Shown here: one piece after another, positions 1-56,111 of the stretch
Position numbering within the stretch: position 1 is the stretch's first letter
How the letters are laid out: every line of letters begins with the position of its first letter
Source: Myxococcota bacterium
GTDB lineage: Bacteria; Myxococcota_A; UBA9160; UBA6930
Reading direction: 5' to 3'
NCBI GenBank assembly: GCA_041605395.1
Contig: JBFIYM010000003.1
Coordinates: 1-56,111 of the forward strand
Length of the DNA stretch: 56,111 bases
The notes under the pieces: generated by a model
What the model saw: the letters and a program-made list of their open reading frames with translations, nothing else
The model's database searches: none
What the model was told of the DNA's origin: nothing
Made by a program: the position numbers and the translations under genes

Positions 1-1190
1 AAGGTCGTGCGGTTGGCGCGCTCGACGGCCTCCTCGACGTTCCGGTAGGGCAGCACGGGGAGCGCGGGGCCGAACTGCTCCTCGTCCACGATGCGCACCC
101 CTTCGGCCAGGTCGGCGAGGATGGTCGGCTGGTAGAAGTAGCCCTTGCCGCCCAACGGGGCGCCGCCGGCCGCAACGCGCGCCCCGTTCCTGCGTGCGTC
201 GTCGACCAGCTCCGATACGCGCTCGAACTGCGGCCGGTTGTTGAGCGGGCCCATCTGGACCCCCTCCTCGAAGCCGTCCCCGACCTTCACGCCGCCCGCC
301 AGCGCGGCGAGCCGATCGACCAGCGGTGTGTAGAGCTTCTCGGGCACGTAGACGCGCTTGATGGCGCTGCACACCTGGCCGCAGTTCTGGAAGGCGCCCC
401 AGAAGAGCTTCTCGGCCACCGCATTGACGCTGACGTCGTCGAGCACGATGGCGGCGTCGTTGCCGCCGAGCTCGAGGGTCAGGCGCTTGAGATCGGGGGC
501 GGCTGCGGCGGCCACCTTCTTGCCCGTCTCGGTGGAGCCGGTGAAGGAGATCTTTCGCGGCACGGGATGCGAGGTCATCCAGGCGCCGAGCGCGTCGCCT
601 CCCGAGACGACGTTCAGCACGCCCGGCGGCAGCACCTCCCGAAGCACGGCGCCGAGCGCCAGCGTGGTGAGCGGCGTGAAGGGCGAGGGCTTGATCACGA
701 CCGTGTTCCCGGCGAGGAGCGCCGGCGCGATCTTCCACACGCCGAGCAGCAGCGGGAAGTTCCAGGGCGTGATGGCAGCGACCACGCCGAGCGGCCGACG
801 GTGCACCTCGATGCGGCTCTCGGGCGTGTCGACCAGCACCTCGACGGGGATCTCGAGCGTCGCCGTGAACTCGAACCAGGCGGCCGAGCCCATCACCTCG
901 CCGAAGGCGTCCTTCATGGGCTTGCCCTGCTCGCGCACCAGGATCGGCGCGAGCTCTGCAGCCTTTGCCTTGATCGCCTCGGCGCAGGCGCGGAGCGCCT
1001 CGCGGCGCTTCTCGAGATCGGCCTGCCAGGGGCGGAGCGCGGCCCGGGCCGTCTCCATCGCGGCGTCGAGCTGCGCGCGGCTCGCGTCGGGCGCCTCGGC
1101 GAAGACGTCGCCCGTCGCGGGGTTGATCACGCCGAAGCGCTCGCTGGCGGCGACGGCCTTGCCGTCGATGGTCAGGGTGAAGTCGCTCAT
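1..1190 (-). CDS. Aldehyde dehydrogenase (3' end runs off the window)
   Basis: Minus-strand translation from ATG at 1190: MSDFTLTIDGKAV...INPATG, ITPWNFP, KPSPFTP, FTGSTETGK, LELGGNDA, FQNCGQVCSA, EQFGP. A GGAGG RBS lies upstream. Not in the ORF track because it has no stop in the window. Confidence 0.93.
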   Translation of the reverse strand, partial: MSDFTLTIDGKAVAASERFGVINPATGDVFAEAPDASRAQLDAAMETARAALRPWQADLEKRREALRACAEAIKAKAAELAPILVREQGKPMKDAFGEVMGSAAWFEFTATLEIPVEVLVDTPESRIEVHRRPLGVVAAITPWNFPLLLGVWKIAPALLAGNTVVIKPSPFTPLTTLALGAVLREVLPPGVLNVVSGGDALGAWMTSHPVPRKISFTGSTETGKKVAAAAAPDLKRLTLELGGNDAAIVLDDVSVNAVAEKLFWGAFQNCGQVCSAIKRVYVPEKLYTPLVDRLAALAGGVKVGDGFEEGVQMGPLNNRPQFERVSELVDDARRNGARVAAGGAPLGGKGYFYQPTILADLAEGVRIVDEEQFGPALPVLPYRNVEEAVERANRTT

Positions 1191-1223
1191 CGGGTCCTCC
1201 CGTCGGTTCCTCGAGGGTAGTCC

Positions 1224-3143
1224 CTATCCCGCCGTCGGGAAGCTGCCGTCCGACGGGCGGGGCGGAGCGGCGCGCGCGCCGGCGTCGAGGCCGAGCCCGT
1301 GCTCGCGGCAGTGGGCCTCGATGGCCGCGAGGAAGCGCTCGCCGAAGGCGGCGCGCTTCTTCTCGCCGATGCCGCGAATCGCGAGGAGCCGCCCTTCGCT
1401 GCTCGGGCGGATGCGTGCGAGCTCCTCGAGCGTCACGTCGCCGAAGACGATGTAGGGGGGAACGCCGAGCTCCTCCGCGATGTCGCGCCGCAGCGCCCGC
1501 AGCACCTCGAAGAGGGCGCGCTCAGGGTCGGCGAGCGCCGCGGCCGGGGCCGCGCCCCGCTTGCCGCGCCGGCCGCGCGCGGGCCTGGCGGCGCTGCCGA
1601 CGGCCTCCACGAGCACGGCGTTGCGCTCGTCGCGCAGCACCTCCCAGGAGCCGGCGGTGAGCTGCAGCACGGGGTACTCGCCGTCGCTCCGCTCGAGGTC
1701 GTCCGCCTCGATCAGCTGCTCGACGAAGCTCCCGAGGCGCTGCGCCGAGACGTCGGACAGCGCGCCGAAGGTCGGGAGCTGGTCGTGCCCGCGGGCCTGC
1801 ACCCGCTCGGTCGCGCGACCGCGCAGCACGTCGATCACGTGCCCCGCGCCGAACGCCTGCCGCGTCCGCGCGACGGCGGAGAGGATCTTCTGCGCCGTCA
1901 CGTGCGCGTCCGCGACCGGGACGAGCTCGCCGAGGCAGACGTCGCAGGCGCCGCAGGACTCCTTCTCGTAGGCCTGCCCGAAGTACTCGGAGAGCGCCCG
2001 ATGTCGGCACGCCACGCGGCTCGCGAGCTTCTGCATCTGGGCGAGCAGCATCATCTGCGCGGCCATCACCTCGGGCTCGGCCGTGCCCTCCGCCGCGCTC
2101 CGCGCCGCGAGGCTCCGCCAGCGCGCCGCGTCGCTGCCGGCGTGGAGCAGCAGGCACTCGGCCGGGAGGCCGTCGCGGCCCGCGCGCCCGGTCTCCTGCT
2201 GGTAGTGCTCGATGCTCTTCGGCAGCGCCGCGTGCGCGACGAGCCGCACGTCGCCGCGGTCGATGCCCATCCCGAACGCCACCGTGGCGACGACCACGCG
2301 CAGCCGCTCGGCGCGGAAGTGCTCGCTGACGCGGGTGCGGGTGACGGGGTCGAGACCCGCGTGGTAGGCGGCCGCGTCGACACCCCGCTGGCGCAGGCCC
2401 TCGGCGAGCTGCTCGGTGTCCCGCCGGGCGATGCAGTAGACGATGGCGGCGCCACCCGGATGCCGCTCGAGCGCGGCCGTGATCTGCTGGAGCCGGTCGA
2501 GACGCGGCAGCACGCGATAGGTCAGGTTCGGTCGGTCGAACACCCCGACGAGCCGCACCGGCTCCGCGAGACGGAGCTCGCGCGCGATGTCGTCCTGCAC
2601 CCGCGGTGTCGCGGTCGCGGTGAACGCATGGAACGGCACGCCGGGGAAGCGCTCGCGCAGCAGCCCGAGCTGCCGGTACTCCGGCCGGAAGTCGTGGCCC
2701 CACTGGCTGATGCAGTGCGCCTCGTCGATCGCGAACGCGCCGACCTCGCACGCTCCCAGCCAACGCAGGAAGCCATCGTTCATCAGGCGCTCGGGCGCGA
2801 CCATCAGCAGCCGCAGCCGGCCGCCTTCGAACGCGCGTCGCACCTCGGCCTGCTCCGCGCCCGGAAGGTTCGAGTGGAGCGCCGCGGCCGGATAGCCGGC
2901 CAGGCGCAGCCCCGCGACCTGGTCCTGCATCAGGGCGATGAGCGGCGAGACGACGACGCTCGCGCGCTCGCTCACGAGGGGCGGCACCTGGTAGCAGAGT
3001 GACTTGCCGCCCCCCGTCGGAAGCACGGTCAGCGCGTCGCGCCCGGCGAGCGCCGCCTCGATCGCCTCGCGCTGGAGCGGCCGCAGCGACGCGAAGCCCC
3101 AGGTCCGCTCGATCACGGCGTCGATGGCGGCGGCGTCGGACAC
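1224..3143 (-). CDS. recQ: ATP-dependent DNA helicase RecQ
   Basis: PTGGGKSLCYQ, DEAHCISQWGHDFRPEY, QETGRAGRDG, Zn site CRH...CGACDVC, RQC and HRDC domains. Start taken at GTG 3143. Confidence 0.95.
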   Translation of the reverse strand: MSDAAAIDAVIERTWGFASLRPLQREAIEAALAGRDALTVLPTGGGKSLCYQVPPLVSERASVVVSPLIALMQDQVAGLRLAGYPAAALHSNLPGAEQAEVRRAFEGGRLRLLMVAPERLMNDGFLRWLGACEVGAFAIDEAHCISQWGHDFRPEYRQLGLLRERFPGVPFHAFTATATPRVQDDIARELRLAEPVRLVGVFDRPNLTYRVLPRLDRLQQITAALERHPGGAAIVYCIARRDTEQLAEGLRQRGVDAAAYHAGLDPVTRTRVSEHFRAERLRVVVATVAFGMGIDRGDVRLVAHAALPKSIEHYQQETGRAGRDGLPAECLLLHAGSDAARWRSLAARSAAEGTAEPEVMAAQMMLLAQMQKLASRVACRHRALSEYFGQAYEKESCGACDVCLGELVPVADAHVTAQKILSAVARTRQAFGAGHVIDVLRGRATERVQARGHDQLPTFGALSDVSAQRLGSFVEQLIEADDLERSDGEYPVLQLTAGSWEVLRDERNAVLVEAVGSAARPARGRRGKRGAAPAAALADPERALFEVLRALRRDIAEELGVPPYIVFGDVTLEELARIRPSSEGRLLAIRGIGEKKRAAFGERFLAAIEAHCREHGLGLDAGARAAPPRPSDGSFPTAG

Positions 3144-3195
3144 GGCGCGGGAGTGTAGGCAGGCCCCAGGGAACCGCCCGCTCAGCGGCGGAGGT

Positions 3196-3711
3196 TCAGG
3201 GGCGGGCGGCACCGAGCACGAGGCGTTCCCCCGAAGCGTCGAGGGTGACGAGAGCGATCTCCCGCGGCGCCAGCTTCGTCTCCCGATCGAGATGCAGCGG
3301 CGGACGTCGGGCGCCCCCTTCGATCTCCTCGCGAAACTCGACCTCGATCCGATGCGGCCCCGGCGCGACCGGGATCTCCTCGAAGACGTAGAGCGGCCGG
3401 TCGCCACGAGCACCGGCCGGCTCCTGGACGGAGTCCCGCACGATCGTGCCATCGAGGCGGACGAGCAATCGGAACGGGGTGTGGCGACGTTCGCAGATCT
3501 CGTCCATGCGCATGTGCGGGGGCAGCGCCGCCAGCTCTTCGGCAGTCGGCTTCCGGCAGGCGCGGAGGGGCTCGGAGACGGTGCGCCAGGAGAGGCGGAT
3601 GAGCGCTTCGCCTTCGCCGTGCACCTGCCACGGCCACTGCGAAGCCAGCACCATCAGCGCCATGAGCGCGAGCGCCAGCAGGCCGCCGAGGATGCGCGTC
3701 ACCGCGCTCAC
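3196..3711 (-). CDS. Membrane-anchored hypothetical protein coupled to the cytochrome b fusion
   Basis: GTG start overlaps the upstream TGA (GTGA). One N-terminal TM helix, then CRKPTAEELAALPPHMRMDEICER. Confidence 0.75.
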   Translation of the reverse strand: MSAVTRILGGLLALALMALMVLASQWPWQVHGEGEALIRLSWRTVSEPLRACRKPTAEELAALPPHMRMDEICERRHTPFRLLVRLDGTIVRDSVQEPAGARGDRPLYVFEEIPVAPGPHRIEVEFREEIEGGARRPPLHLDRETKLAPREIALVTLDASGERLVLGAARP

Positions 3712-5264
3712 GACGCCCCCTCGCCGCTCGCCGTGGTCGCGCACTCGGCTTCGGGCAGGTCGGGAGCGAGCGGCTGCCTCCCGAGGGCTTGCACCTCGGC
3801 GCGTAGCGCCTCGAGCGCGGTCCGGACGCGTCGCGCCTCGCCCTCGGCGGCGTGGACCAGGCGCACGCGCCGGCGGTCCACGCGCTCCTGGAGCTCGGCC
3901 TCGCGCCCCTCGAAGAGGCGTTGCGCGAGCCAGGTCGCGCCCTCCCGGCTGGTGCAGTCGCGCGGCGGACACGCCGCCACGAGCACGCCCGCGGCGCCAC
4001 CGCGCAGCAGGGCCTCCACGACCGAGGTATGGAGATTCCCGCCGCAGCCCACGGGGAGGACCGGTGCGCCCTCGACCTCGTGCCGCGCAGCCAGGCCGCC
4101 CGCACCCCTGCGGCACGCCACGAGGACGACCTCGTCGCGCGTCTCGAGACGCTCGGCCGCGAAGGCCCGCGCGGCCGCGAGCTGCTCGCGGCCCGTGCGT
4201 CCCGGGGGCCCGACCGCCATCGGCGCACAGGAGGCCGCGCACACGCCGCACGAGACGCAGCGCGCAGGGTCCACGTGCGCCGCCAGTCCGGTGGGGTTGG
4301 TCGTGACGGGCAGCATCGTGATGGCGTCGAACGGACAGTCGATCGCACACTGCTCGCAGCCCGTGCAGAGGTTGGGGTCGACGAAGCTCGGCGCGGGGCG
4401 ATCGGCCTCTCGCGGTCGCGTCCACCAGGGAACCGAGAGAACCAGGGCGGCGCCCAACGTGAACGCGATCCAGCTCGCGCCCGGGCCCATCGCGCGGCTC
4501 ACCGGCAGCCAGAAGGAGTAGAGCCAGTCGACCGGGACCGGGCCCGGAAGGCGATCGAGGGCGGCCGGCGGGCCGAGCGGAGCCGGCGCCACGATCGAGG
4601 CGAGGAACAGGAGAGACAGGGTGGCCCCGGTGAGCGCGCGCGGGGGCAGCAGCACGGGCCGGGCGATCCGAGAGACGTGGAGCCAGAGGCCGAGCGCCAT
4701 CCCGATCGGAAGCGCGATGTGGGCGAAGAGGTTCAGGAAGAAGAACGCGCTCGGAATCGGCCGATCGCCCACGAAGGCGCGCCCGATCGGCTCCGAGAAG
4801 ATCGGGAGCGCGTCGAGCAGGCGAGCGCCCTCCTCGGCGAGGAGCTGGCCGTGCGCGTCCCACACCATGACGTAGCCGGTCCACCCGCACACGAAGGTCA
4901 GGAACAGGAGCGTCACGCCCGAGACCCAGGCCAGCGCGCGCGGTCCCCAGCTCCGCCCCTGCACGAGCATGCGAAAGCCGTGGAGCACGCCCGCCACGAC
5001 CGCGAGGTCCGCCGCGTAGCGATGAAGCGCCCGGATCCAGCGGCCGGAGAGCCACTGCGCGTCGATGCGTTCGATCGACTCGAAGGGGCCGCCGATGCGG
5101 TAGAAGAGCAGCAGGTAGAGGCCCGTCACCAGCATCACCGCGAAGGCGAGCAGGACGAGGGCACCCGACTGGTGCAGCGGGTTCCCGCGCCAGCCGTGGA
5201 GCCGCTGGAACACCACGTCGGCAGCGGCCAGGGGCCGGCGCAGGAGATCGAGAGCGGACGCCAT
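3708..5264 (-). CDS. Cytochrome b (di-heme) / 2x[4Fe-4S] ferredoxin / MvhD-like Fe-S domain fusion
   Basis: Four heme His in RALHRYAADLAVVAGVLH and AHIALPIGMALGLWLH, plus W.SGV..L and GWTGY.MVWD. Two clusters: CTGCEQCAIDCP and CVSCGVCAASC. C-terminal VAC...GCGG...ACPPRDC...EG resembles MvhD/FlpD. Confidence 0.85.
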   Translation of the reverse strand: MASALDLLRRPLAAADVVFQRLHGWRGNPLHQSGALVLLAFAVMLVTGLYLLLFYRIGGPFESIERIDAQWLSGRWIRALHRYAADLAVVAGVLHGFRMLVQGRSWGPRALAWVSGVTLLFLTFVCGWTGYVMVWDAHGQLLAEEGARLLDALPIFSEPIGRAFVGDRPIPSAFFFLNLFAHIALPIGMALGLWLHVSRIARPVLLPPRALTGATLSLLFLASIVAPAPLGPPAALDRLPGPVPVDWLYSFWLPVSRAMGPGASWIAFTLGAALVLSVPWWTRPREADRPAPSFVDPNLCTGCEQCAIDCPFDAITMLPVTTNPTGLAAHVDPARCVSCGVCAASCAPMAVGPPGRTGREQLAAARAFAAERLETRDEVVLVACRRGAGGLAARHEVEGAPVLPVGCGGNLHTSVVEALLRGGAAGVLVAACPPRDCTSREGATWLAQRLFEGREAELQERVDRRRVRLVHAAEGEARRVRTALEALRAEVQALGRQPLAPDLPEAECATTASGEGAS

Positions 5265-5379
5265 GCGGGGGCGGAGTCTTGCGGGGCCGGTGCGGGACGC
5301 AACGCGGCGGGGCGCCCCGGCGCTGGGGCGCGATGCCTCTACCGGATTGCCCCAGCCCCTTCCCGTCGGCGCAGCGGAG

Positions 5380-5395
5380 CGGCACGCGGCGTGCA
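5380..5395 (+). promoter_or_regulatory. Putative sigma-54 (-24/-12) promoter of the heme-copper operon
   Basis: CGGCACGCGGCGTGCA has GG-N10-GC spacing and is close to the consensus TGGCACG-N4-TTGCW. It lies about 25 bp before the first start codon. Confidence 0.6.
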
Positions 5396-5420
5396 GTCGC
5401 ACCGGGCGGAGGTGCCCGTG

Positions 5421-5585
5421 GTGGATCCGAACGAGCCCGAGTCGAACGAACGTGTCCCGCTGGGCCAGCGGCTGCTGGACCGTCCCTTCCTTCTCCTGAT
5501 CGCGTCGATCGTGGTGATGTTCGTCTTCTACACCGGCTGGGGAATGGTCGAGATCGCCTCGCTCGGGGATGCACCCCTGCCGTAG
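5421..5585 (+). CDS. Small single-TM accessory subunit of the heme-copper enzyme
   Basis: GGAGGT RBS then GTG. Sequence ...PLGQRLLDRPFLLLIASIVVMFVFYTGWGMVEI..., placed directly before subunit II. Confidence 0.7.
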   Translation: MDPNEPESNERVPLGQRLLDRPFLLLIASIVVMFVFYTGWGMVEIASLGDAPLP

Positions 5586-5642
5586 CGCCGGGCCGACGAC
5601 GCGATCGCAGAGCCGACACCCCGCGACGGAGGAGAGCACGGG

Positions 5643-6209
5643 ATGTACCGCACCGGAATCGAGGCACCCCAGGGCATCTGGTGGAAGCCGGTCCACCGCA
5701 GCGAGAAGGTCTGGGTCACCATCGCATTCGTCTGGTGTCTCGTGTTGTTCGCGATGATGCCGCTCTGGCACCTGCGCGGCGGGCAGAACCCGTCGGGCAT
5801 CCGCCATCGGGTCGAGCCCGAGGCTTTCCGGGCACGCGTGAACGAGTTCATCGCCGAGTACCAGGTCGACACCGACCAGGGAATGCCCGTGGTGGCGCCG
5901 CCGCCTGGGAGCCACATCTACCTGCAGGCCCAGATGTGGATGTGGCTGCCGGTGCTGCGGCTCGAGGAGAGCGCGGAGTACGTGCTCCATCTCTCCTCCG
6001 TGGACGTGAACCACGGCTTCAGCCTGTTCCCGCTGAACGTGAACTTCCAGGTCGTGCCCGGTTACGACTACGGGCTGCGCGTGAAGCCCACCCAGAGCGG
6101 GGAGTTCCAGATCCTCTGCAACGAGTTCTGCGGCGTCGGCCATCACCTGATGGTGGGCAAGGTGATCGTGGTTCCGGCCGGCTCCGGCGCCCCGGGAGCG
6201 GCGCGATGA
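5643..6209 (+). CDS. Heme-copper oxidoreductase subunit II (CuA)
   Basis: One TM helix. CuA ligands in DVNHGF and CNEFCGVGHHLM. Confidence 0.92.
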   Translation: MYRTGIEAPQGIWWKPVHRSEKVWVTIAFVWCLVLFAMMPLWHLRGGQNPSGIRHRVEPEAFRARVNEFIAEYQVDTDQGMPVVAPPPGSHIYLQAQMWMWLPVLRLEESAEYVLHLSSVDVNHGFSLFPLNVNFQVVPGYDYGLRVKPTQSGEFQILCNEFCGVGHHLMVGKVIVVPAGSGAPGAAR

Positions 6210-7924
6210 GCAGCCGAACTTGTCCGACGACGGGCCTCCAGGTGCATGCCACGGCCGACGCCTTGATCAAGTCGCACGCCGTCGCCGCGACGGTGGCGCT
6301 GCTCGTCGGCGGCGTGGCCGCGCTCCTCGTGCTGCTCACGCGGTGGCAGGCCGTCCACCTCCTCGACGCGGTGTGGTTCTACCGGCTGCTGACCGTGCAC
6401 GGCATGAACATGCTGATCTTCTTCATCATCTTCTTCGAGATGGCGGTGCTCTACTTCGCTTCCGCCGTCCTGCTCTCGTCTCGCGTGCCCGCACCGAAGG
6501 TCGGCTGGGCCGCCTTCGGCCTGATGGTGGTAGGCACGCTCCTGGTCGAGTGGACCATGTGGACCGGTCAGGCCGACGTGCTCTTCACGTCCTACGTGCC
6601 GCTGCGCGCCGCTCCCAACTTCTACCTGGGCGTGATCCTGTTCGCGGTGGGTGCGCTCGTCGTGGTCGGCCAGTTCTTCGCGACCCTCGTGGTCGCGAAG
6701 CGCGAGCGCACCTACACCGGCTCGGTGCCGCTCGTGACCTTCGGCGCGCTCACCGCCGCCATCATCGCGGCCGTGACGCTGCTGCACGGCGCCCTGGTCT
6801 ACATCCCCACCTGGCTCTGGTCGATGGGAATGATGCAGATCGACCCGCAGTGGTACCGGCTGGTCTGGTGGGGCCTCGGCCACTCCTCCCAGCAGATCAA
6901 CGTCGCCGCCATGGTGTCGATCTGGTACCTGCTCGGCGCCTTCACCGTCGGCGCGGTGGTGCTGAACGAGAAGGTGAGCCGCGTCGCGTTCGTCCTCTAC
7001 ATCCTGTTCATCTCGATGGCGTCGGCGCACCATCTGCTGGTGGACCCCGGCATGGGGCCGGCCTGGAAGGTCTGGAACACCAGCTACTTCATGTACATGG
7101 CCGTGCTCGCGAGCATGATCCACGGCTTCACCGTGCCGGCCGGGGTCGAGGTGGGACAACGCCTGCGCGGAGCGGGCCGCGGCCTCTTCGACTGGCTGCG
7201 CCACGCGCCGTGGGGCGACCCCGGCTGGAGCTCCCTGGTCTTCTCGATCACCGTGTTCGGCTTCGTGGGCGGCATCACCGGCGTCACCTTCGGCACCGAG
7301 CAGATCAACATCATCGCGCACAACACGCTGCGGATTCCCGGGCACTTCCATGCCACCGTCGTGAGCGGCACGGCCCTCGCCTTCATGGGCGTCACCTACT
7401 ACGTGATCCCGCTGATCTTCCGGCGCGAGGTGTCCTTCTTCCGGCTGGCCAGGATCCAGCCCTACCTGTTCGCGATCGGCATGCTGGTCTTCTCGATCGC
7501 GATGACGTTCGCCGGCACGTTCGGCGTGCCGCGGCGGCACTGGGACATCACCTTCTCGGGCGCGCCGTTCATCGCCCAGTTCTCCCCGGCCGTGGACGTG
7601 GTGATGGCCGTGACGGCGCTCGGCGGCCTGCTCGGCATCGTGGGCGGCGCGATCTACATCCTGGTGACCGTCCACTCCGTGTTCTTCGGCCGCCGGCTCG
7701 CGCCCGACGAGAGCGGCGTGGGCGCGGTCGGCAAGGGCCTGCCGCTCGGCATCGTGAAGCCGCCCCGCGCGCTCGGCCCTGGCGACGACGACAGCGCCCT
7801 GCCGGCGACACCGGTCGGCCCGGTTCCGGGAACGATGGTCCTGGTGGGCGTCTTCCTCGTGGCCTTCGTCGTCTACTACTTCGTGAACTGGAAGCTCCTC
7901 TCCGTGGTGTGGCAGGTCGGCTGA
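6206..7924 (+). CDS. Heme-copper oxidoreductase subunit I, B-family-derived, probably eNOR-type nitric oxide reductase
   Basis: LTVHG, WGLGHSSQQIN, SAHHLLVDP and HNTLRIPGHFH supply all six His ligands. The His-x3-Tyr tyrosine is replaced by Gln. ATG overlaps the subunit II stop. Confidence 0.85.
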   Translation: MSSRTCPTTGLQVHATADALIKSHAVAATVALLVGGVAALLVLLTRWQAVHLLDAVWFYRLLTVHGMNMLIFFIIFFEMAVLYFASAVLLSSRVPAPKVGWAAFGLMVVGTLLVEWTMWTGQADVLFTSYVPLRAAPNFYLGVILFAVGALVVVGQFFATLVVAKRERTYTGSVPLVTFGALTAAIIAAVTLLHGALVYIPTWLWSMGMMQIDPQWYRLVWWGLGHSSQQINVAAMVSIWYLLGAFTVGAVVLNEKVSRVAFVLYILFISMASAHHLLVDPGMGPAWKVWNTSYFMYMAVLASMIHGFTVPAGVEVGQRLRGAGRGLFDWLRHAPWGDPGWSSLVFSITVFGFVGGITGVTFGTEQINIIAHNTLRIPGHFHATVVSGTALAFMGVTYYVIPLIFRREVSFFRLARIQPYLFAIGMLVFSIAMTFAGTFGVPRRHWDITFSGAPFIAQFSPAVDVVMAVTALGGLLGIVGGAIYILVTVHSVFFGRRLAPDESGVGAVGKGLPLGIVKPPRALGPGDDDSALPATPVGPVPGTMVLVGVFLVAFVVYYFVNWKLLSVVWQVG

Positions 7925-8844
7925 TGGCGTCCGCGAGCGTGCTCGTGTCACGGAGAGACGGCGCGGCGGCGCTCGGGGCCCTGGCCTTCCTGGTCGTCGT
8001 CAGCGCCGCGTGGTGGGCGCTCGCCCTCTGGCCGACGCCGGGCGAGACCCCCGCCTGGCTCGCGCGCGCCCGCTACATCTGCTTCAACGCCGGCCCGAGC
8101 GGGCTGCCGGACGCCTCGGGCTGGCTGCTCCTGATCGGGCAGCCGCTCGGCATGCTCGCCGTGCTCATGGCGATCTGGGGCGACGCGGTTCGGAGCGGGC
8201 TGCGACGTGTCCTCGCCCGGCCCGCGGGCCGGCTCGCGCTCGGCGCCTGCGCGCTCCTGCTGCTGACCGGTCTGATGGCGGCGGCCGCTCGCGTGGCGAC
8301 TGCCCAGAACGAGCCGCCCCCGTTCGCGACGACGAGCGGGTCCGTACCGGACACGTACCCCCGGCTCGACCGACCCGCCCCGGATCTCGGGCTGGTGGAC
8401 CAGTCGGGGGCCCGCGTCGACCTCGAGACGTTGGACGGCCGGCCCGCCCTCGTGACCTTCGCGTTCGCCCACTGCGAGACGGTGTGCCCGGCCGTGGTGC
8501 GCGAGGTGGTGCAGGCGCAGGAGCGCCTGCGTGGCGCGGGCGATCCGGCCCGGACGCCTCGCGTGGTGGTCGTGACGCTCGACCCCTGGCGCGATACGCC
8601 CTCGCGCCTCCCGACGTTGGCGACGAACTTCGGCCTCGGCGCCGACGCCTTCGTCCTCTCGGGCACGGTCGACGAGGTCAACGCCGCCCTCGATCGCTGG
8701 GGCGTGGCGCGGCAGCGGGACGAGCGGACCGGCGAGGTGGCCCATCCGCCGCTGGTCTACCTCCTCGACGCCGAGGGCCACATCGCATACGCCTCGACCG
8801 CAGGCGGAACCGAAGCGCTCGTGGAGCTGCTCGGTCGGATCTGA
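7924..8844 (+). CDS. SCO-family copper chaperone with N-terminal membrane extension
   Basis: FAHCETVCP (CxxxC), TLDPWRDTP and the conserved His in VAHPPLVY. About 3 extra N-terminal TM helices. Confidence 0.88.
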   Translation: MASASVLVSRRDGAAALGALAFLVVVSAAWWALALWPTPGETPAWLARARYICFNAGPSGLPDASGWLLLIGQPLGMLAVLMAIWGDAVRSGLRRVLARPAGRLALGACALLLLTGLMAAAARVATAQNEPPPFATTSGSVPDTYPRLDRPAPDLGLVDQSGARVDLETLDGRPALVTFAFAHCETVCPAVVREVVQAQERLRGAGDPARTPRVVVVTLDPWRDTPSRLPTLATNFGLGADAFVLSGTVDEVNAALDRWGVARQRDERTGEVAHPPLVYLLDAEGHIAYASTAGGTEALVELLGRI

Positions 8845-8933
8845 GAGCCCGTTCCTTGGCCCTGGCCGACGATCTGGGCCAGCATCCGCTCCAGCGCTGA
8901 GCCCGGATCGGCGCTTCGCGCGAGCGGGGAATC

Positions 8934-10154
8934 GTGTTCTACGGCTGGCGGATGGTCGGCGTCGCCTTCTACGCGCACCTGGTCGCGTCGGGCCTCGGCT
9001 TCTACGCGCTGCCGCGGCTGCTGGTGCCGCTGGCGGAGGAGCTCTCCGACGGGCAACGCGCCGGGGTGGCGCTGCTCACGGCCGCGATGAGCGTCCCGGG
9101 CGTCGTCGTCGGCCCGCTCGTGGGCCGGGCGCTCACGCGCTTTCCGCTGCGCACCGTGATGCCCTGCGGCGCGGCCGTTCTGGTCGTGGGCTTCCTGGCC
9201 GCCTCCCAGGCCACCCGGCTCTGGCACCTGGTCGTCGTGTACGCCACGGTGGTGCCGATCGCCGTGAGCGCGCTCAGTGCGATTGGCGCCAACGCGCTGG
9301 TCGGCAACTGGTTCGACCGCCGCCGCCCCCTCGCGCTCGGTCTCTCCCAGTTCGGGCTGTCGATCGCCGGCGCCGTGATGACCTTCTTCATCAGCTGGAC
9401 GCTCGCGCAGGGCGGCTGGCGCGGGACGTACCTGTGGTTCGCCGGCATCGCATTCGTCTCGGCGCCGCTGCTCCGGCTCACCGTCTCCGACCGGCCGTCG
9501 GAGCGGGGCCTTCGGCCCGACGGCGCCACGGAGGGCCCGGAGGATCCGGCTTCGACGCGGCTCCCGACCCTCACCTTCGGCAGCGCCCTGCGCGACGCGC
9601 GCCTCTGGCTGATCGGCATGGCCGCCGGGCTCGCCTTCGCCGGCACCACGGGGCTGGTGCAGAACATCCACGCCTTCGCGACCGACGCAGGCTACGCGGA
9701 CCGCGAGGCCGACACCGTGCTGGCCGTGATCTCGCTCTTCGCAGCGTTCGGAAAGCTCGTGTTCGGCTACCTCGGCATCCGCTTCGGGGAGCGCGCCACC
9801 TTCTGGATCGCGCTGCTCGGACAGGCGCTGGCGATGGCACTGCTGCCCATGGCCCGCACCTCGCTTCCGCTGCTGCTCGTGGCGGGCGCCGGCTTCGGCC
9901 TCACGCTCGGCGGCGTCATGCCGGCGCTCGCCGCACTGCTGGCCCGCATCTACGGGGCGGCCGGCTTCGGCCCGGTGATGGGGTACCTCGCACCGATGCT
10001 GGTCCCCTTCCAGATGTTCGGCGCCCCGATCGCTGCCGGCGTCCACGACTGGACGGGGAGCTACGACCCCGCGATCTACGGCTTCGCCGTCGGCTGCCTC
10101 GCGGCCGCGGCGGCACTGCTCCCGGTGCGGCTGGCTCGAGCAGGCGGGCGCTGA
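8934..10154 (+). CDS. MFS transporter (OFA/MCT-like)
   Basis: About 12 hydrophobic segments, GNWFDRRRPLALG, GVHDWTGSY. Confidence 0.85.
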   Translation: MFYGWRMVGVAFYAHLVASGLGFYALPRLLVPLAEELSDGQRAGVALLTAAMSVPGVVVGPLVGRALTRFPLRTVMPCGAAVLVVGFLAASQATRLWHLVVVYATVVPIAVSALSAIGANALVGNWFDRRRPLALGLSQFGLSIAGAVMTFFISWTLAQGGWRGTYLWFAGIAFVSAPLLRLTVSDRPSERGLRPDGATEGPEDPASTRLPTLTFGSALRDARLWLIGMAAGLAFAGTTGLVQNIHAFATDAGYADREADTVLAVISLFAAFGKLVFGYLGIRFGERATFWIALLGQALAMALLPMARTSLPLLLVAGAGFGLTLGGVMPALAALLARIYGAAGFGPVMGYLAPMLVPFQMFGAPIAAGVHDWTGSYDPAIYGFAVGCLAAAAALLPVRLARAGGR

Positions 10155-10188
10155 GCCGGGGAGATCTTCTTCGGACCCGAGGCGCTCG

Positions 10189-11520
10189 CTACTCGAGGCC
10201 GAGGCGCTTCATCTTCTTGCGCAGCCCGTGGCGCGTGAGGCCGAGCGCTCGCGCTGCGTGGGTGCGGTTCCCGCCGCAATGCGCGAGCTCCGCCCGGATC
10301 GCCTGGAGCTCCAGCTGGGCGACCCGGTCCCGAAGCTCGCCCATCGCGTAGAGAGGCGGGAGCTCGGTCCGGTCGTCCGGCAGGTGCTGGATCGAGATCG
10401 GCTCGTCGGGCTCCGCCATCGCGATCGCGCGCTCGACGAGGTTGCGCAGCTCGCGCACGTTCCCACGCAGGTCACGCTGTGCCAGCGCCTCGAGAAAGTC
10501 CTCACCCAGCGCCACGCGGCGGGCCAGGTCGGTGCCGAGCTGCTCGGCGAAGTGCTGTGCGAGGAAAGGGATGTCGACGCGACGTCGGCGCAGCGGCGGC
10601 AATTGGATGGTAACGGCGTTGATTCGGTAGAAGAGATCCGCCCGAAACGAGCCCTCCTCGATCGACTGCTCCAGGCTGCGATTCGTGGCGGACACCAGGC
10701 GCACGTCGACCCGGATGGCCTCGGTCTCCCCGAGTGGACGCAGCTCTCCGCTCTCGAGAACCCGCAACAGCTTCGTCTGCAGCGCGAGCGGCATGTCGCC
10801 GACTTCGTCGAGGAACAACGTCCCGCCGTGAGCCGCACGGAATAGACCACGATGCGAGCGTTCGGCGCCGGTGAACGAGCCCTTGCGGAAGCCGAACAGC
10901 TCGGCCTCGAGCATGGTTTCCGGCAGAGCCCCGCAGTTGAGCGCGACGAAGGGCCGCTCCGCTCTCGGACTGCGGGCGTGAATGGCCCGTGCCACCAACT
11001 CCTTGCCGGTGCCGGTCTCGCCGAGGATGAGCACGGAGGTACGGGTCGGACCGACCCGCGCGATCTCCTCGGTGACGTCCCGCATCGCACGGCTCACGCC
11101 GAGCAGCGCCAGGGCCGGACGATGCTCGGCGCGCGCGCTCCGCGCGACGCCCGGGTCGAGACGATCCAGCAGATAGCGCAGTGCGGGTACAGGGGCGGGA
11201 TGCGACAGCAGCTGTAGGGGCCGTAGGCGTGAGAGCGCCGGCTCGAGGACCGCGTCGGGACATCCGTCCACGATCATCAACAGCGCATTCCCGGCCTGGA
11301 GGCTGCACAGGGGCTCGAGCGCCGCGAGGTCCCCGACCCTCGCGTCGCGGGGCAGACACAGCACCGCACAGACCGCGTCGAGATGTGGGCGGGGATCCTC
11401 GAGGTCGCGCGGCGCGACGTCGTGGACGTCCCGGTCTTCGCCGAGGAGCCGCCGGTAGTGCGCGCGGAGCGCCGCGTCCTCGGCGACGAGCAGGACGCTT
11501 CCCCGCTTCGCCTCGCTCAA
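10189..11520 (-). CDS. Sigma-54-dependent transcriptional activator (bEBP) with degenerate receiver domain
   Basis: GETGTGKE, ELFG..KGSFTGA, LFLDEVGD, FRADLFYRI, GNVREL, and a Fis-type HTH. TTG start overlaps the upstream stop. Confidence 0.9.
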   Translation of the reverse strand: MSEAKRGSVLLVAEDAALRAHYRRLLGEDRDVHDVAPRDLEDPRPHLDAVCAVLCLPRDARVGDLAALEPLCSLQAGNALLMIVDGCPDAVLEPALSRLRPLQLLSHPAPVPALRYLLDRLDPGVARSARAEHRPALALLGVSRAMRDVTEEIARVGPTRTSVLILGETGTGKELVARAIHARSPRAERPFVALNCGALPETMLEAELFGFRKGSFTGAERSHRGLFRAAHGGTLFLDEVGDMPLALQTKLLRVLESGELRPLGETEAIRVDVRLVSATNRSLEQSIEEGSFRADLFYRINAVTIQLPPLRRRRVDIPFLAQHFAEQLGTDLARRVALGEDFLEALAQRDLRGNVRELRNLVERAIAMAEPDEPISIQHLPDDRTELPPLYAMGELRDRVAQLELQAIRAELAHCGGNRTHAARALGLTRHGLRKKMKRLGLE

Positions 11521-12665
11521 CCGCAGCCGACCGGGGGCAGCAGCAGCTCGAAGCGGGCGCCCCCGCCGAGCGACTTGCCGACCCGGATGCTCCCGCCGAG
11601 CTCTTCGACGATCTTCTGGACCACGGCCAGCCCGAGACCGATGCCGCGCGCCTTGCCGAAGGTCACGAAGGCGTCGAACAGCTGGTCTGCAATCTCGGGC
11701 GGGATGCCGGGGCCCGTGTCGCTCACCGCGAGAAGGGCGCTGCCGTCGGCGAGACGGGTCTCGATGCGCAGCACACCGCCCTCGGGCATGACGTCGAGCG
11801 CGTTGTCCACGAGATTGAGCAGCACGCGGCGGAGCCGTGCCTCGTCGAGCGATACGATCGCGCGGGACTCGAGATCGACCTCGAGCGCCACGCCGTAGCG
11901 AGAGGCACGCGCCGAAACACCGACCAGCGCAGCGTCCACGACGTCGTCGAGCGGTTCCGGGCGGCAACCTGCCTGCCCCTGGCTTACATGGGAGACCTCG
12001 AGAAGCTCACTGCACATGTGCTGGAGACGGTCTACCTCGTCGACCACCGTGCGACCCAACTCGACGAGAGAATCGTTCCCGGCGTCGCTGACGATCTCGG
12101 AACCCGCGCTGCGAATCGTCGTGAGGGGGCTGCGTAGGTCGTGCACGATCATGGCGATCATGCGTCCGATCGCCGCGAGGCGTTCCGAGGCGATGGTGCG
12201 CGCCTGCGAGTCGCGGAGCGCCGTCAGGGTCTCCTCGAGCTCCCGGTTCTTCGCGGTGACCAGCGTCAGCAGGCTGGCGTTCTCGCGCGCCAGGCGGACG
12301 CGCTGGAGGACGCCCGTCACCGCGGCCTGCAGGTCGGCCGGCAGACAGGGCTTGTGGAGGTATGCGTGAACGCGGCCCAGGTTGATGGCATCCACGCTCG
12401 CCTGGAGGTCCGTGTATCCGGTGAGCAGGATGCGCCCTACGGTGCCGTCGTGTTCGGCCACCATGCGAAGGAGCTCGATGCCGCTCATGCCGGGCATGCG
12501 CTGGTCGGAGATGACGAGATCGACGCCACCCCCCTGCACGAGCGCGAGCGCCTCCTCCCCGCGTTCCGCGTAGGACACGCGGGCCACGCGCCGCAGGGAG
12601 CGGACGATCAGCTCGAGGGCGCGGGGCTCGTCGTCGACCGCAACGATGTGGGGCAACGCGCTCAT
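11517..12665 (-). CDS. Hybrid receiver-histidine kinase
   Basis: REC motifs VDDE, VISDQRMP, LHKP. H-box VHDLRSPL, N-box NLVDNA, DTGPG, GIGLGL. Confidence 0.92.
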   Translation of the reverse strand: MSALPHIVAVDDEPRALELIVRSLRRVARVSYAERGEEALALVQGGGVDLVISDQRMPGMSGIELLRMVAEHDGTVGRILLTGYTDLQASVDAINLGRVHAYLHKPCLPADLQAAVTGVLQRVRLARENASLLTLVTAKNRELEETLTALRDSQARTIASERLAAIGRMIAMIVHDLRSPLTTIRSAGSEIVSDAGNDSLVELGRTVVDEVDRLQHMCSELLEVSHVSQGQAGCRPEPLDDVVDAALVGVSARASRYGVALEVDLESRAIVSLDEARLRRVLLNLVDNALDVMPEGGVLRIETRLADGSALLAVSDTGPGIPPEIADQLFDAFVTFGKARGIGLGLAVVQKIVEELGGSIRVGKSLGGGARFELLLPPVGCG

Positions 12666-15145
12666 CCGGCTGGTCTATCGGCCGGCGCACTGCCGGCTTG
12701 AGGCGCATCCTCCGGGAGGCGGATGGGCAGATCGAGGATGAAGCAGGTGCCGCGCCCCGGCCCGCTGCGCACGCCGAGCGTGCCGCCGTGGCGCGTCACG
12801 ATTCCGTAGCTGAGGGCCAGGCCGAGGCCGGTCCCCTTTCCCACCTCCTTGGTCGTGAAGAAGGGCTCGAAGATCCGGCCGCGCGCCTCCGGGGGAATGC
12901 CCGGCCCGTCGTCCTCCACCTCCACGATCACACGGTCGGGGCCATTGCACGCGGTCCGCACGCGGATCGTGCCCCGCTCGCCCAGGGCGTCTGCCGCGTT
13001 CGCGAGGAGGTTCATGAAGACCTGGTCGAGCTGGCCCTCGATGCACTCGACGGTCGGCGTCTCGCCGTACTCGCGCTCCACCTCGATGCCGATCAAGCGA
13101 CCCTGGAGGAGGTTCAGGGTCGCTTCGAGCGAGGTGCGCAGGTCGATCTCGGAACGGCGACCGCCGTCGGCGCGCGAGAACGAGCGGAGGTCGCGGACGA
13201 TGGTGGCCGTGCGCTCGACGCCCTCCGCGCATGCGGCCAGCAGGCTCGGGAGGTCCTCGACGGCCCAGTCGAGGTCGAGCCGTGCCCGCGCTTCGGCCAG
13301 ACGCTCGGTGAGCGCGGGGGCGTACTCGCCAGCGATCTTCTCGTACTCGACGATCGCCGTGCACAGGGAGTCGACGTGCTGGCGCAGGAACTGCAGGTTT
13401 CCCTCGACGAAGTGCAGCGGGTTGTTGATCTCGTGAGCCACGCCGGCGACGAGCTGGCCTAGCGACGCCATCTTCTCCTGGTGCGCCATCTGCCGCTGCG
13501 TGTCGCGCAGGGCAGTGAGGGTCGCCGCGAGCTCTGCCGTGCGCTCCTGGACCTTGCCCTCGAGCGTCTCGTTGAGCTCACGCAGCTGCTCGAGCGCGAG
13601 TGCCTTGGCCAACGCGAGGGCGCCCTGGCTGGCCAGGTTGCGTAGCAGCCGACGCTCCTCGGCGCCGTAGCGACGCCCCGAGAGCCGCCGGCCGAGTGTG
13701 AGCCGCGCGAGGGCGCGACCGTCGAGGGCGAAGGGCACCCGCAGGCCGCCGGCCGGCAGGTCCTCCAGGCGCTCGTCGTCCGCTGCGCTCGGCTCGTGGC
13801 CCGGTGCGACGTCGAGGTGCAGGGTCTCGGGCTGCAGCGCCTCACGCACCGCGTCCTCGATCACGGCGCGGATGCCGTCGAGGTCGGTCACCCGCGCGAG
13901 TCGCTGCAGAGCCTCCTCGAGCAGGCGACGGAAGTCGACGCTGGTACGGAAGAAGAGGCGGTCGACGCTCGACTGGAAGCGGTCACGCAGCGGCAGCAGG
14001 GCGGCAACCGCAAGCCCCGAGAGCAGCACCGCCGGTGCACGTCGCGAGATGCCGAGGGTCTCCTGCAGGAGGAGGTCCGTCAGGCTGACGGCGCCCGCGA
14101 ACGCGGCCGCCGTGAGGGCCGAAACCAGTATGTAGCTGGTCAGGCGCCGCAGCCCCGCGTCCACGCCGAGCAGATCCTCTCGCAGCACGGCGTAGGCGAT
14201 CGCCACCGGGAACAGGATGGCCGTCCAGCCCGCGAGGTTCTCGGGCACACTGCCGCCAGTCATGGCAGAGGCGAGCGCGAGCAGAATCGGCCCGAGCAGC
14301 GCGAGAAATGCGCCTGCCGCCAGGACCTTCACGCGCTGGCGCGACTCGAAGTCGATCGGCCGCAGATGGGCCCAGACCTGCAAAGCCACCAGTACGGGGA
14401 GCGCCGAGCCGAAGGCGCCGATGGCTACCCGGTGGCTCGTCACGTAGTGCGACGGGTCGTACAACCCGAGCTGCATGAGGACGCCGAACCCGGCGCTGAC
14501 CGCGTACGGCAGCGCGAGCAAACGCGGTCTGGCGACGAGCCAGGCGCGTCGGAAGGGGAACACGGCCGCGAAGTGCAGCACCGCAGCGAACAGCAGGCAC
14601 TCCAAGAAGGCGTGCAACCGAAACAATCGGTAGGGCCCGTAGAGATCCACCGCGGTGAGTGCGTACAGACCGACGATGTAGAGCGGCACCGCGCTGCTTC
14701 GAGCCGGACCCCGGCCGAGGAATCGGATGGCGAGTGCAGCCGCCACCAGCGAGAGCCCGCTCGCAAAGTAGGAGCCGAACAGGAGCAGGTAGTCGAGCCC
14801 CGAGAAACGGCGCGTCGCGATGGGGTGTGACGAGTTCTGGTCGCCGCTTCGCAGCTCGTAACGCACCTCGCTCCCGACCGGAAGGCGCCGGACGTGATGG
14901 GCGAGGTCACGGGCGTCGGCGAGCGGACGACCCTCCACCGCGACCACCTCGCGCTGGTAGATGCTGCTGTCCGCCACGGCCGGCCAGTGCGCCAGACCCG
15001 CGGAAGCCACCACGCGGTTGCCGAGTAGCAGGAAGCCCGGGAAGGGGCGCCCCACCCAGCCGCTCGACTCGGTCAACACGAGGAGCGTGATCGCGAGCGC
15101 GAAGAAGGCCGCGATCCAGGAAACGATGTCCCGCTGGCGTCGCAC
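12662..15145 (-). CDS. Membrane sensor histidine kinase (PDZ-like extracellular domain, multi-TM, GAF-like, HisKA/HATPase)
   Basis: H-box VAHEINNPL, NLLANA, DDGPG, FFTTKEVGKGTGLGL. The N-terminal half has about 9 hydrophobic segments. The start is uncertain (GTG 15145 chosen). Confidence 0.88.
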   Translation of the reverse strand: MRRQRDIVSWIAAFFALAITLLVLTESSGWVGRPFPGFLLLGNRVVASAGLAHWPAVADSSIYQREVVAVEGRPLADARDLAHHVRRLPVGSEVRYELRSGDQNSSHPIATRRFSGLDYLLLFGSYFASGLSLVAAALAIRFLGRGPARSSAVPLYIVGLYALTAVDLYGPYRLFRLHAFLECLLFAAVLHFAAVFPFRRAWLVARPRLLALPYAVSAGFGVLMQLGLYDPSHYVTSHRVAIGAFGSALPVLVALQVWAHLRPIDFESRQRVKVLAAGAFLALLGPILLALASAMTGGSVPENLAGWTAILFPVAIAYAVLREDLLGVDAGLRRLTSYILVSALTAAAFAGAVSLTDLLLQETLGISRRAPAVLLSGLAVAALLPLRDRFQSSVDRLFFRTSVDFRRLLEEALQRLARVTDLDGIRAVIEDAVREALQPETLHLDVAPGHEPSAADDERLEDLPAGGLRVPFALDGRALARLTLGRRLSGRRYGAEERRLLRNLASQGALALAKALALEQLRELNETLEGKVQERTAELAATLTALRDTQRQMAHQEKMASLGQLVAGVAHEINNPLHFVEGNLQFLRQHVDSLCTAIVEYEKIAGEYAPALTERLAEARARLDLDWAVEDLPSLLAACAEGVERTATIVRDLRSFSRADGGRRSEIDLRTSLEATLNLLQGRLIGIEVEREYGETPTVECIEGQLDQVFMNLLANAADALGERGTIRVRTACNGPDRVIVEVEDDGPGIPPEARGRIFEPFFTTKEVGKGTGLGLALSYGIVTRHGGTLGVRSGPGRGTCFILDLPIRLPEDAPQAGSAPADRPAG

Positions 15146-15204
15146 GAGGTCTCTTCGGAGCGGCCGCTGCCCGGCTAAAGAGGGCGCGCCGCGGCTCCGA
15201 TGGG

Positions 15205-16788
15205 TTGCCGGTTCCGAGGAGGGGCCGCGTGGCCCGCGTGCTCGCCGTCGTGCTCTCAGCCGCCCTCTACGGCCTGAGCTTCCCCCCGTTCGGCCTCGTT
15301 GGGCTTGCCTGGGTCGCCCTGGTGCCGCTGCTCTGGGCCCTCCGGGGCGCCTCGCTTCCGGCTGCGCTCGGGCTCGGCTACGCCTGGGGCGCGCTCGCGA
15401 CGCTGCTGGTGATCGCGTGGGTCGTGCCGACCCTCCAGGGTCACTTCCAGGCACCGCTCGGTTGGAGCCTCGCGTTCTGGCTCGGCCTCGGGGCCACGAC
15501 GGCGGCGCCCTACGCGGCGATCGCACTCGCTGGCTTCGTCGTGGCCGCCCGGCGCGTCTCGCTCGCTCTGCGCCCCGTGTTGTTCGTAGCCGCGTGGGTG
15601 AGCTTCGAGTACGCGCGAAGCGAGCTGCTGCTGCGGTCGCCCTGGGCTTCGCTCGCGCAGGTGCAGGCGGGTACCCCCTGGGTGCTCCAGGTCGCGGCCC
15701 TGACCGGCGCGTATGGCGTGAGTGCGCTGCTGGCATGGACGAACGCCGTGGTCGCCGAGCTTCTCGGGCAGCTTCGGGACACGTCGGCCCGGCGCGAGGC
15801 CGGAGCCCGGTTGGCGCCGCTCTGCCTCCCGCTCCTGCTGGTGCTGGGCGCCCTCCTCGTGTCGGAACGCCCGGCGCGGCCGGAGGGGGGCCTACGTGTC
15901 GCGCTCGTGCAGGGCAACGTCGAGCCCGAGCTGCGCTGGCGGCGCAGTGCAGCCGGCCGCGTGCTGAGACGCTACGTCGGGCTCACCCGTGACCTGCTGC
16001 GCGAAGCCAGCCAGGCGCAGCCGGACCTGATCGTGTGGCCCGAGAACGCGGTACAGACCAGCGTCGATGATCCGACCTACGGCCCTCCGCTGCGCGCGCT
16101 GGCTCGTCACGGCGTTCCGCTCCTCCTCGGCGCGCCCCGGAGCGAGCGTTGGAACGCGGAGCGCCTCCACTTCAACAGCGCCTTCCTGCTGCGCCCCGAC
16201 GGGACCCACGAGCACTACGACAAGCGGCGCCTGCTTCCCTTCAGCGAGACCCGCCCGCTCGGCCGCTGGGCCGGCATCGACACGCCGGGCGATGCCGACG
16301 CTTCCGAGTACACGGCCGGAGCCCGTCCCGGCCTCTTCGACGTCGCGGGTGAGCGCGTCGGCGTGCTCATCTGCGTGGAGGCGCTCGATGCCCGGTTGGC
16401 ACGCGAGCTCGCCGCAGCCGGTGCGACGCTGCTCGTCAACCTCTCGAACGAGAGCTGGTTCGGCGGGCGCGGCGGTGCGGAGCAACATCTCCAGCAGGCG
16501 GCGCTCCGGGCCGTGGAGACCGGCCTCCCCGTGGTTCGCGCAACGACCACGGGCGTCACGGCGGTGATCGCACCGGACGGGCGCGTCGTGGCCTCACTGC
16601 CTGCCGATCGGTCCGCCGTCCTGGATGCGCGTGTTCCGGCGCCACGTTCGGGCGGGACCTTCTACCGCCGCCACGGGGACCTCTTCGCGGCGCTCTGCAT
16701 TGCGGTCTGGCTCGGCGCACTCGCCCCCAGCGTCCGCTCCGAGCTCCAGCGAGGAGCGGTCAGCAGGTCCCCACGCGCGGCCGCATAG
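15205..16788 (+). CDS. lnt: Apolipoprotein N-acyltransferase (Lnt) paralog 1
   Basis: N-terminal TM bundle, VQGNV, and a nitrilase triad E (WPENA), K (YDKRRLLPFSE), C (ICVEA). Also LVNLSNESWF, LRAVE, and C-terminal TFY.RHGD. Confidence 0.88.
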   Translation: MPVPRRGRVARVLAVVLSAALYGLSFPPFGLVGLAWVALVPLLWALRGASLPAALGLGYAWGALATLLVIAWVVPTLQGHFQAPLGWSLAFWLGLGATTAAPYAAIALAGFVVAARRVSLALRPVLFVAAWVSFEYARSELLLRSPWASLAQVQAGTPWVLQVAALTGAYGVSALLAWTNAVVAELLGQLRDTSARREAGARLAPLCLPLLLVLGALLVSERPARPEGGLRVALVQGNVEPELRWRRSAAGRVLRRYVGLTRDLLREASQAQPDLIVWPENAVQTSVDDPTYGPPLRALARHGVPLLLGAPRSERWNAERLHFNSAFLLRPDGTHEHYDKRRLLPFSETRPLGRWAGIDTPGDADASEYTAGARPGLFDVAGERVGVLICVEALDARLARELAAAGATLLVNLSNESWFGGRGGAEQHLQQAALRAVETGLPVVRATTTGVTAVIAPDGRVVASLPADRSAVLDARVPAPRSGGTFYRRHGDLFAALCIAVWLGALAPSVRSELQRGAVSRSPRAAA

Positions 16789-17747
16789 GCGACGGAGGCG
16801 GGAAAGATCCAGGCCGTGAGAGCCAACGCGTTCGCCGGCGAGCTTCCCCCCGTCAACAGCTCGGCGAGCGTCAACGAGATCGGTAGGCCGAAGGCGAGCG
16901 CGGCGCCCAGTGCAAGCGTGCGGAGCCTCGCGCGAACGTCGACCGAGAGCGAGGTGCGGAACCGCTCGAGCTCGGAGATCACGAGAACGAGCAGAGAGGC
17001 GCCGAACGCGCTCACCGCGACCAGATGCGAGCCGGTGTAGGCGCTCGCTACGTCCAGGCGGGCCACCGTGAACCCGCCCAGCCCGAGCCCGGCCGCGTAG
17101 AGCGACAGCGGCAGCCAGGGGAATCGGTCGAGCAGGCGCGCCCGCTGCGGGAAGCCGAGTGCCATGTGGAGCGCGGCGGGGCCGAGCAGGGCTTCGCACA
17201 TGGCGTGCACCCCGAAGAGACGATAGGGGCCGTAGAGGTCGAGCGCGCTCAAGGTCCAGAGCGACCCGATCAGGAGCGCGGGGGCCGCGCACGCCGCGGT
17301 GGGATTGCGCCGACGCGCACCGAGCGCCACCAGCCCCGCGGCGCCGAGCGCAATCCCGTTCACCGCGTACATGCCGTAGAGCAGCATGAAGTCGCGGACT
17401 CCGAACCGGCGCGTCTCGATGACGCGTCGCTCCGAACGTTCTCCGCGTCGGAGCTCGTAGGCGACGGGCGTCGCCACCGGCAGGCGGCTCACGAGCGCGC
17501 GCACGTCGACCGCGGACGTGACGGCACGACCGTCGGCGGACACGACCCGGTGCTGGAAGATCTCACCCCCCGCCGTGCCCGGCCAGATCGAGAGACCGAC
17601 GGAGGCGACGACACCGTTCTCGAGGAGCAGGAAGCCCGGAAACGGCCGCTCCAGCTGCGAGACGGCGCCGAGCCCACCGGTGATTCCGACCGCGACGATC
17701 AGCGCCGCTGCCACGGCGAAGAGACGATCTTGGAAGAGGCGTTTCAT
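16662..17747 (-). CDS. Stand-alone receptor-like membrane protein (paralog of the kinase sensor region, no output domain)
   Basis: Shares RPFPGFLLL, DLYGPYRLF, LH...FP and FP...AYA with the 12662-15145 kinase, but ends just after the last TM helix. Confidence 0.8.
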   Translation of the reverse strand: MKRLFQDRLFAVAAALIVAVGITGGLGAVSQLERPFPGFLLLENGVVASVGLSIWPGTAGGEIFQHRVVSADGRAVTSAVDVRALVSRLPVATPVAYELRRGERSERRVIETRRFGVRDFMLLYGMYAVNGIALGAAGLVALGARRRNPTAACAAPALLIGSLWTLSALDLYGPYRLFGVHAMCEALLGPAALHMALGFPQRARLLDRFPWLPLSLYAAGLGLGGFTVARLDVASAYTGSHLVAVSAFGASLLVLVISELERFRTSLSVDVRARLRTLALGAALAFGLPISLTLAELLTGGSSPANALALTAWIFPASVAYAAARGDLLTAPRWSSERTLGASAPSQTAMQSAAKRSPWRR

Positions 17748-17778
17748 GGGACTCTCCGATCGCTACGCGTGAGGCGGC

Positions 17779-18837
17779 CTAGTCGAGCGAGATCAGCGTG
17801 CGGGCGGGCTTGTTCTGGACCCCGAGGAAGCGGGCGACGGCATCCATCACCTCGTCCATGAAGACCCCGGGCTCGAGCGGTCCCGCTGCGGGCGTCACGG
17901 TGATCACCAGGTCCATCTTCGCGGCCCCGGGCGCCAGGGGGACCCCTTCCGTGTCGTCCGCATTCCGACGCTGGAGCGCGTTGATCGCCAGCACCAGACG
18001 GTGGTGGTCGATGTGCAGGCTGCCGTCCGGGTGTCGGCCGTCCGTATCGACCGCGTGCGAACCCCCGGCATCGTGCGCGGCGGTATAGGAGTGGAACTCG
18101 TGGCGCCAATACGAGAGGACGTCGCTCGACCGGTCGCTCTTGAGCCGGTTGACCTTGTGTTCGAAGACGTCCCCGTGGAGGTCCTTGTCCCCTTCGACGC
18201 GCCAGCCGAAGTAGCTGCCCCACTGGCGCTCCGTCGCGTCGTCGGCGCTCATCGTGAAGAGTGTGAGGTCGACACCATCTGCGTTGTAGATCACGACGTC
18301 CTCGACGCCGAACGCGAGTGGACGATCGACGGCGATGAAGGAGAGCTGCATCGCATCCCGGATGTCCGTGACGTCGAGCGGGAGCAGCAGCGTCCCGTCG
18401 GCCGCAACCGCCGACTCGTGCCGCGAGATCCCGAACTCGCCCCCGCCGGGCGGCAGACGCGGCGCGGGAGGCAGCGCCGTGAAGAGCGCGTCGCCATACG
18501 TGCGGAGATAGCCGTTCCCGGAGACCTTGATCGACTTGGGTCCGGGAGCGCTGCCGAGGGCTGCAGGGACCTTCACGCTCAGATAGCCGGCGTCACCCGC
18601 AACCACGTCCACCAACGCGGCCGTACCGAACTCGACGCGATAGCTGGCGCCGACCTGGAAGTCGGCGCCGTCTGCGTGGACGCGGATGTTCGAGCCCGGC
18701 GAGGCGAAGGACGGTGAGATCAGCGTCCACGGCGGGGCGGGATGATCACATCCGCAACCAGCTCGAGCGGGCGCGATCGCGGCGAAGCTGGTCGCGAAGA
18801 CCAGGAAGAGCAGACCAACTCGGACCGTTCCCGACAT
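17779..18837 (-). CDS. Secreted protein with N-terminal GCGCDH motif
   Basis: GGAGGT RBS. Signal peptide MSGTVRVGLLFLVFATSFAAIAPARA followed by GCGCDHPAPP. His-rich later segments (YWRHEFHSY, HIDHH). Confidence 0.8.
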   Translation of the reverse strand: MSGTVRVGLLFLVFATSFAAIAPARAGCGCDHPAPPWTLISPSFASPGSNIRVHADGADFQVGASYRVEFGTAALVDVVAGDAGYLSVKVPAALGSAPGPKSIKVSGNGYLRTYGDALFTALPPAPRLPPGGGEFGISRHESAVAADGTLLLPLDVTDIRDAMQLSFIAVDRPLAFGVEDVVIYNADGVDLTLFTMSADDATERQWGSYFGWRVEGDKDLHGDVFEHKVNRLKSDRSSDVLSYWRHEFHSYTAAHDAGGSHAVDTDGRHPDGSLHIDHHRLVLAINALQRRNADDTEGVPLAPGAAKMDLVITVTPAAGPLEPGVFMDEVMDAVARFLGVQNKPARTLISLD

Positions 18838-18866
18838 GGGTGATGACCTCCGTGGGAGGTCGCTTG

Positions 18867-18882
18867 AGCAAGCTCCGTGCCA
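18867..18882 (-). promoter_or_regulatory. Sigma-54 (-24/-12) promoter
   Basis: Minus strand reads TGGCACGGAGCTTGCT, an exact match to TGGCACG-N4-TTGCW, 30 bp upstream of the 18837 ATG. Confidence 0.88.
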
Positions 18883-19022
18883 GGCGGGGATGGCACGGCG
18901 AGCGGCACGGGAGCGGAGTAGGTGCGGCCGCGGCGGGCGAAGCGTCACGACACGGCGGCCCCTCCCGGCAGCCCACAGGCAGCTGCGCGCCCAAGCAGGC
19001 GAGACGTCGGTGTCGATGCGCC

Positions 19023-19065
19023 TGGCAACTTCGTCACCACCCTCGAGTGGTAACCGCCGTTACCA
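19023..19065. promoter_or_regulatory. Tandem palindromic sites, probable bEBP upstream activator sequences
   Basis: TGGCAAC-ttc-GTCACCA (19023-19039) and the perfect TGGTAAC-cgcc-GTTACCA (19048-19065), 140-185 bp upstream of the sigma-54 promoter. Confidence 0.65.
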
Positions 19066-19214
19066 GCAAGACCGCCGCGCCGCCGTCGGCGCAGGGAGGC
19101 TGCGCCTCTTCGGACCGCGGCCGGGCTCGCGCGGCGCGTGGACCATCGCCGCGGCGGCGTGGTCGACGAGCCTGTCGATGCGATGGTCCAGCCGCTCCGC
19201 GAGCGAAGTCGCTC

Positions 19215-19775
19215 CTAGGCCTCGCGATCCTCGATCGTCGCGTACCAGTCGAAGCTGCCGCGCGGCACCCAGCCCGGCATCTTCGGGCCCTTCTGGAGCC
19301 GTTCGACCATCTTCGGCGTGAGCTTCCCCTGCTTCGCCATCAGCTTGAAGATCTGCCCGGCGTTCGTGTGGTCGAAGAAGTCGCGCTGCCAGGCCCACTG
19401 GTAGTTGCCGGCATAGCGGAACCAGGAGCCGCCGGTGCCGCCGATCTCGTAGGGCTGGCCATCCTCGCCCTCGACCGGCGCGATCTGGCGCCAGATGCCG
19501 ATCACCTCGCCCTTCTGGTCGTCGATCAGCGTGCGGACGTAGGGGTAGGTCCACTTCTCGAGGCCTTCCATCTCGGTGCCGAACACCCAGTCGTGGATCT
19601 GCTTGCGGCCGCGCGCGGCGAACTCCCACTTCGCGCCGTTGTTCCAGGTGTAGAGCGCATCCTCGGCGTAGAACTCCGCGAGCGGCTGCCAGTCGCCGGT
19701 GCGACCGGCCTCGTCGTTGGCGGCGACGAAGCGGCGCACCATCTCCTCGAGCTCGGCGCGGGGAAACTTCGACAT
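19215..19775 (-). CDS. SnoaL/NTF2-like protein (resembles the mycobacterial cyp51-cluster protein Rv0762c)
   Basis: GDWQPLAEFYAEDA.YTW, EMEGLEKWTYPY, GGSWFRYAG..QWAWQRDFFD. Lies next to the ferredoxin gene. Confidence 0.8.
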   Translation of the reverse strand: MSKFPRAELEEMVRRFVAANDEAGRTGDWQPLAEFYAEDALYTWNNGAKWEFAARGRKQIHDWVFGTEMEGLEKWTYPYVRTLIDDQKGEVIGIWRQIAPVEGEDGQPYEIGGTGGSWFRYAGNYQWAWQRDFFDHTNAGQIFKLMAKQGKLTPKMVERLQKGPKMPGWVPRGSFDWYATIEDREA

Positions 19776-19799
19776 CGGTCCTCCTCTCAGGGCCTTCGC

Positions 19800-20075
<276 letters not shown>

Positions 20076-20486
20076 TCAGCCCGGCGTGCGCTCGAAGCTC
20101 GGCACGCCCTCGGGCACCGTGTGGAAGGGCTGCTTGTCGCAGGTGTAGATCACCATCTGCGGCGCCCCGAAGTCCTTCGCCGGGTCGTCGAGGGTGCCCA
20201 CCTTGAGCATCACGACGCCGGGCATGGCGGGCGCGCGCGACAGGATCTGCGTGCCGCAGTCGGCGCAGAACTCCCGCGTCACCGGGTTCGGGAGGTCGCC
20301 GCGACGGAAGCCCTTGGCCTTCCCCTTCGTGTAGTGGAACTCGCCCTCGGGCATCCCGATCGTGACGTTCGGCATGCCGCCCGAGACGTATTGGCATTCC
20401 CGGCAGTGGCACTGCCCCTTGAACGCCGGCGTCCCGCCCGCCTCGTAGTGAACCGCCCCGCAGTAGCAGTGGCCCGTCATCGCCAT
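20076..20486 (-). CDS. GFA family (glutathione-dependent formaldehyde-activating-like) Zn protein
   Basis: GHCYCGAV, CHCRECQ, FCADCGT. Confidence 0.9.
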   Translation of the reverse strand: MAMTGHCYCGAVHYEAGGTPAFKGQCHCRECQYVSGGMPNVTIGMPEGEFHYTKGKAKGFRRGDLPNPVTREFCADCGTQILSRAPAMPGVVMLKVGTLDDPAKDFGAPQMVIYTCDKQPFHTVPEGVPSFERTPG

Positions 20487-20593
20487 GTCGTCCCTCCTGG
20501 CTGAGGGGACGAGCGTACCCGAGGTCGGCCCGGGCCGTGCGGCCCGCCTAAACCGGGGGCTCCGGCCGCCCGATCCACTCCGGGGAGGCGCCG

Positions 20594-21904
20594 ATGGGAC
20601 GACGAGGACGGCTGGCGCTCTGGATCGTGCTGGTGCCGGTGGTGGGCCTGCTGGCCTGCGTGGGCCCGCGCAGCATCCAGGGGCCGGTGCGCGGCGGAGC
20701 CGCGCTCTCGGACGGCGCGACGCAGGGCGACGTGGTGGCGCGTCTGCGCTGCTTCCAGTCCGGGATCCACGGGGCGATCGGGGCCAGCGAGGAGCTTCGC
20801 GCCTTCGACTCCGAGGAGGGCTTCCGGTTCCTCTTCGCCTGGCGCGGCTTCTTTCCGACGGGCTGCAACCTCGAGCTGCTCCACCCGCTCTACCAGATGG
20901 CGCACCAGCGACTCGAGCAGCGCTTCAGCGTCGACGTCGGCCAGCTCGAGCTGGCGAGCTGGGAGGAGCTTCTCGCGCAGAAGCCCGACACCCTCAGCGA
21001 GGCCGATCTCCACCGGCACATCTTCTACCTGAGCCACTACTACTTTCCGGCGTTCGACCCCGACGCGCGGACCGCGCTCGCGCGCTACGTCCCCGCGCTC
21101 CACGGCTATCTCGACCGCGGCCTGCGCACGCTCCCGCCCATGGACCGCGATCGCTTCGGGTCCACCCAGGACTCGCTCTCGAAGCTGCGCCGCATCGAGG
21201 AGCTGACCGGCTACGAGCGGCCGCCCGGGCAGCAGGCCCTGTTCGCCGCGGCGGAGAGCGGCGACGCCGACGCCGTGCGCAGCCTGCTCGCCGAGGGGGT
21301 CGATCCCGACGCCTGGAACGCCAGCCACTCCGCCGCGATCCACCTGGCGGCCCGCGGCAAGCACCGCGAGGTGGTGCGCGCACTGCTCGACGGCGGCGCC
21401 GACGTGGACCGGCAGGAGGAAGGGCTCGGCCTGACGCCCCTGCTGCTGGCGTTCCACGCCTACGACCCCGAGACCGCCCGGCTCCTGATCTCGCGCGGCG
21501 CCGACGTCACCCTGGCGGGCGGCGGCTACGCCCCGCTCATCCTGGCGGCGTCGAAGAGCACGCGCGAGATGGTGGAGCTCTTGATCGAGCACGGCGCCGT
21601 CGCGAACGCGCGCGACGAGACCCACCTCGTCCGCGCCCTGCACGGCGCTGCGCGCGGGGGGCGCACCGACGTCGTCGAGGCACTGCTCGCAGCCGGCGTC
21701 CCGGTCGACCTCGGGCTCCCCGGCTTCACGGCCTTCATGCAGGCGACCTGGAAGGGCAAGCTCGAGACCGCCCGGCTGCTGCTCTCCGCCGGAGCCGACC
21801 CCAACGCCGTCTCCATCACGGACATGACGCCCCTCGCCTACGCGCGCTCGGAGAACCGCAGCGAGGTCGTGGCGTGGCTCGAGGAGATCGGCGCGAAGGA
21901 GTGA
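20594..21904 (+). CDS. Exported ankyrin-repeat protein (possible lipoprotein)
   Basis: Signal-like N-terminus ending LLAC. About 7 ankyrin repeats (AIHLAA.GK..VV.ALLDGGADVD, TPLLLA, LLLSAGADPN). Confidence 0.85.
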   Translation: MGRRGRLALWIVLVPVVGLLACVGPRSIQGPVRGGAALSDGATQGDVVARLRCFQSGIHGAIGASEELRAFDSEEGFRFLFAWRGFFPTGCNLELLHPLYQMAHQRLEQRFSVDVGQLELASWEELLAQKPDTLSEADLHRHIFYLSHYYFPAFDPDARTALARYVPALHGYLDRGLRTLPPMDRDRFGSTQDSLSKLRRIEELTGYERPPGQQALFAAAESGDADAVRSLLAEGVDPDAWNASHSAAIHLAARGKHREVVRALLDGGADVDRQEEGLGLTPLLLAFHAYDPETARLLISRGADVTLAGGGYAPLILAASKSTREMVELLIEHGAVANARDETHLVRALHGAARGGRTDVVEALLAAGVPVDLGLPGFTAFMQATWKGKLETARLLLSAGADPNAVSITDMTPLAYARSENRSEVVAWLEEIGAKE

Positions 21905-21923
21905 GGCGACCCCTGGCGGGGCT

Positions 21924-22370
21924 TCACTTCACCGGGTCGAGCACCACCACCGGGATGGTTCGCGTCGTCGCCGACTTCTGGTAGTCGAGGTAGGGCGGGT
22001 AGATCTCCGCCAGCTGCTTCCAGAGCCGCTCGCGCTCCGCGCCCTCGGCCACGCGCGCCCGGGCGCGGAGCTTCTTCGACGCGACCTGGACGTCGCAGAT
22101 CGGCTCGGCCTCGAGGTTGCGGAACCAGAGCGGGTGTTCGGGCATGCCGCCCTTCGACGCGATCACCACGTAGCTGTCGCCCGCCTTGCCGTAGATCAGG
22201 GGCAGCGGGCGCGGCTCTCCCGACTTCCGGCCCTTCGGGGTGAGCAACAGGGTCGGCAGCAGGCCCGGGCCGCCCACGTGCGTCGAGTCCCAGAGGTGCG
22301 CCTTCTCGGGGTCGGTCCGGTAGAGCTCGATGTGCTCTGCGATCCACGGGATCTTGCTGAAGTCGGCCAT
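21924..22370 (-). CDS. Deazaflavin (F420)-dependent nitroreductase family (Ddn-like)
   Basis: LLLTPKGRKSGEPR..PL.Y, IASKGG.PEHPLWFRNL, Y..YQ...RTIPVV.L. Confidence 0.9.
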   Translation of the reverse strand: MADFSKIPWIAEHIELYRTDPEKAHLWDSTHVGGPGLLPTLLLTPKGRKSGEPRPLPLIYGKAGDSYVVIASKGGMPEHPLWFRNLEAEPICDVQVASKKLRARARVAEGAERERLWKQLAEIYPPYLDYQKSATTRTIPVVVLDPVK

Positions 22371-22402
22371 CGGGGCTCCTTCTCAGTCGAACGCGGGCGG
22401 CC

Positions 22403-23872
22403 TCATGCGCTCCGCTTGGGCAGCGCGATCACCTTCGTCTCGAGGTACTCCTCGAAGCCGGCGAGGCCGTTCTCCCGCCCGACGCCACTCTGCTTGTAGC
22501 CGCCGAAGGGCGAGTCGACGTGGAACCAGGCGCCGCCGTTCACGGAGAAGGTCCCGGCGCGGACGCCGCGGGCCACCGCCAGCGCCCGCTCCTCGGAGGC
22601 GCTGGCCACGGCGCCCGAGAGGCCGTAGATCGACTGGTTCGCGATGCGGACCGCGTCGGCATCGTCCTCGAAGGCAATCACGCAGAGCACGGGCCCGAAG
22701 ATCTCCTCCTGCGCGATGGTCGACGCCGGGTCCACGTCCACGAACAGCGTGGGCTCCACGAAGTGGCCGGGGCGCTCGGGCTTCCCACCCCCGACCAGGC
22801 AGCGCGCACCCTCGCGCTTGCCGCGCTCGATGTAGTCGAGCACGCGCTCCTGCTGGCGGCGGCTGATCTGCGGGCCCTGGAGCACCGACGGGTCCGTCGG
22901 ATCGCCGTAGCGCCAGCCCTCGAAGGCGGCCTTCACGATCTCGACGCCCTCGTCGTAACGCGAGCGCGGCAGCAGCAGCCGTGTGGTGATCGCGCAGCCC
23001 TGGCCGCCGTGCACGCACGTCATGGCGGCGGTCGGCAGGACGCGGGCGAAGTCCGCGTCGTCGAGGACGATGTTGGCGGACTTGCCGCCGAGCTCGAGGA
23101 ACACCTTCTTGACCGTGGCCGAGGCGCACTCCATCACGCGCCGGCCCGTCGCCGTCGAGCCCGTGAAGGTGACGAGGTCGACGCGCGGATCGCTCGACAG
23201 CATCTCGCCGAGCAGGTGGTCGGACGAGGCCACGATGTTGAGCACGCCGGGCGGCAGGTCCGTCTGCTGCGCCAGCTTCCCGAGGTGGGTGGCGCTCCAG
23301 GGCGTGTCGGGCGCGGGCTTCAGCACCACGCTGCAGCCCGCCGCGAGCGCCGGGCCGAGCTTCGCGATGTTCAGGTAGAGGGGCACGTTCCAGGGCGTGA
23401 TCGCGCCGACCACCCCCACCGCCTCACGCCGCAGCAGGCGCCGCTGCGGCTTGCCGAGGAAGGGCACCTCGCTCATCGGCTGCTCGTAGGGGTAGCTGCC
23501 CGCCTTCTCGGCCCAGTAGGCCATCATCTCGATCGGCTCGTCCACGTGCATGTAGCCCGTGAGCGAGACGCAGGCGCCGGCCTCGTGAACCACGATCGAG
23601 CGCAGCTGCTCCTTGTCGGCCTTCATGGCCTCGTAGAGCTGCCGCACGCAGCGCGCGCGGAGCGCCGGGTTCGTGGCCCAGTCGGTCTCGTCGAAGGCGC
23701 GACGGGCGGCGGCGAGCGCCGCCTCCATGTCGTCCTTGGTGCCGTCGCTACAGATGCCGATCGGCTCGTCGCTGGCCGGGTTCCGGTTCTCGAAGGTCGC
23801 GCCGTTGCTGGCCTCGGCGAGACGACCGTCGATCAGGTTCCGCGTTTCGGGAGCGAGGGGTGCGAGCGCCAT
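22403..23872 (-). CDS. Aldehyde dehydrogenase (Rv0768/AldA-like)
   Basis: ITPWNVP, KPAPDTPW, FTGSTATGR, LELGGKSA, HGGQGCAITTR, EEIFGP. Confidence 0.93.
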   Translation of the reverse strand: MALAPLAPETRNLIDGRLAEASNGATFENRNPASDEPIGICSDGTKDDMEAALAAARRAFDETDWATNPALRARCVRQLYEAMKADKEQLRSIVVHEAGACVSLTGYMHVDEPIEMMAYWAEKAGSYPYEQPMSEVPFLGKPQRRLLRREAVGVVGAITPWNVPLYLNIAKLGPALAAGCSVVLKPAPDTPWSATHLGKLAQQTDLPPGVLNIVASSDHLLGEMLSSDPRVDLVTFTGSTATGRRVMECASATVKKVFLELGGKSANIVLDDADFARVLPTAAMTCVHGGQGCAITTRLLLPRSRYDEGVEIVKAAFEGWRYGDPTDPSVLQGPQISRRQQERVLDYIERGKREGARCLVGGGKPERPGHFVEPTLFVDVDPASTIAQEEIFGPVLCVIAFEDDADAVRIANQSIYGLSGAVASASEERALAVARGVRAGTFSVNGGAWFHVDSPFGGYKQSGVGRENGLAGFEEYLETKVIALPKRSA

Positions 23873-23888
23873 GATTTCTCCGTGCGTA

Positions 23889-23994
23889 CGGCGGTTTCTA
23901 CTAGGGCCTCATGATCTGGCCGCCGTCGAGGAACGAGCCGTTCCCGGGGACAGCGGCGGTTCCTCCTAGGGCCGCATGATCTGGCCGCCGTCGA
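23889..23994. repeat. Imperfect direct repeat (about 41 bp, period 65 bp) duplicating the SDR gene 3' end
   Basis: cggcggtttctactagggcctcatgatctggccgccgtcga (23889-23929) versus cggcggttcctcctagggccgcatgatctggccgccgtcga (23954-23994). Confidence 0.85.
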
Positions 23995-24724
23995 CATTGA
24001 TCACCTGCCCGGTGAGCCAGGCGGCGGCGTCCGAGAGCAGGAACAGGCAGGTCGGCACCAGGTCGTCGGGGCTGCCGAGCCGGGGCAGCGCGAGCGAGGC
24101 CACGAGCTGCTTCTTGTAGGCCTCGGGCACGACGTTGCGGAGCGCCTCCGTGTCGGTCGGGCCGGGCGCGATCGCGTTCACGCGGATCTTCCGCGAGCCG
24201 AGCTCCTTGGCCAGGCACCCGGTCAGCCCGTTCATGGCGAGCTTGGCGAGGCCGTAGTAGCCGGCGCTCATCCAGGAGGCGGTCGACGACTGGTTCACGA
24301 TGGCGCCGCCACCGCGCTTCGCCATCTCGGGCGCGCAGGCGCGCGTCGCGAGCAGCGCGCCGTTCATGTTCACGTCCATGAACTTCCGGTAGTAGTCCCA
24401 GTCCACGTCGAGCAGGCCCGCCATCTTCATGTTCCCGAAGATGGCGGCGTTGTTGACCAGGAAGTCGATGCCGCCGAACTCGGCGACCGTGCGCGCCGCC
24501 ATCGCCTGGGTCGACTCGGGCGAGGAGACGTCCACCTCGACGGCGAGCGCCTCGGCGCCCTCCTTGCGGAGCGCCGCGGCCACGGCCTCGCCGCGCGCCT
24601 TGTCGATCTCGGCGATCACGACCTTGGCGCCCTGCGACACGAGCCCGCGCGCATAGCCCTCGCCGATGCCACCGCCCGAGCCGGTGACGATCGCGACCTT
24701 ACCTTCGATGCCGGGAAGCTTCAT
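23966..24724 (-). CDS. Short-chain dehydrogenase/reductase (Rv0769-like)
   Basis: TGSGGGIG, NNAAIFG, NQSST, YGLAK. ATG overlaps the cyp51 stop. Confidence 0.92.
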   Translation of the reverse strand: MKLPGIEGKVAIVTGSGGGIGEGYARGLVSQGAKVVIAEIDKARGEAVAAALRKEGAEALAVEVDVSSPESTQAMAARTVAEFGGIDFLVNNAAIFGNMKMAGLLDVDWDYYRKFMDVNMNGALLATRACAPEMAKRGGGAIVNQSSTASWMSAGYYGLAKLAMNGLTGCLAKELGSRKIRVNAIAPGPTDTEALRNVVPEAYKKQLVASLALPRLGSPDDLVPTCLFLLSDAAAWLTGQVINVDGGQIMRP

Positions 24725-26070
24725 GAGGTCTCCTGATTGCGGCGTTGGTAGCGCACCCGGAAGGGTTGGCGCGGGCGCACCACCATGGCCGAGTAGTTGT
24801 CGACGTAGCTCGTGGGCTCCGCTGCGAGCTCCCAGTCGAAGACGCGCAGGAGCACGCTGAAGATCGCCTTCTGCTGCATCATCGCGAAGTTGGCGCCCAG
24901 GCAGCGGTGGCGGCCGCCGCCGAACGGCACGTAGGCCCAGGGGTGCCGGGCGTCCTCCTCGCGCGGCGGCGCGAAGCGGTCGGGATCGAAGCGCTCGGGC
25001 TCGGGGAAGCAGTCCGGGTCCTTGTTCGAGAGCGCCGTCGACATGGCGACGAGGGTGCCCTTCGGCACCACCTGGTCTTCGTACGGGAAGTCGACGAGGG
25101 CCGTGCGCGGCAGCCAGATCAGGGGCGGATGCAGCCGCAGCGCCTCCTTGACCGCGTTCTCGAGATGCGGGATCTCGCGCAGCGCCTGGTGGGAGACCTC
25201 GCGGCCATCGGCGTAGATCGCGTCGAGCTCCTCGACCACGCGTTTCATCTGGCCGGGCCCGCGCAGCAGCTCGACCAGCGTCCAGGCAGCCGTGCCCGCG
25301 CTGGTGTGGTGACCGGCGAACATGGTCGAGACCAGGATTCCGGTGATCACGCTGTTCGAGTAGCGGCGCTCCTCGCCGTCCTTCAGTCCGAGCAGGATGC
25401 CGAGCAGGTCCTTCGGCGGGTCGGCCATCTGCTCGCGCGCGGCGATGACCCCACCCACCAGCTCGACGAGCCGCTCCCGCGCCCGATCGCGCACGCGGAA
25501 GGCCTCGATGTCGACGTGCGAGTTCAGATAGCCGATGGCGTCGGTCCCGACCTCGAGCTCGAAGTACTTCTGCGAGAACTCGGGCGTGAGGGCGTCGCGA
25601 AAGGCCGGCCCGATCAACGTGGCACTCGAGGTGTAGATGGTGAGCTCGGCGGTGAAGTCGAGCAGGTCGATCTCGCCGGCGTCTCCGAGCGTCTTCGCCA
25701 TGCGCTCGGTCTCGTGGGCGATGACCTCGGCCGAGGCGCGCAGGTTCTTCTCGCGCAGCGCCGGCGTCTTCATCATGCTGCGCCGCTTCTCGGGCGGCAC
25801 GTCGTAGACCACGCCCGGCCCGAAGATCGGCCGCATCAGCTCGTTCGAGGTGGGCTGCGGATCGAACACCTCGTCGGGCTGCCGGAAGAACGCCTCCTGC
25901 GCCTCGGGCCCCGAGAAGAAGGCGACGTCGCGATCGAGCAGGCGGAACATCCCGAGCGCACCGCACTCCCGGCGCACGCGCTGGAAGAGGCCGATCGGGT
26001 CGTGGCGCAGCTCCATCAGGTGACCGAAGCGGTCGCCGCCACCGGAGAGACGGGGGATCTCGCGGGTCAT
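24721..26070 (-). CDS. cyp51: Cytochrome P450, CYP51 (sterol 14-alpha-demethylase) family
   Basis: MRPIFGPGVVYD, I-helix MFAGHHTSAGT (CYP51-typical GHHT), KEALRLHPP, heme motif FGGGRHRCLG. Confidence 0.88.
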   Translation of the reverse strand: MTREIPRLSGGGDRFGHLMELRHDPIGLFQRVRRECGALGMFRLLDRDVAFFSGPEAQEAFFRQPDEVFDPQPTSNELMRPIFGPGVVYDVPPEKRRSMMKTPALREKNLRASAEVIAHETERMAKTLGDAGEIDLLDFTAELTIYTSSATLIGPAFRDALTPEFSQKYFELEVGTDAIGYLNSHVDIEAFRVRDRARERLVELVGGVIAAREQMADPPKDLLGILLGLKDGEERRYSNSVITGILVSTMFAGHHTSAGTAAWTLVELLRGPGQMKRVVEELDAIYADGREVSHQALREIPHLENAVKEALRLHPPLIWLPRTALVDFPYEDQVVPKGTLVAMSTALSNKDPDCFPEPERFDPDRFAPPREEDARHPWAYVPFGGGRHRCLGANFAMMQQKAIFSVLLRVFDWELAAEPTSYVDNYSAMVVRPRQPFRVRYQRRNQETS

Positions 26071-26103
26071 GAGGGGCCTCCGACCCGGGTCAGGCTACTC
26101 CGT

Positions 26104-26125
26104 TTACATTACGGGCGCAATGGAA
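26104..26125. promoter_or_regulatory. Operator copy 2 (upstream of cyp51)
   Basis: TTACATT-acgggcgc-AATGGAA, 34 bp upstream of the start. Confidence 0.7.
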
Positions 26126-26157
26126 ACCCAACGCGACCCCGGGCCCCGCGACCCGCG

Positions 26158-27867
26158 TCAGCGCGCGACGATCGGGATGTAGCTGGGCTCCCAGACGGCC
26201 GCGCGCACCGACGGCTCGACCTCGGGGTCCGGGATCTGCTTGCCCAGCCGGGCATCGCGCGCGTAGCGCACCACGGCGCAGGCGATGCGGAAGCTGACGT
26301 CGCGCAGCTCGTCCTGGCTCGGGAAGATGGCGCCGAGCGCAAGGCGATCCTCATGCACGCATTCGGCCAGCGTCCGGGCGGCCACGGCGAACATCCCGTC
26401 GGTGATCTCGGAGGCCCCGGATACGATCGCGGCGAGACCGACGCCCGGAAAGATGAAGACGTTGTTCGCCTGCCCGATCACGTGGCGTCGTCCCTCGCGC
26501 ACGACCTCCTCGAAAGGACTCCCGGTGGCGACGATGGCGCGCCCGCCGCTCCACTCGAGTGCGTCCTTCGGCGTACACTCGGAGTGCGAGGTCGGATTCG
26601 AGAGCGGCATCACGATGGGCTGCTCCACGTGCCGCGCCATCTCCTCGATCATCTCCTGGGTGAAGGCGCCGGCCCGGGTGGTCGCGCCCACCAACACCGT
26701 CGGCTTCATCGCGCGGATCACGTCCCGAGGCGTCGGATCGGCGCTCGAGTCGAGGCCGTAGAAGGCGAGGCTCGCCTCGTCGAGCGCGAGCTCCCGCTTG
26801 TACGGCTCTTCGATCGCGCGGCCCGCGTGCAGCAGCCCACGCGAGTCGAATGCTGCGAGGGCACGACCGATCGTCGCCGGGTCTGCTCCCTCCTGCCGCA
26901 TCGCCTCGGCGGTCAGGCGGGCGATACCGGTGCACGCTCCCCCGGCTCCGATGAAGAGAACGCGCTGCTCACCCAGCAGCTGGCCCGTGATGCGCAGCGC
27001 CGCAAGGATTCCCCCGAGCGTCACCGCCGCCGTGCCCTGGATGTCGTCGTTGAAGCTCGGGAGGCGGCGGCAATAGCGTTCGAGCAGTGTGAAGGAGTGC
27101 GTCTTGGCGAAGTCCTCCCACTGGATCACCGCGCGCGGGTAGACGTCGCGCACCGCCTGCACGAACTTCTCGACGAAGTCGAAGTAGGCCGGCCCGGTGA
27201 GGCGGTGTGCCCGGTAGCCGTTGTAGAGCGGGTCGGCCAGCAAGTCCGGGTTGTTCGTGCCCACGTCGAGGCTCACCGGCAGACACTTCGAGGGGTGGAT
27301 GCCCGCCCCGGCGACGTAGAGCGCGAGCTTTCCGACGGGGATGCCCATGCCACCGGCGCCGAGGTCGCCCAGCCCGAGGATGCGCTCATTGTCCGTCACG
27401 ACGAGCAGGCGGATGTCGCGGAAGGGCGCGTTCTCGAGCGCTTCGCGAGCATGGTCGATGTTGTCGGGCGTGATCCAGATGCCACGTGCCGAGCGCAGGA
27501 TGTGGCTGAACTGCTGGCACGCCTGGCCGACGGTGGGGGTGTAGACGATCGGCAGGAGCTCGGGAAGGTTCTCCACCAGAACGCGGTAGAAGAGCACCTC
27601 GTTCAGATCCTGGAGGGCCGCCAAGCCGATGTACTTCTCGAGGTCCGTGGCCTTGGCGCGGATGTGCTCCAGCTCGAGCGCCACCTGCTGCTCGATCTCG
27701 AGCACCTGGTGCGGGAGCAGCCCCTCGAGCCCGAGCTGACTGCGCTCCTCGCGCGTGTAGGCCAGGCCCTTGTTCGTGGATGGATTCTTGAGCAGCCAGA
27801 CGCCACGCTTCCGCGTCTCGATGCGGTCCTCGCCGCCGAGCTTCTGGTCGTAGACTTCCCGGTCCAT
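26158..27867 (-). CDS. maeA: NAD(P)-dependent malic enzyme (MaeA/SfcA type)
   Basis: NKGLAYT, PIVYTPTVG, VTDNERILGLGDLG, QWEDF, FNDDIQGT, PLSNPT, QANNVFIFPG. Confidence 0.92.
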   Translation of the reverse strand: MDREVYDQKLGGEDRIETRKRGVWLLKNPSTNKGLAYTREERSQLGLEGLLPHQVLEIEQQVALELEHIRAKATDLEKYIGLAALQDLNEVLFYRVLVENLPELLPIVYTPTVGQACQQFSHILRSARGIWITPDNIDHAREALENAPFRDIRLLVVTDNERILGLGDLGAGGMGIPVGKLALYVAGAGIHPSKCLPVSLDVGTNNPDLLADPLYNGYRAHRLTGPAYFDFVEKFVQAVRDVYPRAVIQWEDFAKTHSFTLLERYCRRLPSFNDDIQGTAAVTLGGILAALRITGQLLGEQRVLFIGAGGACTGIARLTAEAMRQEGADPATIGRALAAFDSRGLLHAGRAIEEPYKRELALDEASLAFYGLDSSADPTPRDVIRAMKPTVLVGATTRAGAFTQEMIEEMARHVEQPIVMPLSNPTSHSECTPKDALEWSGGRAIVATGSPFEEVVREGRRHVIGQANNVFIFPGVGLAAIVSGASEITDGMFAVAARTLAECVHEDRLALGAIFPSQDELRDVSFRIACAVVRYARDARLGKQIPDPEVEPSVRAAVWEPSYIPIVAR

Positions 27868-27869
27868 AC

Positions 27870-29315
27870 CTAGGGGAAGATCCCCAACTCCGCGTAGGCG
27901 GAGCCGACGCGTTCGACGGCCAGCACCCAGGCTGCGGTGCGAAGGTCCGGGAGCTGCCGTTCGCGCCAGCAGCGGTGGATCTGCTCGTAGCTGCGCGCGA
28001 GGGTGTTCTCGAGGGCGCTGGTCACGAAGTCGATCTCGTCGGGCGAGCGCGACAACCACGCGAGCCCCTCCGAAGACAGCCCCTCGGCCGACCCCGTCGC
28101 CTCCGGACGCAGGGCGCTCAGCTTCTGTAGGACTGCGAGCAGACGCTCGTTCGCCATCTGCTGATAACGGCGCGTCATCCGCTCGAAGCTGATGTGCGAG
28201 AGGTTCTTGACCCACTCGAAGTACGAGACCACCACGCCGCCTGCGTTCGCAAAGATGTCCGGGATGACGACCTTGCCGGCCTCGCGCAGCAGCACGTCGG
28301 CTTCCGCTTCGACCGGGCCGTTCGCCCCTTCGGCGATGATCTTCGCTCGGATCCGCGGCGCATTGGCCGGCACGATCTGCCCCTCGAGCGCGGCTGGCAC
28401 GAGGATGTCGCACTCCTGCTCGAGAAGTGCCGCCGGATCAGCGAGGTAGGTCGCGCCCGGGGTGCCGTCCAGCGAGCCGGTCTCCCGCCTGCGCGCGAGG
28501 GCGGCGTCGGGATCGAGGCCGTCGGCGCTGTAGATCGCGCCATCGCTCACGGAGACGCCCACCACGATCGCCCCACGCTCCGAAGCCGACCGAGCTGCGT
28601 GGAGCCCCACCTTGCCGAGCCCGTGCACGATCACGCGCTTGCCGGCGAGCCCGGGCGTGAGCCCGAGGGCCTTCACGTCCTCGGGCACTGCGAGGAACTG
28701 CTCGAGTGCCATCACCACGCCGAGGCCGGTCGCCTGGACCCGCCCAGGCAGGCCATGCATGGAGATCGACTTGCCCGTGACGCAGGCGAGCGCGTTCAGC
28801 CGGTCCTGGCCGAAACTCTTGTAGGTGTCGTAGATCCAGCCCATCTCGCGCTCGCCGGTGCCGACGTCCGGGGCGGGCACATCTACGTCGGGCCCGATGA
28901 AGCGCTTCTCGATCAGCTCACTCGTGTAGCGACGTGTCACGCGCTCGAGGAAGGCGGCGTTGCGCTTACGGGGATCGACGCATACGCCACCCTTGGCCCC
29001 GCCGAAGGGCACGTCCACGAGCGCGCACTTGTAGGTCATCAAGGCCGCGAGCCCCATGACCTCGTCCTGCGAGACGTCGAGGCTGTAGCGGATGCCGCCC
29101 TTGGTCGGCAGCCGGTGGTGGCTGTGCTCGGCGCGGTACGCCTGGACGATCTCGAGCTTCCCGTCGTCGTCGTAGACCGGGAACTCCATCCGGTAGACCG
29201 CGTTGCACGCGCGCACCTGCGCGAGCACGCCAGTGTCGACCGAGGTGTGCTGCGCTGCCCGGTCGAAGTGGCGGTTCACATCCTCGAAGAATCCGACGCG
29301 TGCCGGGTCGTTCAT
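27870..29315 (-). CDS. gdhA: Glutamate dehydrogenase
   Basis: PTKGGIRY, MTYKCA, GGAKGG, DVPAPD, EGANGP, PDIFANAGGVVVSYFEW. Confidence 0.92.
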   Translation of the reverse strand: MNDPARVGFFEDVNRHFDRAAQHTSVDTGVLAQVRACNAVYRMEFPVYDDDGKLEIVQAYRAEHSHHRLPTKGGIRYSLDVSQDEVMGLAALMTYKCALVDVPFGGAKGGVCVDPRKRNAAFLERVTRRYTSELIEKRFIGPDVDVPAPDVGTGEREMGWIYDTYKSFGQDRLNALACVTGKSISMHGLPGRVQATGLGVVMALEQFLAVPEDVKALGLTPGLAGKRVIVHGLGKVGLHAARSASERGAIVVGVSVSDGAIYSADGLDPDAALARRRETGSLDGTPGATYLADPAALLEQECDILVPAALEGQIVPANAPRIRAKIIAEGANGPVEAEADVLLREAGKVVIPDIFANAGGVVVSYFEWVKNLSHISFERMTRRYQQMANERLLAVLQKLSALRPEATGSAEGLSSEGLAWLSRSPDEIDFVTSALENTLARSYEQIHRCWRERQLPDLRTAAWVLAVERVGSAYAELGIFP

Positions 29316-29324
29316 CGTGCGTCC

Positions 29325-29753
29325 TCAGAAGACGGTGGACGAACCCGGCGCGCCGAGCCGACGGCCTGTGACCTGGTTCGCTACGACGCGAACCCAGACG
29401 TTGTGGACCCCGAGTGCCCAGGGGGCAGGGGGGTGCCCTCCCATCTCTCGGAGCAGCTTGGGCACACGGTCCAGGTCCACCTCGCGTGCCGACCCCCTCA
29501 CGATGACGCTCCACGCCGAGTGCGCGGCTTCATCGATGTGATCGACCTCGAACGCAACGACGGGCTGCTCCAGAGCGAGGCGCTTCGTCCCCTGCTCCAC
29601 CCGAAACACGATGTCTTCTCCCGCCAGCGCATAGTTCACCGGGATCGCGACCGGCCCCTGCTCGTCGACGTACACGAGCCGTCCGACCCGACCCGCGGCG
29701 AGGAGGACGAAGCACTCCGGCCTCGACAGCTCCTCGAGCGCGCGCTGCGTCAC
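29325..29753 (-). CDS. Pyridoxamine 5'-phosphate oxidase-like flavin-binding protein
   Basis: LSRPEC..LL....GRL, P.AIPVNY, VAFEVD, WSVIVRG. GTG overlaps the upstream stop. Confidence 0.85.
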   Translation of the reverse strand: MTQRALEELSRPECFVLLAAGRVGRLVYVDEQGPVAIPVNYALAGEDIVFRVEQGTKRLALEQPVVAFEVDHIDEAAHSAWSVIVRGSAREVDLDRVPKLLREMGGHPPAPWALGVHNVWVRVVANQVTGRRLGAPGSSTVF

Positions 29754-30154
29754 GGCGTCGGCCTCCCCGGCTCCCCGCTCTCGACAGGCAGCCCGGCCGC
29801 CTTCCACGCCGCGAGCCCTCCCTCGAGGTGCAGCACCTTCGGATGGCCGGCGGCGAGGAGGGCCGCCTCGCCCTTCCGCGCGCGCGGGCCCACCATGCAG
29901 TAGAGCGCGACGCCCTCCGGGGCGTCCACCTCGGCGATGCGTTCTGCGACCTCGTCGAAGGGGATGTGGACAGCGCCCGGAATGTGCCCCGCGGCGTACT
30001 CCTCCGCCGTCCGCACGTCGATGACGACCGGCGCGTTGCCGGCCGCCCGCCGGGCCTCGAGCTCGCTGGGCGCGATGCTGGGCGCCTCGGGCTGCGCAGC
30101 GGCAGGCGCGAGCGCGCACAGCATCCAGAAGATCGAGAAGACGATGATGCGCAT
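29750..30154 (-). CDS. Exported rhodanese-like protein
   Basis: Signal peptide, IDVRTAEEYAAGHIPGA, YCMVGPRA, LEGGLAAW. Confidence 0.9.
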   Translation of the reverse strand: MRIIVFSIFWMLCALAPAAAQPEAPSIAPSELEARRAAGNAPVVIDVRTAEEYAAGHIPGAVHIPFDEVAERIAEVDAPEGVALYCMVGPRARKGEAALLAAGHPKVLHLEGGLAAWKAAGLPVESGEPGRPTP

Positions 30155-30199
30155 GAGGGCTCCTCCCGCTTCCGGCCACCCGACCGGGGGCCGCGAAGC

Positions 30200-30424
30200 C
30201 TACGCCGGCGTGTACCAGATCGGCGAGGTGTAGGCGCGGTAGATCGGCGAGGTGTCGGCCCGGTCCTGGACGACCATGGGCGCCTCCCGGCTGACCTCGG
30301 TGCGGAGCCTGGCGGCGTCGTAGGCGGTCCAGCGTGGCGTCGGGATCTCGATGACGCGGCCCTCCCGGGCCCCAGCCGAGAGGCCGACCATCGGGAGCGC
30401 CGACGCGAGCAGGACGCGTTTCAC
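30200..30424 (-). pseudogene. DUF3604-like remnant (signal-like start joined to the C-terminal motif)
   Basis: [15 protein letters not shown]...[19 protein letters not shown] matches my recollection of the extreme C-terminus of long DUF3604 proteins. Only 74 aa are present. Confidence 0.6.
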
Positions 30425-30476
30425 GCGACCACGATGCCATACTCCTCCGCGCCCGGCTCGCGCGAAGGGCTTGGGG

Positions 30477-31379
30477 TCACAGCGCCAGCTGCCAGCTGCC
30501 CAGGACCAGCGCGATGGCGGCGGCTCCCCAGCCCAGCTGTGCGAGGGCGCGCGGCGGGCCCGCGCTGGCGAGCGCGGTACCGAGCCCGAGCACGACGCCC
30601 ACCCCCAGGCCGAACAGGTGGGCGAACACGTCGACGCGCCCCCCGCCCGAGCCCACCATCGCCAGGATTCCGAGCCCGCCCACCAGGGGCAGCAGGGCCA
30701 GCCGCCAGCGGTCGCCGCGCTGCACGCGACGCACGATGCCGAGCCCCGAGAGCAGACCCACCGCACCGAAGACCGCCGTCGACGCGCCGAGCGAGACGTA
30801 GTCCGAAGGGCGCAGGAAGGCGTTGACCGCGTTGCCGCCGGCCCCCGCCAGGATCACGAGGGCCAGAGCGAGGCCGGCGCCCAGGCTGCGGCCCGCGGCC
30901 GCCAGGAAGAAGCTGCCGAAGAGCGCGTTGGCGGTCAGGTGGCCGAGGTCGGCGTGGAGGCAGAGCGCAGTCACCGCGCGCCACAGCTCCCCCGCGCGCA
31001 TCGCGGCGACGTCGGCGCTGCCCCCGGCGAACCAGGGGCTCGCAGCCCGCGCCGGGCCGGTCAGGGCATAGAACCCGATCATGGCGAGGGTGGTGAGCAG
31101 GGCCACGCCGAGCGGCTCCGGCCCGGTGGCCTCGGGCGGGCGGTGGCGTCGACGCCGCGCCAGCGCGGCCTGGCGCGTGGCGACGTCGCGGGCGTAGGCG
31201 ACGAGCTCCGCGTCGGCGCGCGTCGCGTCGGCGCTCGCCACCGTGAGCACGAAGCCTCCGCCATCCTGGAGGACGCGGGACGGGATTCCGGCCGCCGAGA
31301 GCACGAGGCCCCACTCCCGCGCCTCGCCCCCGTTGCGCGAGCGCCGGATCTCCTGCTCGTCGCTCCGCGGCTCCTCCAC
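30477..31379 (-). CDS. Rhomboid intramembrane serine protease
   Basis: [16 protein letters not shown], catalytic [13 protein letters not shown]. The start is uncertain. Confidence 0.88.
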
Positions 31380-31431
31380 GGCGGGGAGGCTACTGCCTCG
31401 GATGCGCGCGTCGATCGAACCCGCCCCGGGC

Positions 31432-32247
31432 TCAGGCGTCGACGCGCGAGCCGGGCGGATGGAGCGGCTGGTAGAGCCCGCACTTCTGGCAGCGGTGCCG
31501 CCCCGGTGCGTCCAACCACTTCGTGACACCGCTGCAGCGAACGCACGTCGGCGTGTCGCTGTCCTCGATCTCGGCCTCGGCGAGCGGCGTCGTAGGCTCG
31601 GCGTCGGCGGCGACCTCCTCTGCCACGGGTCGCGCGGGAACCGGCACGGGCAGGGTCCCCGGGTCGATCACGACGCCGGCGGCGATCGCGAGCAGCGAGC
31701 CCGCCACGAACCGCAGCACGTCCGGCCCCGCACCCAGCGTCTCGGGGGCCGAGCCCTGCGCGATGGCGAGCGCCACGAGCGCCGTGATTCCGAGCCGCGC
31801 GCCCAGGGCGCCCGGATGCGCACGGACCCAGACGGTTCCCTTCTCCACGTCGAACAGCTGCATCGCGAGCGGCTCGTTCCAGGAGGCGACGCCGACGCGC
31901 ATCCCGAGGCCGTGAATCAGGACGAGCAGCGAGAAGAACAGCACGGAGCCCGCGCCGCAGACCAGCGTCATGTGCGTGGTCGCACCGAACCAGCTGCCGG
32001 CCTCGTTTCGCAGCTCCGACCGGCCGTACATCTCGGAGGTGCAGCCGTCGAGGTCTCCGATCCCCATCGGCAGCGGATCGGGATCGCCCCGCTTCGAGCA
32101 GAGATGGACGTCGATCACGCCGCCCTGCACCTCGAGCCCCTGCCGCTCGCCGACCAGCCAGCCGTGTCCGAAGAGCGCAGTCGCCATCAACCACGCGCCG
32201 AACGCACAGGCGAGCAGCGCGCCGAGTGTCACGCCGGGGTGTCGCAT
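31432..32247 (-). CDS. Hypothetical membrane protein with C-terminal Zn ribbon
   Basis: About 4 TM segments. C-terminal CVRC...CQKC. Confidence 0.65.
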   Translation of the reverse strand: MRHPGVTLGALLACAFGAWLMATALFGHGWLVGERQGLEVQGGVIDVHLCSKRGDPDPLPMGIGDLDGCTSEMYGRSELRNEAGSWFGATTHMTLVCGAGSVLFFSLLVLIHGLGMRVGVASWNEPLAMQLFDVEKGTVWVRAHPGALGARLGITALVALAIAQGSAPETLGAGPDVLRFVAGSLLAIAAGVVIDPGTLPVPVPARPVAEEVAADAEPTTPLAEAEIEDSDTPTCVRCSGVTKWLDAPGRHRCQKCGLYQPLHPPGSRVDA

Positions 32248-32248
32248 T

Positions 32249-32313
32249 GGCCGACCCTCCCGGGTCGCATGGGCCGACCCTCCCGGTCGCGCATCGACCG
32301 CCTCTCGGGTCGC
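32249..32313. repeat. Three short tandem hairpin units (CGACC...GGTCG)
   Basis: ggccgaccctcccgggtcgcat / ggccgaccctcccggtcgcgcat / cgaccgcctctcgggtcgc in an intergenic gap. Confidence 0.55.
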
Positions 32314-32350
32314 CTTGAGTCGCGACGGACCCAGACTCGGCGAGATCCGC

Positions 32351-33817
32351 TCAGCGCGGCCGGTAGAGCAACGCGGGCCGTACGCGCGCTCCAGTCACCG
32401 GCCAGAAGCGGTCCGGGTCGTCGAAGAGCGCGCGCTCGCGCGCGTAGTGCCGCCCGAGATCCGGCGAGACCGGGAACCAGCCCTCGCTCAGCACGACGGC
32501 CGAGAACCGCTGCTCACGGAGGGCCGTGTCGATCTCGCGTGCGAGGCGGCGCTGGAGCTCCGGACGATCGCTGCGCGCGATGTCCCAGAGCATCACGCCG
32601 TGCGCGTGGCTGCGCTTTCCGGCGGCGCGCGCGAGGTAGCCCTGGTCCGCGATCAACACCTCGCCGGGCATCTCGGCCAGCGTCTCGACCAGCGCCCGGC
32701 CCGCCGCCACGTCCTCGGGCGGCGGCAGCCATCGGCGCGGGTCCTCGGCGAGGCGAACGAGCTGGAGCGCGCAGGCGACGAAGATCGCACTCTCGAGCAG
32801 GCCCGGACGCGAGCGACCCACGGCGAGGGCGGCACTCTCCCGGTGCGCGGAGAGCGCCAGCAGCAGGGCCAGCAGCGCGTACGCCGGCATCAGGTTGTTG
32901 AGGTATCCGCCGGATTGGGCGCGCGCCACGTACGCGGCGCCGATCGCGGCCAGCGCCCAGGCGACGAAGAAGAAGCGCTCCCGACCGCCGGGATCGCGTG
33001 CCGTGCGCCACGCGAAGAGCAGCGCCGCCGCGCAGGCCACGGGAACGGTCGCGAGCAGGTCCGTGGTCCAGAACCCGGTCAGCTTCCAGGCCTCGAGCTC
33101 CCGCTGGGGCTGGAACTCGAAGACGTAGAAGCGGTACCAGCCGCCGCTCAGCGCGTCGAAGGCGAGCGTGCTCGCGACGACGGCGAGCAGGAGCAGGCCG
33201 CCCCAGAGGACACCGCGACGCCAATCGGCGAACAGCAGCCAGAGCGCGACGGGCAGCGCCACCGCAAGCGCCGTCTGCTTGGTGAGGAAGGACAGGAACA
33301 CGAGGAGGGCCGAGGCCGCGACCCCCCCGGCGGAGCGCGCCCCGCGCAGCGTCGCCATGGCGAGGAGCAGGAGGAAGAGGAACAGCGAGTCGACTCGCGC
33401 CAGGTCGTACCAGGCGCCGCTCGCCGCGAAGGCAGCGACGTAGGTGCCGGCCGCCAGCCACCCGGCCCAGTGGCTCCGGGTCTCGCGCCAGGCCACGCCG
33501 TAGAGCACGCCGCAGGCGCCGAGGGTCGCGAGCGCCGAGACGGCTCGGAGCGGGGCGAAGCCCGGGCCGAAGAGCGCGCTGACCGCCGCCGAGACGTAGA
33601 AGTAGAGCGGCGTGTAGATGCACGAGATGAAGTCGAGCGAGGGCCCGACGTAGATCGCCTGCCCGGCTCGGATGCGGGCGACGATCTCCAGGAAGAAGCC
33701 CTCGATCCACTCGAGCTCGAAGGGATGGTCGAGCCGGAGCAGCGCGACCACTGCGAAGCCCAGGATGGCGAGCGCCGAGAGCAGGGAGAGCAGCGTTCTT
33801 GAGGCGGTGCGGATCAT
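32351..33817 (-). CDS. GT-C (ArnT/PMT-like) membrane glycosyltransferase
   Basis: ELEWIEG, IYTPLYFY, WYDLARVDSL, LTKQT. About 11 TM segments. Confidence 0.75.
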   Translation of the reverse strand: MIRTASRTLLSLLSALAILGFAVVALLRLDHPFELEWIEGFFLEIVARIRAGQAIYVGPSLDFISCIYTPLYFYVSAAVSALFGPGFAPLRAVSALATLGACGVLYGVAWRETRSHWAGWLAAGTYVAAFAASGAWYDLARVDSLFLFLLLLAMATLRGARSAGGVAASALLVFLSFLTKQTALAVALPVALWLLFADWRRGVLWGGLLLLAVVASTLAFDALSGGWYRFYVFEFQPQRELEAWKLTGFWTTDLLATVPVACAAALLFAWRTARDPGGRERFFFVAWALAAIGAAYVARAQSGGYLNNLMPAYALLALLLALSAHRESAALAVGRSRPGLLESAIFVACALQLVRLAEDPRRWLPPPEDVAAGRALVETLAEMPGEVLIADQGYLARAAGKRSHAHGVMLWDIARSDRPELQRRLAREIDTALREQRFSAVVLSEGWFPVSPDLGRHYARERALFDDPDRFWPVTGARVRPALLYRPR

Positions 33818-33911
33818 TCGGGCGCCGGGGGCCGGAGCATAGCCTGCGGTCCGATGCGCCGACCGCGGGCCGGCGAGCAGAGCCGCGGCGGATCCGCTAC
33901 TCCCGGCCCGC

Positions 33912-35141
33912 GTGGAGAGCGGCGAGGATGGTCTTCCGGAGCCGAGCCCGCTGACCCGATCGCGCGGCCGACGGATCGCGGCGAACCTGGGGCTCGCGCT
34001 CGGGTCTCTCGCGTTGACGCTGCTCGCGCTCGAGCTCGGCGCCCGGCTGCTGCTCGGCGACGGCTACCTGATCGGCAAGCAGATGCTGACGTTCGAGCGA
34101 CGGCACCACCATGCGCCGGACAACCGCGGCGCGGACTGCTTCCCGTCGAACCCGACCGGGGCGTTCTCCGCCGTGGACCCGAAACGCTGGGACGGGGCGA
34201 TGCTGCTCGAGACGATGCACTACCAGCCGATTCCCCGGGTGCTGCTGCGGCACACGCCCTACTGCGTCGAGTTCACGAACAACCGCTGGGGCTTCCGCGG
34301 CCACGACTTCACGACCGGACGCGCGCCCGACGCCTTCCGCGTGGTCGCGCTCGGAGACTCGTTCACCTATGGCGTCGGCGTCGCGGACGCCGAGACGCTC
34401 CCCGCCCCGCTCGAGACGGTCCTGGCAGAGCGCCAGGGGCGAACGGTGGAGGTCATCAACCTGGGCGAGCCCGGCATCGACACCGCCCGCGAGCTGGAAC
34501 ACCTCCGGAAGCATCGGGCGCTCCGGCCCGACGTGGTCGTGCTCGCCTACGTGTTGAACGACGCGTCGCGCGCGCGCGGCGTGGGGGAGCGGGACGCGGC
34601 TGCCGACCTCGTCATGATCCGGCCCCAGCACCTCGGCACGACGGAACGTTCCTGGAACTCCGCGCTGGTCCGCTTCGTCAGGCATCGGCTCGCCCGTCGC
34701 CGCGCGCATGACCGGACCCTGGCGGCGTATCGGGACGTCTTCGACCCCGAGGTCAACGCCGAAGGTCTCGCCCGGACCGAGGCCGTTCTCGGCGAGCTCG
34801 AGCGCGAGGTCGAGGCGAACGGCGCCGAGCTGCTGGTCGCGCTGTATCCCATCCTCTACCGGCTCGGCGACGACTACCCGCTCGCCGGCGCCCACCGCGC
34901 GCTCGGGGAGATCTTCGACCGGCTGGGGCTCGCGTGGATCGACCTGCGCACGACGGCCTTCACGGGCGAGCGCGCGGAGGCGCTCCACGTGCACCCGCTC
35001 GACCAGCACCCGAACGCACGCGCCCACCGGCTGGCCGCCGAAGCCATCGCCGGCGAGCTGGAACGCCGCGGCATGCTCCAGGCGCGCAACCCGCACGCAG
35101 GTGTGGCACAGCCCGACACGCGCGATCCGAACGCGAGCTAG
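33912..35141 (+). CDS. Membrane-anchored SGNH/GDSL hydrolase
   Basis: LGDSFTYG, VINLG.PG, YVLND, DQHPN. Confidence 0.85.
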   Translation: MESGEDGLPEPSPLTRSRGRRIAANLGLALGSLALTLLALELGARLLLGDGYLIGKQMLTFERRHHHAPDNRGADCFPSNPTGAFSAVDPKRWDGAMLLETMHYQPIPRVLLRHTPYCVEFTNNRWGFRGHDFTTGRAPDAFRVVALGDSFTYGVGVADAETLPAPLETVLAERQGRTVEVINLGEPGIDTARELEHLRKHRALRPDVVVLAYVLNDASRARGVGERDAAADLVMIRPQHLGTTERSWNSALVRFVRHRLARRRAHDRTLAAYRDVFDPEVNAEGLARTEAVLGELEREVEANGAELLVALYPILYRLGDDYPLAGAHRALGEIFDRLGLAWIDLRTTAFTGERAEALHVHPLDQHPNARAHRLAAEAIAGELERRGMLQARNPHAGVAQPDTRDPNAS

Positions 35142-35155
35142 GCGGCACGCGCCGG

Positions 35156-36640
35156 TCAGGCCGTTCGCACCCCGAGCAGGTGCGACGCCAGCCGGGCGAA
35201 GTCCCCGTTGTGCCCGAGCGGCGGGAGCCCGCCCCGGCGCACACCCGGCCCGAGCAGCAGCGCGAAGCCGTCCGGCCGGTGCTCGCCCGTGCGGCCGGAG
35301 TCGGGCACGCCCTCGATCGCGCCGAGCTCGTCGGAGACGGCCCGGTTCGCGGGGTACTGGTCGGTCCAGCGCAGGATGAAGTCGGGCAGCAGGTGCTGCC
35401 GGGCACCGGGCAGTGTCTCCTGCGCGGGCACGACGTCTCGGACGATCGCCTTGCCGCTGCCCTCGGCGCGCAGCCCCAGCAGCCCACGCGTGGCGTGCTC
35501 GACGTAGCGGCGGTGGAGCTCGCTCCCGGGCTCGAGCATGCCGAGGCGCTCGCGCTCTCTCAGGTTGAGGCGGACGAAGCTGAACAGGTCCGAGCGCAGC
35601 GCGAAGCCCGGGGTCCGGCTCCAGTCGAGGCCGCCGGTCACCTCGCGACTCACGACCCAGTCGCGGACCTGGACGGGGACCGAGCGCGCCACGGCGTGCT
35701 GGAGCGGCGCCGGAATCGACTCGCGCAGCCAGCGCATCACCCCGCGCTGGGCCGCGGGCGCGTCCTCCCGGGCCGAACCCTCCTCGCGGAAGCTGGCGTT
35801 GATGCGGTCCATGGCGCGGCGGACGAAGTGCTCCTGCGAGAAGTTGGGCCCCATCCCGTGCAGCGAGAAGACGACGACCGTCGTGTTCTCGTCGACGCCT
35901 TCGAGCAGCGCCCCTACCGCGTCGTCGACGGCCCGGTAGACCTCGAGCAGCGCGCCGGACGGAACGTGCGCATGCGCCGGGACGTCCTCGCGCCACAGGA
36001 TGTGCCCCGCGCGGTGGCACTCGCCGAACACGGTCAGGAAGAAGTCCCACTCGGTCGTGTCCCGGAGCCAACGCGAGAGCCGGCCCTTCGTGGCGGCCCC
36101 CTCCACGCACTCGCGCTGCATCGCCTCGAGCTGGCGGGTGTCCTTGCTGACGGGGATCTCGTAGCCCATCGGGTGGCGGCCGAAGCGACGCCGGATCTCG
36201 CGCCGGAGCCCACCCGGATTCGCCGCGAAGCGGCCGGTCAGGTCGTGCGAGCCCCAGTTGTTGACCTCGACGGCCTCGCGCATCCGGTTCTCGAAGGTGA
36301 ACGGCACGTCCAGCACGGTCACGCCGAGCCCGGCGCGCGCGAGCGCGTACCAGAACGGCTCGCAGTAGAGCCAGTCGCCGTCGACGCGACGCATGCGCAT
36401 CGCGTCGGGGTCCCACTGGATGTGCTGGCTGATCGCGTGATCGCCCGGCCCGAGGCCGGAGTACATCGTGGGCCAGACCGAGGCGCTGACGTACTCGGCC
36501 GTCGAGCGCAGGGGAAAGAAGGCTCCCTCGTCGAAGAGCCGCCGGAACGTGGGCAGCGAGGCCAGCGACGACCGCACCAGGGACAGCTCGCAGGCGTCGA
36601 CGGCGATCATCAGGAGACGCTCTCGCGGGGCTTCGGACAT
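35156..36640 (-). CDS. Alkaline phosphatase superfamily / nucleotide pyrophosphatase-like protein
   Basis: IAVDAC, SASVWPT, HRAGHILW, FSLHGM, TGEHRPDG. Confidence 0.8.
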   Translation of the reverse strand: MSEAPRERLLMIAVDACELSLVRSSLASLPTFRRLFDEGAFFPLRSTAEYVSASVWPTMYSGLGPGDHAISQHIQWDPDAMRMRRVDGDWLYCEPFWYALARAGLGVTVLDVPFTFENRMREAVEVNNWGSHDLTGRFAANPGGLRREIRRRFGRHPMGYEIPVSKDTRQLEAMQRECVEGAATKGRLSRWLRDTTEWDFFLTVFGECHRAGHILWREDVPAHAHVPSGALLEVYRAVDDAVGALLEGVDENTTVVVFSLHGMGPNFSQEHFVRRAMDRINASFREEGSAREDAPAAQRGVMRWLRESIPAPLQHAVARSVPVQVRDWVVSREVTGGLDWSRTPGFALRSDLFSFVRLNLRERERLGMLEPGSELHRRYVEHATRGLLGLRAEGSGKAIVRDVVPAQETLPGARQHLLPDFILRWTDQYPANRAVSDELGAIEGVPDSGRTGEHRPDGFALLLGPGVRRGGLPPLGHNGDFARLASHLLGVRTA

Positions 36641-36687
36641 CGCGAGACGGTACCCCGTTCGTCATCCTCCGGTCCCGGGGGAGCCGT

Positions 36688-37491
36688 GTGAAGGAGGGCA
36701 GCCTCGTCATTCCGGAAGGGGACCGACCCTTCCGGGCGGAGGTGCCGGGCGGGGAGGTGGTGGCCTATCGCCGCGCCGGCCCGGGTCACGCGGAGTGCGA
36801 GGACGCGGCGGCCGTCGTCTCGAGCACGGCGGGGACGCTGCTGCTCGTGGCCGACGGCATGGGCGGGCAGCCAGCCGGGGCGCGCGCGAGCCAGCTGGCG
36901 ATCGAGGAGGTGGCGGCCCGCGTGCTCGCCGAGGTCGGCGAGGGCGGGGAGCTCCGGCACGCGCTGCTCGACGGGATCGAGGCGGCGAACCGGGCGGTCC
37001 GCGCGCTCGGGGTCGGCGCGGGAACCACGCTCGCGGCGATGGCCGTGCGCGCCGACGGACACGCGCGGGCCGTTCACGTGGGCGACTCGGTGGTGCTGCA
37101 CCTCGGCCAGCGCGGCCGGATGAAGGCCAAGACCGTCCCGCACTCGCCCACCGGCCTGCTGGTGGAGGCGGGGACGATCGACGAGGCCGAGGCGCTCCGG
37201 CACGAGGACCGCCACCTCGTCACCAACTACATCGGGCAGGAGGGGATGCGGATCGAGGTCGGCGCCTCGAAGCGCGTGATGCCTCGCGACACGCTGATCG
37301 CGGCGAGTGACGGCCTCGCCGACAACCTCGACCTCGAGGAGATCGTCAACCGGGTGCGGCGGGGCCCGCTGCTCGCCGCCGGGGAGGCGCTCTGCGAGCT
37401 CGCCCGCCAGCGCATGGAGCGGCCGGGGCCGAGCGACCCCTCGAAGCCGGACGACCTGACCTTCCTGCTCTATCGACCCAGCGGCCGGTAG
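36688..37491 (+). CDS. PP2C-family Ser/Thr protein phosphatase
   Basis: CEDA, VADGMGG, GTT, HVGDS, ASDGL, DDLT. Confidence 0.9.
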   Translation: MKEGSLVIPEGDRPFRAEVPGGEVVAYRRAGPGHAECEDAAAVVSSTAGTLLLVADGMGGQPAGARASQLAIEEVAARVLAEVGEGGELRHALLDGIEAANRAVRALGVGAGTTLAAMAVRADGHARAVHVGDSVVLHLGQRGRMKAKTVPHSPTGLLVEAGTIDEAEALRHEDRHLVTNYIGQEGMRIEVGASKRVMPRDTLIAASDGLADNLDLEEIVNRVRRGPLLAAGEALCELARQRMERPGPSDPSKPDDLTFLLYRPSGR

Positions 37492-37660
37492 CCGGCCGGC
37501 GAGCCCGCGGGCCCGGAGCCCAGGGGGCCGTCCCTGCGGGAACCCGGGCGGCACCGGGCGGGCGGCAGGATTGTGCTCCAGGTCTTAGGTTTCATGAGAG
37601 AATGGCCCGGGTCCGCTGGGCAGCTCCGCCCGGGCCCAACGTCAGGAGGACTCTTCCTTC

Positions 37661-38995
37661 ATGCGCGCCATCCTCTCAATCCTCGTCTCTCTGCTCGCCG
37701 CCACCCTGCTCGCCCTGCCGGCCCTCGCCCAGGAAGACGTCGCGCCCGGTGCGCCGACCTTCTCGGAAGGCGACGTCATCACCATGGACAAGGTCGATTC
37801 GCTGAAGCCCTTCCTGCCGCCCGAGTTCTGGGCGAACCGCGATTTCTTCTTCTACGAGGGCATGCAGCTCGAGATCGGCCCCTTCCATCGCGACTACTCG
37901 GAGCCCGAGCTCTACCAGCAGGTCTCCGCGCAGTACAAGGGCCAGGCACGCATCGGGCCCGAGGCGAGCCTCGAGAACTACACGGCCGGGCGGCCCTTCC
38001 CGGGCGAGATCGACTGCAAGGGCGATCCCCAGGCCGGCACGAAGCACATCTGGAACTTCGACCAGCAGTGGGAGGGCGACGGCTCGGACGCCCGCTGGTA
38101 CTACAGCTACTGGGACCGTGGAGAGGAGCTCCCGCTCTACTACGAGGGCACCTCGAAGACGATCTTCATGTCGCGACGCATCGAGCCGGAGTACGCGGCC
38201 AACGGCCACGACATGTTCCGCGGCGAGAAGCGCAAGAGCGCCTTCGGCATCGAGGTGGACGGCCCCTTCGACGCACGCGGCATCCTGTTGATGACCTACC
38301 GCTACAAGGACTCCGAGAAGCCCAAGAAGGAGACCAAGAACGACGACACCTGGGTCTACGTCCCGACGCTGCGGCGCGTGCGCCGCATCTCCTCGGCCCA
38401 GCGCACCGACGCGGTCTCCGGCACCGACTTCACGCTCGACGACCTACGCAGCTTCGCCGGCGTGGTGCCGCAGTACAGCTGGTCGTGCCTCGGCGAGACC
38501 GAGGTGTTGGCCCCGATCAACAGCAAGGTGGGCGCCTACCCGTACGTGCGGGACCACAACTTCGGCCCCTACGGCCTCTCCTACGCGGACGACCGCTGGG
38601 AGCTGCGCAAGGCGGTGAAGATCCGGTTCGTGCCGAACAACTCGGACCATCCGTACTCGCGGAAGGACATGTACATCGACAAGCAGACGTACACGCCGCT
38701 CTACTCCTTCGCCTACGACCGCAAGAACGAGCTCTGGAAGATCATCACCCACAACCACCGCTGGTCGGAGGAGAGCCTCCCCCAGGACGCCAAGAAGAAG
38801 GAAGGGGAGTGGTACCGGGGCTGGGATGCGGTGCCGCAGCCGCGTGACGTGCGCGTCGTCAGCGACATGATCGTGAACGTCCAGACCGGTACGGGGAACC
38901 GCATCGAGTTCTGGGACGGCAACGGCACGCCGCTCGACAGCAAGGGCCGGGTGCGCCGCTACGTCGACATCGGACGCCTGACGAAGGGCAGATGA
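37661..38995 (+). CDS. DUF1329 family exported protein
   Basis: Signal peptide, NYTAGRPFP, WVYVPTLRRVRR, YDRKNELWK. Confidence 0.8.
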   Translation: MRAILSILVSLLAATLLALPALAQEDVAPGAPTFSEGDVITMDKVDSLKPFLPPEFWANRDFFFYEGMQLEIGPFHRDYSEPELYQQVSAQYKGQARIGPEASLENYTAGRPFPGEIDCKGDPQAGTKHIWNFDQQWEGDGSDARWYYSYWDRGEELPLYYEGTSKTIFMSRRIEPEYAANGHDMFRGEKRKSAFGIEVDGPFDARGILLMTYRYKDSEKPKKETKNDDTWVYVPTLRRVRRISSAQRTDAVSGTDFTLDDLRSFAGVVPQYSWSCLGETEVLAPINSKVGAYPYVRDHNFGPYGLSYADDRWELRKAVKIRFVPNNSDHPYSRKDMYIDKQTYTPLYSFAYDRKNELWKIITHNHRWSEESLPQDAKKKEGEWYRGWDAVPQPRDVRVVSDMIVNVQTGTGNRIEFWDGNGTPLDSKGRVRRYVDIGRLTKGR

Positions 38996-39039
38996 GCCGC
39001 CGCCCCAGGCGGCGAGCGACGACCCATCCGGGCCGACGG

Positions 39040-39076
39040 GCCCCATCCAGATTCCGGAACGGAATCCGGATGGGGC
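39040..39076. terminator. Hairpin between convergent genes (possible bidirectional terminator)
   Basis: GCCCCATCC-ag-ATTCC-ggaac-GGAAT-cc-GGATGGGGC. No strong U-tract. Confidence 0.5.
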
Positions 39077-39082
39077 TTCGCC

Positions 39083-40498
39083 CTATCGCTCCTCGGCGGC
39101 CGCTCTGAGCTCGTCGAACGAGGCCTGGAGGCACTCGGCGTAGAAGGCCGGGTCGGGCATCTGGTCCCGGCACGCGGTGATCGAGATGCTGATGCGCCCG
39201 GTGAAGCTGAACACCGGGTGGATCAGGCCCATGCCGTCCATCACCGGGCCCATCCCGTAGAGCCCGACCATCTTGGCGCCCGTGAAGTAGAGGGGCACCT
39301 GGGGGCCCGGCACGTTCGTGATCACGGTGTTCAGGAACGGCTTCACGCGGTTCGCGAGCCCGAGCCGGCTGTAGAGGCGCGCGGCCAGGCCCGAGAGCGT
39401 CCCCGGCAGCACCTGGGTGATGTCGGTCATGGTGCGGGCGCCGAGCGCGTTCGCGGTGGCCTTCGATCCCTGCGTCCCCCGGTGGACCTTCTGGAGCCGC
39501 TCCAACGGGTCGGCGACGTGGGTAAAGAGCGTCACGGACATCGCGGAGATCTGGTTGCCCGCGCTGCCGCGCTCGGCCTCGCTGCGCACGGAGATCGGCG
39601 CCATCGCCACGAGCGACTCGTCGGGCAGCTCGCCGTGGTGCTCGAGGTAGCGGCGCAGCGCGCCACCGCACACGGTGAGGATCACGTCGTTCACGGTCGC
39701 GCCGGGCACGCGCTTCCGGATGTCGCGGATGTCCTGGAGCGAGAAGACGCGCCCCTCGACGACGCGGTGCGGGGAGACCGGGCCGTTGAAGCGGGTGCGC
39801 GGGACCTCGCCCGCCCCCTCCACCTCGTCGCGGGACGGCGTCCGCAGCACGCGGGCGATGGGCGGAATGGTCTGGCTCATCACGCGCGCGAAGCGGAAGG
39901 GCTGGCGCAGGTTGTTGAGGGTGGTGCGCGCGGCGAGCTCGAGGGTCGTCGGCGGCCGCTCCGGACGCCAGGGCTTCTCCTCCGGCGGCGGCTCGGCGTC
40001 GGGCGCGGTGTCGTGGATCGCGGTCGCCAGCTCCGCGCCCGAGACCCCGTCGATCGCGGCATGGTGGATCTTCGTCATCACGGCGAAGCTGCCCGGCGGC
40101 ACGTCCGCGACGCCGTTCAGCCCCTCGATCACGTACATCTCCCAGAGCGGCTTCGCGAGGTCCATCGGCCGGGCGTGGATCCGCGCCACCTGGATACAGA
40201 GCTGCCGCCAGTCGCCCGGGTGGGGGAGCGCGATGTGGCGGACGTGGAACTCGAGGTCGAAGTCGGGGTCCTCGAGCCAGTAGGGGTGATCCACGTCGAA
40301 CGGCACCTTCACCAGGCGCTGGCGGAAGCAGCGGGCCAGGTGCAGACGACGCTCCACGTTGGCGAGGATGCCCTTGAAGGTGACGCGCCCTTCCGGGGCG
40401 GTGGACTGGTCGTAGATGGCGAAGGAGCCGATGTGGGTCGGCGCGTTCGACGTCTCGAAGTAGAGGAAGGAGGCATCCATCCCACTGAGCTGTTGCAT
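39083..40498 (-). CDS. Wax ester synthase / diacylglycerol acyltransferase
   Basis: LSGMDASFL, RPMDLAKPLWE, catalytic HHAAIDG, TVNDV, ITNVPGPQ. Confidence 0.93.
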   Translation of the reverse strand: MQQLSGMDASFLYFETSNAPTHIGSFAIYDQSTAPEGRVTFKGILANVERRLHLARCFRQRLVKVPFDVDHPYWLEDPDFDLEFHVRHIALPHPGDWRQLCIQVARIHARPMDLAKPLWEMYVIEGLNGVADVPPGSFAVMTKIHHAAIDGVSGAELATAIHDTAPDAEPPPEEKPWRPERPPTTLELAARTTLNNLRQPFRFARVMSQTIPPIARVLRTPSRDEVEGAGEVPRTRFNGPVSPHRVVEGRVFSLQDIRDIRKRVPGATVNDVILTVCGGALRRYLEHHGELPDESLVAMAPISVRSEAERGSAGNQISAMSVTLFTHVADPLERLQKVHRGTQGSKATANALGARTMTDITQVLPGTLSGLAARLYSRLGLANRVKPFLNTVITNVPGPQVPLYFTGAKMVGLYGMGPVMDGMGLIHPVFSFTGRISISITACRDQMPDPAFYAECLQASFDELRAAAEER

Positions 40499-40687
40499 CG
40501 GGAACCTCGCGAAAGGGGGAGCGTCGGCCCCATCCTACGCGGGAGGGAGCGGGAGCGGAGCGGATTCTCGGCGGCTTCCCGCATCCGGCCAGAGTGCGGG
40601 TCCGACCCCCCGGAATGCGCGTCCGGGCCTACCATGGGCCGCAGGCGCCGGCTCCCGCCGGCCGCCGGTCGCAATGGGGAGGGATCC

Positions 40688-41512
40688 GTGCAGGTTCGAA
40701 ACCGCATCATCGTCGTGACGGGCGGCGCCAGCGGCATCGGCCGCGGCCTGGTGGAGCGCTTCCACGGGGAGGGCGCGCGCCACGTGGTCGTGGCCGACCG
40801 GGATGCCGAACGCGCCCGCGAGGTGGCCGCGTCGGTCGGCGGCACGGGCGTGGCGATCGACGTCTCGGACGAGGCCGCGGTCGTGGGCCTGGTCGAGCGC
40901 ACCGAGCGGGACGTCGGGCCGATCGACCTCTTCGTCTCGAACGCCGGCTACGTCACGATCGGCGGGCTCGAAGCGCCCGTCGAGGACCTCCAGCGCATGT
41001 GGTCCGTGCACGTGCTGGCGCATCTCTACGCGGCGCGCGCGCTGGTCCCGCGCATGGTGGAGCGCGGGGGCGGGTACCTGCTGAGCACGGCGTCGGCGGC
41101 GGGCCTCCTCACCCAGTTCGGCTCGCTGCACTACGCGGTCACCAAGCATGCGGCCGTGGCGTTGGCCGAGTGGATCGCCATCACGCACGGCCACCAGGGC
41201 ATCCGGGTCTCCGTGCTCTGCCCGCAGGCCGTCGAGACCCGGATCGGCGAGAACAGCCCGGACGCGGAGCGCCTCGGCGGCGGCCCCGGCGTCGCGAGCG
41301 CCGACGGCGTGCTCCAGCCGGCCGACGTCGCCGACGCGGTGATCGATGCCCTCGCCGAGGAGCGCTTCCACGTGCTGCCGCACAAGGAGGTGGCCGAGTA
41401 CGTGCGTCGCAAGGGCGAAGACGTCGACCGCTGGATCGCGGGCATGCAGCGCTGGCAGGGGCGGCTCTATCCCCCGGATCGGCACCCGGCGCGCTGGCTC
41501 ACGGGGGACTGA
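40688..41512 (+). CDS. Short-chain dehydrogenase/reductase
   Basis: TGGASGIG, SNAG, TASAAGLL, YAVTK. Confidence 0.92.
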   Translation: MQVRNRIIVVTGGASGIGRGLVERFHGEGARHVVVADRDAERAREVAASVGGTGVAIDVSDEAAVVGLVERTERDVGPIDLFVSNAGYVTIGGLEAPVEDLQRMWSVHVLAHLYAARALVPRMVERGGGYLLSTASAAGLLTQFGSLHYAVTKHAAVALAEWIAITHGHQGIRVSVLCPQAVETRIGENSPDAERLGGGPGVASADGVLQPADVADAVIDALAEERFHVLPHKEVAEYVRRKGEDVDRWIAGMQRWQGRLYPPDRHPARWLTGD

Positions 41513-41596
41513 AGCCGCCGGAGGCGCCTCGTCGTCCCCTCACGAGGGGACACGCCAGGTCGTGCATGGGCCTGCCCAGCCTCACATAATGCGGAT

Positions 41597-42247
41597 GTGT
41601 CGCGTCACAGCGTGATCCTGGTCGAGGACGACCCGAACGCCCGTCGCCATCTGGCGGAGGCCGTGAACGGCTCCCCCGATGCCGAGCTGGTCGGGGAAGC
41701 CGCGACGCTCCGCGACGGCCTCGTGCTGCTCGGGCGGGAGGCGCCCGACGTCGTGATCGTGGACCTGGGCCTGCCCGACGGCAACGGCATCGAGATCATC
41801 CGCGCCGCCCGCCAGCTGGCGGCAGACACCCAATGCCTGGTGGTGACCGTGTTCGGCGACGAGAAGAGCGTACTCGGTGCGATCGAGGCGGGCGCACGCG
41901 GCTACCTGCTGAAGGACGCCTCCCGCGAGCGCATCGCCACTTCACTCTCCGACCTGCTGGCCGGCGGCGCGCCCATCGACCCGTCGATCGCACGGCACCT
42001 GCTGCTCCGGTTCCAGGAGCCGACCCGGCCCGCCGGACCGCAGCCCGCGCTCTCCGCGCGGGAGATCGAGGTGCTGGAGCACGTCGTGAAGGGCTTCACG
42101 TTCCCCGAGATCGCCGACCTGCTCGGCATCACGAAGCACACGGTGACGACCCACGTGCGCCGCATCTACCGCAAGCTCGAGGTGCGCTCACGCGGGGAGG
42201 CCGTGTTCGAGGCGCTCCAGCTCGGCATCGTCGAACTCGACGACTGA
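41597..42247 (+). CDS. NarL/LuxR-family response regulator
   Basis: VEDD, VDLGLPDG, GYLLKD, LSAREIEVL, HVRRIYRKL. Confidence 0.93.
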   Translation: MSRHSVILVEDDPNARRHLAEAVNGSPDAELVGEAATLRDGLVLLGREAPDVVIVDLGLPDGNGIEIIRAARQLAADTQCLVVTVFGDEKSVLGAIEAGARGYLLKDASRERIATSLSDLLAGGAPIDPSIARHLLLRFQEPTRPAGPQPALSAREIEVLEHVVKGFTFPEIADLLGITKHTVTTHVRRIYRKLEVRSRGEAVFEALQLGIVELDD

Positions 42248-42309
42248 CGCCGCGGCGCCCGATCCGACGCGACACCGCGGCCCGGAGGCGGGTTGGGGTG
42301 GGCGGAGAC

Positions 42310-44127
42310 CTAGGCCTCGGACCACGGCAGCGTGATGGTGACGCGGGAGCCCTCCGCGGTGCTCGCGACCTCGAGCGCGGCGCCGATCTCGTCCGCGCGC
42401 CGGCGCATGTTGGCGAGCCCCCTCCCCGCCCGGGCGGCCTCGGGGTCGAAGCGAACGCCGTCGTCCCACACCTCGAGGCGGATTCCCCCGGGCGACGGCG
42501 CGCCCTCGACCCGCAGGGTGGTGGCCCGGGCGTGGCGCACGACGTTCGCGATGGCCTCCTGGAGCACGCGCAGCAGGTGGAGAGAGCGCTCGGGCCCGAG
42601 GCGGACCGTGCCGGGAAGCGCGCCCACGCGCCAGTCGAGGCGTAGGCCGCTCGCGTCGAGCAGCGGATCGATCCGCGCGCGCAGCGCACCGAGCAGCGCG
42701 GGGAGGTCTGCGAGCCCGGGGTCGAGCGAATCGATCACCACCCGCATGTCTGCGAGCGCCGTCCGCAGGGCCCGGGCGGTCGCCTCGGGCGTGCCGCCCC
42801 CCGATTCGACCAGGGTCAGCGCCGACACCAGATGGCCGCCCATGCCGTCGTGCATCTCGCGCATGATGCGTTCCCGCTCGGCGGCGATCATGCGCTCGCG
42901 CTCGAGGGCGCGTAGGCGCTCGTGATTCCGGGCCAGCTCCGCGCTCTTCTGCGCGACCCGCTGCTCGAGCTCCCGGTTCAGCCGGGCGGCCGCATCGAGC
43001 GACGAGACGAAGCGCACGACCAGGCTCGCTCCGAAACCGAGCACGATCACCGGCACGAGATAGGCGAGCAGGTGGACGCCCGTCGCCTCGACCCACCCCA
43101 TCTGGACGCCGAAGTCGTGGACCGCGAAGACCAGCCCGAGCGCGCCGCCCGTCAGATAGAGCGCGCGCTCCCACGGCGAGAAGCGCCGCTGATGGCCGAG
43201 GATGGTCAGCGTCGCGTAGCCACCGACGACGAGGCTCCCGGCGTGGAGGGCGTTGGTGACGTCGTAGAAGACCTCGATCGGGGCGAGCGCCGTGGCGGCG
43301 ACGGCGAGGAGCGCGAAGGCGAGCAGCGCGCGCTCGACGTTCGGGCGATCGAATCCGAGCAGGCGATGCGCCCAGATGGCGAGGGCGACCGCGAAGCACT
43401 CGATGGGGGGGTGGATGATGCGCTCCCACGTCCAGTGCGGCACCGGCACGTCGCGCACCCAGTAGTTGAGGCTGGTGACCGACCAGAGCAGGATGGCGAG
43501 CCCGAACCAGCCGTAGACGGGATCGCGGCGCGTGCCCGCCCAGAGCGCGAGGATGAAGAGCGCCGTGAGCCAGGCCACGGCCGTGGCGAGCCGCGCGAGG
43601 CTCAGGCGCAGCGTGGTGAGTCGGTCGTAGATGGGCCGGAGCGCCGCCTCCGGCCCCACCGACACCGGCCCGAGCCCTCCGTGCGCATGCGGGTACGCGA
43701 ACAGACGGACGCCGAGCACGTTGCGCCCCTGCGTGAGCAGGGGCGCGGGGACCCGGAAGAAGAGGGGCCGATTGAAATTGTGCGCGACCGGCTCCTCGAA
43801 GCTTCCTCCCGAGCCGATGCGCACGCCGTTCACGTGGACCTCGGCGTTCATGTTCACGCTCGGAAGCAGCACCGCCCAGGTCTCCCCGCCCGCGGTCGGC
43901 CCGTCGAAGGCGAGCTCGTACCAGCCGAAGCCGCCCGCCTCGGGCCGCCGCTCCCGCCACGCGTCGGGGAGCGACACCTGCAACCCCGCCGCCTCGTCGC
44001 GGGCGGGCCCCGGCAGGTCACCGAGCCGGAAGCGGGCGTCGCGGAGGACCGTGACCTCCCGGTCCGACGTCGCAGCGGTGCACCCGATTGCGAGGACGAC
44101 GGCCAGCGTGAGTCGCAAGGCCCGCAC
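42310..44127 (-). CDS. Membrane sensor kinase (periplasmic beta domain, 7TM, HisKA_3)
   Basis: ERERIMREMHDGMG, QEAIANVVRHA, DDGVRFD, GRGLANM. Convergent with the NarL-type regulator. Confidence 0.9.
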   Translation of the reverse strand: MRALRLTLAVVLAIGCTAATSDREVTVLRDARFRLGDLPGPARDEAAGLQVSLPDAWRERRPEAGGFGWYELAFDGPTAGGETWAVLLPSVNMNAEVHVNGVRIGSGGSFEEPVAHNFNRPLFFRVPAPLLTQGRNVLGVRLFAYPHAHGGLGPVSVGPEAALRPIYDRLTTLRLSLARLATAVAWLTALFILALWAGTRRDPVYGWFGLAILLWSVTSLNYWVRDVPVPHWTWERIIHPPIECFAVALAIWAHRLLGFDRPNVERALLAFALLAVAATALAPIEVFYDVTNALHAGSLVVGGYATLTILGHQRRFSPWERALYLTGGALGLVFAVHDFGVQMGWVEATGVHLLAYLVPVIVLGFGASLVVRFVSSLDAAARLNRELEQRVAQKSAELARNHERLRALERERMIAAERERIMREMHDGMGGHLVSALTLVESGGGTPEATARALRTALADMRVVIDSLDPGLADLPALLGALRARIDPLLDASGLRLDWRVGALPGTVRLGPERSLHLLRVLQEAIANVVRHARATTLRVEGAPSPGGIRLEVWDDGVRFDPEAARAGRGLANMRRRADEIGAALEVASTAEGSRVTITLPWSEA

Positions 44128-44220
44128 GGTGACCCCAGCGCCGGGAGTGGAGGGCCCGGCTCCCGGAGTCTAGGTGTAGCCCAGCGCACGCAGCGAGCGA
44201 CGCGGGCCTCGAGCCGTCGA

Positions 44221-45393
44221 TCAGACCTCGACGGGCAGCGCCGCGAAGCCGCGCACGTTGACCGAGTGGACCCGCGCGATCCCCTCGGGCACCACCTGGT
44301 AGCCGGGGAAGCGCTTCCACCACTCCTCGAAGGCCACGCGCGCCTCGAGTCGCGCCAGCGACGCGCCCATGCAGAAGTGCGTGCCGCGCCCGAACGAGAG
44401 CATCGCGCTGGTATCGCGGCCGATGTCGTAGATGTCGGGCGCCTCGAAGACGGCGGGGTCGCGGTTCGCCGAGCCGACGAGGAGCAGCACGCTCTCGCCA
44501 GCGGGGATCGTGGTGCCGCGCACCGTCACGTCCTCGAGCGTGATTCGCATCAGGAGCTGCGTGGAGTTGTCGTAGCGGAGCGTCTCCTCGACCCAGTCGG
44601 GGATGAGCGACAGGTCGTCGGCGAGGCGCTTCCGCTCGGCGGGGTTCCGCCAGAGCCAGTAGAGCGCGTTGCCGAGCAGCTTCGTCGTGGTCTCGTTGCC
44701 GGCCACGATCATCAGGTTGCAGAACCCGAGCAGGTCGTCGTCGCTCGGCTTGAAGCCGTCATCGTCGAGCGCGAGCAGCGCCGAGAGGAGGTCGTCCCCG
44801 GGGTTCTTGCGGAAGGCGACGATCCGGTCCTTGAAGTAGCTGCGGATCTTGAAGAACGCCTCGGTGCCCGCGGGCGGCACGTCGACGTCGCCCTCGTCGC
44901 GATGCACCAGGAGGTCCGCCCAGCTCCGGAGCTCCGCGCGATCCGCCTCCGGCACGCCCAGCATCTCGCTGATGACGTCCATCGGGAGCTTGCCGGCGAA
45001 GTCGGCGATCACGTCGAAGCGCCCGGCCCCGACCAGCGCGTCGAGGTGTGCCACCGTGATCTCGCGGATGCGGGGCTCGAGCTCGGCCACGCGCCGGGGC
45101 GTGAAGCCGCGCGAGACCAGCCCGCGGAAGCGGGTGTGCTCCGGCGGGTCCATCGCGAGGAACGAGGTGCCGGCGCGCGCGCCGGCCCGCCCCGCGGTCG
45201 GGTCGATCGAGACGCCCTCGCGGTTCGAGAACAGCTTCGGCGCCTTGAAGGCCGCGAGCACGTCGTCGTGGCGGGAGAGCGCCCAGAAGCTCGCGTCGGC
45301 GTTGTGATAGACCGGGGCCTCCTCGCGCAGCCGTGCGTAGAGCGGATACGGGTCCTCGTGGAACGCGTAGGCGTAGGGCGAGAACTCGAGCAT
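44221..45393 (-). CDS. Cytochrome P450, CYP123 (Rv0766c)-like
   Basis: FHEDPYP.Y.RLR.EAP, AGNETTTKLLGNA, EETLRYD, FGRGTHFCMG, RVHS.NVRGF. Confidence 0.85.
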   Translation of the reverse strand: MLEFSPYAYAFHEDPYPLYARLREEAPVYHNADASFWALSRHDDVLAAFKAPKLFSNREGVSIDPTAGRAGARAGTSFLAMDPPEHTRFRGLVSRGFTPRRVAELEPRIREITVAHLDALVGAGRFDVIADFAGKLPMDVISEMLGVPEADRAELRSWADLLVHRDEGDVDVPPAGTEAFFKIRSYFKDRIVAFRKNPGDDLLSALLALDDDGFKPSDDDLLGFCNLMIVAGNETTTKLLGNALYWLWRNPAERKRLADDLSLIPDWVEETLRYDNSTQLLMRITLEDVTVRGTTIPAGESVLLLVGSANRDPAVFEAPDIYDIGRDTSAMLSFGRGTHFCMGASLARLEARVAFEEWWKRFPGYQVVPEGIARVHSVNVRGFAALPVEV

Positions 45394-45411
45394 CCGCTCA
45401 GGGTAGGCCCC

Positions 45412-45433
45412 TTACATTTCGTACGCAATGTAA
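45412..45433. promoter_or_regulatory. Operator copy 3 (perfect arms, upstream of the CYP123-like gene)
   Basis: (C)TTACATT-tcgtacgc-AATGTAA(G), an AT-rich palindrome in GC-rich DNA. Confidence 0.8.
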
Positions 45434-45501
45434 GTGGCTCGCATGCGCCGGGCGGCGGATCCGGGCTACCAACGGAACCCGCCCGCGAAGGAGCCCCCCG
45501 C

Positions 45502-46248
45502 ATGGTCCGAACCCTCTTCGTCGCCCTGACCCTCGTCGCGGCGTTCCTCACCGCGGCCGTCACCCGGGACGCGTTGGCGGAGCGCATCGCCGCCGCCGAC
45601 CGCAGCGACGCGGACCGCGCGCGCGACGCCGACCGCAAGCCCGCCGCCGTCCTCGCCTTCCTCGGCATCGAGCCCGGCATGAAGGTGCTCGACGCGATCG
45701 CCGCCGGTGGCTGGTACAGCGAGGTGCTCGCCGCGGCGGTCGGGCCCGACGGGAAGGTCTACGCGCAGAACCCCGACTTCGTGCTGAAGTTCCGCGAGGG
45801 CGCGAACGACAAGGCCCTCACCGCCCGCCTGGCCGGGGGCCGGCTGCCGAACGTGGAGCGCGTCGACGCCGACCTCGCCGATCTGCCCGTCGCCGACGGC
45901 TCCCTCGACGCGGCCTTCACCGCGCTCAACTTCCACGACATCTACAACAACCCGGGCGGGGAGGAGGCCGCGCTCGCCTTCCTCACGACCGTGGCGCGCA
46001 AGCTCAAGCCCGGCGGCGTGCTCGGGATCGTCGACCACCAGGGCAGCGCCGGACAGGACAACCAGGCGCTCCACCGCATCGAGAAGCGCCTCGTGGTGGA
46101 GGTCGTCGCGAAGAGCCCGCTCGTGCTCGAGGCCGAGAGCGACGTGCTGGCGAATCCGGCGGACGACCACACGCAGCAGGTGTTCGCACCCGGGATCCGC
46201 GGCAAGACCGACCGCTTCGTGCTCCGCCTGCGGAAGCCGGCGTCCTAG
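45502..46248 (+). CDS. Exported class I SAM-methyltransferase-like protein
   Basis: Signal peptide, RDADRKP, GIEPGMKVLD..AGGWYSE, LKPGG..GIVDH, IRGKTDRF. Confidence 0.82.
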   Translation: MVRTLFVALTLVAAFLTAAVTRDALAERIAAADRSDADRARDADRKPAAVLAFLGIEPGMKVLDAIAAGGWYSEVLAAAVGPDGKVYAQNPDFVLKFREGANDKALTARLAGGRLPNVERVDADLADLPVADGSLDAAFTALNFHDIYNNPGGEEAALAFLTTVARKLKPGGVLGIVDHQGSAGQDNQALHRIEKRLVVEVVAKSPLVLEAESDVLANPADDHTQQVFAPGIRGKTDRFVLRLRKPAS

Positions 46249-46269
46249 GCGAGGACCGCGCCGATCCGG

Positions 46270-46518
46270 CTACGGACACACCCCGAGCGTGTCGCCGTGC
46301 GCGAGGTGGGCGGACACGGCCGAGGCCGCCACGCGGAGGGTCCGGGTCCTGCGCTCGCCCTCGTCGAGCGACTGGTGACAGACGGCGACCCGCGCCTCGG
46401 GCAGCGTCGTCGTGGTCGGGGTCGGCGTCACCGTGGGGGTCGGGTCCGACAGCACCGCGGCCGGGGCCAGCAGGATCAGCGCGATCGACAGGGCGAGGCC
46501 AGACGGCTTCAGCTTCAC
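46270..46518 (-). CDS. Small secreted protein with Pro/Thr linker and VCH...AHLAHGD.LG.C motif
   Basis: Signal peptide, DPTPTVTPTPTTTT linker, then a ~40-aa Cys/His module. Confidence 0.6.
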   Translation of the reverse strand: MKLKPSGLALSIALILLAPAAVLSDPTPTVTPTPTTTTLPEARVAVCHQSLDEGERRTRTLRVAASAVSAHLAHGDTLGVCP

Positions 46519-46643
46519 GGGCAACGCGAGCCCTCCTACACTGCTTCCGGTGCGACCTTCGCCAGCACCCATGGCCGAGAACCCGGGCGCATTCTGCTAC
46601 GGGGCCACGGAATTGTCGAGCACGCACTTTCGAGGGGACCGGC

Positions 46644-47621
46644 GTGGAGCTCGTGATCAGCTACGACATGCGGGCCCCGGCCTTCGGCGCGCCGGCGCGC
46701 GAGCTCTACGCGGCCGCGCTCGACCAGGTCGCCTGGGCCGACGGCCTCGGCTTCGACAGCGGGGGGCTCGGCGAGCACCACGGCTCGCCCGACGGCTACA
46801 ACCCCTCGCCGCTGATCCTGGCGAGCGCCATGGGCGCGCGCACGAAGCGGATCCGGTTCCGGACGGCCGTCGTCCTGGCGCCGCTCTACGACCCGATCAA
46901 GCTGGCCGAGGACGCCGCCGTCACCCAGCTCGCGACGGGCGGCCGCCTCCTGCTCGGGATCGGCGGCGGCTATCGGCCGAGCGAGTTCGAGACGTTCGGC
47001 CGGAAGCTCGAGGACCGCTGGCGCGTGGTGGGCGAGACCATCGAGCTCTTGCGCCTCGCCTGGACGGGTGAGCCCTTCACCTGGCAGGGACGACGCTGCG
47101 TCGTCACCCCCCGCCCCGACCCGCCGCCGCCCATCCTGCTGGGTGGGGGGACCCCGGCGGCGGCGCGCCGCGCCGCGCGCATCGCGGACGGCTGGTTCCC
47201 GCCGCTCGAGCCCCGGCTCTGGCCCCCCTATCGCGAGGAGTGCCTGAAGCTCGGCAAGCCCGACCCGGGCGAGTACCCGAGACAGGGCCCCATCTTCCTG
47301 TGGATCTCGAAGGACCCGGACCGCGACTGGGAGCGCATCGCGCCGCACGCGCTCCACCAGCTCCGCTCCTACAGCGAGTGGACGGTCGAGGCCTACGGGA
47401 AGCCGTCGGGGCCCTACGCCAAGCAGATCACGCCCGAGACGGTGCGGAACAGCCCGGCCTACCAGGTGCTGACGCCCGAGGAGACGCTGGCGCTCGCCGA
47501 GAAGCTGGGCTCGCACAGCGTCCTCTACCTGAACCCGCTGCTGGCCGGCCTCGACCCGGCCTTCGCGAACGCCATGCTCCAGCTCTACGAGCGCGAGGTG
47601 CATCCCTACCTGCAGCGCTAG
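46644..47621 (+). CDS. Luciferase-like (LLM class) flavin-dependent oxidoreductase
   Basis: EHHGSPDGYNPSP, PLYDPIKLAED, GGGYRPSEF, ARRAARIADG. Confidence 0.9.
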   Translation: MELVISYDMRAPAFGAPARELYAAALDQVAWADGLGFDSGGLGEHHGSPDGYNPSPLILASAMGARTKRIRFRTAVVLAPLYDPIKLAEDAAVTQLATGGRLLLGIGGGYRPSEFETFGRKLEDRWRVVGETIELLRLAWTGEPFTWQGRRCVVTPRPDPPPPILLGGGTPAAARRAARIADGWFPPLEPRLWPPYREECLKLGKPDPGEYPRQGPIFLWISKDPDRDWERIAPHALHQLRSYSEWTVEAYGKPSGPYAKQITPETVRNSPAYQVLTPEETLALAEKLGSHSVLYLNPLLAGLDPAFANAMLQLYEREVHPYLQR

Positions 47622-47641
47622 GCCCCGCGGGGCACATGCCG

Positions 47642-47675
47642 TTTCAGACGACTTAATTATTGCAGTTGCCTGAAA
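47642..47675. promoter_or_regulatory. Tandem palindromic operators upstream of the TetR gene
   Basis: TTTCAG-acga-CTTAAT and TTGCAG-ttgc-CTGAAA (consensus TTTCAG-N4-CTGAAA), 18 bp apart in an AT-rich patch. Confidence 0.65.
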
Positions 47676-47695
47676 TTAATGGTACTGCTGAGGCC

Positions 47696-48310
47696 GTGGC
47701 CGAGACCGCCCCCACCCCCAATCGCTTCGAGCGCCGGCGCCTCGAGACCCGCGCTGCCCTCCTCGATGCCGCCATCGCGCTATTCCAGCAGCGGGGCGTG
47801 CGCGCCACCAAGCTCGAGGAGATCTGCGAGCACGCCGACGTCTCGGCGCGCACCTTCTTCAACCACTTCGAGACGCGCGAGCACCTCTACCGGGCGATCG
47901 CCTGGCAGCGCGCCGAGCAGATGGCGGCGCTGATCGAGGCGCGCGGCGCGGAGCGGGCGCCGTTCGACGCGAAGCTGCTCGGCCTGTTCGACGCAATCGG
48001 GGCCTACCTCGCGGAGCGGCCGGCCTGGCGCGAGATGGTCGGCGAGATGCTCTCGCTCCGTCTCGAGGGCGAGGCCGACGCGCAGCGCAAGCTCGGCCAG
48101 GCGCTGCTCGGCTTCGTCACGGCGGGCGTCGCGAGCGGCGAGGTCGCCGCGCGCCACCGCCCCGACGTGCTGGCCGACCTCGTGCTCGGCGGCCTCACCA
48201 CCGCGCTCCGGCGCTGGTGCGACGACCCGGGCTACGACCTCGAAGCCGGACTCGGACGAGCCGCAGAGGCGCTGCTCGATCTGCTTTCCCCTCGGAGGAA
48301 CTTCGCATGA
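47696..48310 (+). CDS. TetR/AcrR-family regulator
   Basis: RRRLETRAALLDAAIALF..RG...T.LEEICEHADVSARTFFNHF. Confidence 0.93.
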   Translation: MAETAPTPNRFERRRLETRAALLDAAIALFQQRGVRATKLEEICEHADVSARTFFNHFETREHLYRAIAWQRAEQMAALIEARGAERAPFDAKLLGLFDAIGAYLAERPAWREMVGEMLSLRLEGEADAQRKLGQALLGFVTAGVASGEVAARHRPDVLADLVLGGLTTALRRWCDDPGYDLEAGLGRAAEALLDLLSPRRNFA

Positions 48311-49722
48311 CGACGAAGAGCGTCGAGACCTTCATGAGCGACCCGATCGGCTACTTCGACGGCTCGATCACGAAGATGCACACGATCCCGCAGCCCGAGC
48401 TCGAGGCCATCCAGCGCGACGCCATGCGGCGGCGCTTCGCCGCGCACCGCGAGAGCATCGAGATGCTCCGCAACCTCGCCGACCGGCTCGACGTGAAGGA
48501 GGTGCGCGAGTTCGACGACGTCGCGCCGCTCTTCTTCCCCCACACGGCGTACAAGTCCTACCCGGCGGCGCTGCTCGACAAGAAGCGCTTCGACCTGATG
48601 ACGAAGTGGCTCCAGAAGCTCACGCCAGAGGACCTCTCGGGCATCGACTGCAGCGGCTGCGACTCGATCGAGGAGTGGATCGACCGGCTCGACGCGGGCT
48701 CGGCGCTGCGCGTGATCACCTCGTCGGGCACGACGGGGACGATCTCGATCATCCCGAAGGACAAGGAGGGCGGCTACTACGGCATGCGGCTCTGGCGGCT
48801 CTTCCTGTTCCAGCGCTTCGGCGAGCCGCCGCCCGACGAGGCGCCGACCGTCGACGTGATCTGGCCCAACTACGCGGACGGCAAGCTGGGCCACCTGCGC
48901 ATGGTGGGGCTGCTCAAGCGCGAGTTCACCGGCGACGACGAGAGCCGCTTCCACGCGCTCTACAACCAGGCCGTGAACACCGACCTGCTGTTCCTCGCGA
49001 GCAAGCTCCGCGCCGCGGCCTCGCGCGGGGAGCTCGACCGCGTGAAGATCGACCCGAAGCTGCTGGCGCGCAAGGACGAGTTCATGGCGATGGAGGCCCG
49101 CCGCCCCCAGGAGATGCAGGCCTTCTTCGAGCGCATGACGTCGGAGCTCCGGGGAAAGCGCGTCTTCATGACCGGCACCTACGCGCTCATGTACGAGATC
49201 GCGAAGGCGGGGCTCGAGCGTGGGGTGAAGGACGTGTTCGCGAAGGACTCGGCGATCCTGACCGGCGGCGGCACCAAGGGCTTCGTGCTGCCCGAGAACT
49301 ACATGGACGTGATCAAGGAGTTCCTGGGCGTCGACCGCATCCAGGAGGGCTACGGCATGTCCGAGATCAGCGCCTTCCACTGGGCCTGCGACGAGGGCCA
49401 CTACCACGTGCAGCCCTGGGTGATCCCCTACGTGCTCGACCCCGAGACGAGCGAGCCGCTCCCGCGCGAGGGCGTCCAGACCGGGCGCGCCGCGTTCTAC
49501 GACCTGCTGCTCGAGAGCCACTGGGGGGGCAGCATCTCGGGCGACGAGATCACGCTCGACTTCTCGACCCCGTGCCGCTGCGGCCTCGCGAGCGTGCACA
49601 TCCACCACGACATCATGCGCTACAGCGAGAAGCAGGGCGTCGAGGACGACCGCATCACCTGCAACGCCACCCAGGAGGTGCACGACGAGGCCGTGAACTT
49701 CCTGAAGGACGTCGAGGCGTGA
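48307..49722 (+). CDS. LuxE-like acyl-protein synthetase (ANL adenylating enzyme)
   Basis: TSSGTTG, LTGGGTKG, YGMSE, SGDEI, CRCG, and a C-terminal Cys (DDRITC). Coupled to the luxC-like gene. Confidence 0.75.
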   Translation: MTTKSVETFMSDPIGYFDGSITKMHTIPQPELEAIQRDAMRRRFAAHRESIEMLRNLADRLDVKEVREFDDVAPLFFPHTAYKSYPAALLDKKRFDLMTKWLQKLTPEDLSGIDCSGCDSIEEWIDRLDAGSALRVITSSGTTGTISIIPKDKEGGYYGMRLWRLFLFQRFGEPPPDEAPTVDVIWPNYADGKLGHLRMVGLLKREFTGDDESRFHALYNQAVNTDLLFLASKLRAAASRGELDRVKIDPKLLARKDEFMAMEARRPQEMQAFFERMTSELRGKRVFMTGTYALMYEIAKAGLERGVKDVFAKDSAILTGGGTKGFVLPENYMDVIKEFLGVDRIQEGYGMSEISAFHWACDEGHYHVQPWVIPYVLDPETSEPLPREGVQTGRAAFYDLLLESHWGGSISGDEITLDFSTPCRCGLASVHIHHDIMRYSEKQGVEDDRITCNATQEVHDEAVNFLKDVEA

Positions 49723-51185
49723 GCGCCGCGGCGTTCCGTGTCCCGCTCTTCCTGCGCGGCGAGGTGGTGGAGGAGGACTGGAAGACGTTCGGGGGCCGCT
49801 ACGGCGGCGCCAGCTTCGAGGCCCCGGACCTGGCCCGCCACGTCGAGCGGCTGCCGCTGGCCAACCCGGTGGCGCTGGCCGACCTCTACGAGATCTCGTT
49901 CGACGAGATCCTCGACGTGCTGGCGGAGCTCGGCCGCGCGCTCGACTTCGAGAAGAACCGCCACGTCCAGGCCGCGTACCAGGCGGCGCTCGTCGCGGCG
50001 CCGTACCCCGCCTCGATGCTCAAGGTGAGCTACACGACCCTGCCGGCGGCCTTCGACCGCGAGGCGATCCGCGAGCTCGCGGACTCGCGCGTCGGCATCG
50101 ACCATCTCGAGGGCTGGGTGCCGCGGCGGCTCCGCGACGGCCGCGAGATCCGCGTTCGCGCCTTCGGCGCGCGCGCCCTCCACATCCCGGCCGGCAACGG
50201 CGGCATCGTCTCGGCCATCACGATCATCCGCAACGCCATCACGCGGAGCGACGCGATCGTGAAGGCGCCCTCGAACGACCCGCTGACCGCGCTCGCCATC
50301 GCGCGCACGCTGGCGGACGTGGCCCCGAACCATCCGCTCACGAAGCACCTCGCGGTGGCCTACTGGAAGGGTGGCGACACGGCCGTCGAGGAGAAGCTCT
50401 TCCGGCCCGAGCACGTCGAGAAGATCGTGGCGTGGGGCGGCTTCGCCTCCGTGAAGCACGTCACGCGCTACATCCAGCCCGGCCTCGAGCTGATCGCGCT
50501 GGACCCGAAGCGGAGCGCGAGCATCATCGGGCCCGAGGCGTTCGAGAGCGACGAGACCCTCGACGAGGTGGCCCAGCGCGCCGCCTGCGACGTCGGCATG
50601 GCAAACCAGGAGGGCTGCGCCTGCGCGCGCGTGATCTACGTCCTGTGCGGGAGCGACGCCCAGGGCATCGAGCGCGCCAACCGGCTCGGCGAGCGCATCT
50701 ACCAGAAGCTGCTGGCGCTCCCCGACCACATCAGCACGAAGCCGCGCAGCTTCGACCGCGAACTCAAGGACCACCTCGAGGCGTCGCGCATGGCCGGCGA
50801 CGACTGGTACCGCGTGATCGGCGGCGAGCAGAACGAGGGTGCCGTGATCGTCTCGCAGATGGACGAGGCCGTGGACTACGCGCCGCTCCTCTCGGGGCGC
50901 GTCGCCAACGTGGTGCCCGTCGACGACGTCAAGAAGGTGACGGACGCGGTGAACGCCTACACCCAGACCGTCGGCATCTACCCCGAGCGCCTGAAGCGCG
51001 AGCTCCGCGACCAGCTCCCGCTCTACGGCGCGCAGCGCCTCACCTCCCTCGGCTACGCCTGCCACGTGAACCCGGCCATGCCCCAGGACGCGATCGAGCC
51101 GGTGCGCCGCATGTGCAAGTGGATCGTCGACGAGGAGTGCGACCCGGCACGGGTTCCGCCCGCGTGGAGGTCGGGAGCGCGGTAG
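49719..51185 (+). CDS. LuxC-like acyl-CoA reductase
   Basis: HIPAGN, IVKAPSNDP, AYWKGGD, IVAWGG, DPKRS, catalytic NQEGCACAR, QTVGIYP, GAQR. Confidence 0.85.
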   Translation: MSAAAFRVPLFLRGEVVEEDWKTFGGRYGGASFEAPDLARHVERLPLANPVALADLYEISFDEILDVLAELGRALDFEKNRHVQAAYQAALVAAPYPASMLKVSYTTLPAAFDREAIRELADSRVGIDHLEGWVPRRLRDGREIRVRAFGARALHIPAGNGGIVSAITIIRNAITRSDAIVKAPSNDPLTALAIARTLADVAPNHPLTKHLAVAYWKGGDTAVEEKLFRPEHVEKIVAWGGFASVKHVTRYIQPGLELIALDPKRSASIIGPEAFESDETLDEVAQRAACDVGMANQEGCACARVIYVLCGSDAQGIERANRLGERIYQKLLALPDHISTKPRSFDRELKDHLEASRMAGDDWYRVIGGEQNEGAVIVSQMDEAVDYAPLLSGRVANVVPVDDVKKVTDAVNAYTQTVGIYPERLKRELRDQLPLYGAQRLTSLGYACHVNPAMPQDAIEPVRRMCKWIVDEECDPARVPPAWRSGAR

Positions 51186-51194
51186 CATCGCGCG

Positions 51195-52700
51195 ATGAGG
51201 ACGCCGAGTGCGCTCCACCCGGTGGTGCGCGGCCTGGCAGTGGCGGGGGTGTCGGCGGGCCTGTGGGCCGCGAGCTTCCCGCCCCTCGGCGTGTGGGCCC
51301 TCGGCTGGTTCGCCCTGGTCCCCCTCTTCTGCCGCCTCGTACTCCTGTCCCCGGGCCGGGCGGCCGGGCTGGCTGCCGCGTGGGCGGCGCTGGCGACGCT
51401 CGGGGTGGCGTGGTGGTTCCCGGCGACGGTGGCCGGCTTCTTCGGCGCGGGAGCCGGCTCGGGGCTCGCCGGCCTCGCCGTGTTGGCGGGGCTCGACGCT
51501 GCCCTCTACGCGCCGTTCGGCGCGTGGCTCGGCGCCTGTGGGCGCCGCGGGCGGGCGAGTCCCCTCGCCGTCGGCGCGGCGTTCACCCTCGCGGAGTTCG
51601 TGCGCTCGCGCTTCTGGATCGCGAACCCCTTCGCGCTGGCGGCGGCCGCACAGACCGAGGGGCCGTGGCTCCAGCTCGTGGACCTGGTCGGCGCCTTCGG
51701 GCTCGGGTGGCTCGTGGTCACGACCAACGCCGTGGTGGCGGGCTTCTGGTCGCCGGCCTTCCGCGGAAGCGCGCCGTGGCGCAGACGCACCGCAACGGTG
51801 GTGTGTCTTCTCGCGGGCCTCGGGTACGGGCTCGTGAAGGCCGCGGCACCCGCGGTCGGCTCTTCGGCGCGGGTCGGGGTGGTCCAGACCCTGCCCCCGA
51901 GCCACGCTCCCAGCCAGGGTCCGTCGCGGCTCGAGCGCCAGCTCGCGCTCAGCCGGGAGGCCCTCGACCACGGGGCGGAGCTGGTGCTGTGGCCGGAGTA
52001 CGCGGTCGACTTCTATCTCCGGGAAGCCGGCCCGGAGCGCGATCGGCTGCTGGCACTCACGGCGGAGACGCCCCTCGAGCTTGCGGTCGGCGCGCCACAC
52101 TACCGGGTCGGGGACGGCGGCGGGCTCCGCTACACGACGAGCGTCTTCCTGCTGCGCGACGGGCAGGTGGTCGGGCGCTCGGACAAGACCCACCTGGTGC
52201 CGTTCGCCGAGTCGGCGCCCCTCGGCCTCGCCCTTGCCGCGCCGGGAGCGCGGTACAGCCCAGGAGAGGGCGCCCGTGTGCTGGAAGCCCGCGAGGTGGC
52301 CCTCGGGAGCCTGATCTGCTCGGAGGCCTTCTTCTCGGACGTGGCGCGCCGGCTGGTGCGCGGGGGCGCCGAGCTGCTCTCGAACCCCTCCAACGACGCC
52401 TGGTACGGCAACGCGGCCGGCGCGGCCCACCAGCTCCAGGCTGCCATCCTGCGGGCGGTGGAGAACGGCCGTCCGCTGGTGCGACCCGCGGCTGCGGGGG
52501 CCTCGGTGCACATCGACAGCCGGGGACGCGTGCGAGATCTCCTGCCGGGCCGGGACGAGGGCGTGGCTGTGGTGCACTTCACGCGGCCCACTGGCCACAC
52601 GGTCTACAATCGGCTGGGAGACGGGGCCGTCTGGCTCGCCGCGTTCGTGGCGGCGGCCCCTTGGTTCCCCACAGCGCTGCTTCGTAGGAGATCCCGATGA
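51195..52700 (+). CDS. lnt: Apolipoprotein N-acyltransferase (Lnt) paralog 2
   Basis: SFPP...W..LVP, triad WPEYA / DKTHLVPFAE / ICSEA, SNDAWYG, LRAVENGR, TVY.RLGD. Confidence 0.88.
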   Translation: MRTPSALHPVVRGLAVAGVSAGLWAASFPPLGVWALGWFALVPLFCRLVLLSPGRAAGLAAAWAALATLGVAWWFPATVAGFFGAGAGSGLAGLAVLAGLDAALYAPFGAWLGACGRRGRASPLAVGAAFTLAEFVRSRFWIANPFALAAAAQTEGPWLQLVDLVGAFGLGWLVVTTNAVVAGFWSPAFRGSAPWRRRTATVVCLLAGLGYGLVKAAAPAVGSSARVGVVQTLPPSHAPSQGPSRLERQLALSREALDHGAELVLWPEYAVDFYLREAGPERDRLLALTAETPLELAVGAPHYRVGDGGGLRYTTSVFLLRDGQVVGRSDKTHLVPFAESAPLGLALAAPGARYSPGEGARVLEAREVALGSLICSEAFFSDVARRLVRGGAELLSNPSNDAWYGNAAGAAHQLQAAILRAVENGRPLVRPAAAGASVHIDSRGRVRDLLPGRDEGVAVVHFTRPTGHTVYNRLGDGAVWLAAFVAAAPWFPTALLRRRSR

Positions 52701-53494
52701 ACACCCGTTCCCCCCGCCCCTGGCTCCCCCTGGTCGCTTCCCTGCTTCTGGCGGCCCCGGCCTGGTCCGGTTCGCCCGGCCCGAATGCCCGCCTCAACCT
52801 GCTTCCCCTCGGCACCTGCCAGGCCGAGCCCGAGCAGCACTGCCTGGACCACTTCGACTGCGAGAACGCGATGGGCGGTCCGGGGCGGTGCTCGACCTCC
52901 CTCGCCCGGGAGCGCATTCGCGGCGTGCTGACGGTGATCGGAGACAAGGACTCCTCGCTTGCCGGCCCGCCGATACCTCTCACCGAGGATGCCGCCGGCA
53001 ACGTCGTGCCGGAGGACTTCTCGGGCACCACGCTCACCCTGATGCTCGAGTTCATGCACCGGGGGGAGCGCGTGGTGATCGCCGAGAGCTTCCGGGACCT
53101 GGGACCGTTCGTGAGCCCGGAGCTCAACATCGACTGCGCCGGCTTCTGCTTCCCGACCTGGCGCGAGCCCGCCGTGGAGACGCGCGTGGCCCAGGAGCCC
53201 AGCGACGACGACACCTCCGGCGCGGGCGGCGGTGGTGGCGACGGCGGCGGCGCTGGGGGCGGCGGTGGCGGTGGCCAGCAGGCCGGCAGCCAGGGTATCC
53301 GCATCCTCTGGGCCACGCTTCCGCCGGCCGCGGAGGCGGAGCTGGTGCGCATCCTCGAGCTCCCGGAGGGCGCGGTGCCGTTCGTCGAGATGGTGGACGA
53401 AAAGGACATCTTCGACCACGCGGCCGAGGACGACCTGCTCGCGTCGGTGCACCGGCTCAAGGTGGTGATCCGCGCCATCCTGCCCGAGGGCTGA
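52697..53494 (+). CDS. Secreted Cys-containing protein with Gly-rich loop
   Basis: Signal peptide, C-x7-C-x5-C-x9-C, a second Cys pair CAGFC, and a poly-Gly tract. ATG overlaps the lnt stop. Confidence 0.78.
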   Translation: MNTRSPRPWLPLVASLLLAAPAWSGSPGPNARLNLLPLGTCQAEPEQHCLDHFDCENAMGGPGRCSTSLARERIRGVLTVIGDKDSSLAGPPIPLTEDAAGNVVPEDFSGTTLTLMLEFMHRGERVVIAESFRDLGPFVSPELNIDCAGFCFPTWREPAVETRVAQEPSDDDTSGAGGGGGDGGGAGGGGGGGQQAGSQGIRILWATLPPAAEAELVRILELPEGAVPFVEMVDEKDIFDHAAEDDLLASVHRLKVVIRAILPEG

Positions 53495-53507
53495 GCCCGG
53501 GGGAGGG

Positions 53508-55868
53508 ATGCGCCGACTCGGAGCACGCGACGCAGCCCTGCTCTGGACCCTGCTGGGCGTGTGGGCGGTCTGCTTCACGCTGCACGTGAACGCACTCGCC
53601 ACGGGGCGCCTGGCGTGGCTCCCGCTCCAGGTGGCCGGAGCCGACGGTCCGGACGACTACCCGGTCGTGAGCGGCTTCTGGAGCGGAGCCGAGGCGGAGG
53701 CGAGCTCGCTGCGCCCCGGCGATCGCCTGGTCTCCGTCGGAGAGGCGCCGCTCCGAGGCGCGGGCCCGCTCGGGTTCGCGGCCCGCGCCTACCAGGCGCT
53801 CGGGGACACGGGACCCGCGCCGCGACTTCGCTTCGAGCGGGCGGGCGAGCGAGGCGAGGCGGCGCTGCCCCTCGTCCCGGTGCGATGGCCGGGGCGCGTG
53901 ACCTTCCTCTCGCTGGTGTTCGTGGCGGCCGGCGCCGTCGCCTTCGTGCGCTCGCGGGGCATGCGCGCGGCGGGGCTGCTCTTTGTCTCGATGTGGGGCT
54001 ACGCGCTCCACTGGACCTACTTCTTCGGCTCACCGCCCGCGCTGACGCCGCTGGCCGTGGCCGTCTTCGCCCTGGGGGTGTCCGTGGCCCTGGTCTGCGC
54101 GTGCTGGGCCCTCCTGGAGTTTCCACCCGAGACGGCGCGTCGCGGGGCGTGGCGTTGGCTCCCGCTGGTCTTCGCTCCGGTGGGTCCGGCGGCGTCGTCT
54201 TGGGCGTTCGACTGGCCGTTGTCCTCGTCGCTCGGCTGGTCCCTGAACCTCGGCGGCTCGATCGCCTTCCTGCTCGTGATGGCGCTGCTCCTGCTCTCGA
54301 ACTTCCGGCGGGCCAGCGGCGACGGGCGCCGCCAGATCAAGTGGGTGGTGCTCGGGGTGCAGGTCGGCGTGGTGCCGCCGCTCCTCGCGGGCGTCGCCAC
54401 CCTGGCGCGCCCGGAACTGTGGTGGCTCTGGGAGCTCAGCCTGTTCTCGCTCGCCGCGATTCCGCTGGGCGCCGCGGTGGCGTTGGCCCACGACCGCCTG
54501 TTCGACGTGGACGGACTCCTCACCCGCGCCAGCAGCCTCTCCCTGCTCTCGCTGGGCCTGGTGGCGCTCCTGATCTTCGTGATCCCCCGCCTCGGCGCGG
54601 CCCTGGATGAGGTGGTGGACCCGACGGTGGCCCAGATGGGGCTCTCGGTGCTCGCGGCCGGGGCGCTCTTCGGCCTGCGCTCCTGGCTCGAGCCGACGCT
54701 GGGTCGGGCGCTCTTCGCGGAACGGCGTCGGCTCGAGACGGAGTCGCAGCGCCTGCGCGATTCCTTCGACCGCTGCGAGAAGCCCCGAGAGCTGCTGACC
54801 CGTCTGGGCGAGGGGCTTCGGGAGCTGCTCGCCCCGAGCTGCACCGTGGTCTACTCCCCGAGCGGGACGGTGTTGGCCCCGCTCTACGCCGACGGACCGG
54901 CGGTGGCGCCGGGGTTCGAGCTGGAGGGGGCCTTCGCGCGCGGGCTCGAGCGTCTCGCGGGCCCGGTCTCGCGCCACGAGCTCGGTCGGCTGCCGACCTG
55001 GCAGCCCTCGGAGACCGAGGTGGCCGCGCTCGACGCCATGGGGGTGGACCTGGTACTGCCCCTGGTGCTGGACGGTCGCCTCGAGGCGCTGGTGTGCCTG
55101 GGCGAGAAGCGCTCCGGCGACCTCTACTCGCAGACGGACCGGGCGCTCCTCGCGGGGGTGGTGGATCGCGCCTGTCAGGAGCTACGGCACTTCGAGCGGG
55201 AGCGGACCCTCGAGACGGAGCGCGCGCGCAGCGAACGCCTCGAGCGCTTCGTACCCGGGGCGGTGCGCGAGCGCATCGACGGCGGCGAGGCGCTCGACGC
55301 GCGCCCGCGCCAGGTGACGGTGCTCTTCGTGGACATTCGCGGCTACACGGCCTTCTCCGAACAGCACCGGCCCGACGAGATCTTCTCCCTCGTCAACCGC
55401 TACACCGCGGCGGTGAGCGCCCGGATCCGGGCGCACGGCGGCGCCGTGGTGGACTTCAGCGGCGACGGCCTGATGGCCGTCTTCGGCGCGCCGGAGGCGC
55501 ACGCGGAGAAGGAGCGGGCCGCCGTGCGCGCGGCCCGCGCCATCGTGGCCGAGGTCCGCGAGCTCCTGGCCGAGGGGCGTGGCGAGGAGCCCTTCGCGCG
55601 CGACGTGGGCGTCGGGATCGCGAGCGGCGAGGGCTACACCGGCACCATCCGCTCGGTGGAACGCGACATCTGGTGCGTGCTCGGCAACACCACCAACCTG
55701 GCCGCTCGGCTCCAGGCCCTGAGCCGAGAGCTCGAAGCCTCGGTGGTGATCGACGAGGCGACCGCGCAGGCGTGCGCGGGTGAGCTCGCCGGCTTCGAGC
55801 GCGTGGGGCTGCGCCAGGTGCGCGGCCGCAATGTGCCGGTGCTGCTCTACGCCCTGCCGCTCGCCTGA
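53508..55868 (+). CDS. Receptor nucleotidyl cyclase (PDZ-like, multi-TM, GAF-like, class III cyclase)
   Basis: LRPGDRLVSVG (PDZ-like), about 9 TM segments, LGEKRSGDLYS..D..LL, LFVDIRGYT, GDGLMAVFG, NLAARL. Confidence 0.88.
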   Translation: MRRLGARDAALLWTLLGVWAVCFTLHVNALATGRLAWLPLQVAGADGPDDYPVVSGFWSGAEAEASSLRPGDRLVSVGEAPLRGAGPLGFAARAYQALGDTGPAPRLRFERAGERGEAALPLVPVRWPGRVTFLSLVFVAAGAVAFVRSRGMRAAGLLFVSMWGYALHWTYFFGSPPALTPLAVAVFALGVSVALVCACWALLEFPPETARRGAWRWLPLVFAPVGPAASSWAFDWPLSSSLGWSLNLGGSIAFLLVMALLLLSNFRRASGDGRRQIKWVVLGVQVGVVPPLLAGVATLARPELWWLWELSLFSLAAIPLGAAVALAHDRLFDVDGLLTRASSLSLLSLGLVALLIFVIPRLGAALDEVVDPTVAQMGLSVLAAGALFGLRSWLEPTLGRALFAERRRLETESQRLRDSFDRCEKPRELLTRLGEGLRELLAPSCTVVYSPSGTVLAPLYADGPAVAPGFELEGAFARGLERLAGPVSRHELGRLPTWQPSETEVAALDAMGVDLVLPLVLDGRLEALVCLGEKRSGDLYSQTDRALLAGVVDRACQELRHFERERTLETERARSERLERFVPGAVRERIDGGEALDARPRQVTVLFVDIRGYTAFSEQHRPDEIFSLVNRYTAAVSARIRAHGGAVVDFSGDGLMAVFGAPEAHAEKERAAVRAARAIVAEVRELLAEGRGEEPFARDVGVGIASGEGYTGTIRSVERDIWCVLGNTTNLAARLQALSRELEASVVIDEATAQACAGELAGFERVGLRQVRGRNVPVLLYALPLA

Positions 55869-55967
55869 GCCGCGGTGTGCTGAAGCCCATCGCCGCCCCT
55901 CGTCGTTCGCGCGATGGATCCAGGCCCGCGCCGGCTTCGCCTAGACTGGGGCCCAGGAGGATCCCCC

Positions 55968-56111
55968 GTGGCTGGACGGCTCGCAGGCAAGCTCGCGCTC
56001 ATCACCGGCGCCGGCGCCGGGCTCGGCGCCCAGATGGCGCGCCGCTTCCACGAGGAAGGGGCCGAGATCGTCGTGAACGATCTCCGCAAGGCCGCGGCCG
56101 AGGCCGTCGCC
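55968..56111 (+). CDS. Short-chain dehydrogenase/reductase (5' part only)
   Basis: AGGAGG RBS, then GTG-AGRLAGKLALITGAGAGLG..MARRF..EGA.IVVND. Confidence 0.85.
   Translation, partial: MAGRLAGKLALITGAGAGLGAQMARRFHEEGAEIVVNDLRKAAAEAVA

Follow-up and report, generated by a model that had tools for sequence, protein, structure and literature searches.

The island between positions 10189 and 19065 of the window, by which we mean the complete analyzed stretch of 56,111 nucleotides from a Myxococcota bacterium, appears to encode one conserved envelope module. The sigma-54 circuit that had originally been predicted here looks real, but it is probably about lipidating an envelope protein and not about autoinduction. 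A sigma-54 promoter (18882-18867) with tandem inverted repeats (19023-19065) would drive a two-gene operon for a secreted protein and a kinase-less receptor. A second operon encodes a PDZ-7TM sensor kinase, a REC-kinase, and a bEBP, and the gene of a Lnt-type acyltransferase paralogue lies between both operons on the other strand. In the mechanism that we propose, an envelope or periplasmic cue would act on the PDZ-7TM kinase, which would phosphorylate the intact receiver of the REC-kinase, and the HTH of the bEBP would bind the inverted repeats and remodel the sigma-54 holoenzyme. Signal peptidase I would cut the exported protein after its AxA motif and thereby expose a Gly-Cys-Gly-Cys N-terminus. 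The dedicated Lnt paralogue would N-acylate this protein, as AatD does with CexE, and acylation would tether the IPT/His-rich protein to a membrane via a PPP linker. The co-induced kinase-less receptor could feed back on the kinase with either sign. We regard this mechanism as the best explanation of the module and would give it, taken as a whole, an even chance of being correct. The features of the island are as follows:

10189..11520, minus strand: bEBP, 443 aa, with a degenerate receiver-like N-domain, an AAA+ sigma-54 interaction domain (Sigma54_activat), and a Fis-type HTH (HTH_8)
11517..12665, minus strand: REC-histidine kinase hybrid, 382 aa, with an H-box and an intact receiver that retains DD, D, T, and K
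12662..15145, minus strand: sensor histidine kinase, 827 aa from the GTG at 15145, with PDZ-7TM input, HisKA, and HATPase_c
15205..16788, plus strand: Lnt-like N-acyltransferase paralogue, 527 aa, with LNT_N (PF20154) and CN_hydrolase (PF00795)
16662..17747, minus strand: kinase-less receptor paralogue, 361 aa, with TM1, a PDZ-like periplasmic domain, and a 7TM bundle
17779..18837, minus strand: secreted protein, 352 aa, with a signal peptide ending in AxA, an IPT/TIG domain (about 38-124), and a His-rich C-terminal domain
18867..18882, minus strand: sigma-54 -24/-12 promoter TGGCACGGAGCTTGCT, an exact match to TGGCAC-N5-TTGCW, with a predicted start near 18856
19023..19039, unstranded: proximal enhancer-like inverted repeat TGGTGAC-GAA-GTTGCCA (minus-strand reading), imperfect, by pattern match
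19048..19065, unstranded: distal enhancer-like inverted repeat TGGTAAC-GGCG-GTTACCA, perfect 7+7, by pattern match, centered about 200 nt upstream of the predicted start

The island is predicted to form three transcription units and not one operon, with the plus-strand Lnt-like gene separating the two minus-strand halves. It diverges from the kinase operon and converges on the receptor-only gene, with which it shares a 127-nt overlap of the 3' ends. The original prediction did not include this gene, which belongs to the conserved core of the module. The receptor-only gene begins 31 nt after the secreted-protein gene. In the regulator operon, the ATG of the REC-kinase gene overlaps the stop codon of the sensor-kinase gene (ATGA), and the TTG start of the bEBP gene overlaps the TGA of the REC-kinase gene. 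The sensor-kinase reading frame that was first listed (1024 aa, to 15736) is over-long, and the GTG at 15145 is the likely start.

The predicted mature form of the secreted protein begins with GCGCDHPAPP, and the family follows the pattern GCGC[D..][HK]PPP. In 178 distinct N-termini, position -3 was A (138), V (21), S (12), T (4), or G (3), and position -1 was A in 176, while the mature residues from +1 were G (178), C (178), G (177), and C (178). The position three before the Cys, which is hydrophobic in a lipobox, was mostly Q (33), E (26), W (20), R (20), or D (19), and a Pro-rich c-region precedes it. The family thus lacks a canonical lipobox [LVI][ASTVI][GAS]C at the end of the h-region, and on these residue statistics we rejected cleavage before Cys28. 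By sequence comparison, the signal is of the SPase-I type, with the AxA site directly before the Gly. Residues 38-124 have an IPT/TIG Ig-like fold according to fold matches to 3hrp_A (Z 9.1, rmsd 2.2, 80 aligned) and to the TIG domain 2cxk_A (Z 8.6). A profile match to CGTase domain D (E 1.5e-5) was also found, and Pfam returned no IPT/TIG match for the window's protein. For residues 125-352, there was no Foldseek or VIA match, no usable ESM Atlas match, and no Pfam match at E<=10. A search for the family gave 125 matches, with no informative name among the 120 matches listed, and 147 cluster representatives at E<=1e-30. Neither Pfam nor NCBIfam holds a model for it, and a literature search of main texts found no paper on the module.

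The Lnt-like protein is a member of the Lnt family, carrying LNT_N and CN_hydrolase with the catalytic Glu-Lys-Cys, and scored 257.9 bits against TIGR00546 (cut-off 132.9). The residues E280, K340, E348, and C390, whose correspondence to the E. coli numbering was inferred from their spacing, were invariant in 49 of 49 Lnt sequences. In the tree of these 49 rows, the module-linked Lnts formed two clades of 7 and 26 rows, with the window's Lnt inside the smaller one (support 100). A separate clade of 6 rows (support 100) had one Lnt per genome and contained the only Lnt of genome G003 and a second Lnt of our own genome (own_C15). The window's gene is therefore not the housekeeping Lnt, as the genome has a separate one of this type, and by its position in the tree it is a dedicated paralogue with clades of its own. 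A Lnt was encoded in 29 of 73 family loci, or in 15 of the 32 loci flanked on each side by 9 kb or more, and in several lineages it often adjoins or overlaps the secreted-protein gene.

A precedent is AatD, a Lnt homologue whose acylation target is the invariant N-terminal Gly that SPase I exposes in CexE (PMC7943197). Measured by the features which that paper gives for such substrates, the secreted protein is of the AatD/CexE type, having an SPase-I signal, no lipobox, an invariant Gly, and a Lnt homologue nearby. By this analogy, we consider it probably N-lipidated. The strongest alternative, which we nevertheless hold to be rather unlikely, is a secreted protein that is soluble in the periplasm or outside the cell and active in metal binding or redox chemistry through its N-terminal CxC and a His cluster, with the Lnt acting on other substrates and not lipidating this protein. 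C28, C30, H246, H255, H269, H275, and H278 are invariant and D31 and D271 nearly so, and a site for metal binding or redox chemistry would explain these two Cys and five His just as well. Likewise in favor of a soluble protein, 11 of the 32 well-flanked family genes had neither a Lnt nor a sensor domain nearby, and AatPABC (Lol/T1SS-like) export components were not found among the ORFs scanned in the window's locus and in the annotated loci L036 and L078. Against a soluble protein speak the Gly right after the cleavage site in all 178 N-termini, followed by a tether-like PPP, the adjacency or overlap with Lnt genes in several lineages, the separate clades of the module Lnts, and the AatD/CexE precedent (PMC7943197).

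Upstream of the secreted-protein gene, TGGCACGGAGCTTGCT reads from 18882 to 18867 on the minus strand, with GG and GC 10 nt apart, and 29 nt lie between its end and the ATG at 18837, with GGAGG inside this gap. The original prediction of a perfect -24/-12 promoter 30 bp before this gene holds. With up to one mismatch allowed, this site was the sole match to TGGCAC-N5-TTGCW within the whole window; without mismatches, a match occurred in 1 of 100 shuffled sequences (mean 0.01), and the 4.13-Mb assembly contained 15 exact matches. The genome also encodes rpoN (PF04552, 213 bits, G000:C131), so that a consensus element with the correct GG/GC spacing shortly before a gene and the sigma factor itself are both present. 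Of 76 family genes, 28 had a site with at most two mismatches at a distance of 20-80 nt ahead of the start, compared to about 0.3 that the background density (161 sites in 2,199,822 nt) would predict. Nine of the ten AGCGCDHPPP genes had such a site, as did L034, L123, L124, and L127. A sigma-70 scan of 10000-19400 gave 0 promoter-like sites, and an Rfam search of 18700-19300 gave a single chance-level match (E 0.86). Conservation of the promoter before orthologues had been suggested as a check, and the promoter does recur there, accompanied at the same distance by inverted repeats that are specific to each lineage. The sequence evidence supports a genuine sigma-54 promoter with its own upstream enhancer-like element. 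In itself, this regulatory part is ordinary, as it combines a well-formed sigma-54 promoter, an enhancer, and a nearby activator and is one of many in the genome.

Counted from the 5' edge of the promoter, the two inverted repeats occupy the stretch 141-183 nt upstream, close to the predicted 140-185 bp, although one of them is imperfect. The palindrome pattern of the original prediction, which was derived from these two sites themselves, had only two matches in the 4.13-Mb assembly, both at 19023-19065, with 0.06 expected from base composition alone. The proximal repeat shares the GGCAAC/GTTGCC half-site with related loci, and GGCAAC-N3-G[CT]GACC occurs in L124 and L123 at the same promoter distance. 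At about -110 to -190, related loci have inverted repeats that differ from lineage to lineage. Among DH-type promoter-bearing genes, GGCAAC/GTTGCC was present at -240..-100 in 11 of 17, at -100..0 in 3 of 17, and at -380..-240 in 5 of 16. In genome G005, both of the genome-wide two copies of a perfect GACAAC-N3-GTTGTC lie at the secreted-protein promoter; in G014, the sole perfect copy sits between convergent genes with no sigma-54 site near. A scan of metagenomes for closer orthologues yielded 5 loci with 46-51% identity and none of the known proteins with 60-66% identity. We also considered the palindromes as a terminator of the upstream SnoaL-like gene, but they are not recognizable as such because the only terminator-like site in 10000-19400 is at 10195-10210.

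The bEBP belongs to the NtrC family, as it has an AAA+ domain (Sigma54_activat, 8.4e-70), a GAFTGA-type loop (GSFTGA in the window's protein, GAFTGA in 3 of 4 orthologues), and a C-terminal HTH (HTH_8, 3.4e-11). Full-length orthologues with 52-56% identity occurred in four arrangements relative to the secreted-protein gene. The arrangement of L124 is like that of the window, the kinase/REC-kinase/bEBP operon of G008 (= L125) is convergent with the secreted-protein operon, and the orthologue of G028 lies directly upstream of the secreted-protein gene, where G026 has a C-terminal fragment. The recognition helix varied together with the repeats: GLRQKM paired with GTTGCCGG in 4 of 4 loci, GLGKK[VI] with GTTGTCG in 2 of 2, GLTKMM with GAAACC/GGTTTC in 3 of 3, and GLRKK, the helix of the window's own protein and of L124, with GGCAAC-N3-GT[CG]ACC, a co-variation that is confounded by the relatedness of the loci. 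The linkage through rearrangements and this co-variation make the bEBP of the island the likely activator of the secreted-protein promoter.

It could instead be argued that the promoter is real and activated by another bEBP of the genome, with the island bEBP serving other targets and a different factor binding the palindromes. As tblastn with the bEBP gave 23 matches in the genome, there are 22 other activator candidates. In G014 and G005, the orthologous bEBP is encoded away from the secreted-protein locus, and the secreted-protein gene is paired with a different, true REC-type bEBP in L027-L029. Only 7 of 73 family loci had any bEBP in the flanking DNA examined. The bEBP N-domain was present in 4 of 5 relatives with the secreted protein and also in 5 of 35 relatives where this protein was not found. 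We nonetheless consider activation by another bEBP unlikely, since the linkage persists across at least four gene orders, recognition helix and repeat sequence change in step, and the repeats have no further copy in the assembly.

The view that the island bEBP acts on this promoter is supported by linkage and helix/repeat co-variation, whereas the proposed phosphorelay input is not supported. The N-domain had no Pfam receiver match (Response_reg) even at E<=10 and aligned only weakly with receivers in hhalign (probability 11%), with a Cys at the Asp position and a His or Asp at the Lys position. Lacking the conserved Asp, Thr, and Lys of receivers, the bEBP does not qualify as a phospho-accepting response regulator. 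As the N-domain is a pseudo-receiver, control of the bEBP would probably run through protein contact instead of Asp phosphorylation. The locus offers a clean test of how a dead-receiver bEBP is controlled by two kinases.

The receptor-only protein shares 44% identity with residues 14-326 of the sensor kinase. Its AlphaFold2 model (pLDDT 90.7) consists of TM1, a PDZ-like domain, and 7TM. In Foldseek (E about 0.02), the PDZ-like domain matched DegS (3gdv_C, rmsd 3.0 over 92 columns) and MucD (rmsd 2.5 over 84). Profile matches were weak and to PDZ chains only, the best being the YlbL PDZ 2kl1_A (E 0.0011), and no Pfam PDZ or HisKA_7TM match was obtained even at E<=10. Its Atlas neighbors bear PDZ families, and in one cluster 10% of the members have PF16927. 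H181 and E185, which lie within the membrane part, are invariant. The model thus predicts a PDZ-7TM fold. The 7TM part gave GPCR-like matches with Z 10-11, which is below the level of trust for helical bundles, and we take it as a 7-helix bundle only.

No sigma-54 site was found before the kinase operon, where the best candidate had 4 mismatches, and the claim of a self-contained feedback loop was not supported. Because the regulators are encoded in a separate operon without such a site, the island does not appear to be a positive autoregulatory circuit; the only co-induced gene is that of the kinase-less receptor. In a closed positive autoinduction loop, the PDZ-7TM kinase would have the secreted GCGCDH protein or some part of that protein as its ligand, and a canonical phosphorelay to the bEBP would yield more ligand and receptor. 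Such a loop would suit the many loci in which a PDZ-7TM paralogue directly follows the secreted-protein gene, the sensor domain in 35 of 73 family loci, and the binding of peptide ends by PDZ domains such as that of DegS, to which the fold match points, but it is quite improbable given that the bEBP has no phospho-acceptor, that the regulator operon is not preceded by a sigma-54 site, that an induced kinase-less receptor fits damping as well as amplification, that the C-termini of the family are not conserved as a PDZ ligand, and that this model leaves out the conserved Lnt paralogue.

What is new here is the cargo and its partners, that is, a conserved and undescribed gene set around an extra Lnt-type enzyme and PDZ-7TM sensor kinases. 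Across several phyla, a secreted-protein family is tied to its own Lnt paralogue and to such kinases. To our knowledge, the enterobacterial Aat system is the only described case of a Lnt homologue that acylates an N-terminal glycine. If the secreted protein is indeed lipidated as proposed, glycine acylation would be an old and widespread route to lipoproteins without Lgt and Lsp, and the locus would provide a defined signal-to-output system for studying it. A further-reaching version, which we put forward as rather doubtful, is a non-canonical lipoprotein pathway, so far undescribed and widespread among Myxococcota, Binatia, and Thermodesulfobacteriota, in which SPase I exposes Gly-Cys-Gly-Cys, Gly1 is N-acylated by the dedicated Lnt, and perhaps both Cys are S-acylated, similar to the eukaryotic Lck-type dual-acylation motif MGCxC. 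The PDZ-7TM kinases would then sense the lipidated product or a lyso-lipid by-product, so that the sigma-54 switch would match synthesis to lipidation capacity.

Several known systems resemble parts of this module. NtrB/NtrC with glnAp2 is the paradigm of enhancer-dependent sigma-54 promoters, and the island shares with it the GG-N10-GC promoter and the tandem dyad sites at a distance of 100-200 nt upstream. In both cases, the activator is an AAA+ protein that combines a GAFTGA-type loop with a Fis-type HTH, and kinase genes adjoin the activator gene. Unlike in NtrB/NtrC, the activator N-domain does not look like a functional receiver, the pathway contains an extra REC-kinase, and the regulator operon has no sigma-54 site. 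XrtA/PEP-CTERM with PrsK/PrsR likewise dedicates a kinase and a sigma-54 activator to a protein family with a short processing motif and to its enzyme. However, the scores against TIGR02916 and TIGR02915 were far below the cut-offs (297.8 versus 502.6 bits and 75.1 versus 300), the motif is N-terminal here, and the enzyme is Lnt-like and not an exosortase. The periplasmic PDZ-like domain joined to a 7TM input resembles DegS-type PDZ stress sensors and HisKA_7TM kinases, but the receptor here has no protease domain. The Lgt-Lsp-Lnt pathway shares the Lnt fold, the catalytic residues, and a Cys near the end of the signal peptide, with AGC resembling the last three lipobox positions, but the lipobox -3 position is Q/E/W/R/D here and not L/V/I, and the polar, Pro-rich c-region with its AxA is indicative of signal peptidase I. 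The Aat system (AatD, CexE/Aap; Icke et al., 2021, PMC7943197) occurs in Enterobacterales under AraC/XylS-type regulators, whereas the present module occurs in MAGs of Myxococcota, Binatia, and Thermodesulfobacteriota under a sigma-54 promoter and a two-component system, with an unrelated substrate (IPT and His-rich domain, GCGC motif), a predicted acylation, and no AatPABC-like transporter seen in the window's locus, L036, and L078. Both systems agree in a dedicated Lnt-family enzyme encoded beside its presumed substrate, in an SPase-I signal without a lipobox, in Gly as the first mature residue, and in the retained catalytic E-K-E-C.

The genes of the locus are arranged as follows (window coordinates).

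19215-19775, minus strand: SnoaL-like gene
18838-19214: spacer of 377 nt containing the inverted repeats and the promoter
17779-18837, minus strand: secreted GCGCDH protein (352 aa)
16662-17747, minus strand: receptor-only protein, a kinase-less receptor paralogue; start 31 nt downstream of the secreted-protein gene
15205-16788, plus strand: acyltransferase of the lipoprotein N-acyltransferase family (Lnt-like)
12662-15145, minus strand: sensor kinase, GTG start
11517-12665, minus strand: REC-kinase; ATGA overlap with the sensor kinase gene
10189-11520, minus strand: bEBP (sigma-54 activator); TTG start overlapping the REC-kinase TGA
8934-10154, plus strand: MFS transporter

A 1024-aa kinase ORF extending to 15736 was rejected as over-long, and the GTG at 15145 was taken as the likely start. 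The single island of the original prediction does not hold, because the plus-strand Lnt-like gene, which that prediction missed, sits between the minus-strand operons, so that the locus has three transcription units. This gene diverges from the kinase operon and converges on the secreted-protein operon, where its 3' end overlaps that of the receptor-only gene by 127 nt (16662-16788). In the receptor-only protein (361 aa) homology to relatives ends near residue 329, and in the Lnt-like protein (527 aa) near residue 500; the overlapping tails may therefore be non-functional read-on in this stop-poor genome (72% G+C).

The minus strand at 18882-18867 reads TGGCACGGAGCTTGCT, an exact -24/-12 element that ends 29 nt before the ATG at 18837, which is preceded by GGAGG. 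No other site in the 56-kb window fits TGGCAC-N5-TTGCW, even with one mismatch allowed, and among 100 shuffles one produced an exact match. Exact matches number 15 in the assembly (4.13 Mb, 235 contigs, 88.9% complete), which also carries an rpoN gene. The sequence of the predicted sigma-54 promoter is confirmed, and so are the two palindromes that had been proposed upstream of it.

19023-19039: proximal inverted repeat, imperfect; plus-strand reading TGGCAAC-TTC-GTCACCA
19048-19065: distal inverted repeat, a perfect 7+7 dyad

Their centres are separated by 25.5 nt and lie about 175 and 200 nt 5' of the predicted start site. The whole assembly holds just these two sites with the predicted palindrome pattern, for which base composition predicts 0.06 matches per assembly, although the pattern was derived from the same two sites.

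Homologues of the secreted protein were found in 5 of the 40 relatives searched, and a protein-library search returned 125 matches. The orthologues in four relatives (G014, G005, G008, G026) have TGGCA[CT]GGNNCTTGCT 47-50 nt upstream of the start, and the divergent homologue of a fifth, G028, is preceded by CGGCACGACGCTTGCT. In a GTDB genome scan (76 family genes from 73 loci), 28 of the 76 genes had a sigma-54 site with at most two mismatches 20-80 nt before the start; about 0.3 would be expected by chance, as the same DNA (2,199,822 nt) contains 161 such sites. With the N-terminal type of the window, AGCGCDHPPP, the count was 9 of 10 genes, and a site was also present at locus L034 and the metagenome loci L123, L124 and L127. 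By the same definition, none of the genes directly behind the kinase gene at L077, L078 and L081 has a site, as expected for genes within an operon. The promoter is thus conserved at orthologues; the sequence of the repeats is not, but their arrangement is, since every lineage carries repeats, either inverted or in tandem, at about 110-190 nt 5' of the promoter, with sequences that differ among lineages.

Repeats upstream of the promoter in relatives and family loci
G005: GACAAC-N3-GTTGTC, two copies
G014: imperfect versions of the G005 repeat
G008, G026, L032, L035, G028: sites containing GTTGCCGG
L027-L029: GAAACC-N2-4-GGTTTC
Binatia-type loci: TGTGCCA-N4-TGGCACA
L124: TGGCAAC-GCC-GTGACC and CGGCAAC-CCG-GCGACC
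L123: CGGCAAC-CGC-GCGACCA
L127: TTGGTCAG-CTTC-TTACCAA

The sites of L124 and L123 resemble the proximal repeat of the window, and that of L127 the distal one. Both perfect copies of GACAAC-N3-GTTGTC in the G005 genome lie at the secreted-protein promoter. The hexamer GGCAAC/GTTGCC occurred at -240 to -100 in 11 of 17 promoter-bearing DH-type genes, compared with 3/17 at -100 to 0, 5/16 at -380 to -240 and 1 of 22 K-type genes. Against an enhancer role, the sole perfect GACAAC-N3-GTTGTC copy of G014 lies between convergent genes (L128, G014:C1:982030-982080), with no sigma-54 site within about 1 kb. This copy, GACAAC-GAG-GTTGTC, stands in tandem with GCAAC-GGG-GTTGTC, and the pair is of the kind seen in the G014 and G005 enhancer repeats. 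Overall, the sigma-54/enhancer reading of the locus is well supported.

In the bEBP of the window a strong match to the AAA+ domain, with a GSFTGA loop, is combined with an HTH of Fis type. As tblastn with it gave 23 matches in the window's genome, the identity of the activator cannot be assumed. The island bEBP is nevertheless the likely activator, because its linkage survives rearrangement, its recognition helix changes with the repeat and its N-domain co-occurs with the secreted protein. In G008 (a single contig in L125) the order is secreted protein and receptor-only protein, then bEBP, REC-kinase and kinase in the opposite direction, then Lnt in the first; L124 keeps the gene order of the window with a 54% identical bEBP; in G028 the orthologue is directly upstream of the divergent homologue, and in G026 a C-terminal bEBP fragment occupies this position. 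The helix GLRQKM goes with GTTGCCGG (4/4 loci), GLGKK[VI] with GTTGTCG (2/2 loci, one genus), GLTKMM with GAAACC/GGTTTC (3/3 loci) and GLRKK, in the window and L124, with GGCAAC-N3-GT[CG]ACC. The unusual N-domain is present in 4 of 5 relatives with the secreted protein versus 5 of 35 without, and a separate comparison found a full-length orthologue in the fifth, G014. Against the island bEBP, the G014 and G005 orthologues are encoded elsewhere in the genome, unlinked to the locus, any bEBP was found in just 7 of 73 loci (fetched DNA), in L027-L029 the activator encoded immediately upstream is another one, of genuine REC-AAA-HTH type, and every comparison is drawn from related genomes.

The H-boxes of the sensor kinase and REC-kinase are intact, and the REC-kinase receiver retains the acidic pair, Asp, Thr and Lys. 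For the bEBP N-domain, Pfam returned no receiver at E≤10, and no receiver catalytic position was conserved among five aligned orthologues. A profile comparison with receivers was weak (probability 11%), though co-linear over 115 columns; in it, Cys takes the place of the phospho-acceptor, and His or Asp that of the Lys. The proposed phosphorelay to the bEBP is therefore unsupported in its canonical form; we infer that contact with the REC-kinase controls the bEBP. Upstream of the kinase operon no sigma-54 site was found (best candidate, four mismatches), so the regulators are not under a promoter of the kind they would activate, and the autoinduction loop lacks support. At L036 in G014 (12340-14184), the receptor-only and REC-kinase genes are separated by a receiver-only ORF (230 aa) and a transposase of the IS110 family; an insertion may have broken a gene at this site.

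More interesting than the regulatory circuit is the module itself. A sigma-54-controlled protein whose N-terminus, AxA|GCGC, is invariant forms, with kinases of a probable PDZ-7TM type and a dedicated Lnt paralogue, a module conserved across several phyla, of which no description was found in the literature searched.

The secreted protein matched no Pfam or NCBIfam model. Invariant in a 38-member alignment are A26, G27, C28, G29 and C30 and, in the C-terminal part, Y243, R245, H246, F248, Y251, H255, H269, H275 and H278. Among 178 distinct N-termini, a P-rich stretch leads up to the cut, position -3 is A/V/S, -2 varies, and 176 have A at -1; the cut is followed by G (178), C (178), G (177), C (178), D/N/A/E/S, H/K and PPP. 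This pattern marks the predicted cleavage site as signal-peptidase-I type; a lipobox reading, rejected here, would put Q/E/W/R/D at -3. The AF2 model (pLDDT 85.6) contains an IPT/TIG domain at 38-124 (structure match Z 9.1, rmsd 2.2, 80 aligned; profile match E 1.5e-5). Many library proteins of 500-1000 aa (P0140-P0152 and others) match the profile only at about 5-205, that is, signal, GCGC motif, IPT and next beta domain, so the N-terminal part is also fused to other C-terminal domains. The G028 homologue (L011, 9716-10800), whose gene follows that of the bEBP orthologue immediately, retains the sigma-54 site but has lost both the His cluster and the GCGC motif (mature end QSISCDFPNP).

Over kinase residues 14-326, the receptor-only protein shares 44% identity with the kinase. 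Its model (pLDDT 90.7) shows one TM helix, a beta-rich periplasmic domain with weak but consistent matches to the PDZ of DegS, MucD and HtrA, and seven helices with generic 7TM matches only. Its Atlas neighbours include PDZ families, with HisKA_7TM in 10% of members of one cluster. N44, W55, Y172, H181, E185 and Y237 are invariant in 40 sequences, and the sensor domain occurs in 35 of 73 family loci.

The Lnt-like protein contains LNT_N and CN_hydrolase (TIGR00546, 257.9 bits; cut-off 132.9). Of the 73 family loci, 29 contain an Lnt gene, as do 15 of the 32 that have 9 kb or more on each side; it is often co-directional with and directly behind the secreted-protein gene. The window's genome has five LNT_N matches; the relative G003 has one Lnt and no match to the secreted protein. 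In a quick IQ-TREE run (LG+G4; 49 rows, HSPs below 380 query residues dropped), the 33 Lnts called module-linked according to locus of origin fall into two supported clades, one of 7 rows and the other of 26. A one-per-genome clade of six rows, including the sole G003 copy and the C15 copy of the window's genome, contains none. The Lnt-like gene is a core member of the module, not an interruption. E280, K340, E348 and C390 are invariant in all 49 sequences.

A second Lnt-like gene of the window (51195-52700, plus strand), directly after a LuxC-type acyl-CoA reductase gene (48606-51185), clusters with a G014 paralogue outside the module clades; around it (47660-55868) are a TetR regulator, a luciferase-like monooxygenase and an adenylate/guanylate cyclase. 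Elsewhere in the genome, an Lnt-like gene is followed by an overlapping 967-aa ORF (G000:C204, 2516-6495) with a PDZ-7TM sensor-like N-terminus and a match to kinase residues 175-521, so the combination of Lnt and sensor kinase occurs more than once. Another (G000:C158, 3602-6599; gene at 5214-6599) is divergent from a further bEBP gene (3602-5095).

AatD, an Lnt homologue, is known to attach an acyl group to the N-terminal glycine, itself invariant, of CexE and Aap after their processing by SPase I (PMC7943197). Because of this precedent, we propose that the GCGC protein would be lipidated by the Lnt-like paralogue. Unlike the Aat system, the annotated loci (that of the window, L036 and L078) showed no Aat-like transporter; like AatD, the enzyme belongs to the Lnt family.

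Follow-up and report, generated by a model that had tools for sequence, protein, structure and literature searches.

Among the described systems, the Aat system (AatPABCD) of enteric E. coli offers the closest comparison to the locus analysed here. In PMC7943197, the Lnt homolog AatD is reported to N-acylate the N-terminal glycine of CexE/Aap after processing by signal peptidase I. AatD is encoded together with its own substrate, in which a signal peptidase I (A-x-A) site precedes a conserved mature N-terminus that is N-acylated on the alpha-amine (PMC7943197, PMC8689077), and a further precedent for the chemistry is found in PMC7478709.

The stretch of 56,111 nucleotides under study, hereafter the window, was found by GC3 frame plot, ORF lists and Pfam/NCBIfam searches to contain two gene sets, each comprising an Lnt paralog, a secreted protein and a receptor. 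As in the Aat system, an extra Lnt-family enzyme with an E-K-C triad is present. Export genes of the AatPABC type (ABC, adaptor, TolC-like) are absent from the gene maps, in which part of the neighbours was Pfam-scanned, and a receptor kinase or cyclase is found instead. CexE/Aap are coat proteins of ~10–12 kDa, whereas the partners here have 224–454 aa; the Aat system serves surface display, whereas the presumed purpose here is signalling, with acylation being putative. The best explanation is that both sets belong to a conserved family of envelope signalling modules, each with three parts, in one Myxococcota class; the genome has four members of it, two of them in the window. The conserved neighbourhoods in this uncultured lineage suggest that protein lipidation is part of a bacterial signalling system; a literature search for an Lnt-receptor pairing returned no published account.

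Gene content of the two sets

The features of copy 1 (kinase set) and its surroundings are:

10189–11520, minus strand: NtrC-family sigma-54 activator (EBP); Sigma54_activat E 8e-70, HTH_8 (Pfam)
11517–12665, minus strand: hybrid response regulator/histidine kinase (REC-HisKA-HATPase); Pfam Response_reg, HisKA, HATPase_c
12662–15145, minus strand: receptor histidine kinase (HK), subfamily a1, 827 aa; frame plot, start codon, Pfam, 130 homologs, profile comparison
15205–16788, plus strand: lnt1, Lnt paralog of clade a1; LNT_N E 8e-26, CN_hydrolase E 7e-27, TIGR00546 258 bits, tree, triad
16662–17747, minus strand: receptor-only protein, 361 aa; TM1, PDZ-like domain and 7TM without cytoplasmic output
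17779–18837, minus strand: Sec1, exported protein; homologs, N-terminal motif counts, invariant columns, model, phyletic pattern
18867–18882, minus strand: sigma-54 type -24/-12 promoter TGGCACGGAGCTTGCT; the sec1 ATG follows at a distance of 29 nt

Those of copy 2 (cyclase set) and the genes ahead of it are:

47696–51185, plus strand: TetR regulator, LuxE-like/AMP-binding protein (weak match) and LuxC acyl-CoA reductase; Pfam
51195–52700, plus strand: lnt2, Lnt paralog of clade b; Pfam, TIGR00546 219 bits, alignment to E. coli Lnt 6nwr, tree
52697–53494, plus strand: Sec2, exported protein, between lnt2 and the cyclase receptor; 4-nt overlap with lnt2
53508–55868, plus strand: receptor cyclase, subfamily b, 786 aa; Guanylate_cyc E 3e-16, GAF_2 E 0.005, homologs, profile match to the HK family, tree

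In copy 1, lnt1 is divergent from the HK gene and convergent with the receptor-only gene and sec1. The receptor HK is composed of TM1, a PDZ-like domain, 7TM, a GAF-like segment, HisKA and HATPase_c, and its true start is the GTG at 15145, with the resulting 827 aa being in line with homologs of 820–850 aa. A longer HK ORF reaching up to 15736 was rejected, as it overlaps lnt1 in a frame that is non-coding according to the GC3 frame plot. The divergent gap between lnt1 and HK measures 59 nt, or 83 nt if the alternative lnt1 start GTG 15229, located behind GGAGG, is used. The HK gene overlaps by 4 nt with the gene for the REC-HK hybrid, an ortholog of which also follows HK in L009, and the EBP gene, again with a 4-nt overlap with its upstream gene, is the last of the operon on the gene map. 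The receptor-only protein matches the N-terminus of HK with 44% identity (E 4e-62), was modelled with AF2 at a pLDDT of 89.9, and forms one clade (support 100) with its orthologs of 334–358 aa in the receptor tree.

The sec1 promoter is an exact TGGCAC-N5-TTGCT; the window has no second exact match, and 0.01 would be expected. L016, L020 and L011 each carry a site with a single mismatch ahead of sec1, so that 4/4 genomes, including this one, possess such a promoter. Together with the genes that follow HK, copy 1 has an NtrBC-like set consisting of a HisKA and HATPase_c kinase, a sigma-54 activator and a promoter of the -24/-12 type.

Copy 2 is a co-directional operon, unlike the gene order of copy 1. 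The TetR, LuxE-like and LuxC genes are packed ahead of lnt2 with 4-nt overlaps and then a 9-nt gap; this stretch possibly extends the operon locally and lacks conservation at other loci. The receptor cyclase consists of TM1, a periplasmic domain, 7TM, GAF and a class III nucleotidyl cyclase. The initial annotation had described the same three gene types as occurring twice, with a 4-nt overlap and a 13-nt gap in copy 2. All genes were found at the positions given and both spacings were reproduced, the gap being that between Sec2 and the receptor cyclase, but Sec1 and Sec2 revealed no homology upon comparison and the gene order differs between the copies.

Lnt paralogs, receptors and their linkage

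Lnt1 and Lnt2 share 34% identity (E 7e-39). In both, LNT_N (PF20154) and CN_hydrolase (PF00795) score above cut-off, corresponding to a polytopic N-terminal and a periplasmic nitrilase-fold domain, and both exceed the cut-off of the NCBIfam lnt equivalog TIGR00546 (132.9 bits). Lnt2 aligns to E. coli Lnt at E 3.5e-21 over residues 24–485. The E-K-C triad claimed initially for both copies was confirmed in alignments, being kept in 63/63 aligned Lnts; its residues (E268, K331 and C375 in Lnt2) coincide with WPE, K and C in the E. coli Lnt structure 6nwr.

The two-domain architecture and the triad are thus common to the window paralogs and housekeeping Lnt (TIGR00546; E. coli 5n6h, 6nwr). The paralogs differ from the latter in lying outside its clade and its phoH..lnt..prfB context, and in the residue behind the catalytic Cys, which is Tyr in 28/29 housekeeping Lnts, V in Lnt1, S in Lnt2 and S/A/G in types b and c. 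All 29 Lnts defined as housekeeping by context fall into one clade (SH-aLRT 99), with lnt1 and lnt2 outside, and the receptor-linked Lnts constitute separate old clades across families f1, f4, f5, f6, f8 and f9. The genome also keeps a separate housekeeping copy in phoH..lnt..prfB context on another contig (C15), outside the window. These data support the assignment of the window Lnts as dedicated paralogs rather than the housekeeping enzyme, as initially proposed from the sequence. AatD has Tyr behind the catalytic Cys, unlike Lnt1 and Lnt2, and a BLASTP comparison of AatD (L166:8237–9451) with the 63 Lnts gave no match at E 1e-3; therefore, there is no signature linking the paralogs to the sole proven glycine acyltransferase.

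The receptors have a common module of TM1, a periplasmic PDZ-like domain, seven TM helices and GAF, for which there is no Pfam family. BLASTP revealed no significant likeness between the HK and the cyclase receptor (best E 0.15); their family profiles align by hhalign with 97.5% probability (E 6e-12, 270 columns), and the common layout and the FP, R and VD motifs reported before are therefore real. In the window the output is either HK or class III cyclase, and among homologs it is HK, GGDEF, GGDEF-EAL or cyclase, with Guanylate_cyc (PF00211) present in 10/10 b- and c-type receptors of other genomes. PDZ_6 (E 2.3e-5; 24.5 bits, below the cut-off of 27) and PDZ_2 (E 6e-4) were matched by one receptor only, encoded on contig C204 of the same genome. 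In the AF2 model, the periplasmic beta domain superposes on its closest structural matches, the PDZ domains of HtrA, DegS, DegP and MucD, at 2.4–4 Å over ~90–100 residues, with weak Foldseek E-values of 0.02–0.06. DegS and RseP are PDZ-based envelope sensors of the sigma-E pathway, and by likeness an inner-membrane-anchored periplasmic PDZ domain could read envelope protein ends; the receptors here, however, have no protease domain and would signal through kinase or cyclase rather than proteolysis, and the fold matches are weak.

Like the 7TM receptors with diverse intracellular signalling modules (7TMR-DISM), the family combines a bacterial seven-helix module with an extracytoplasmic domain and interchangeable outputs. 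It differs in the extra N-terminal TM helix, the PDZ-like domain in place of DISMED domains and the GAF domain, which always follows the membrane module, and four receptor modules gave no match to 7TMR-DISM_7TM (PF07695) even at E 10. A different kinase in the window (42310–44127) matches PF07695 at E 3e-6. The PDZ-7TM-GAF membrane receptor family is previously undescribed.

Linkage was assessed in 1.75 Mb fetched around 128 receptor matches in related genomes, yielding 127 receptor ORFs. This DNA contains 21 Lnt ORFs against ~0.9 expected, an enrichment in agreement with the initial proposal. Of the 21, 19 are no more than 1.3 kb away from a receptor, and likewise 19/127 receptor ORFs have an Lnt at this distance. 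Two outcomes named beforehand as refuting, a lack of lnt enrichment and a position of the Lnts in the housekeeping clade, were thus checked and did not occur. The linked cases comprise eight divergent pairs, six lnt-sec2-receptor operons, four in which lnt overlaps or abuts the receptor gene and one other. Each of the three arrangements matches a copy in the genome under study, and their recurrence in other genomes indicates that the grouping of lnt and receptor is more than chance. The linkage is kept in at least six families of the class, and receptor clades mirror Lnt clades (b, 7/7; a2, 5/5; c, 4 plus 1). In types b and c the receptor operon opens with lnt, and all five c-type pairs are translationally coupled or overlap; in type a, lnt is transcribed divergently and not co-transcribed with the receptor. 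Most receptors of the superfamily (97 of the 123 in the tree, including 6/10 a1-clade kinases) are without a nearby Lnt, and the fold as such does not require one.

Five genomes were scored in full, and 8/28 LNT_N matches abut a PDZ-7TM receptor. The genome under study has five such matches, namely the housekeeping copy, three abutting PDZ-7TM receptors and one heading an lnt-secreted protein-cyclase operon. For the third receptor-linked copy, located on C204, the stop codon of lnt and the ATG of the receptor gene overlap (ATGA), which amounts to translational coupling. With a third and a fourth such lnt in the same genome, the observation holds and is stronger than first described.

Secreted partners

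Sec1 has two beta-sandwich domains, a conserved His cluster and a signal peptide ending in A-x-A, followed by GCGCDHP. Among 120 homologs, GCGCDH directly follows A-x-A in 98, a GCGC variant occurs in another 14, and the other 8 are truncated. In the 98 motif-bearing homologs, position -1 is A in 97, position -3 is A in 87 and G follows A-x-A without exception. Sec1 was found in only 4/301 genomes, the same four that possess an a1 lnt beside HK and the receptor-only gene; being kin, these are not independent and represent about three lineages. Sec2 was found in 7/301 genomes, always between lnt and receptor. Its mature N-terminus is G-S-P-G-P in the window, followed by four conserved Cys, and conforms to x-x-P-[G/D] in 7/7, with the first residue being G in five, S in one and F in one.

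Compared with the AatD system, an N-terminal G is found in the motif-bearing Sec1 homologs and in 5/7 Sec2, whereas the a2- and c-type modules have no clear equivalent; the gene maps disclosed no common N-terminal motif among secreted proteins near these pairs. The label "quorum-sensing-like" in the initial annotation has no support, as the partners are periplasmic proteins of 25–38 kDa and not diffusible autoinducers. Its interpretation as a whole is partly supported.

Candidate mechanism and alternatives

We tentatively propose, at somewhat less than an even chance, that the paralogs N-acylate the processed N-terminus of their secreted partner, as AatD does, and that the receptor reads this partner. 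Signal peptidase I would cleave the Sec-exported partner and free its alpha-amine, onto which the Lnt paralog would move a phospholipid acyl chain, comparable to AatD acting on CexE/Aap. The acyl chain would tether the secreted protein at the outer face of the inner membrane, where the PDZ/7TM receptor could use it as a ligand or co-sensor. In copy 1, the signal would pass from HK via the REC-HK hybrid to the sigma-54 activator and feed back onto the sigma-54 promoter driving sec1 and the output-less receptor paralog; the output of copy 2 would be a cyclic nucleotide. We infer the acylation, the identity of the acceptor and the direction in which information flows; the conserved mature N-termini of the partners, together with the published AatD case, make acylation more plausible. 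Slightly more doubtful is the stricter version, in which only the lipidated, membrane-tethered partner would be read by the PDZ-7TM-GAF receptor, with a dedicated Lnt-family enzyme as N-acylator. If true, this would be the first protein N-acylation hard-wired into prokaryotic signal input, and glycine/alpha-amine acylation by Lnt paralogs, so far known from AatD only, would be an old, diversified trait extending beyond enterics.

Animals have dedicated membrane acyltransferases in the Hedgehog/Hhat and Wnt/Porcupine systems; each attaches lipid to a secreted protein, which a multi-pass receptor then reads. The MBOAT enzymes are unrelated to the nitrilase-fold Lnt, so that this is an analogy without homology, and the bacterial case is putative.

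The paralog could instead be a co-sensor subunit of the receptor, reporting membrane lipid or apolipoprotein status via its acyl-enzyme state or substrate occupancy, with the secreted proteins as separate, non-acylated accessory ligands. The gene coupling in all c-type pairs is typically seen with subunits produced at a constant ratio, the Lnt and receptor clades mirror each other, a2- and c-type pairs are without a secreted partner of conserved N-terminus, and other Lnt paralogs (on C158 of the same genome, and in L159 and L161) abut soluble cyclase-AAA-TPR proteins, which themselves lack a membrane sensor. We consider a co-sensor role rather unlikely; it leaves unexplained why Sec1 and Sec2 are restricted to sites of the matching Lnt and why their mature N-termini are conserved, and a triad retained in all 63 Lnts would be needless in a pure sensor. 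Less probable still, the paralogs may be targets or effectors of the neighbouring regulators instead of inputs and perform ordinary N-acylation of dedicated or condition-specific lipoproteins, including Sec1 if the first Cys of the A-G-C motif in which its signal peptide ends were a lipobox Cys. Their TIGR00546 scores and the divergent arrangement of type a with a shared promoter region of 59–150 nt, common for regulator-target pairs, would fit. However, the residue at -3 to the Sec1 Cys is Q/R/T/W and similar, with L in 4/98 only, which together with A-x-A before Gly fits a signal peptidase I site and not a lipobox; the Sec2 cleavage site has no Cys. Since neither histidine kinases nor cyclases bind DNA, adjacency is no regulator-operator relation, and lnt opens the receptor's own operon in types b and c.

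Chance neighbourhood or hitch-hiking in signalling-rich genomes is hardly credible. Kinases and cyclases abound in Myxococcota genomes, and linkage is absent for most receptors and for many Lnt paralogs, but the excess of Lnt ORFs, the recurrence of three arrangements in six families, the 4-nt overlaps between lnt and receptor and the matching clade structure of both trees already contradict it. A small lipid signal, either a lysophospholipid by-product or an N-acyl amine, made by the Lnt paralog and read by the 7TM bundle, with the secreted proteins as carriers or unrelated, appears very unlikely. Lipid-binding GPCRs are among the weak Foldseek matches of the bundle, but these matches (all E > 1e-3) are generic for seven helices, and the exclusive co-occurrence with Sec1 and Sec2 would be unexplained. 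The packing of lnt2 behind genes of fatty-acyl metabolism would also favour a lipid signal, but LuxC/LuxE homologs adjoin lnt in no other fetched locus.

Gene content of the two modules

Since the window DNA has a G+C content of ~72%, reading frames were set by means of a codon-position GC plot. The genes of both copies and the two genes downstream of the first are listed below.

Genes of copy 1 and copy 2 (HK, receptor histidine kinase; EBP, NtrC-family sigma-54 activator; Sec1 and Sec2, secreted proteins of the respective copies)
10189-11520, EBP, downstream of the hybrid with a 4-nt overlap
11517-12665, REC-HisKA-HATPase hybrid, downstream of HK with a 4-nt overlap
12662-15145, minus strand, HK; start GTG at 15145, 827 aa (820-850 aa in homologs)
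15205-16788, plus strand, lnt1; divergent from HK, 59-83 nt between
16662-17747, minus strand, receptor-only gene; 361 aa
17779-18837, minus strand, sec1
51195-52700, plus strand, lnt2
52697-53494, plus strand, sec2; 4-nt overlap with lnt2
53508-55868, plus strand, receptor cyclase; 13-nt gap after sec2

The long open reading frame of HK extends to 15736, and the GC plot revealed its first 590 nt to be non-coding, with the lnt1 frame lying there. Copy 2 is a co-directional string of lnt2, sec2 and receptor cyclase, the tight spacing of which, as described in the initial annotation, was confirmed by the coordinates. In copy 1, lnt1 and the receptor-only gene converge with an overlap of 127 nt (16662-16788); as the receptor-only protein exceeds its 334-aa orthologs by ~27 aa and ends in a tail of low model confidence, this overlap may be a read-through extension.

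Both Lnts were found to carry LNT_N and CN_hydrolase (Pfam) and scored 258 bits (lnt1) and 219 bits (lnt2) with TIGR00546 (NCBIfam). Pfam/NCBIfam also recognised the kinase domains of HK and the cyclase of the copy 2 receptor, but matched nothing in Sec1, Sec2, the receptor-only protein or the membrane modules. The receptor module and the two secreted proteins have no family model and make up three new families. The kinds of component (Lnt family, 7-helix receptor, PDZ, GAF, kinase/cyclase) are already known; their pairing is not. In the literature covered, with subscription journals outside that coverage, neither an Lnt paralog tied to a receptor kinase or cyclase nor a PDZ-7TM-GAF receptor was found to be described.

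lnt1 and lnt2 share 34% identity, and the receptor-only protein shares 44% identity with the N-terminal 330 residues of HK. The common layout proposed for the two full-length receptors was supported by alignment of the HK and cyclase receptor family profiles (122 and 9 members; 97.5% probability, E 6e-12), the 270 aligned columns spanning the periplasmic domain and the helix bundle, but not by BLASTP, where the similarity was not significant, so that the homology claim rests on the profiles. The notion that the same secreted protein occurs twice was abandoned, Sec1 and Sec2 being unrelated.

The receptor-only protein was modelled with AlphaFold2 (53-row alignment; pLDDT 89.9, pTM 0.87) as a helix at the N-terminus, a small beta domain and another seven helices. 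A Foldseek search with the receptor module gave no match at E <= 1e-3; the weak matches (E > 1e-3) of the beta domain were to the PDZ domains of HtrA, DegS, DegP and MucD, and the others to 7-helix proteins. Based on these matches and on a third receptor of the source genome, which scored slightly below the Pfam PDZ cut-offs, the module was named TM1, PDZ-like, 7TM. It is followed by a GAF segment, matched weakly by GAF_2 in the window and by precomputed GAF families in many homologs.

Elsewhere in the window, a two-component pair comprises a LuxR-type response regulator (41597-42247, plus strand) and a kinase (42310-44127, minus strand) that matches 7TMR-DISM_7TM below threshold (E 3e-6). The window thus also contains the classical 7TMR family, which is separate from the PDZ-7TM module. 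Directly upstream of lnt2, a cluster on the plus strand (46644-51185) with 4-nt overlaps and a 9-nt gap encodes a luciferase-like monooxygenase (46644-47621), a TetR regulator, a LuxE-like/AMP-binding protein (weak, E 4e-4) and a LuxC acyl-CoA reductase (E 2e-39). This fatty-acyl reductase set may be co-transcribed with the copy 2 module in the source genome only. LuxC/LuxE were rejected as part of the module and their linkage was treated as local, because no homolog adjoins lnt in the other fetched loci.

Linkage of lnt and receptor genes across genomes

In a receptor census, a profile of six receptor modules (alignment A1) was run against 301 genomes across the phylum, with five candidates scored per genome. 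The module was present in 59 of these genomes, including nearly every one of the window's order and class (9/9, 8/9, 6/6, 15/18 and 8/10 in families f1, f3, f4, f5 and f9), and was rare elsewhere; the named database matches were Myxococcota MAGs. LNT_N was present in 267 of the 301 genomes, with 142 matches in the 58 genomes of the window's class (mean 2.4 per genome). Given the five candidates per genome and the 150 matches listed of 488 in the wide Lnt search, the linkage counts are lower bounds.

Around 128 receptor matches, 117 regions totalling 1.75 Mb were fetched and searched locally, genes being called with our own GC3-based caller. These loci contained 127 receptor ORFs and at least 21 Lnt ORFs versus 0.9 expected from uniform density, so that lnt is indeed enriched beside such receptors in other genomes. 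An Lnt was located within 1.3 kb of at least 19 of the 127 receptor ORFs and within 5 kb of at least three more. The arrangements were those of the source genome: (a) HK and lnt divergent, 45-120 nt apart (at least eight loci); (b) lnt, a ~250-aa gene and the receptor (at least six); and (c) lnt overlapping or abutting the receptor (at least four; 4-nt overlap in three, 16 nt in one). Receptors of type a were kinases (8/8), and those of types b and c class III cyclases (10/10). For five genomes with all candidates scored, 8/28 LNT_N matches abutted a receptor module and 4/28 were housekeeping by context, implying that the link is frequent, not universal.

Individual loci revealed further features. 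In one b-type receptor (locus L024, G073:C55), the cyclase domain is followed by a Ser/Thr protein kinase domain (Pkinase, E 1e-36). At four loci (L017, L033, L037, L047), pairs of a2-type kinase and lnt are flanked by a conserved trio of an NtrC-like regulator, a ~170-aa protein and a 500-790-aa exported protein with a common "...IVPGAP..." motif, which may hold that subfamily's own secreted partners. Locus L090 (G027:C74) has two tandem lnt paralogs (3440-4972 and 5619-7181), which lie beside genes for a 285-aa exported protein and a receptor cyclase of the c clade.

Lnt is regarded as an essential enzyme with one housekeeping purpose and as a drug target. To our knowledge, the sole exception is AatD, the Lnt homolog of the enteric E. 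coli Aat system, which serves the secretion of a virulence coat protein. In a quick IQ-TREE analysis of 63 Lnts (of four partial rows, L147, L148 and L164 were dropped and that of the source genome's contig C204 was kept), the 29 housekeeping Lnts formed one clade (SH-aLRT 99). This clade excludes lnt1 and lnt2, which upholds the view that the window Lnts are dedicated, non-housekeeping paralogs. The a-type Lnts formed two clades of 4 and 5 rows (support 100 each); seven b-type rows grouped together (support 83) and, with 4/5 c-type Lnts, made up a 15-row clade (support 98). The partial C204 Lnt was on a long branch beside the housekeeping clade, its placement being unsure.

In the corresponding receptor tree (FastTree, 123 modules; rows covering <300 model positions dropped), the linked receptors fell into matching clades: b 7/7, c 4 plus the L090 receptor, a2 5/5, and an a1 clade of 14 rows comprising four receptor-only proteins and ten kinases, of which four are linked and six are not. 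A further clade of 54 rows, occurring in most genomes, was never linked to Lnt. The matching clades indicate that the pairing is old and subfamily-specific and not a scatter of chance neighbours; whole Lnt paralog clades pair at the subfamily level with a receptor family and with secreted proteins existing nowhere else.

The Glu-Lys-Cys triad, noted before in both window Lnts, was kept in 63/63 Lnts and aligned to that of E. coli Lnt; its Cys is C375 in Lnt2. This Cys is followed by Tyr in 28/29 housekeeping Lnts, by Ser, Ala or Gly in the b and c types (S in Lnt2), and by various residues in the a type (V in Lnt1). Judged from the alignment, this altered residue hints at a different acceptor. 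A Tyr-to-small-residue change common with AatD was rejected, as AatD has ICYE.

The source assembly (4.13 Mb, 235 contigs, 89% complete) contains five LNT_N matches. The lnt on contig C15 lies between phoH and prfB, a context seen for 29 Lnts in related genomes, and is therefore the housekeeping gene. The contig end truncates the lnt on C204; the next gene, in the same direction, encodes a protein of the TM1, PDZ, 7TM, GAF, cyclase layout, and its start codon overlaps the stop of lnt (ATGA). The fourth lnt paralog, on C158 (5208-10566, locus L007), precedes genes for a 243-aa exported protein (4-nt overlap) and a cyclase-AAA-TPR protein; homologs of the latter adjoin Lnt paralogs at loci L159 and L161. 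From these contexts, all four non-housekeeping Lnts sit with signalling proteins, three of them with the same receptor superfamily. Two more PDZ-7TM receptor genes are in tandem on C14 (~32387-36300, minus strand); they belong to the 54-row clade, and the tandem pair occurs in most genomes of the order, never adjoining Lnt.

The secreted proteins

At least 125 homologs of Sec1 exist, none of them named. Among the 120 listed, 98 have GCGCDH directly after A-x-A (-1 A in 97/98, -3 A in 87/98, -2 variable) and 14 have GCGC, then D/A/E, then K, while 8 are N-terminal truncations. The position -3 from the first Cys is mostly Q, R, T or W, which fits signal peptidase I and not a lipobox, so that mature Sec1 would begin with Gly-Cys-Gly-Cys; a classical lipoprotein was rejected as first choice since most homologs have a polar or charged residue at this position. 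Sec1 has five invariant His, and its model consists of two beta-sandwich domains, for which Foldseek gave generic Ig-like matches only (TM <= 0.22). It was found in only 4/301 genomes, which are the four with an a1 lnt adjoining a kinase and with a receptor-only gene. Two of the four have the genes arranged as kinase, sec1, receptor-only, REC, and one has both the receptor-only gene and sec1 on a different contig.

Sec2 had 21 representatives in 1.84 billion proteins and was present in 7/301 genomes, every time between lnt and receptor; as the search model was built from those seven copies, what this search adds is the absence of any other copy from the 301 genomes. Its mature end is x-x-P-G/D in 7/7, with G as first residue in 5/7.

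Possible roles of the Lnt paralogs

AatD is the published case closest in chemistry. According to PMC7943197, PMC7478709 and the review PMC8689077, it N-acylates the invariant N-terminal Gly of CexE/Aap once signal peptidase I has cut at A-x-A, and an added N-terminal Gly is described there as sufficient for acylation. By analogy, the Lnt paralog would N-acylate its secreted partner, and the product would be read by the PDZ/7TM receptor, a reading to which we give somewhat less than an even chance. It fits the conserved mature N-termini, the exclusiveness of the partners to their Lnt, the intact triad and the altered residue beside the catalytic Cys. Against it, Gly is not universal in Sec2, the a2- and c-type modules have no obvious acceptor, no signature is common to the paralogs and AatD, and many paralogs, like most receptors, stand unlinked. 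The main rival, in which the Lnt paralog serves as a sensor subunit, would also explain the paralogs abutting soluble cyclase-AAA-TPR proteins (C158, L159, L161), and is considered unlikely. A complex prediction for Lnt2 with the N-terminal module of the cyclase receptor (alignments A3 and A4) scored 0.00 and was counted neither for nor against binding.

A new signalling logic, lipidation-dependent ligand presentation, is judged less likely than not. If the paralogs do lipidate their partners, this would be a bacterial route to a receptor ligand or co-receptor through acylation, a new non-lipobox lipoprotein class missed by current predictors, and a defined three-gene system, open to rebuilding in E. 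coli, for studying the gating of 7TM and PDZ sensors.

Even with another mechanism, the PDZ-7TM module, Sec1, Sec2 and the proposed circuit from HK via EBP to the sigma-54 promoter of sec1 are open to testing. The single match in the window to the exact sigma-54 -24/-12 consensus (0.01 expected) is at 18867-18882, 29 nt upstream of the sec1 ATG, and sites with one mismatch precede sec1 in the other 3/3 Sec1 genomes. As the simplest circuit inferred from these parts, HK would signal via the REC-HK hybrid to EBP, which would drive transcription of sec1 and the output-less receptor, thus forming a feedback loop. A cNMP-binding sigma-54 activator is also located upstream of, and divergent from, the lnt paralog on C158.
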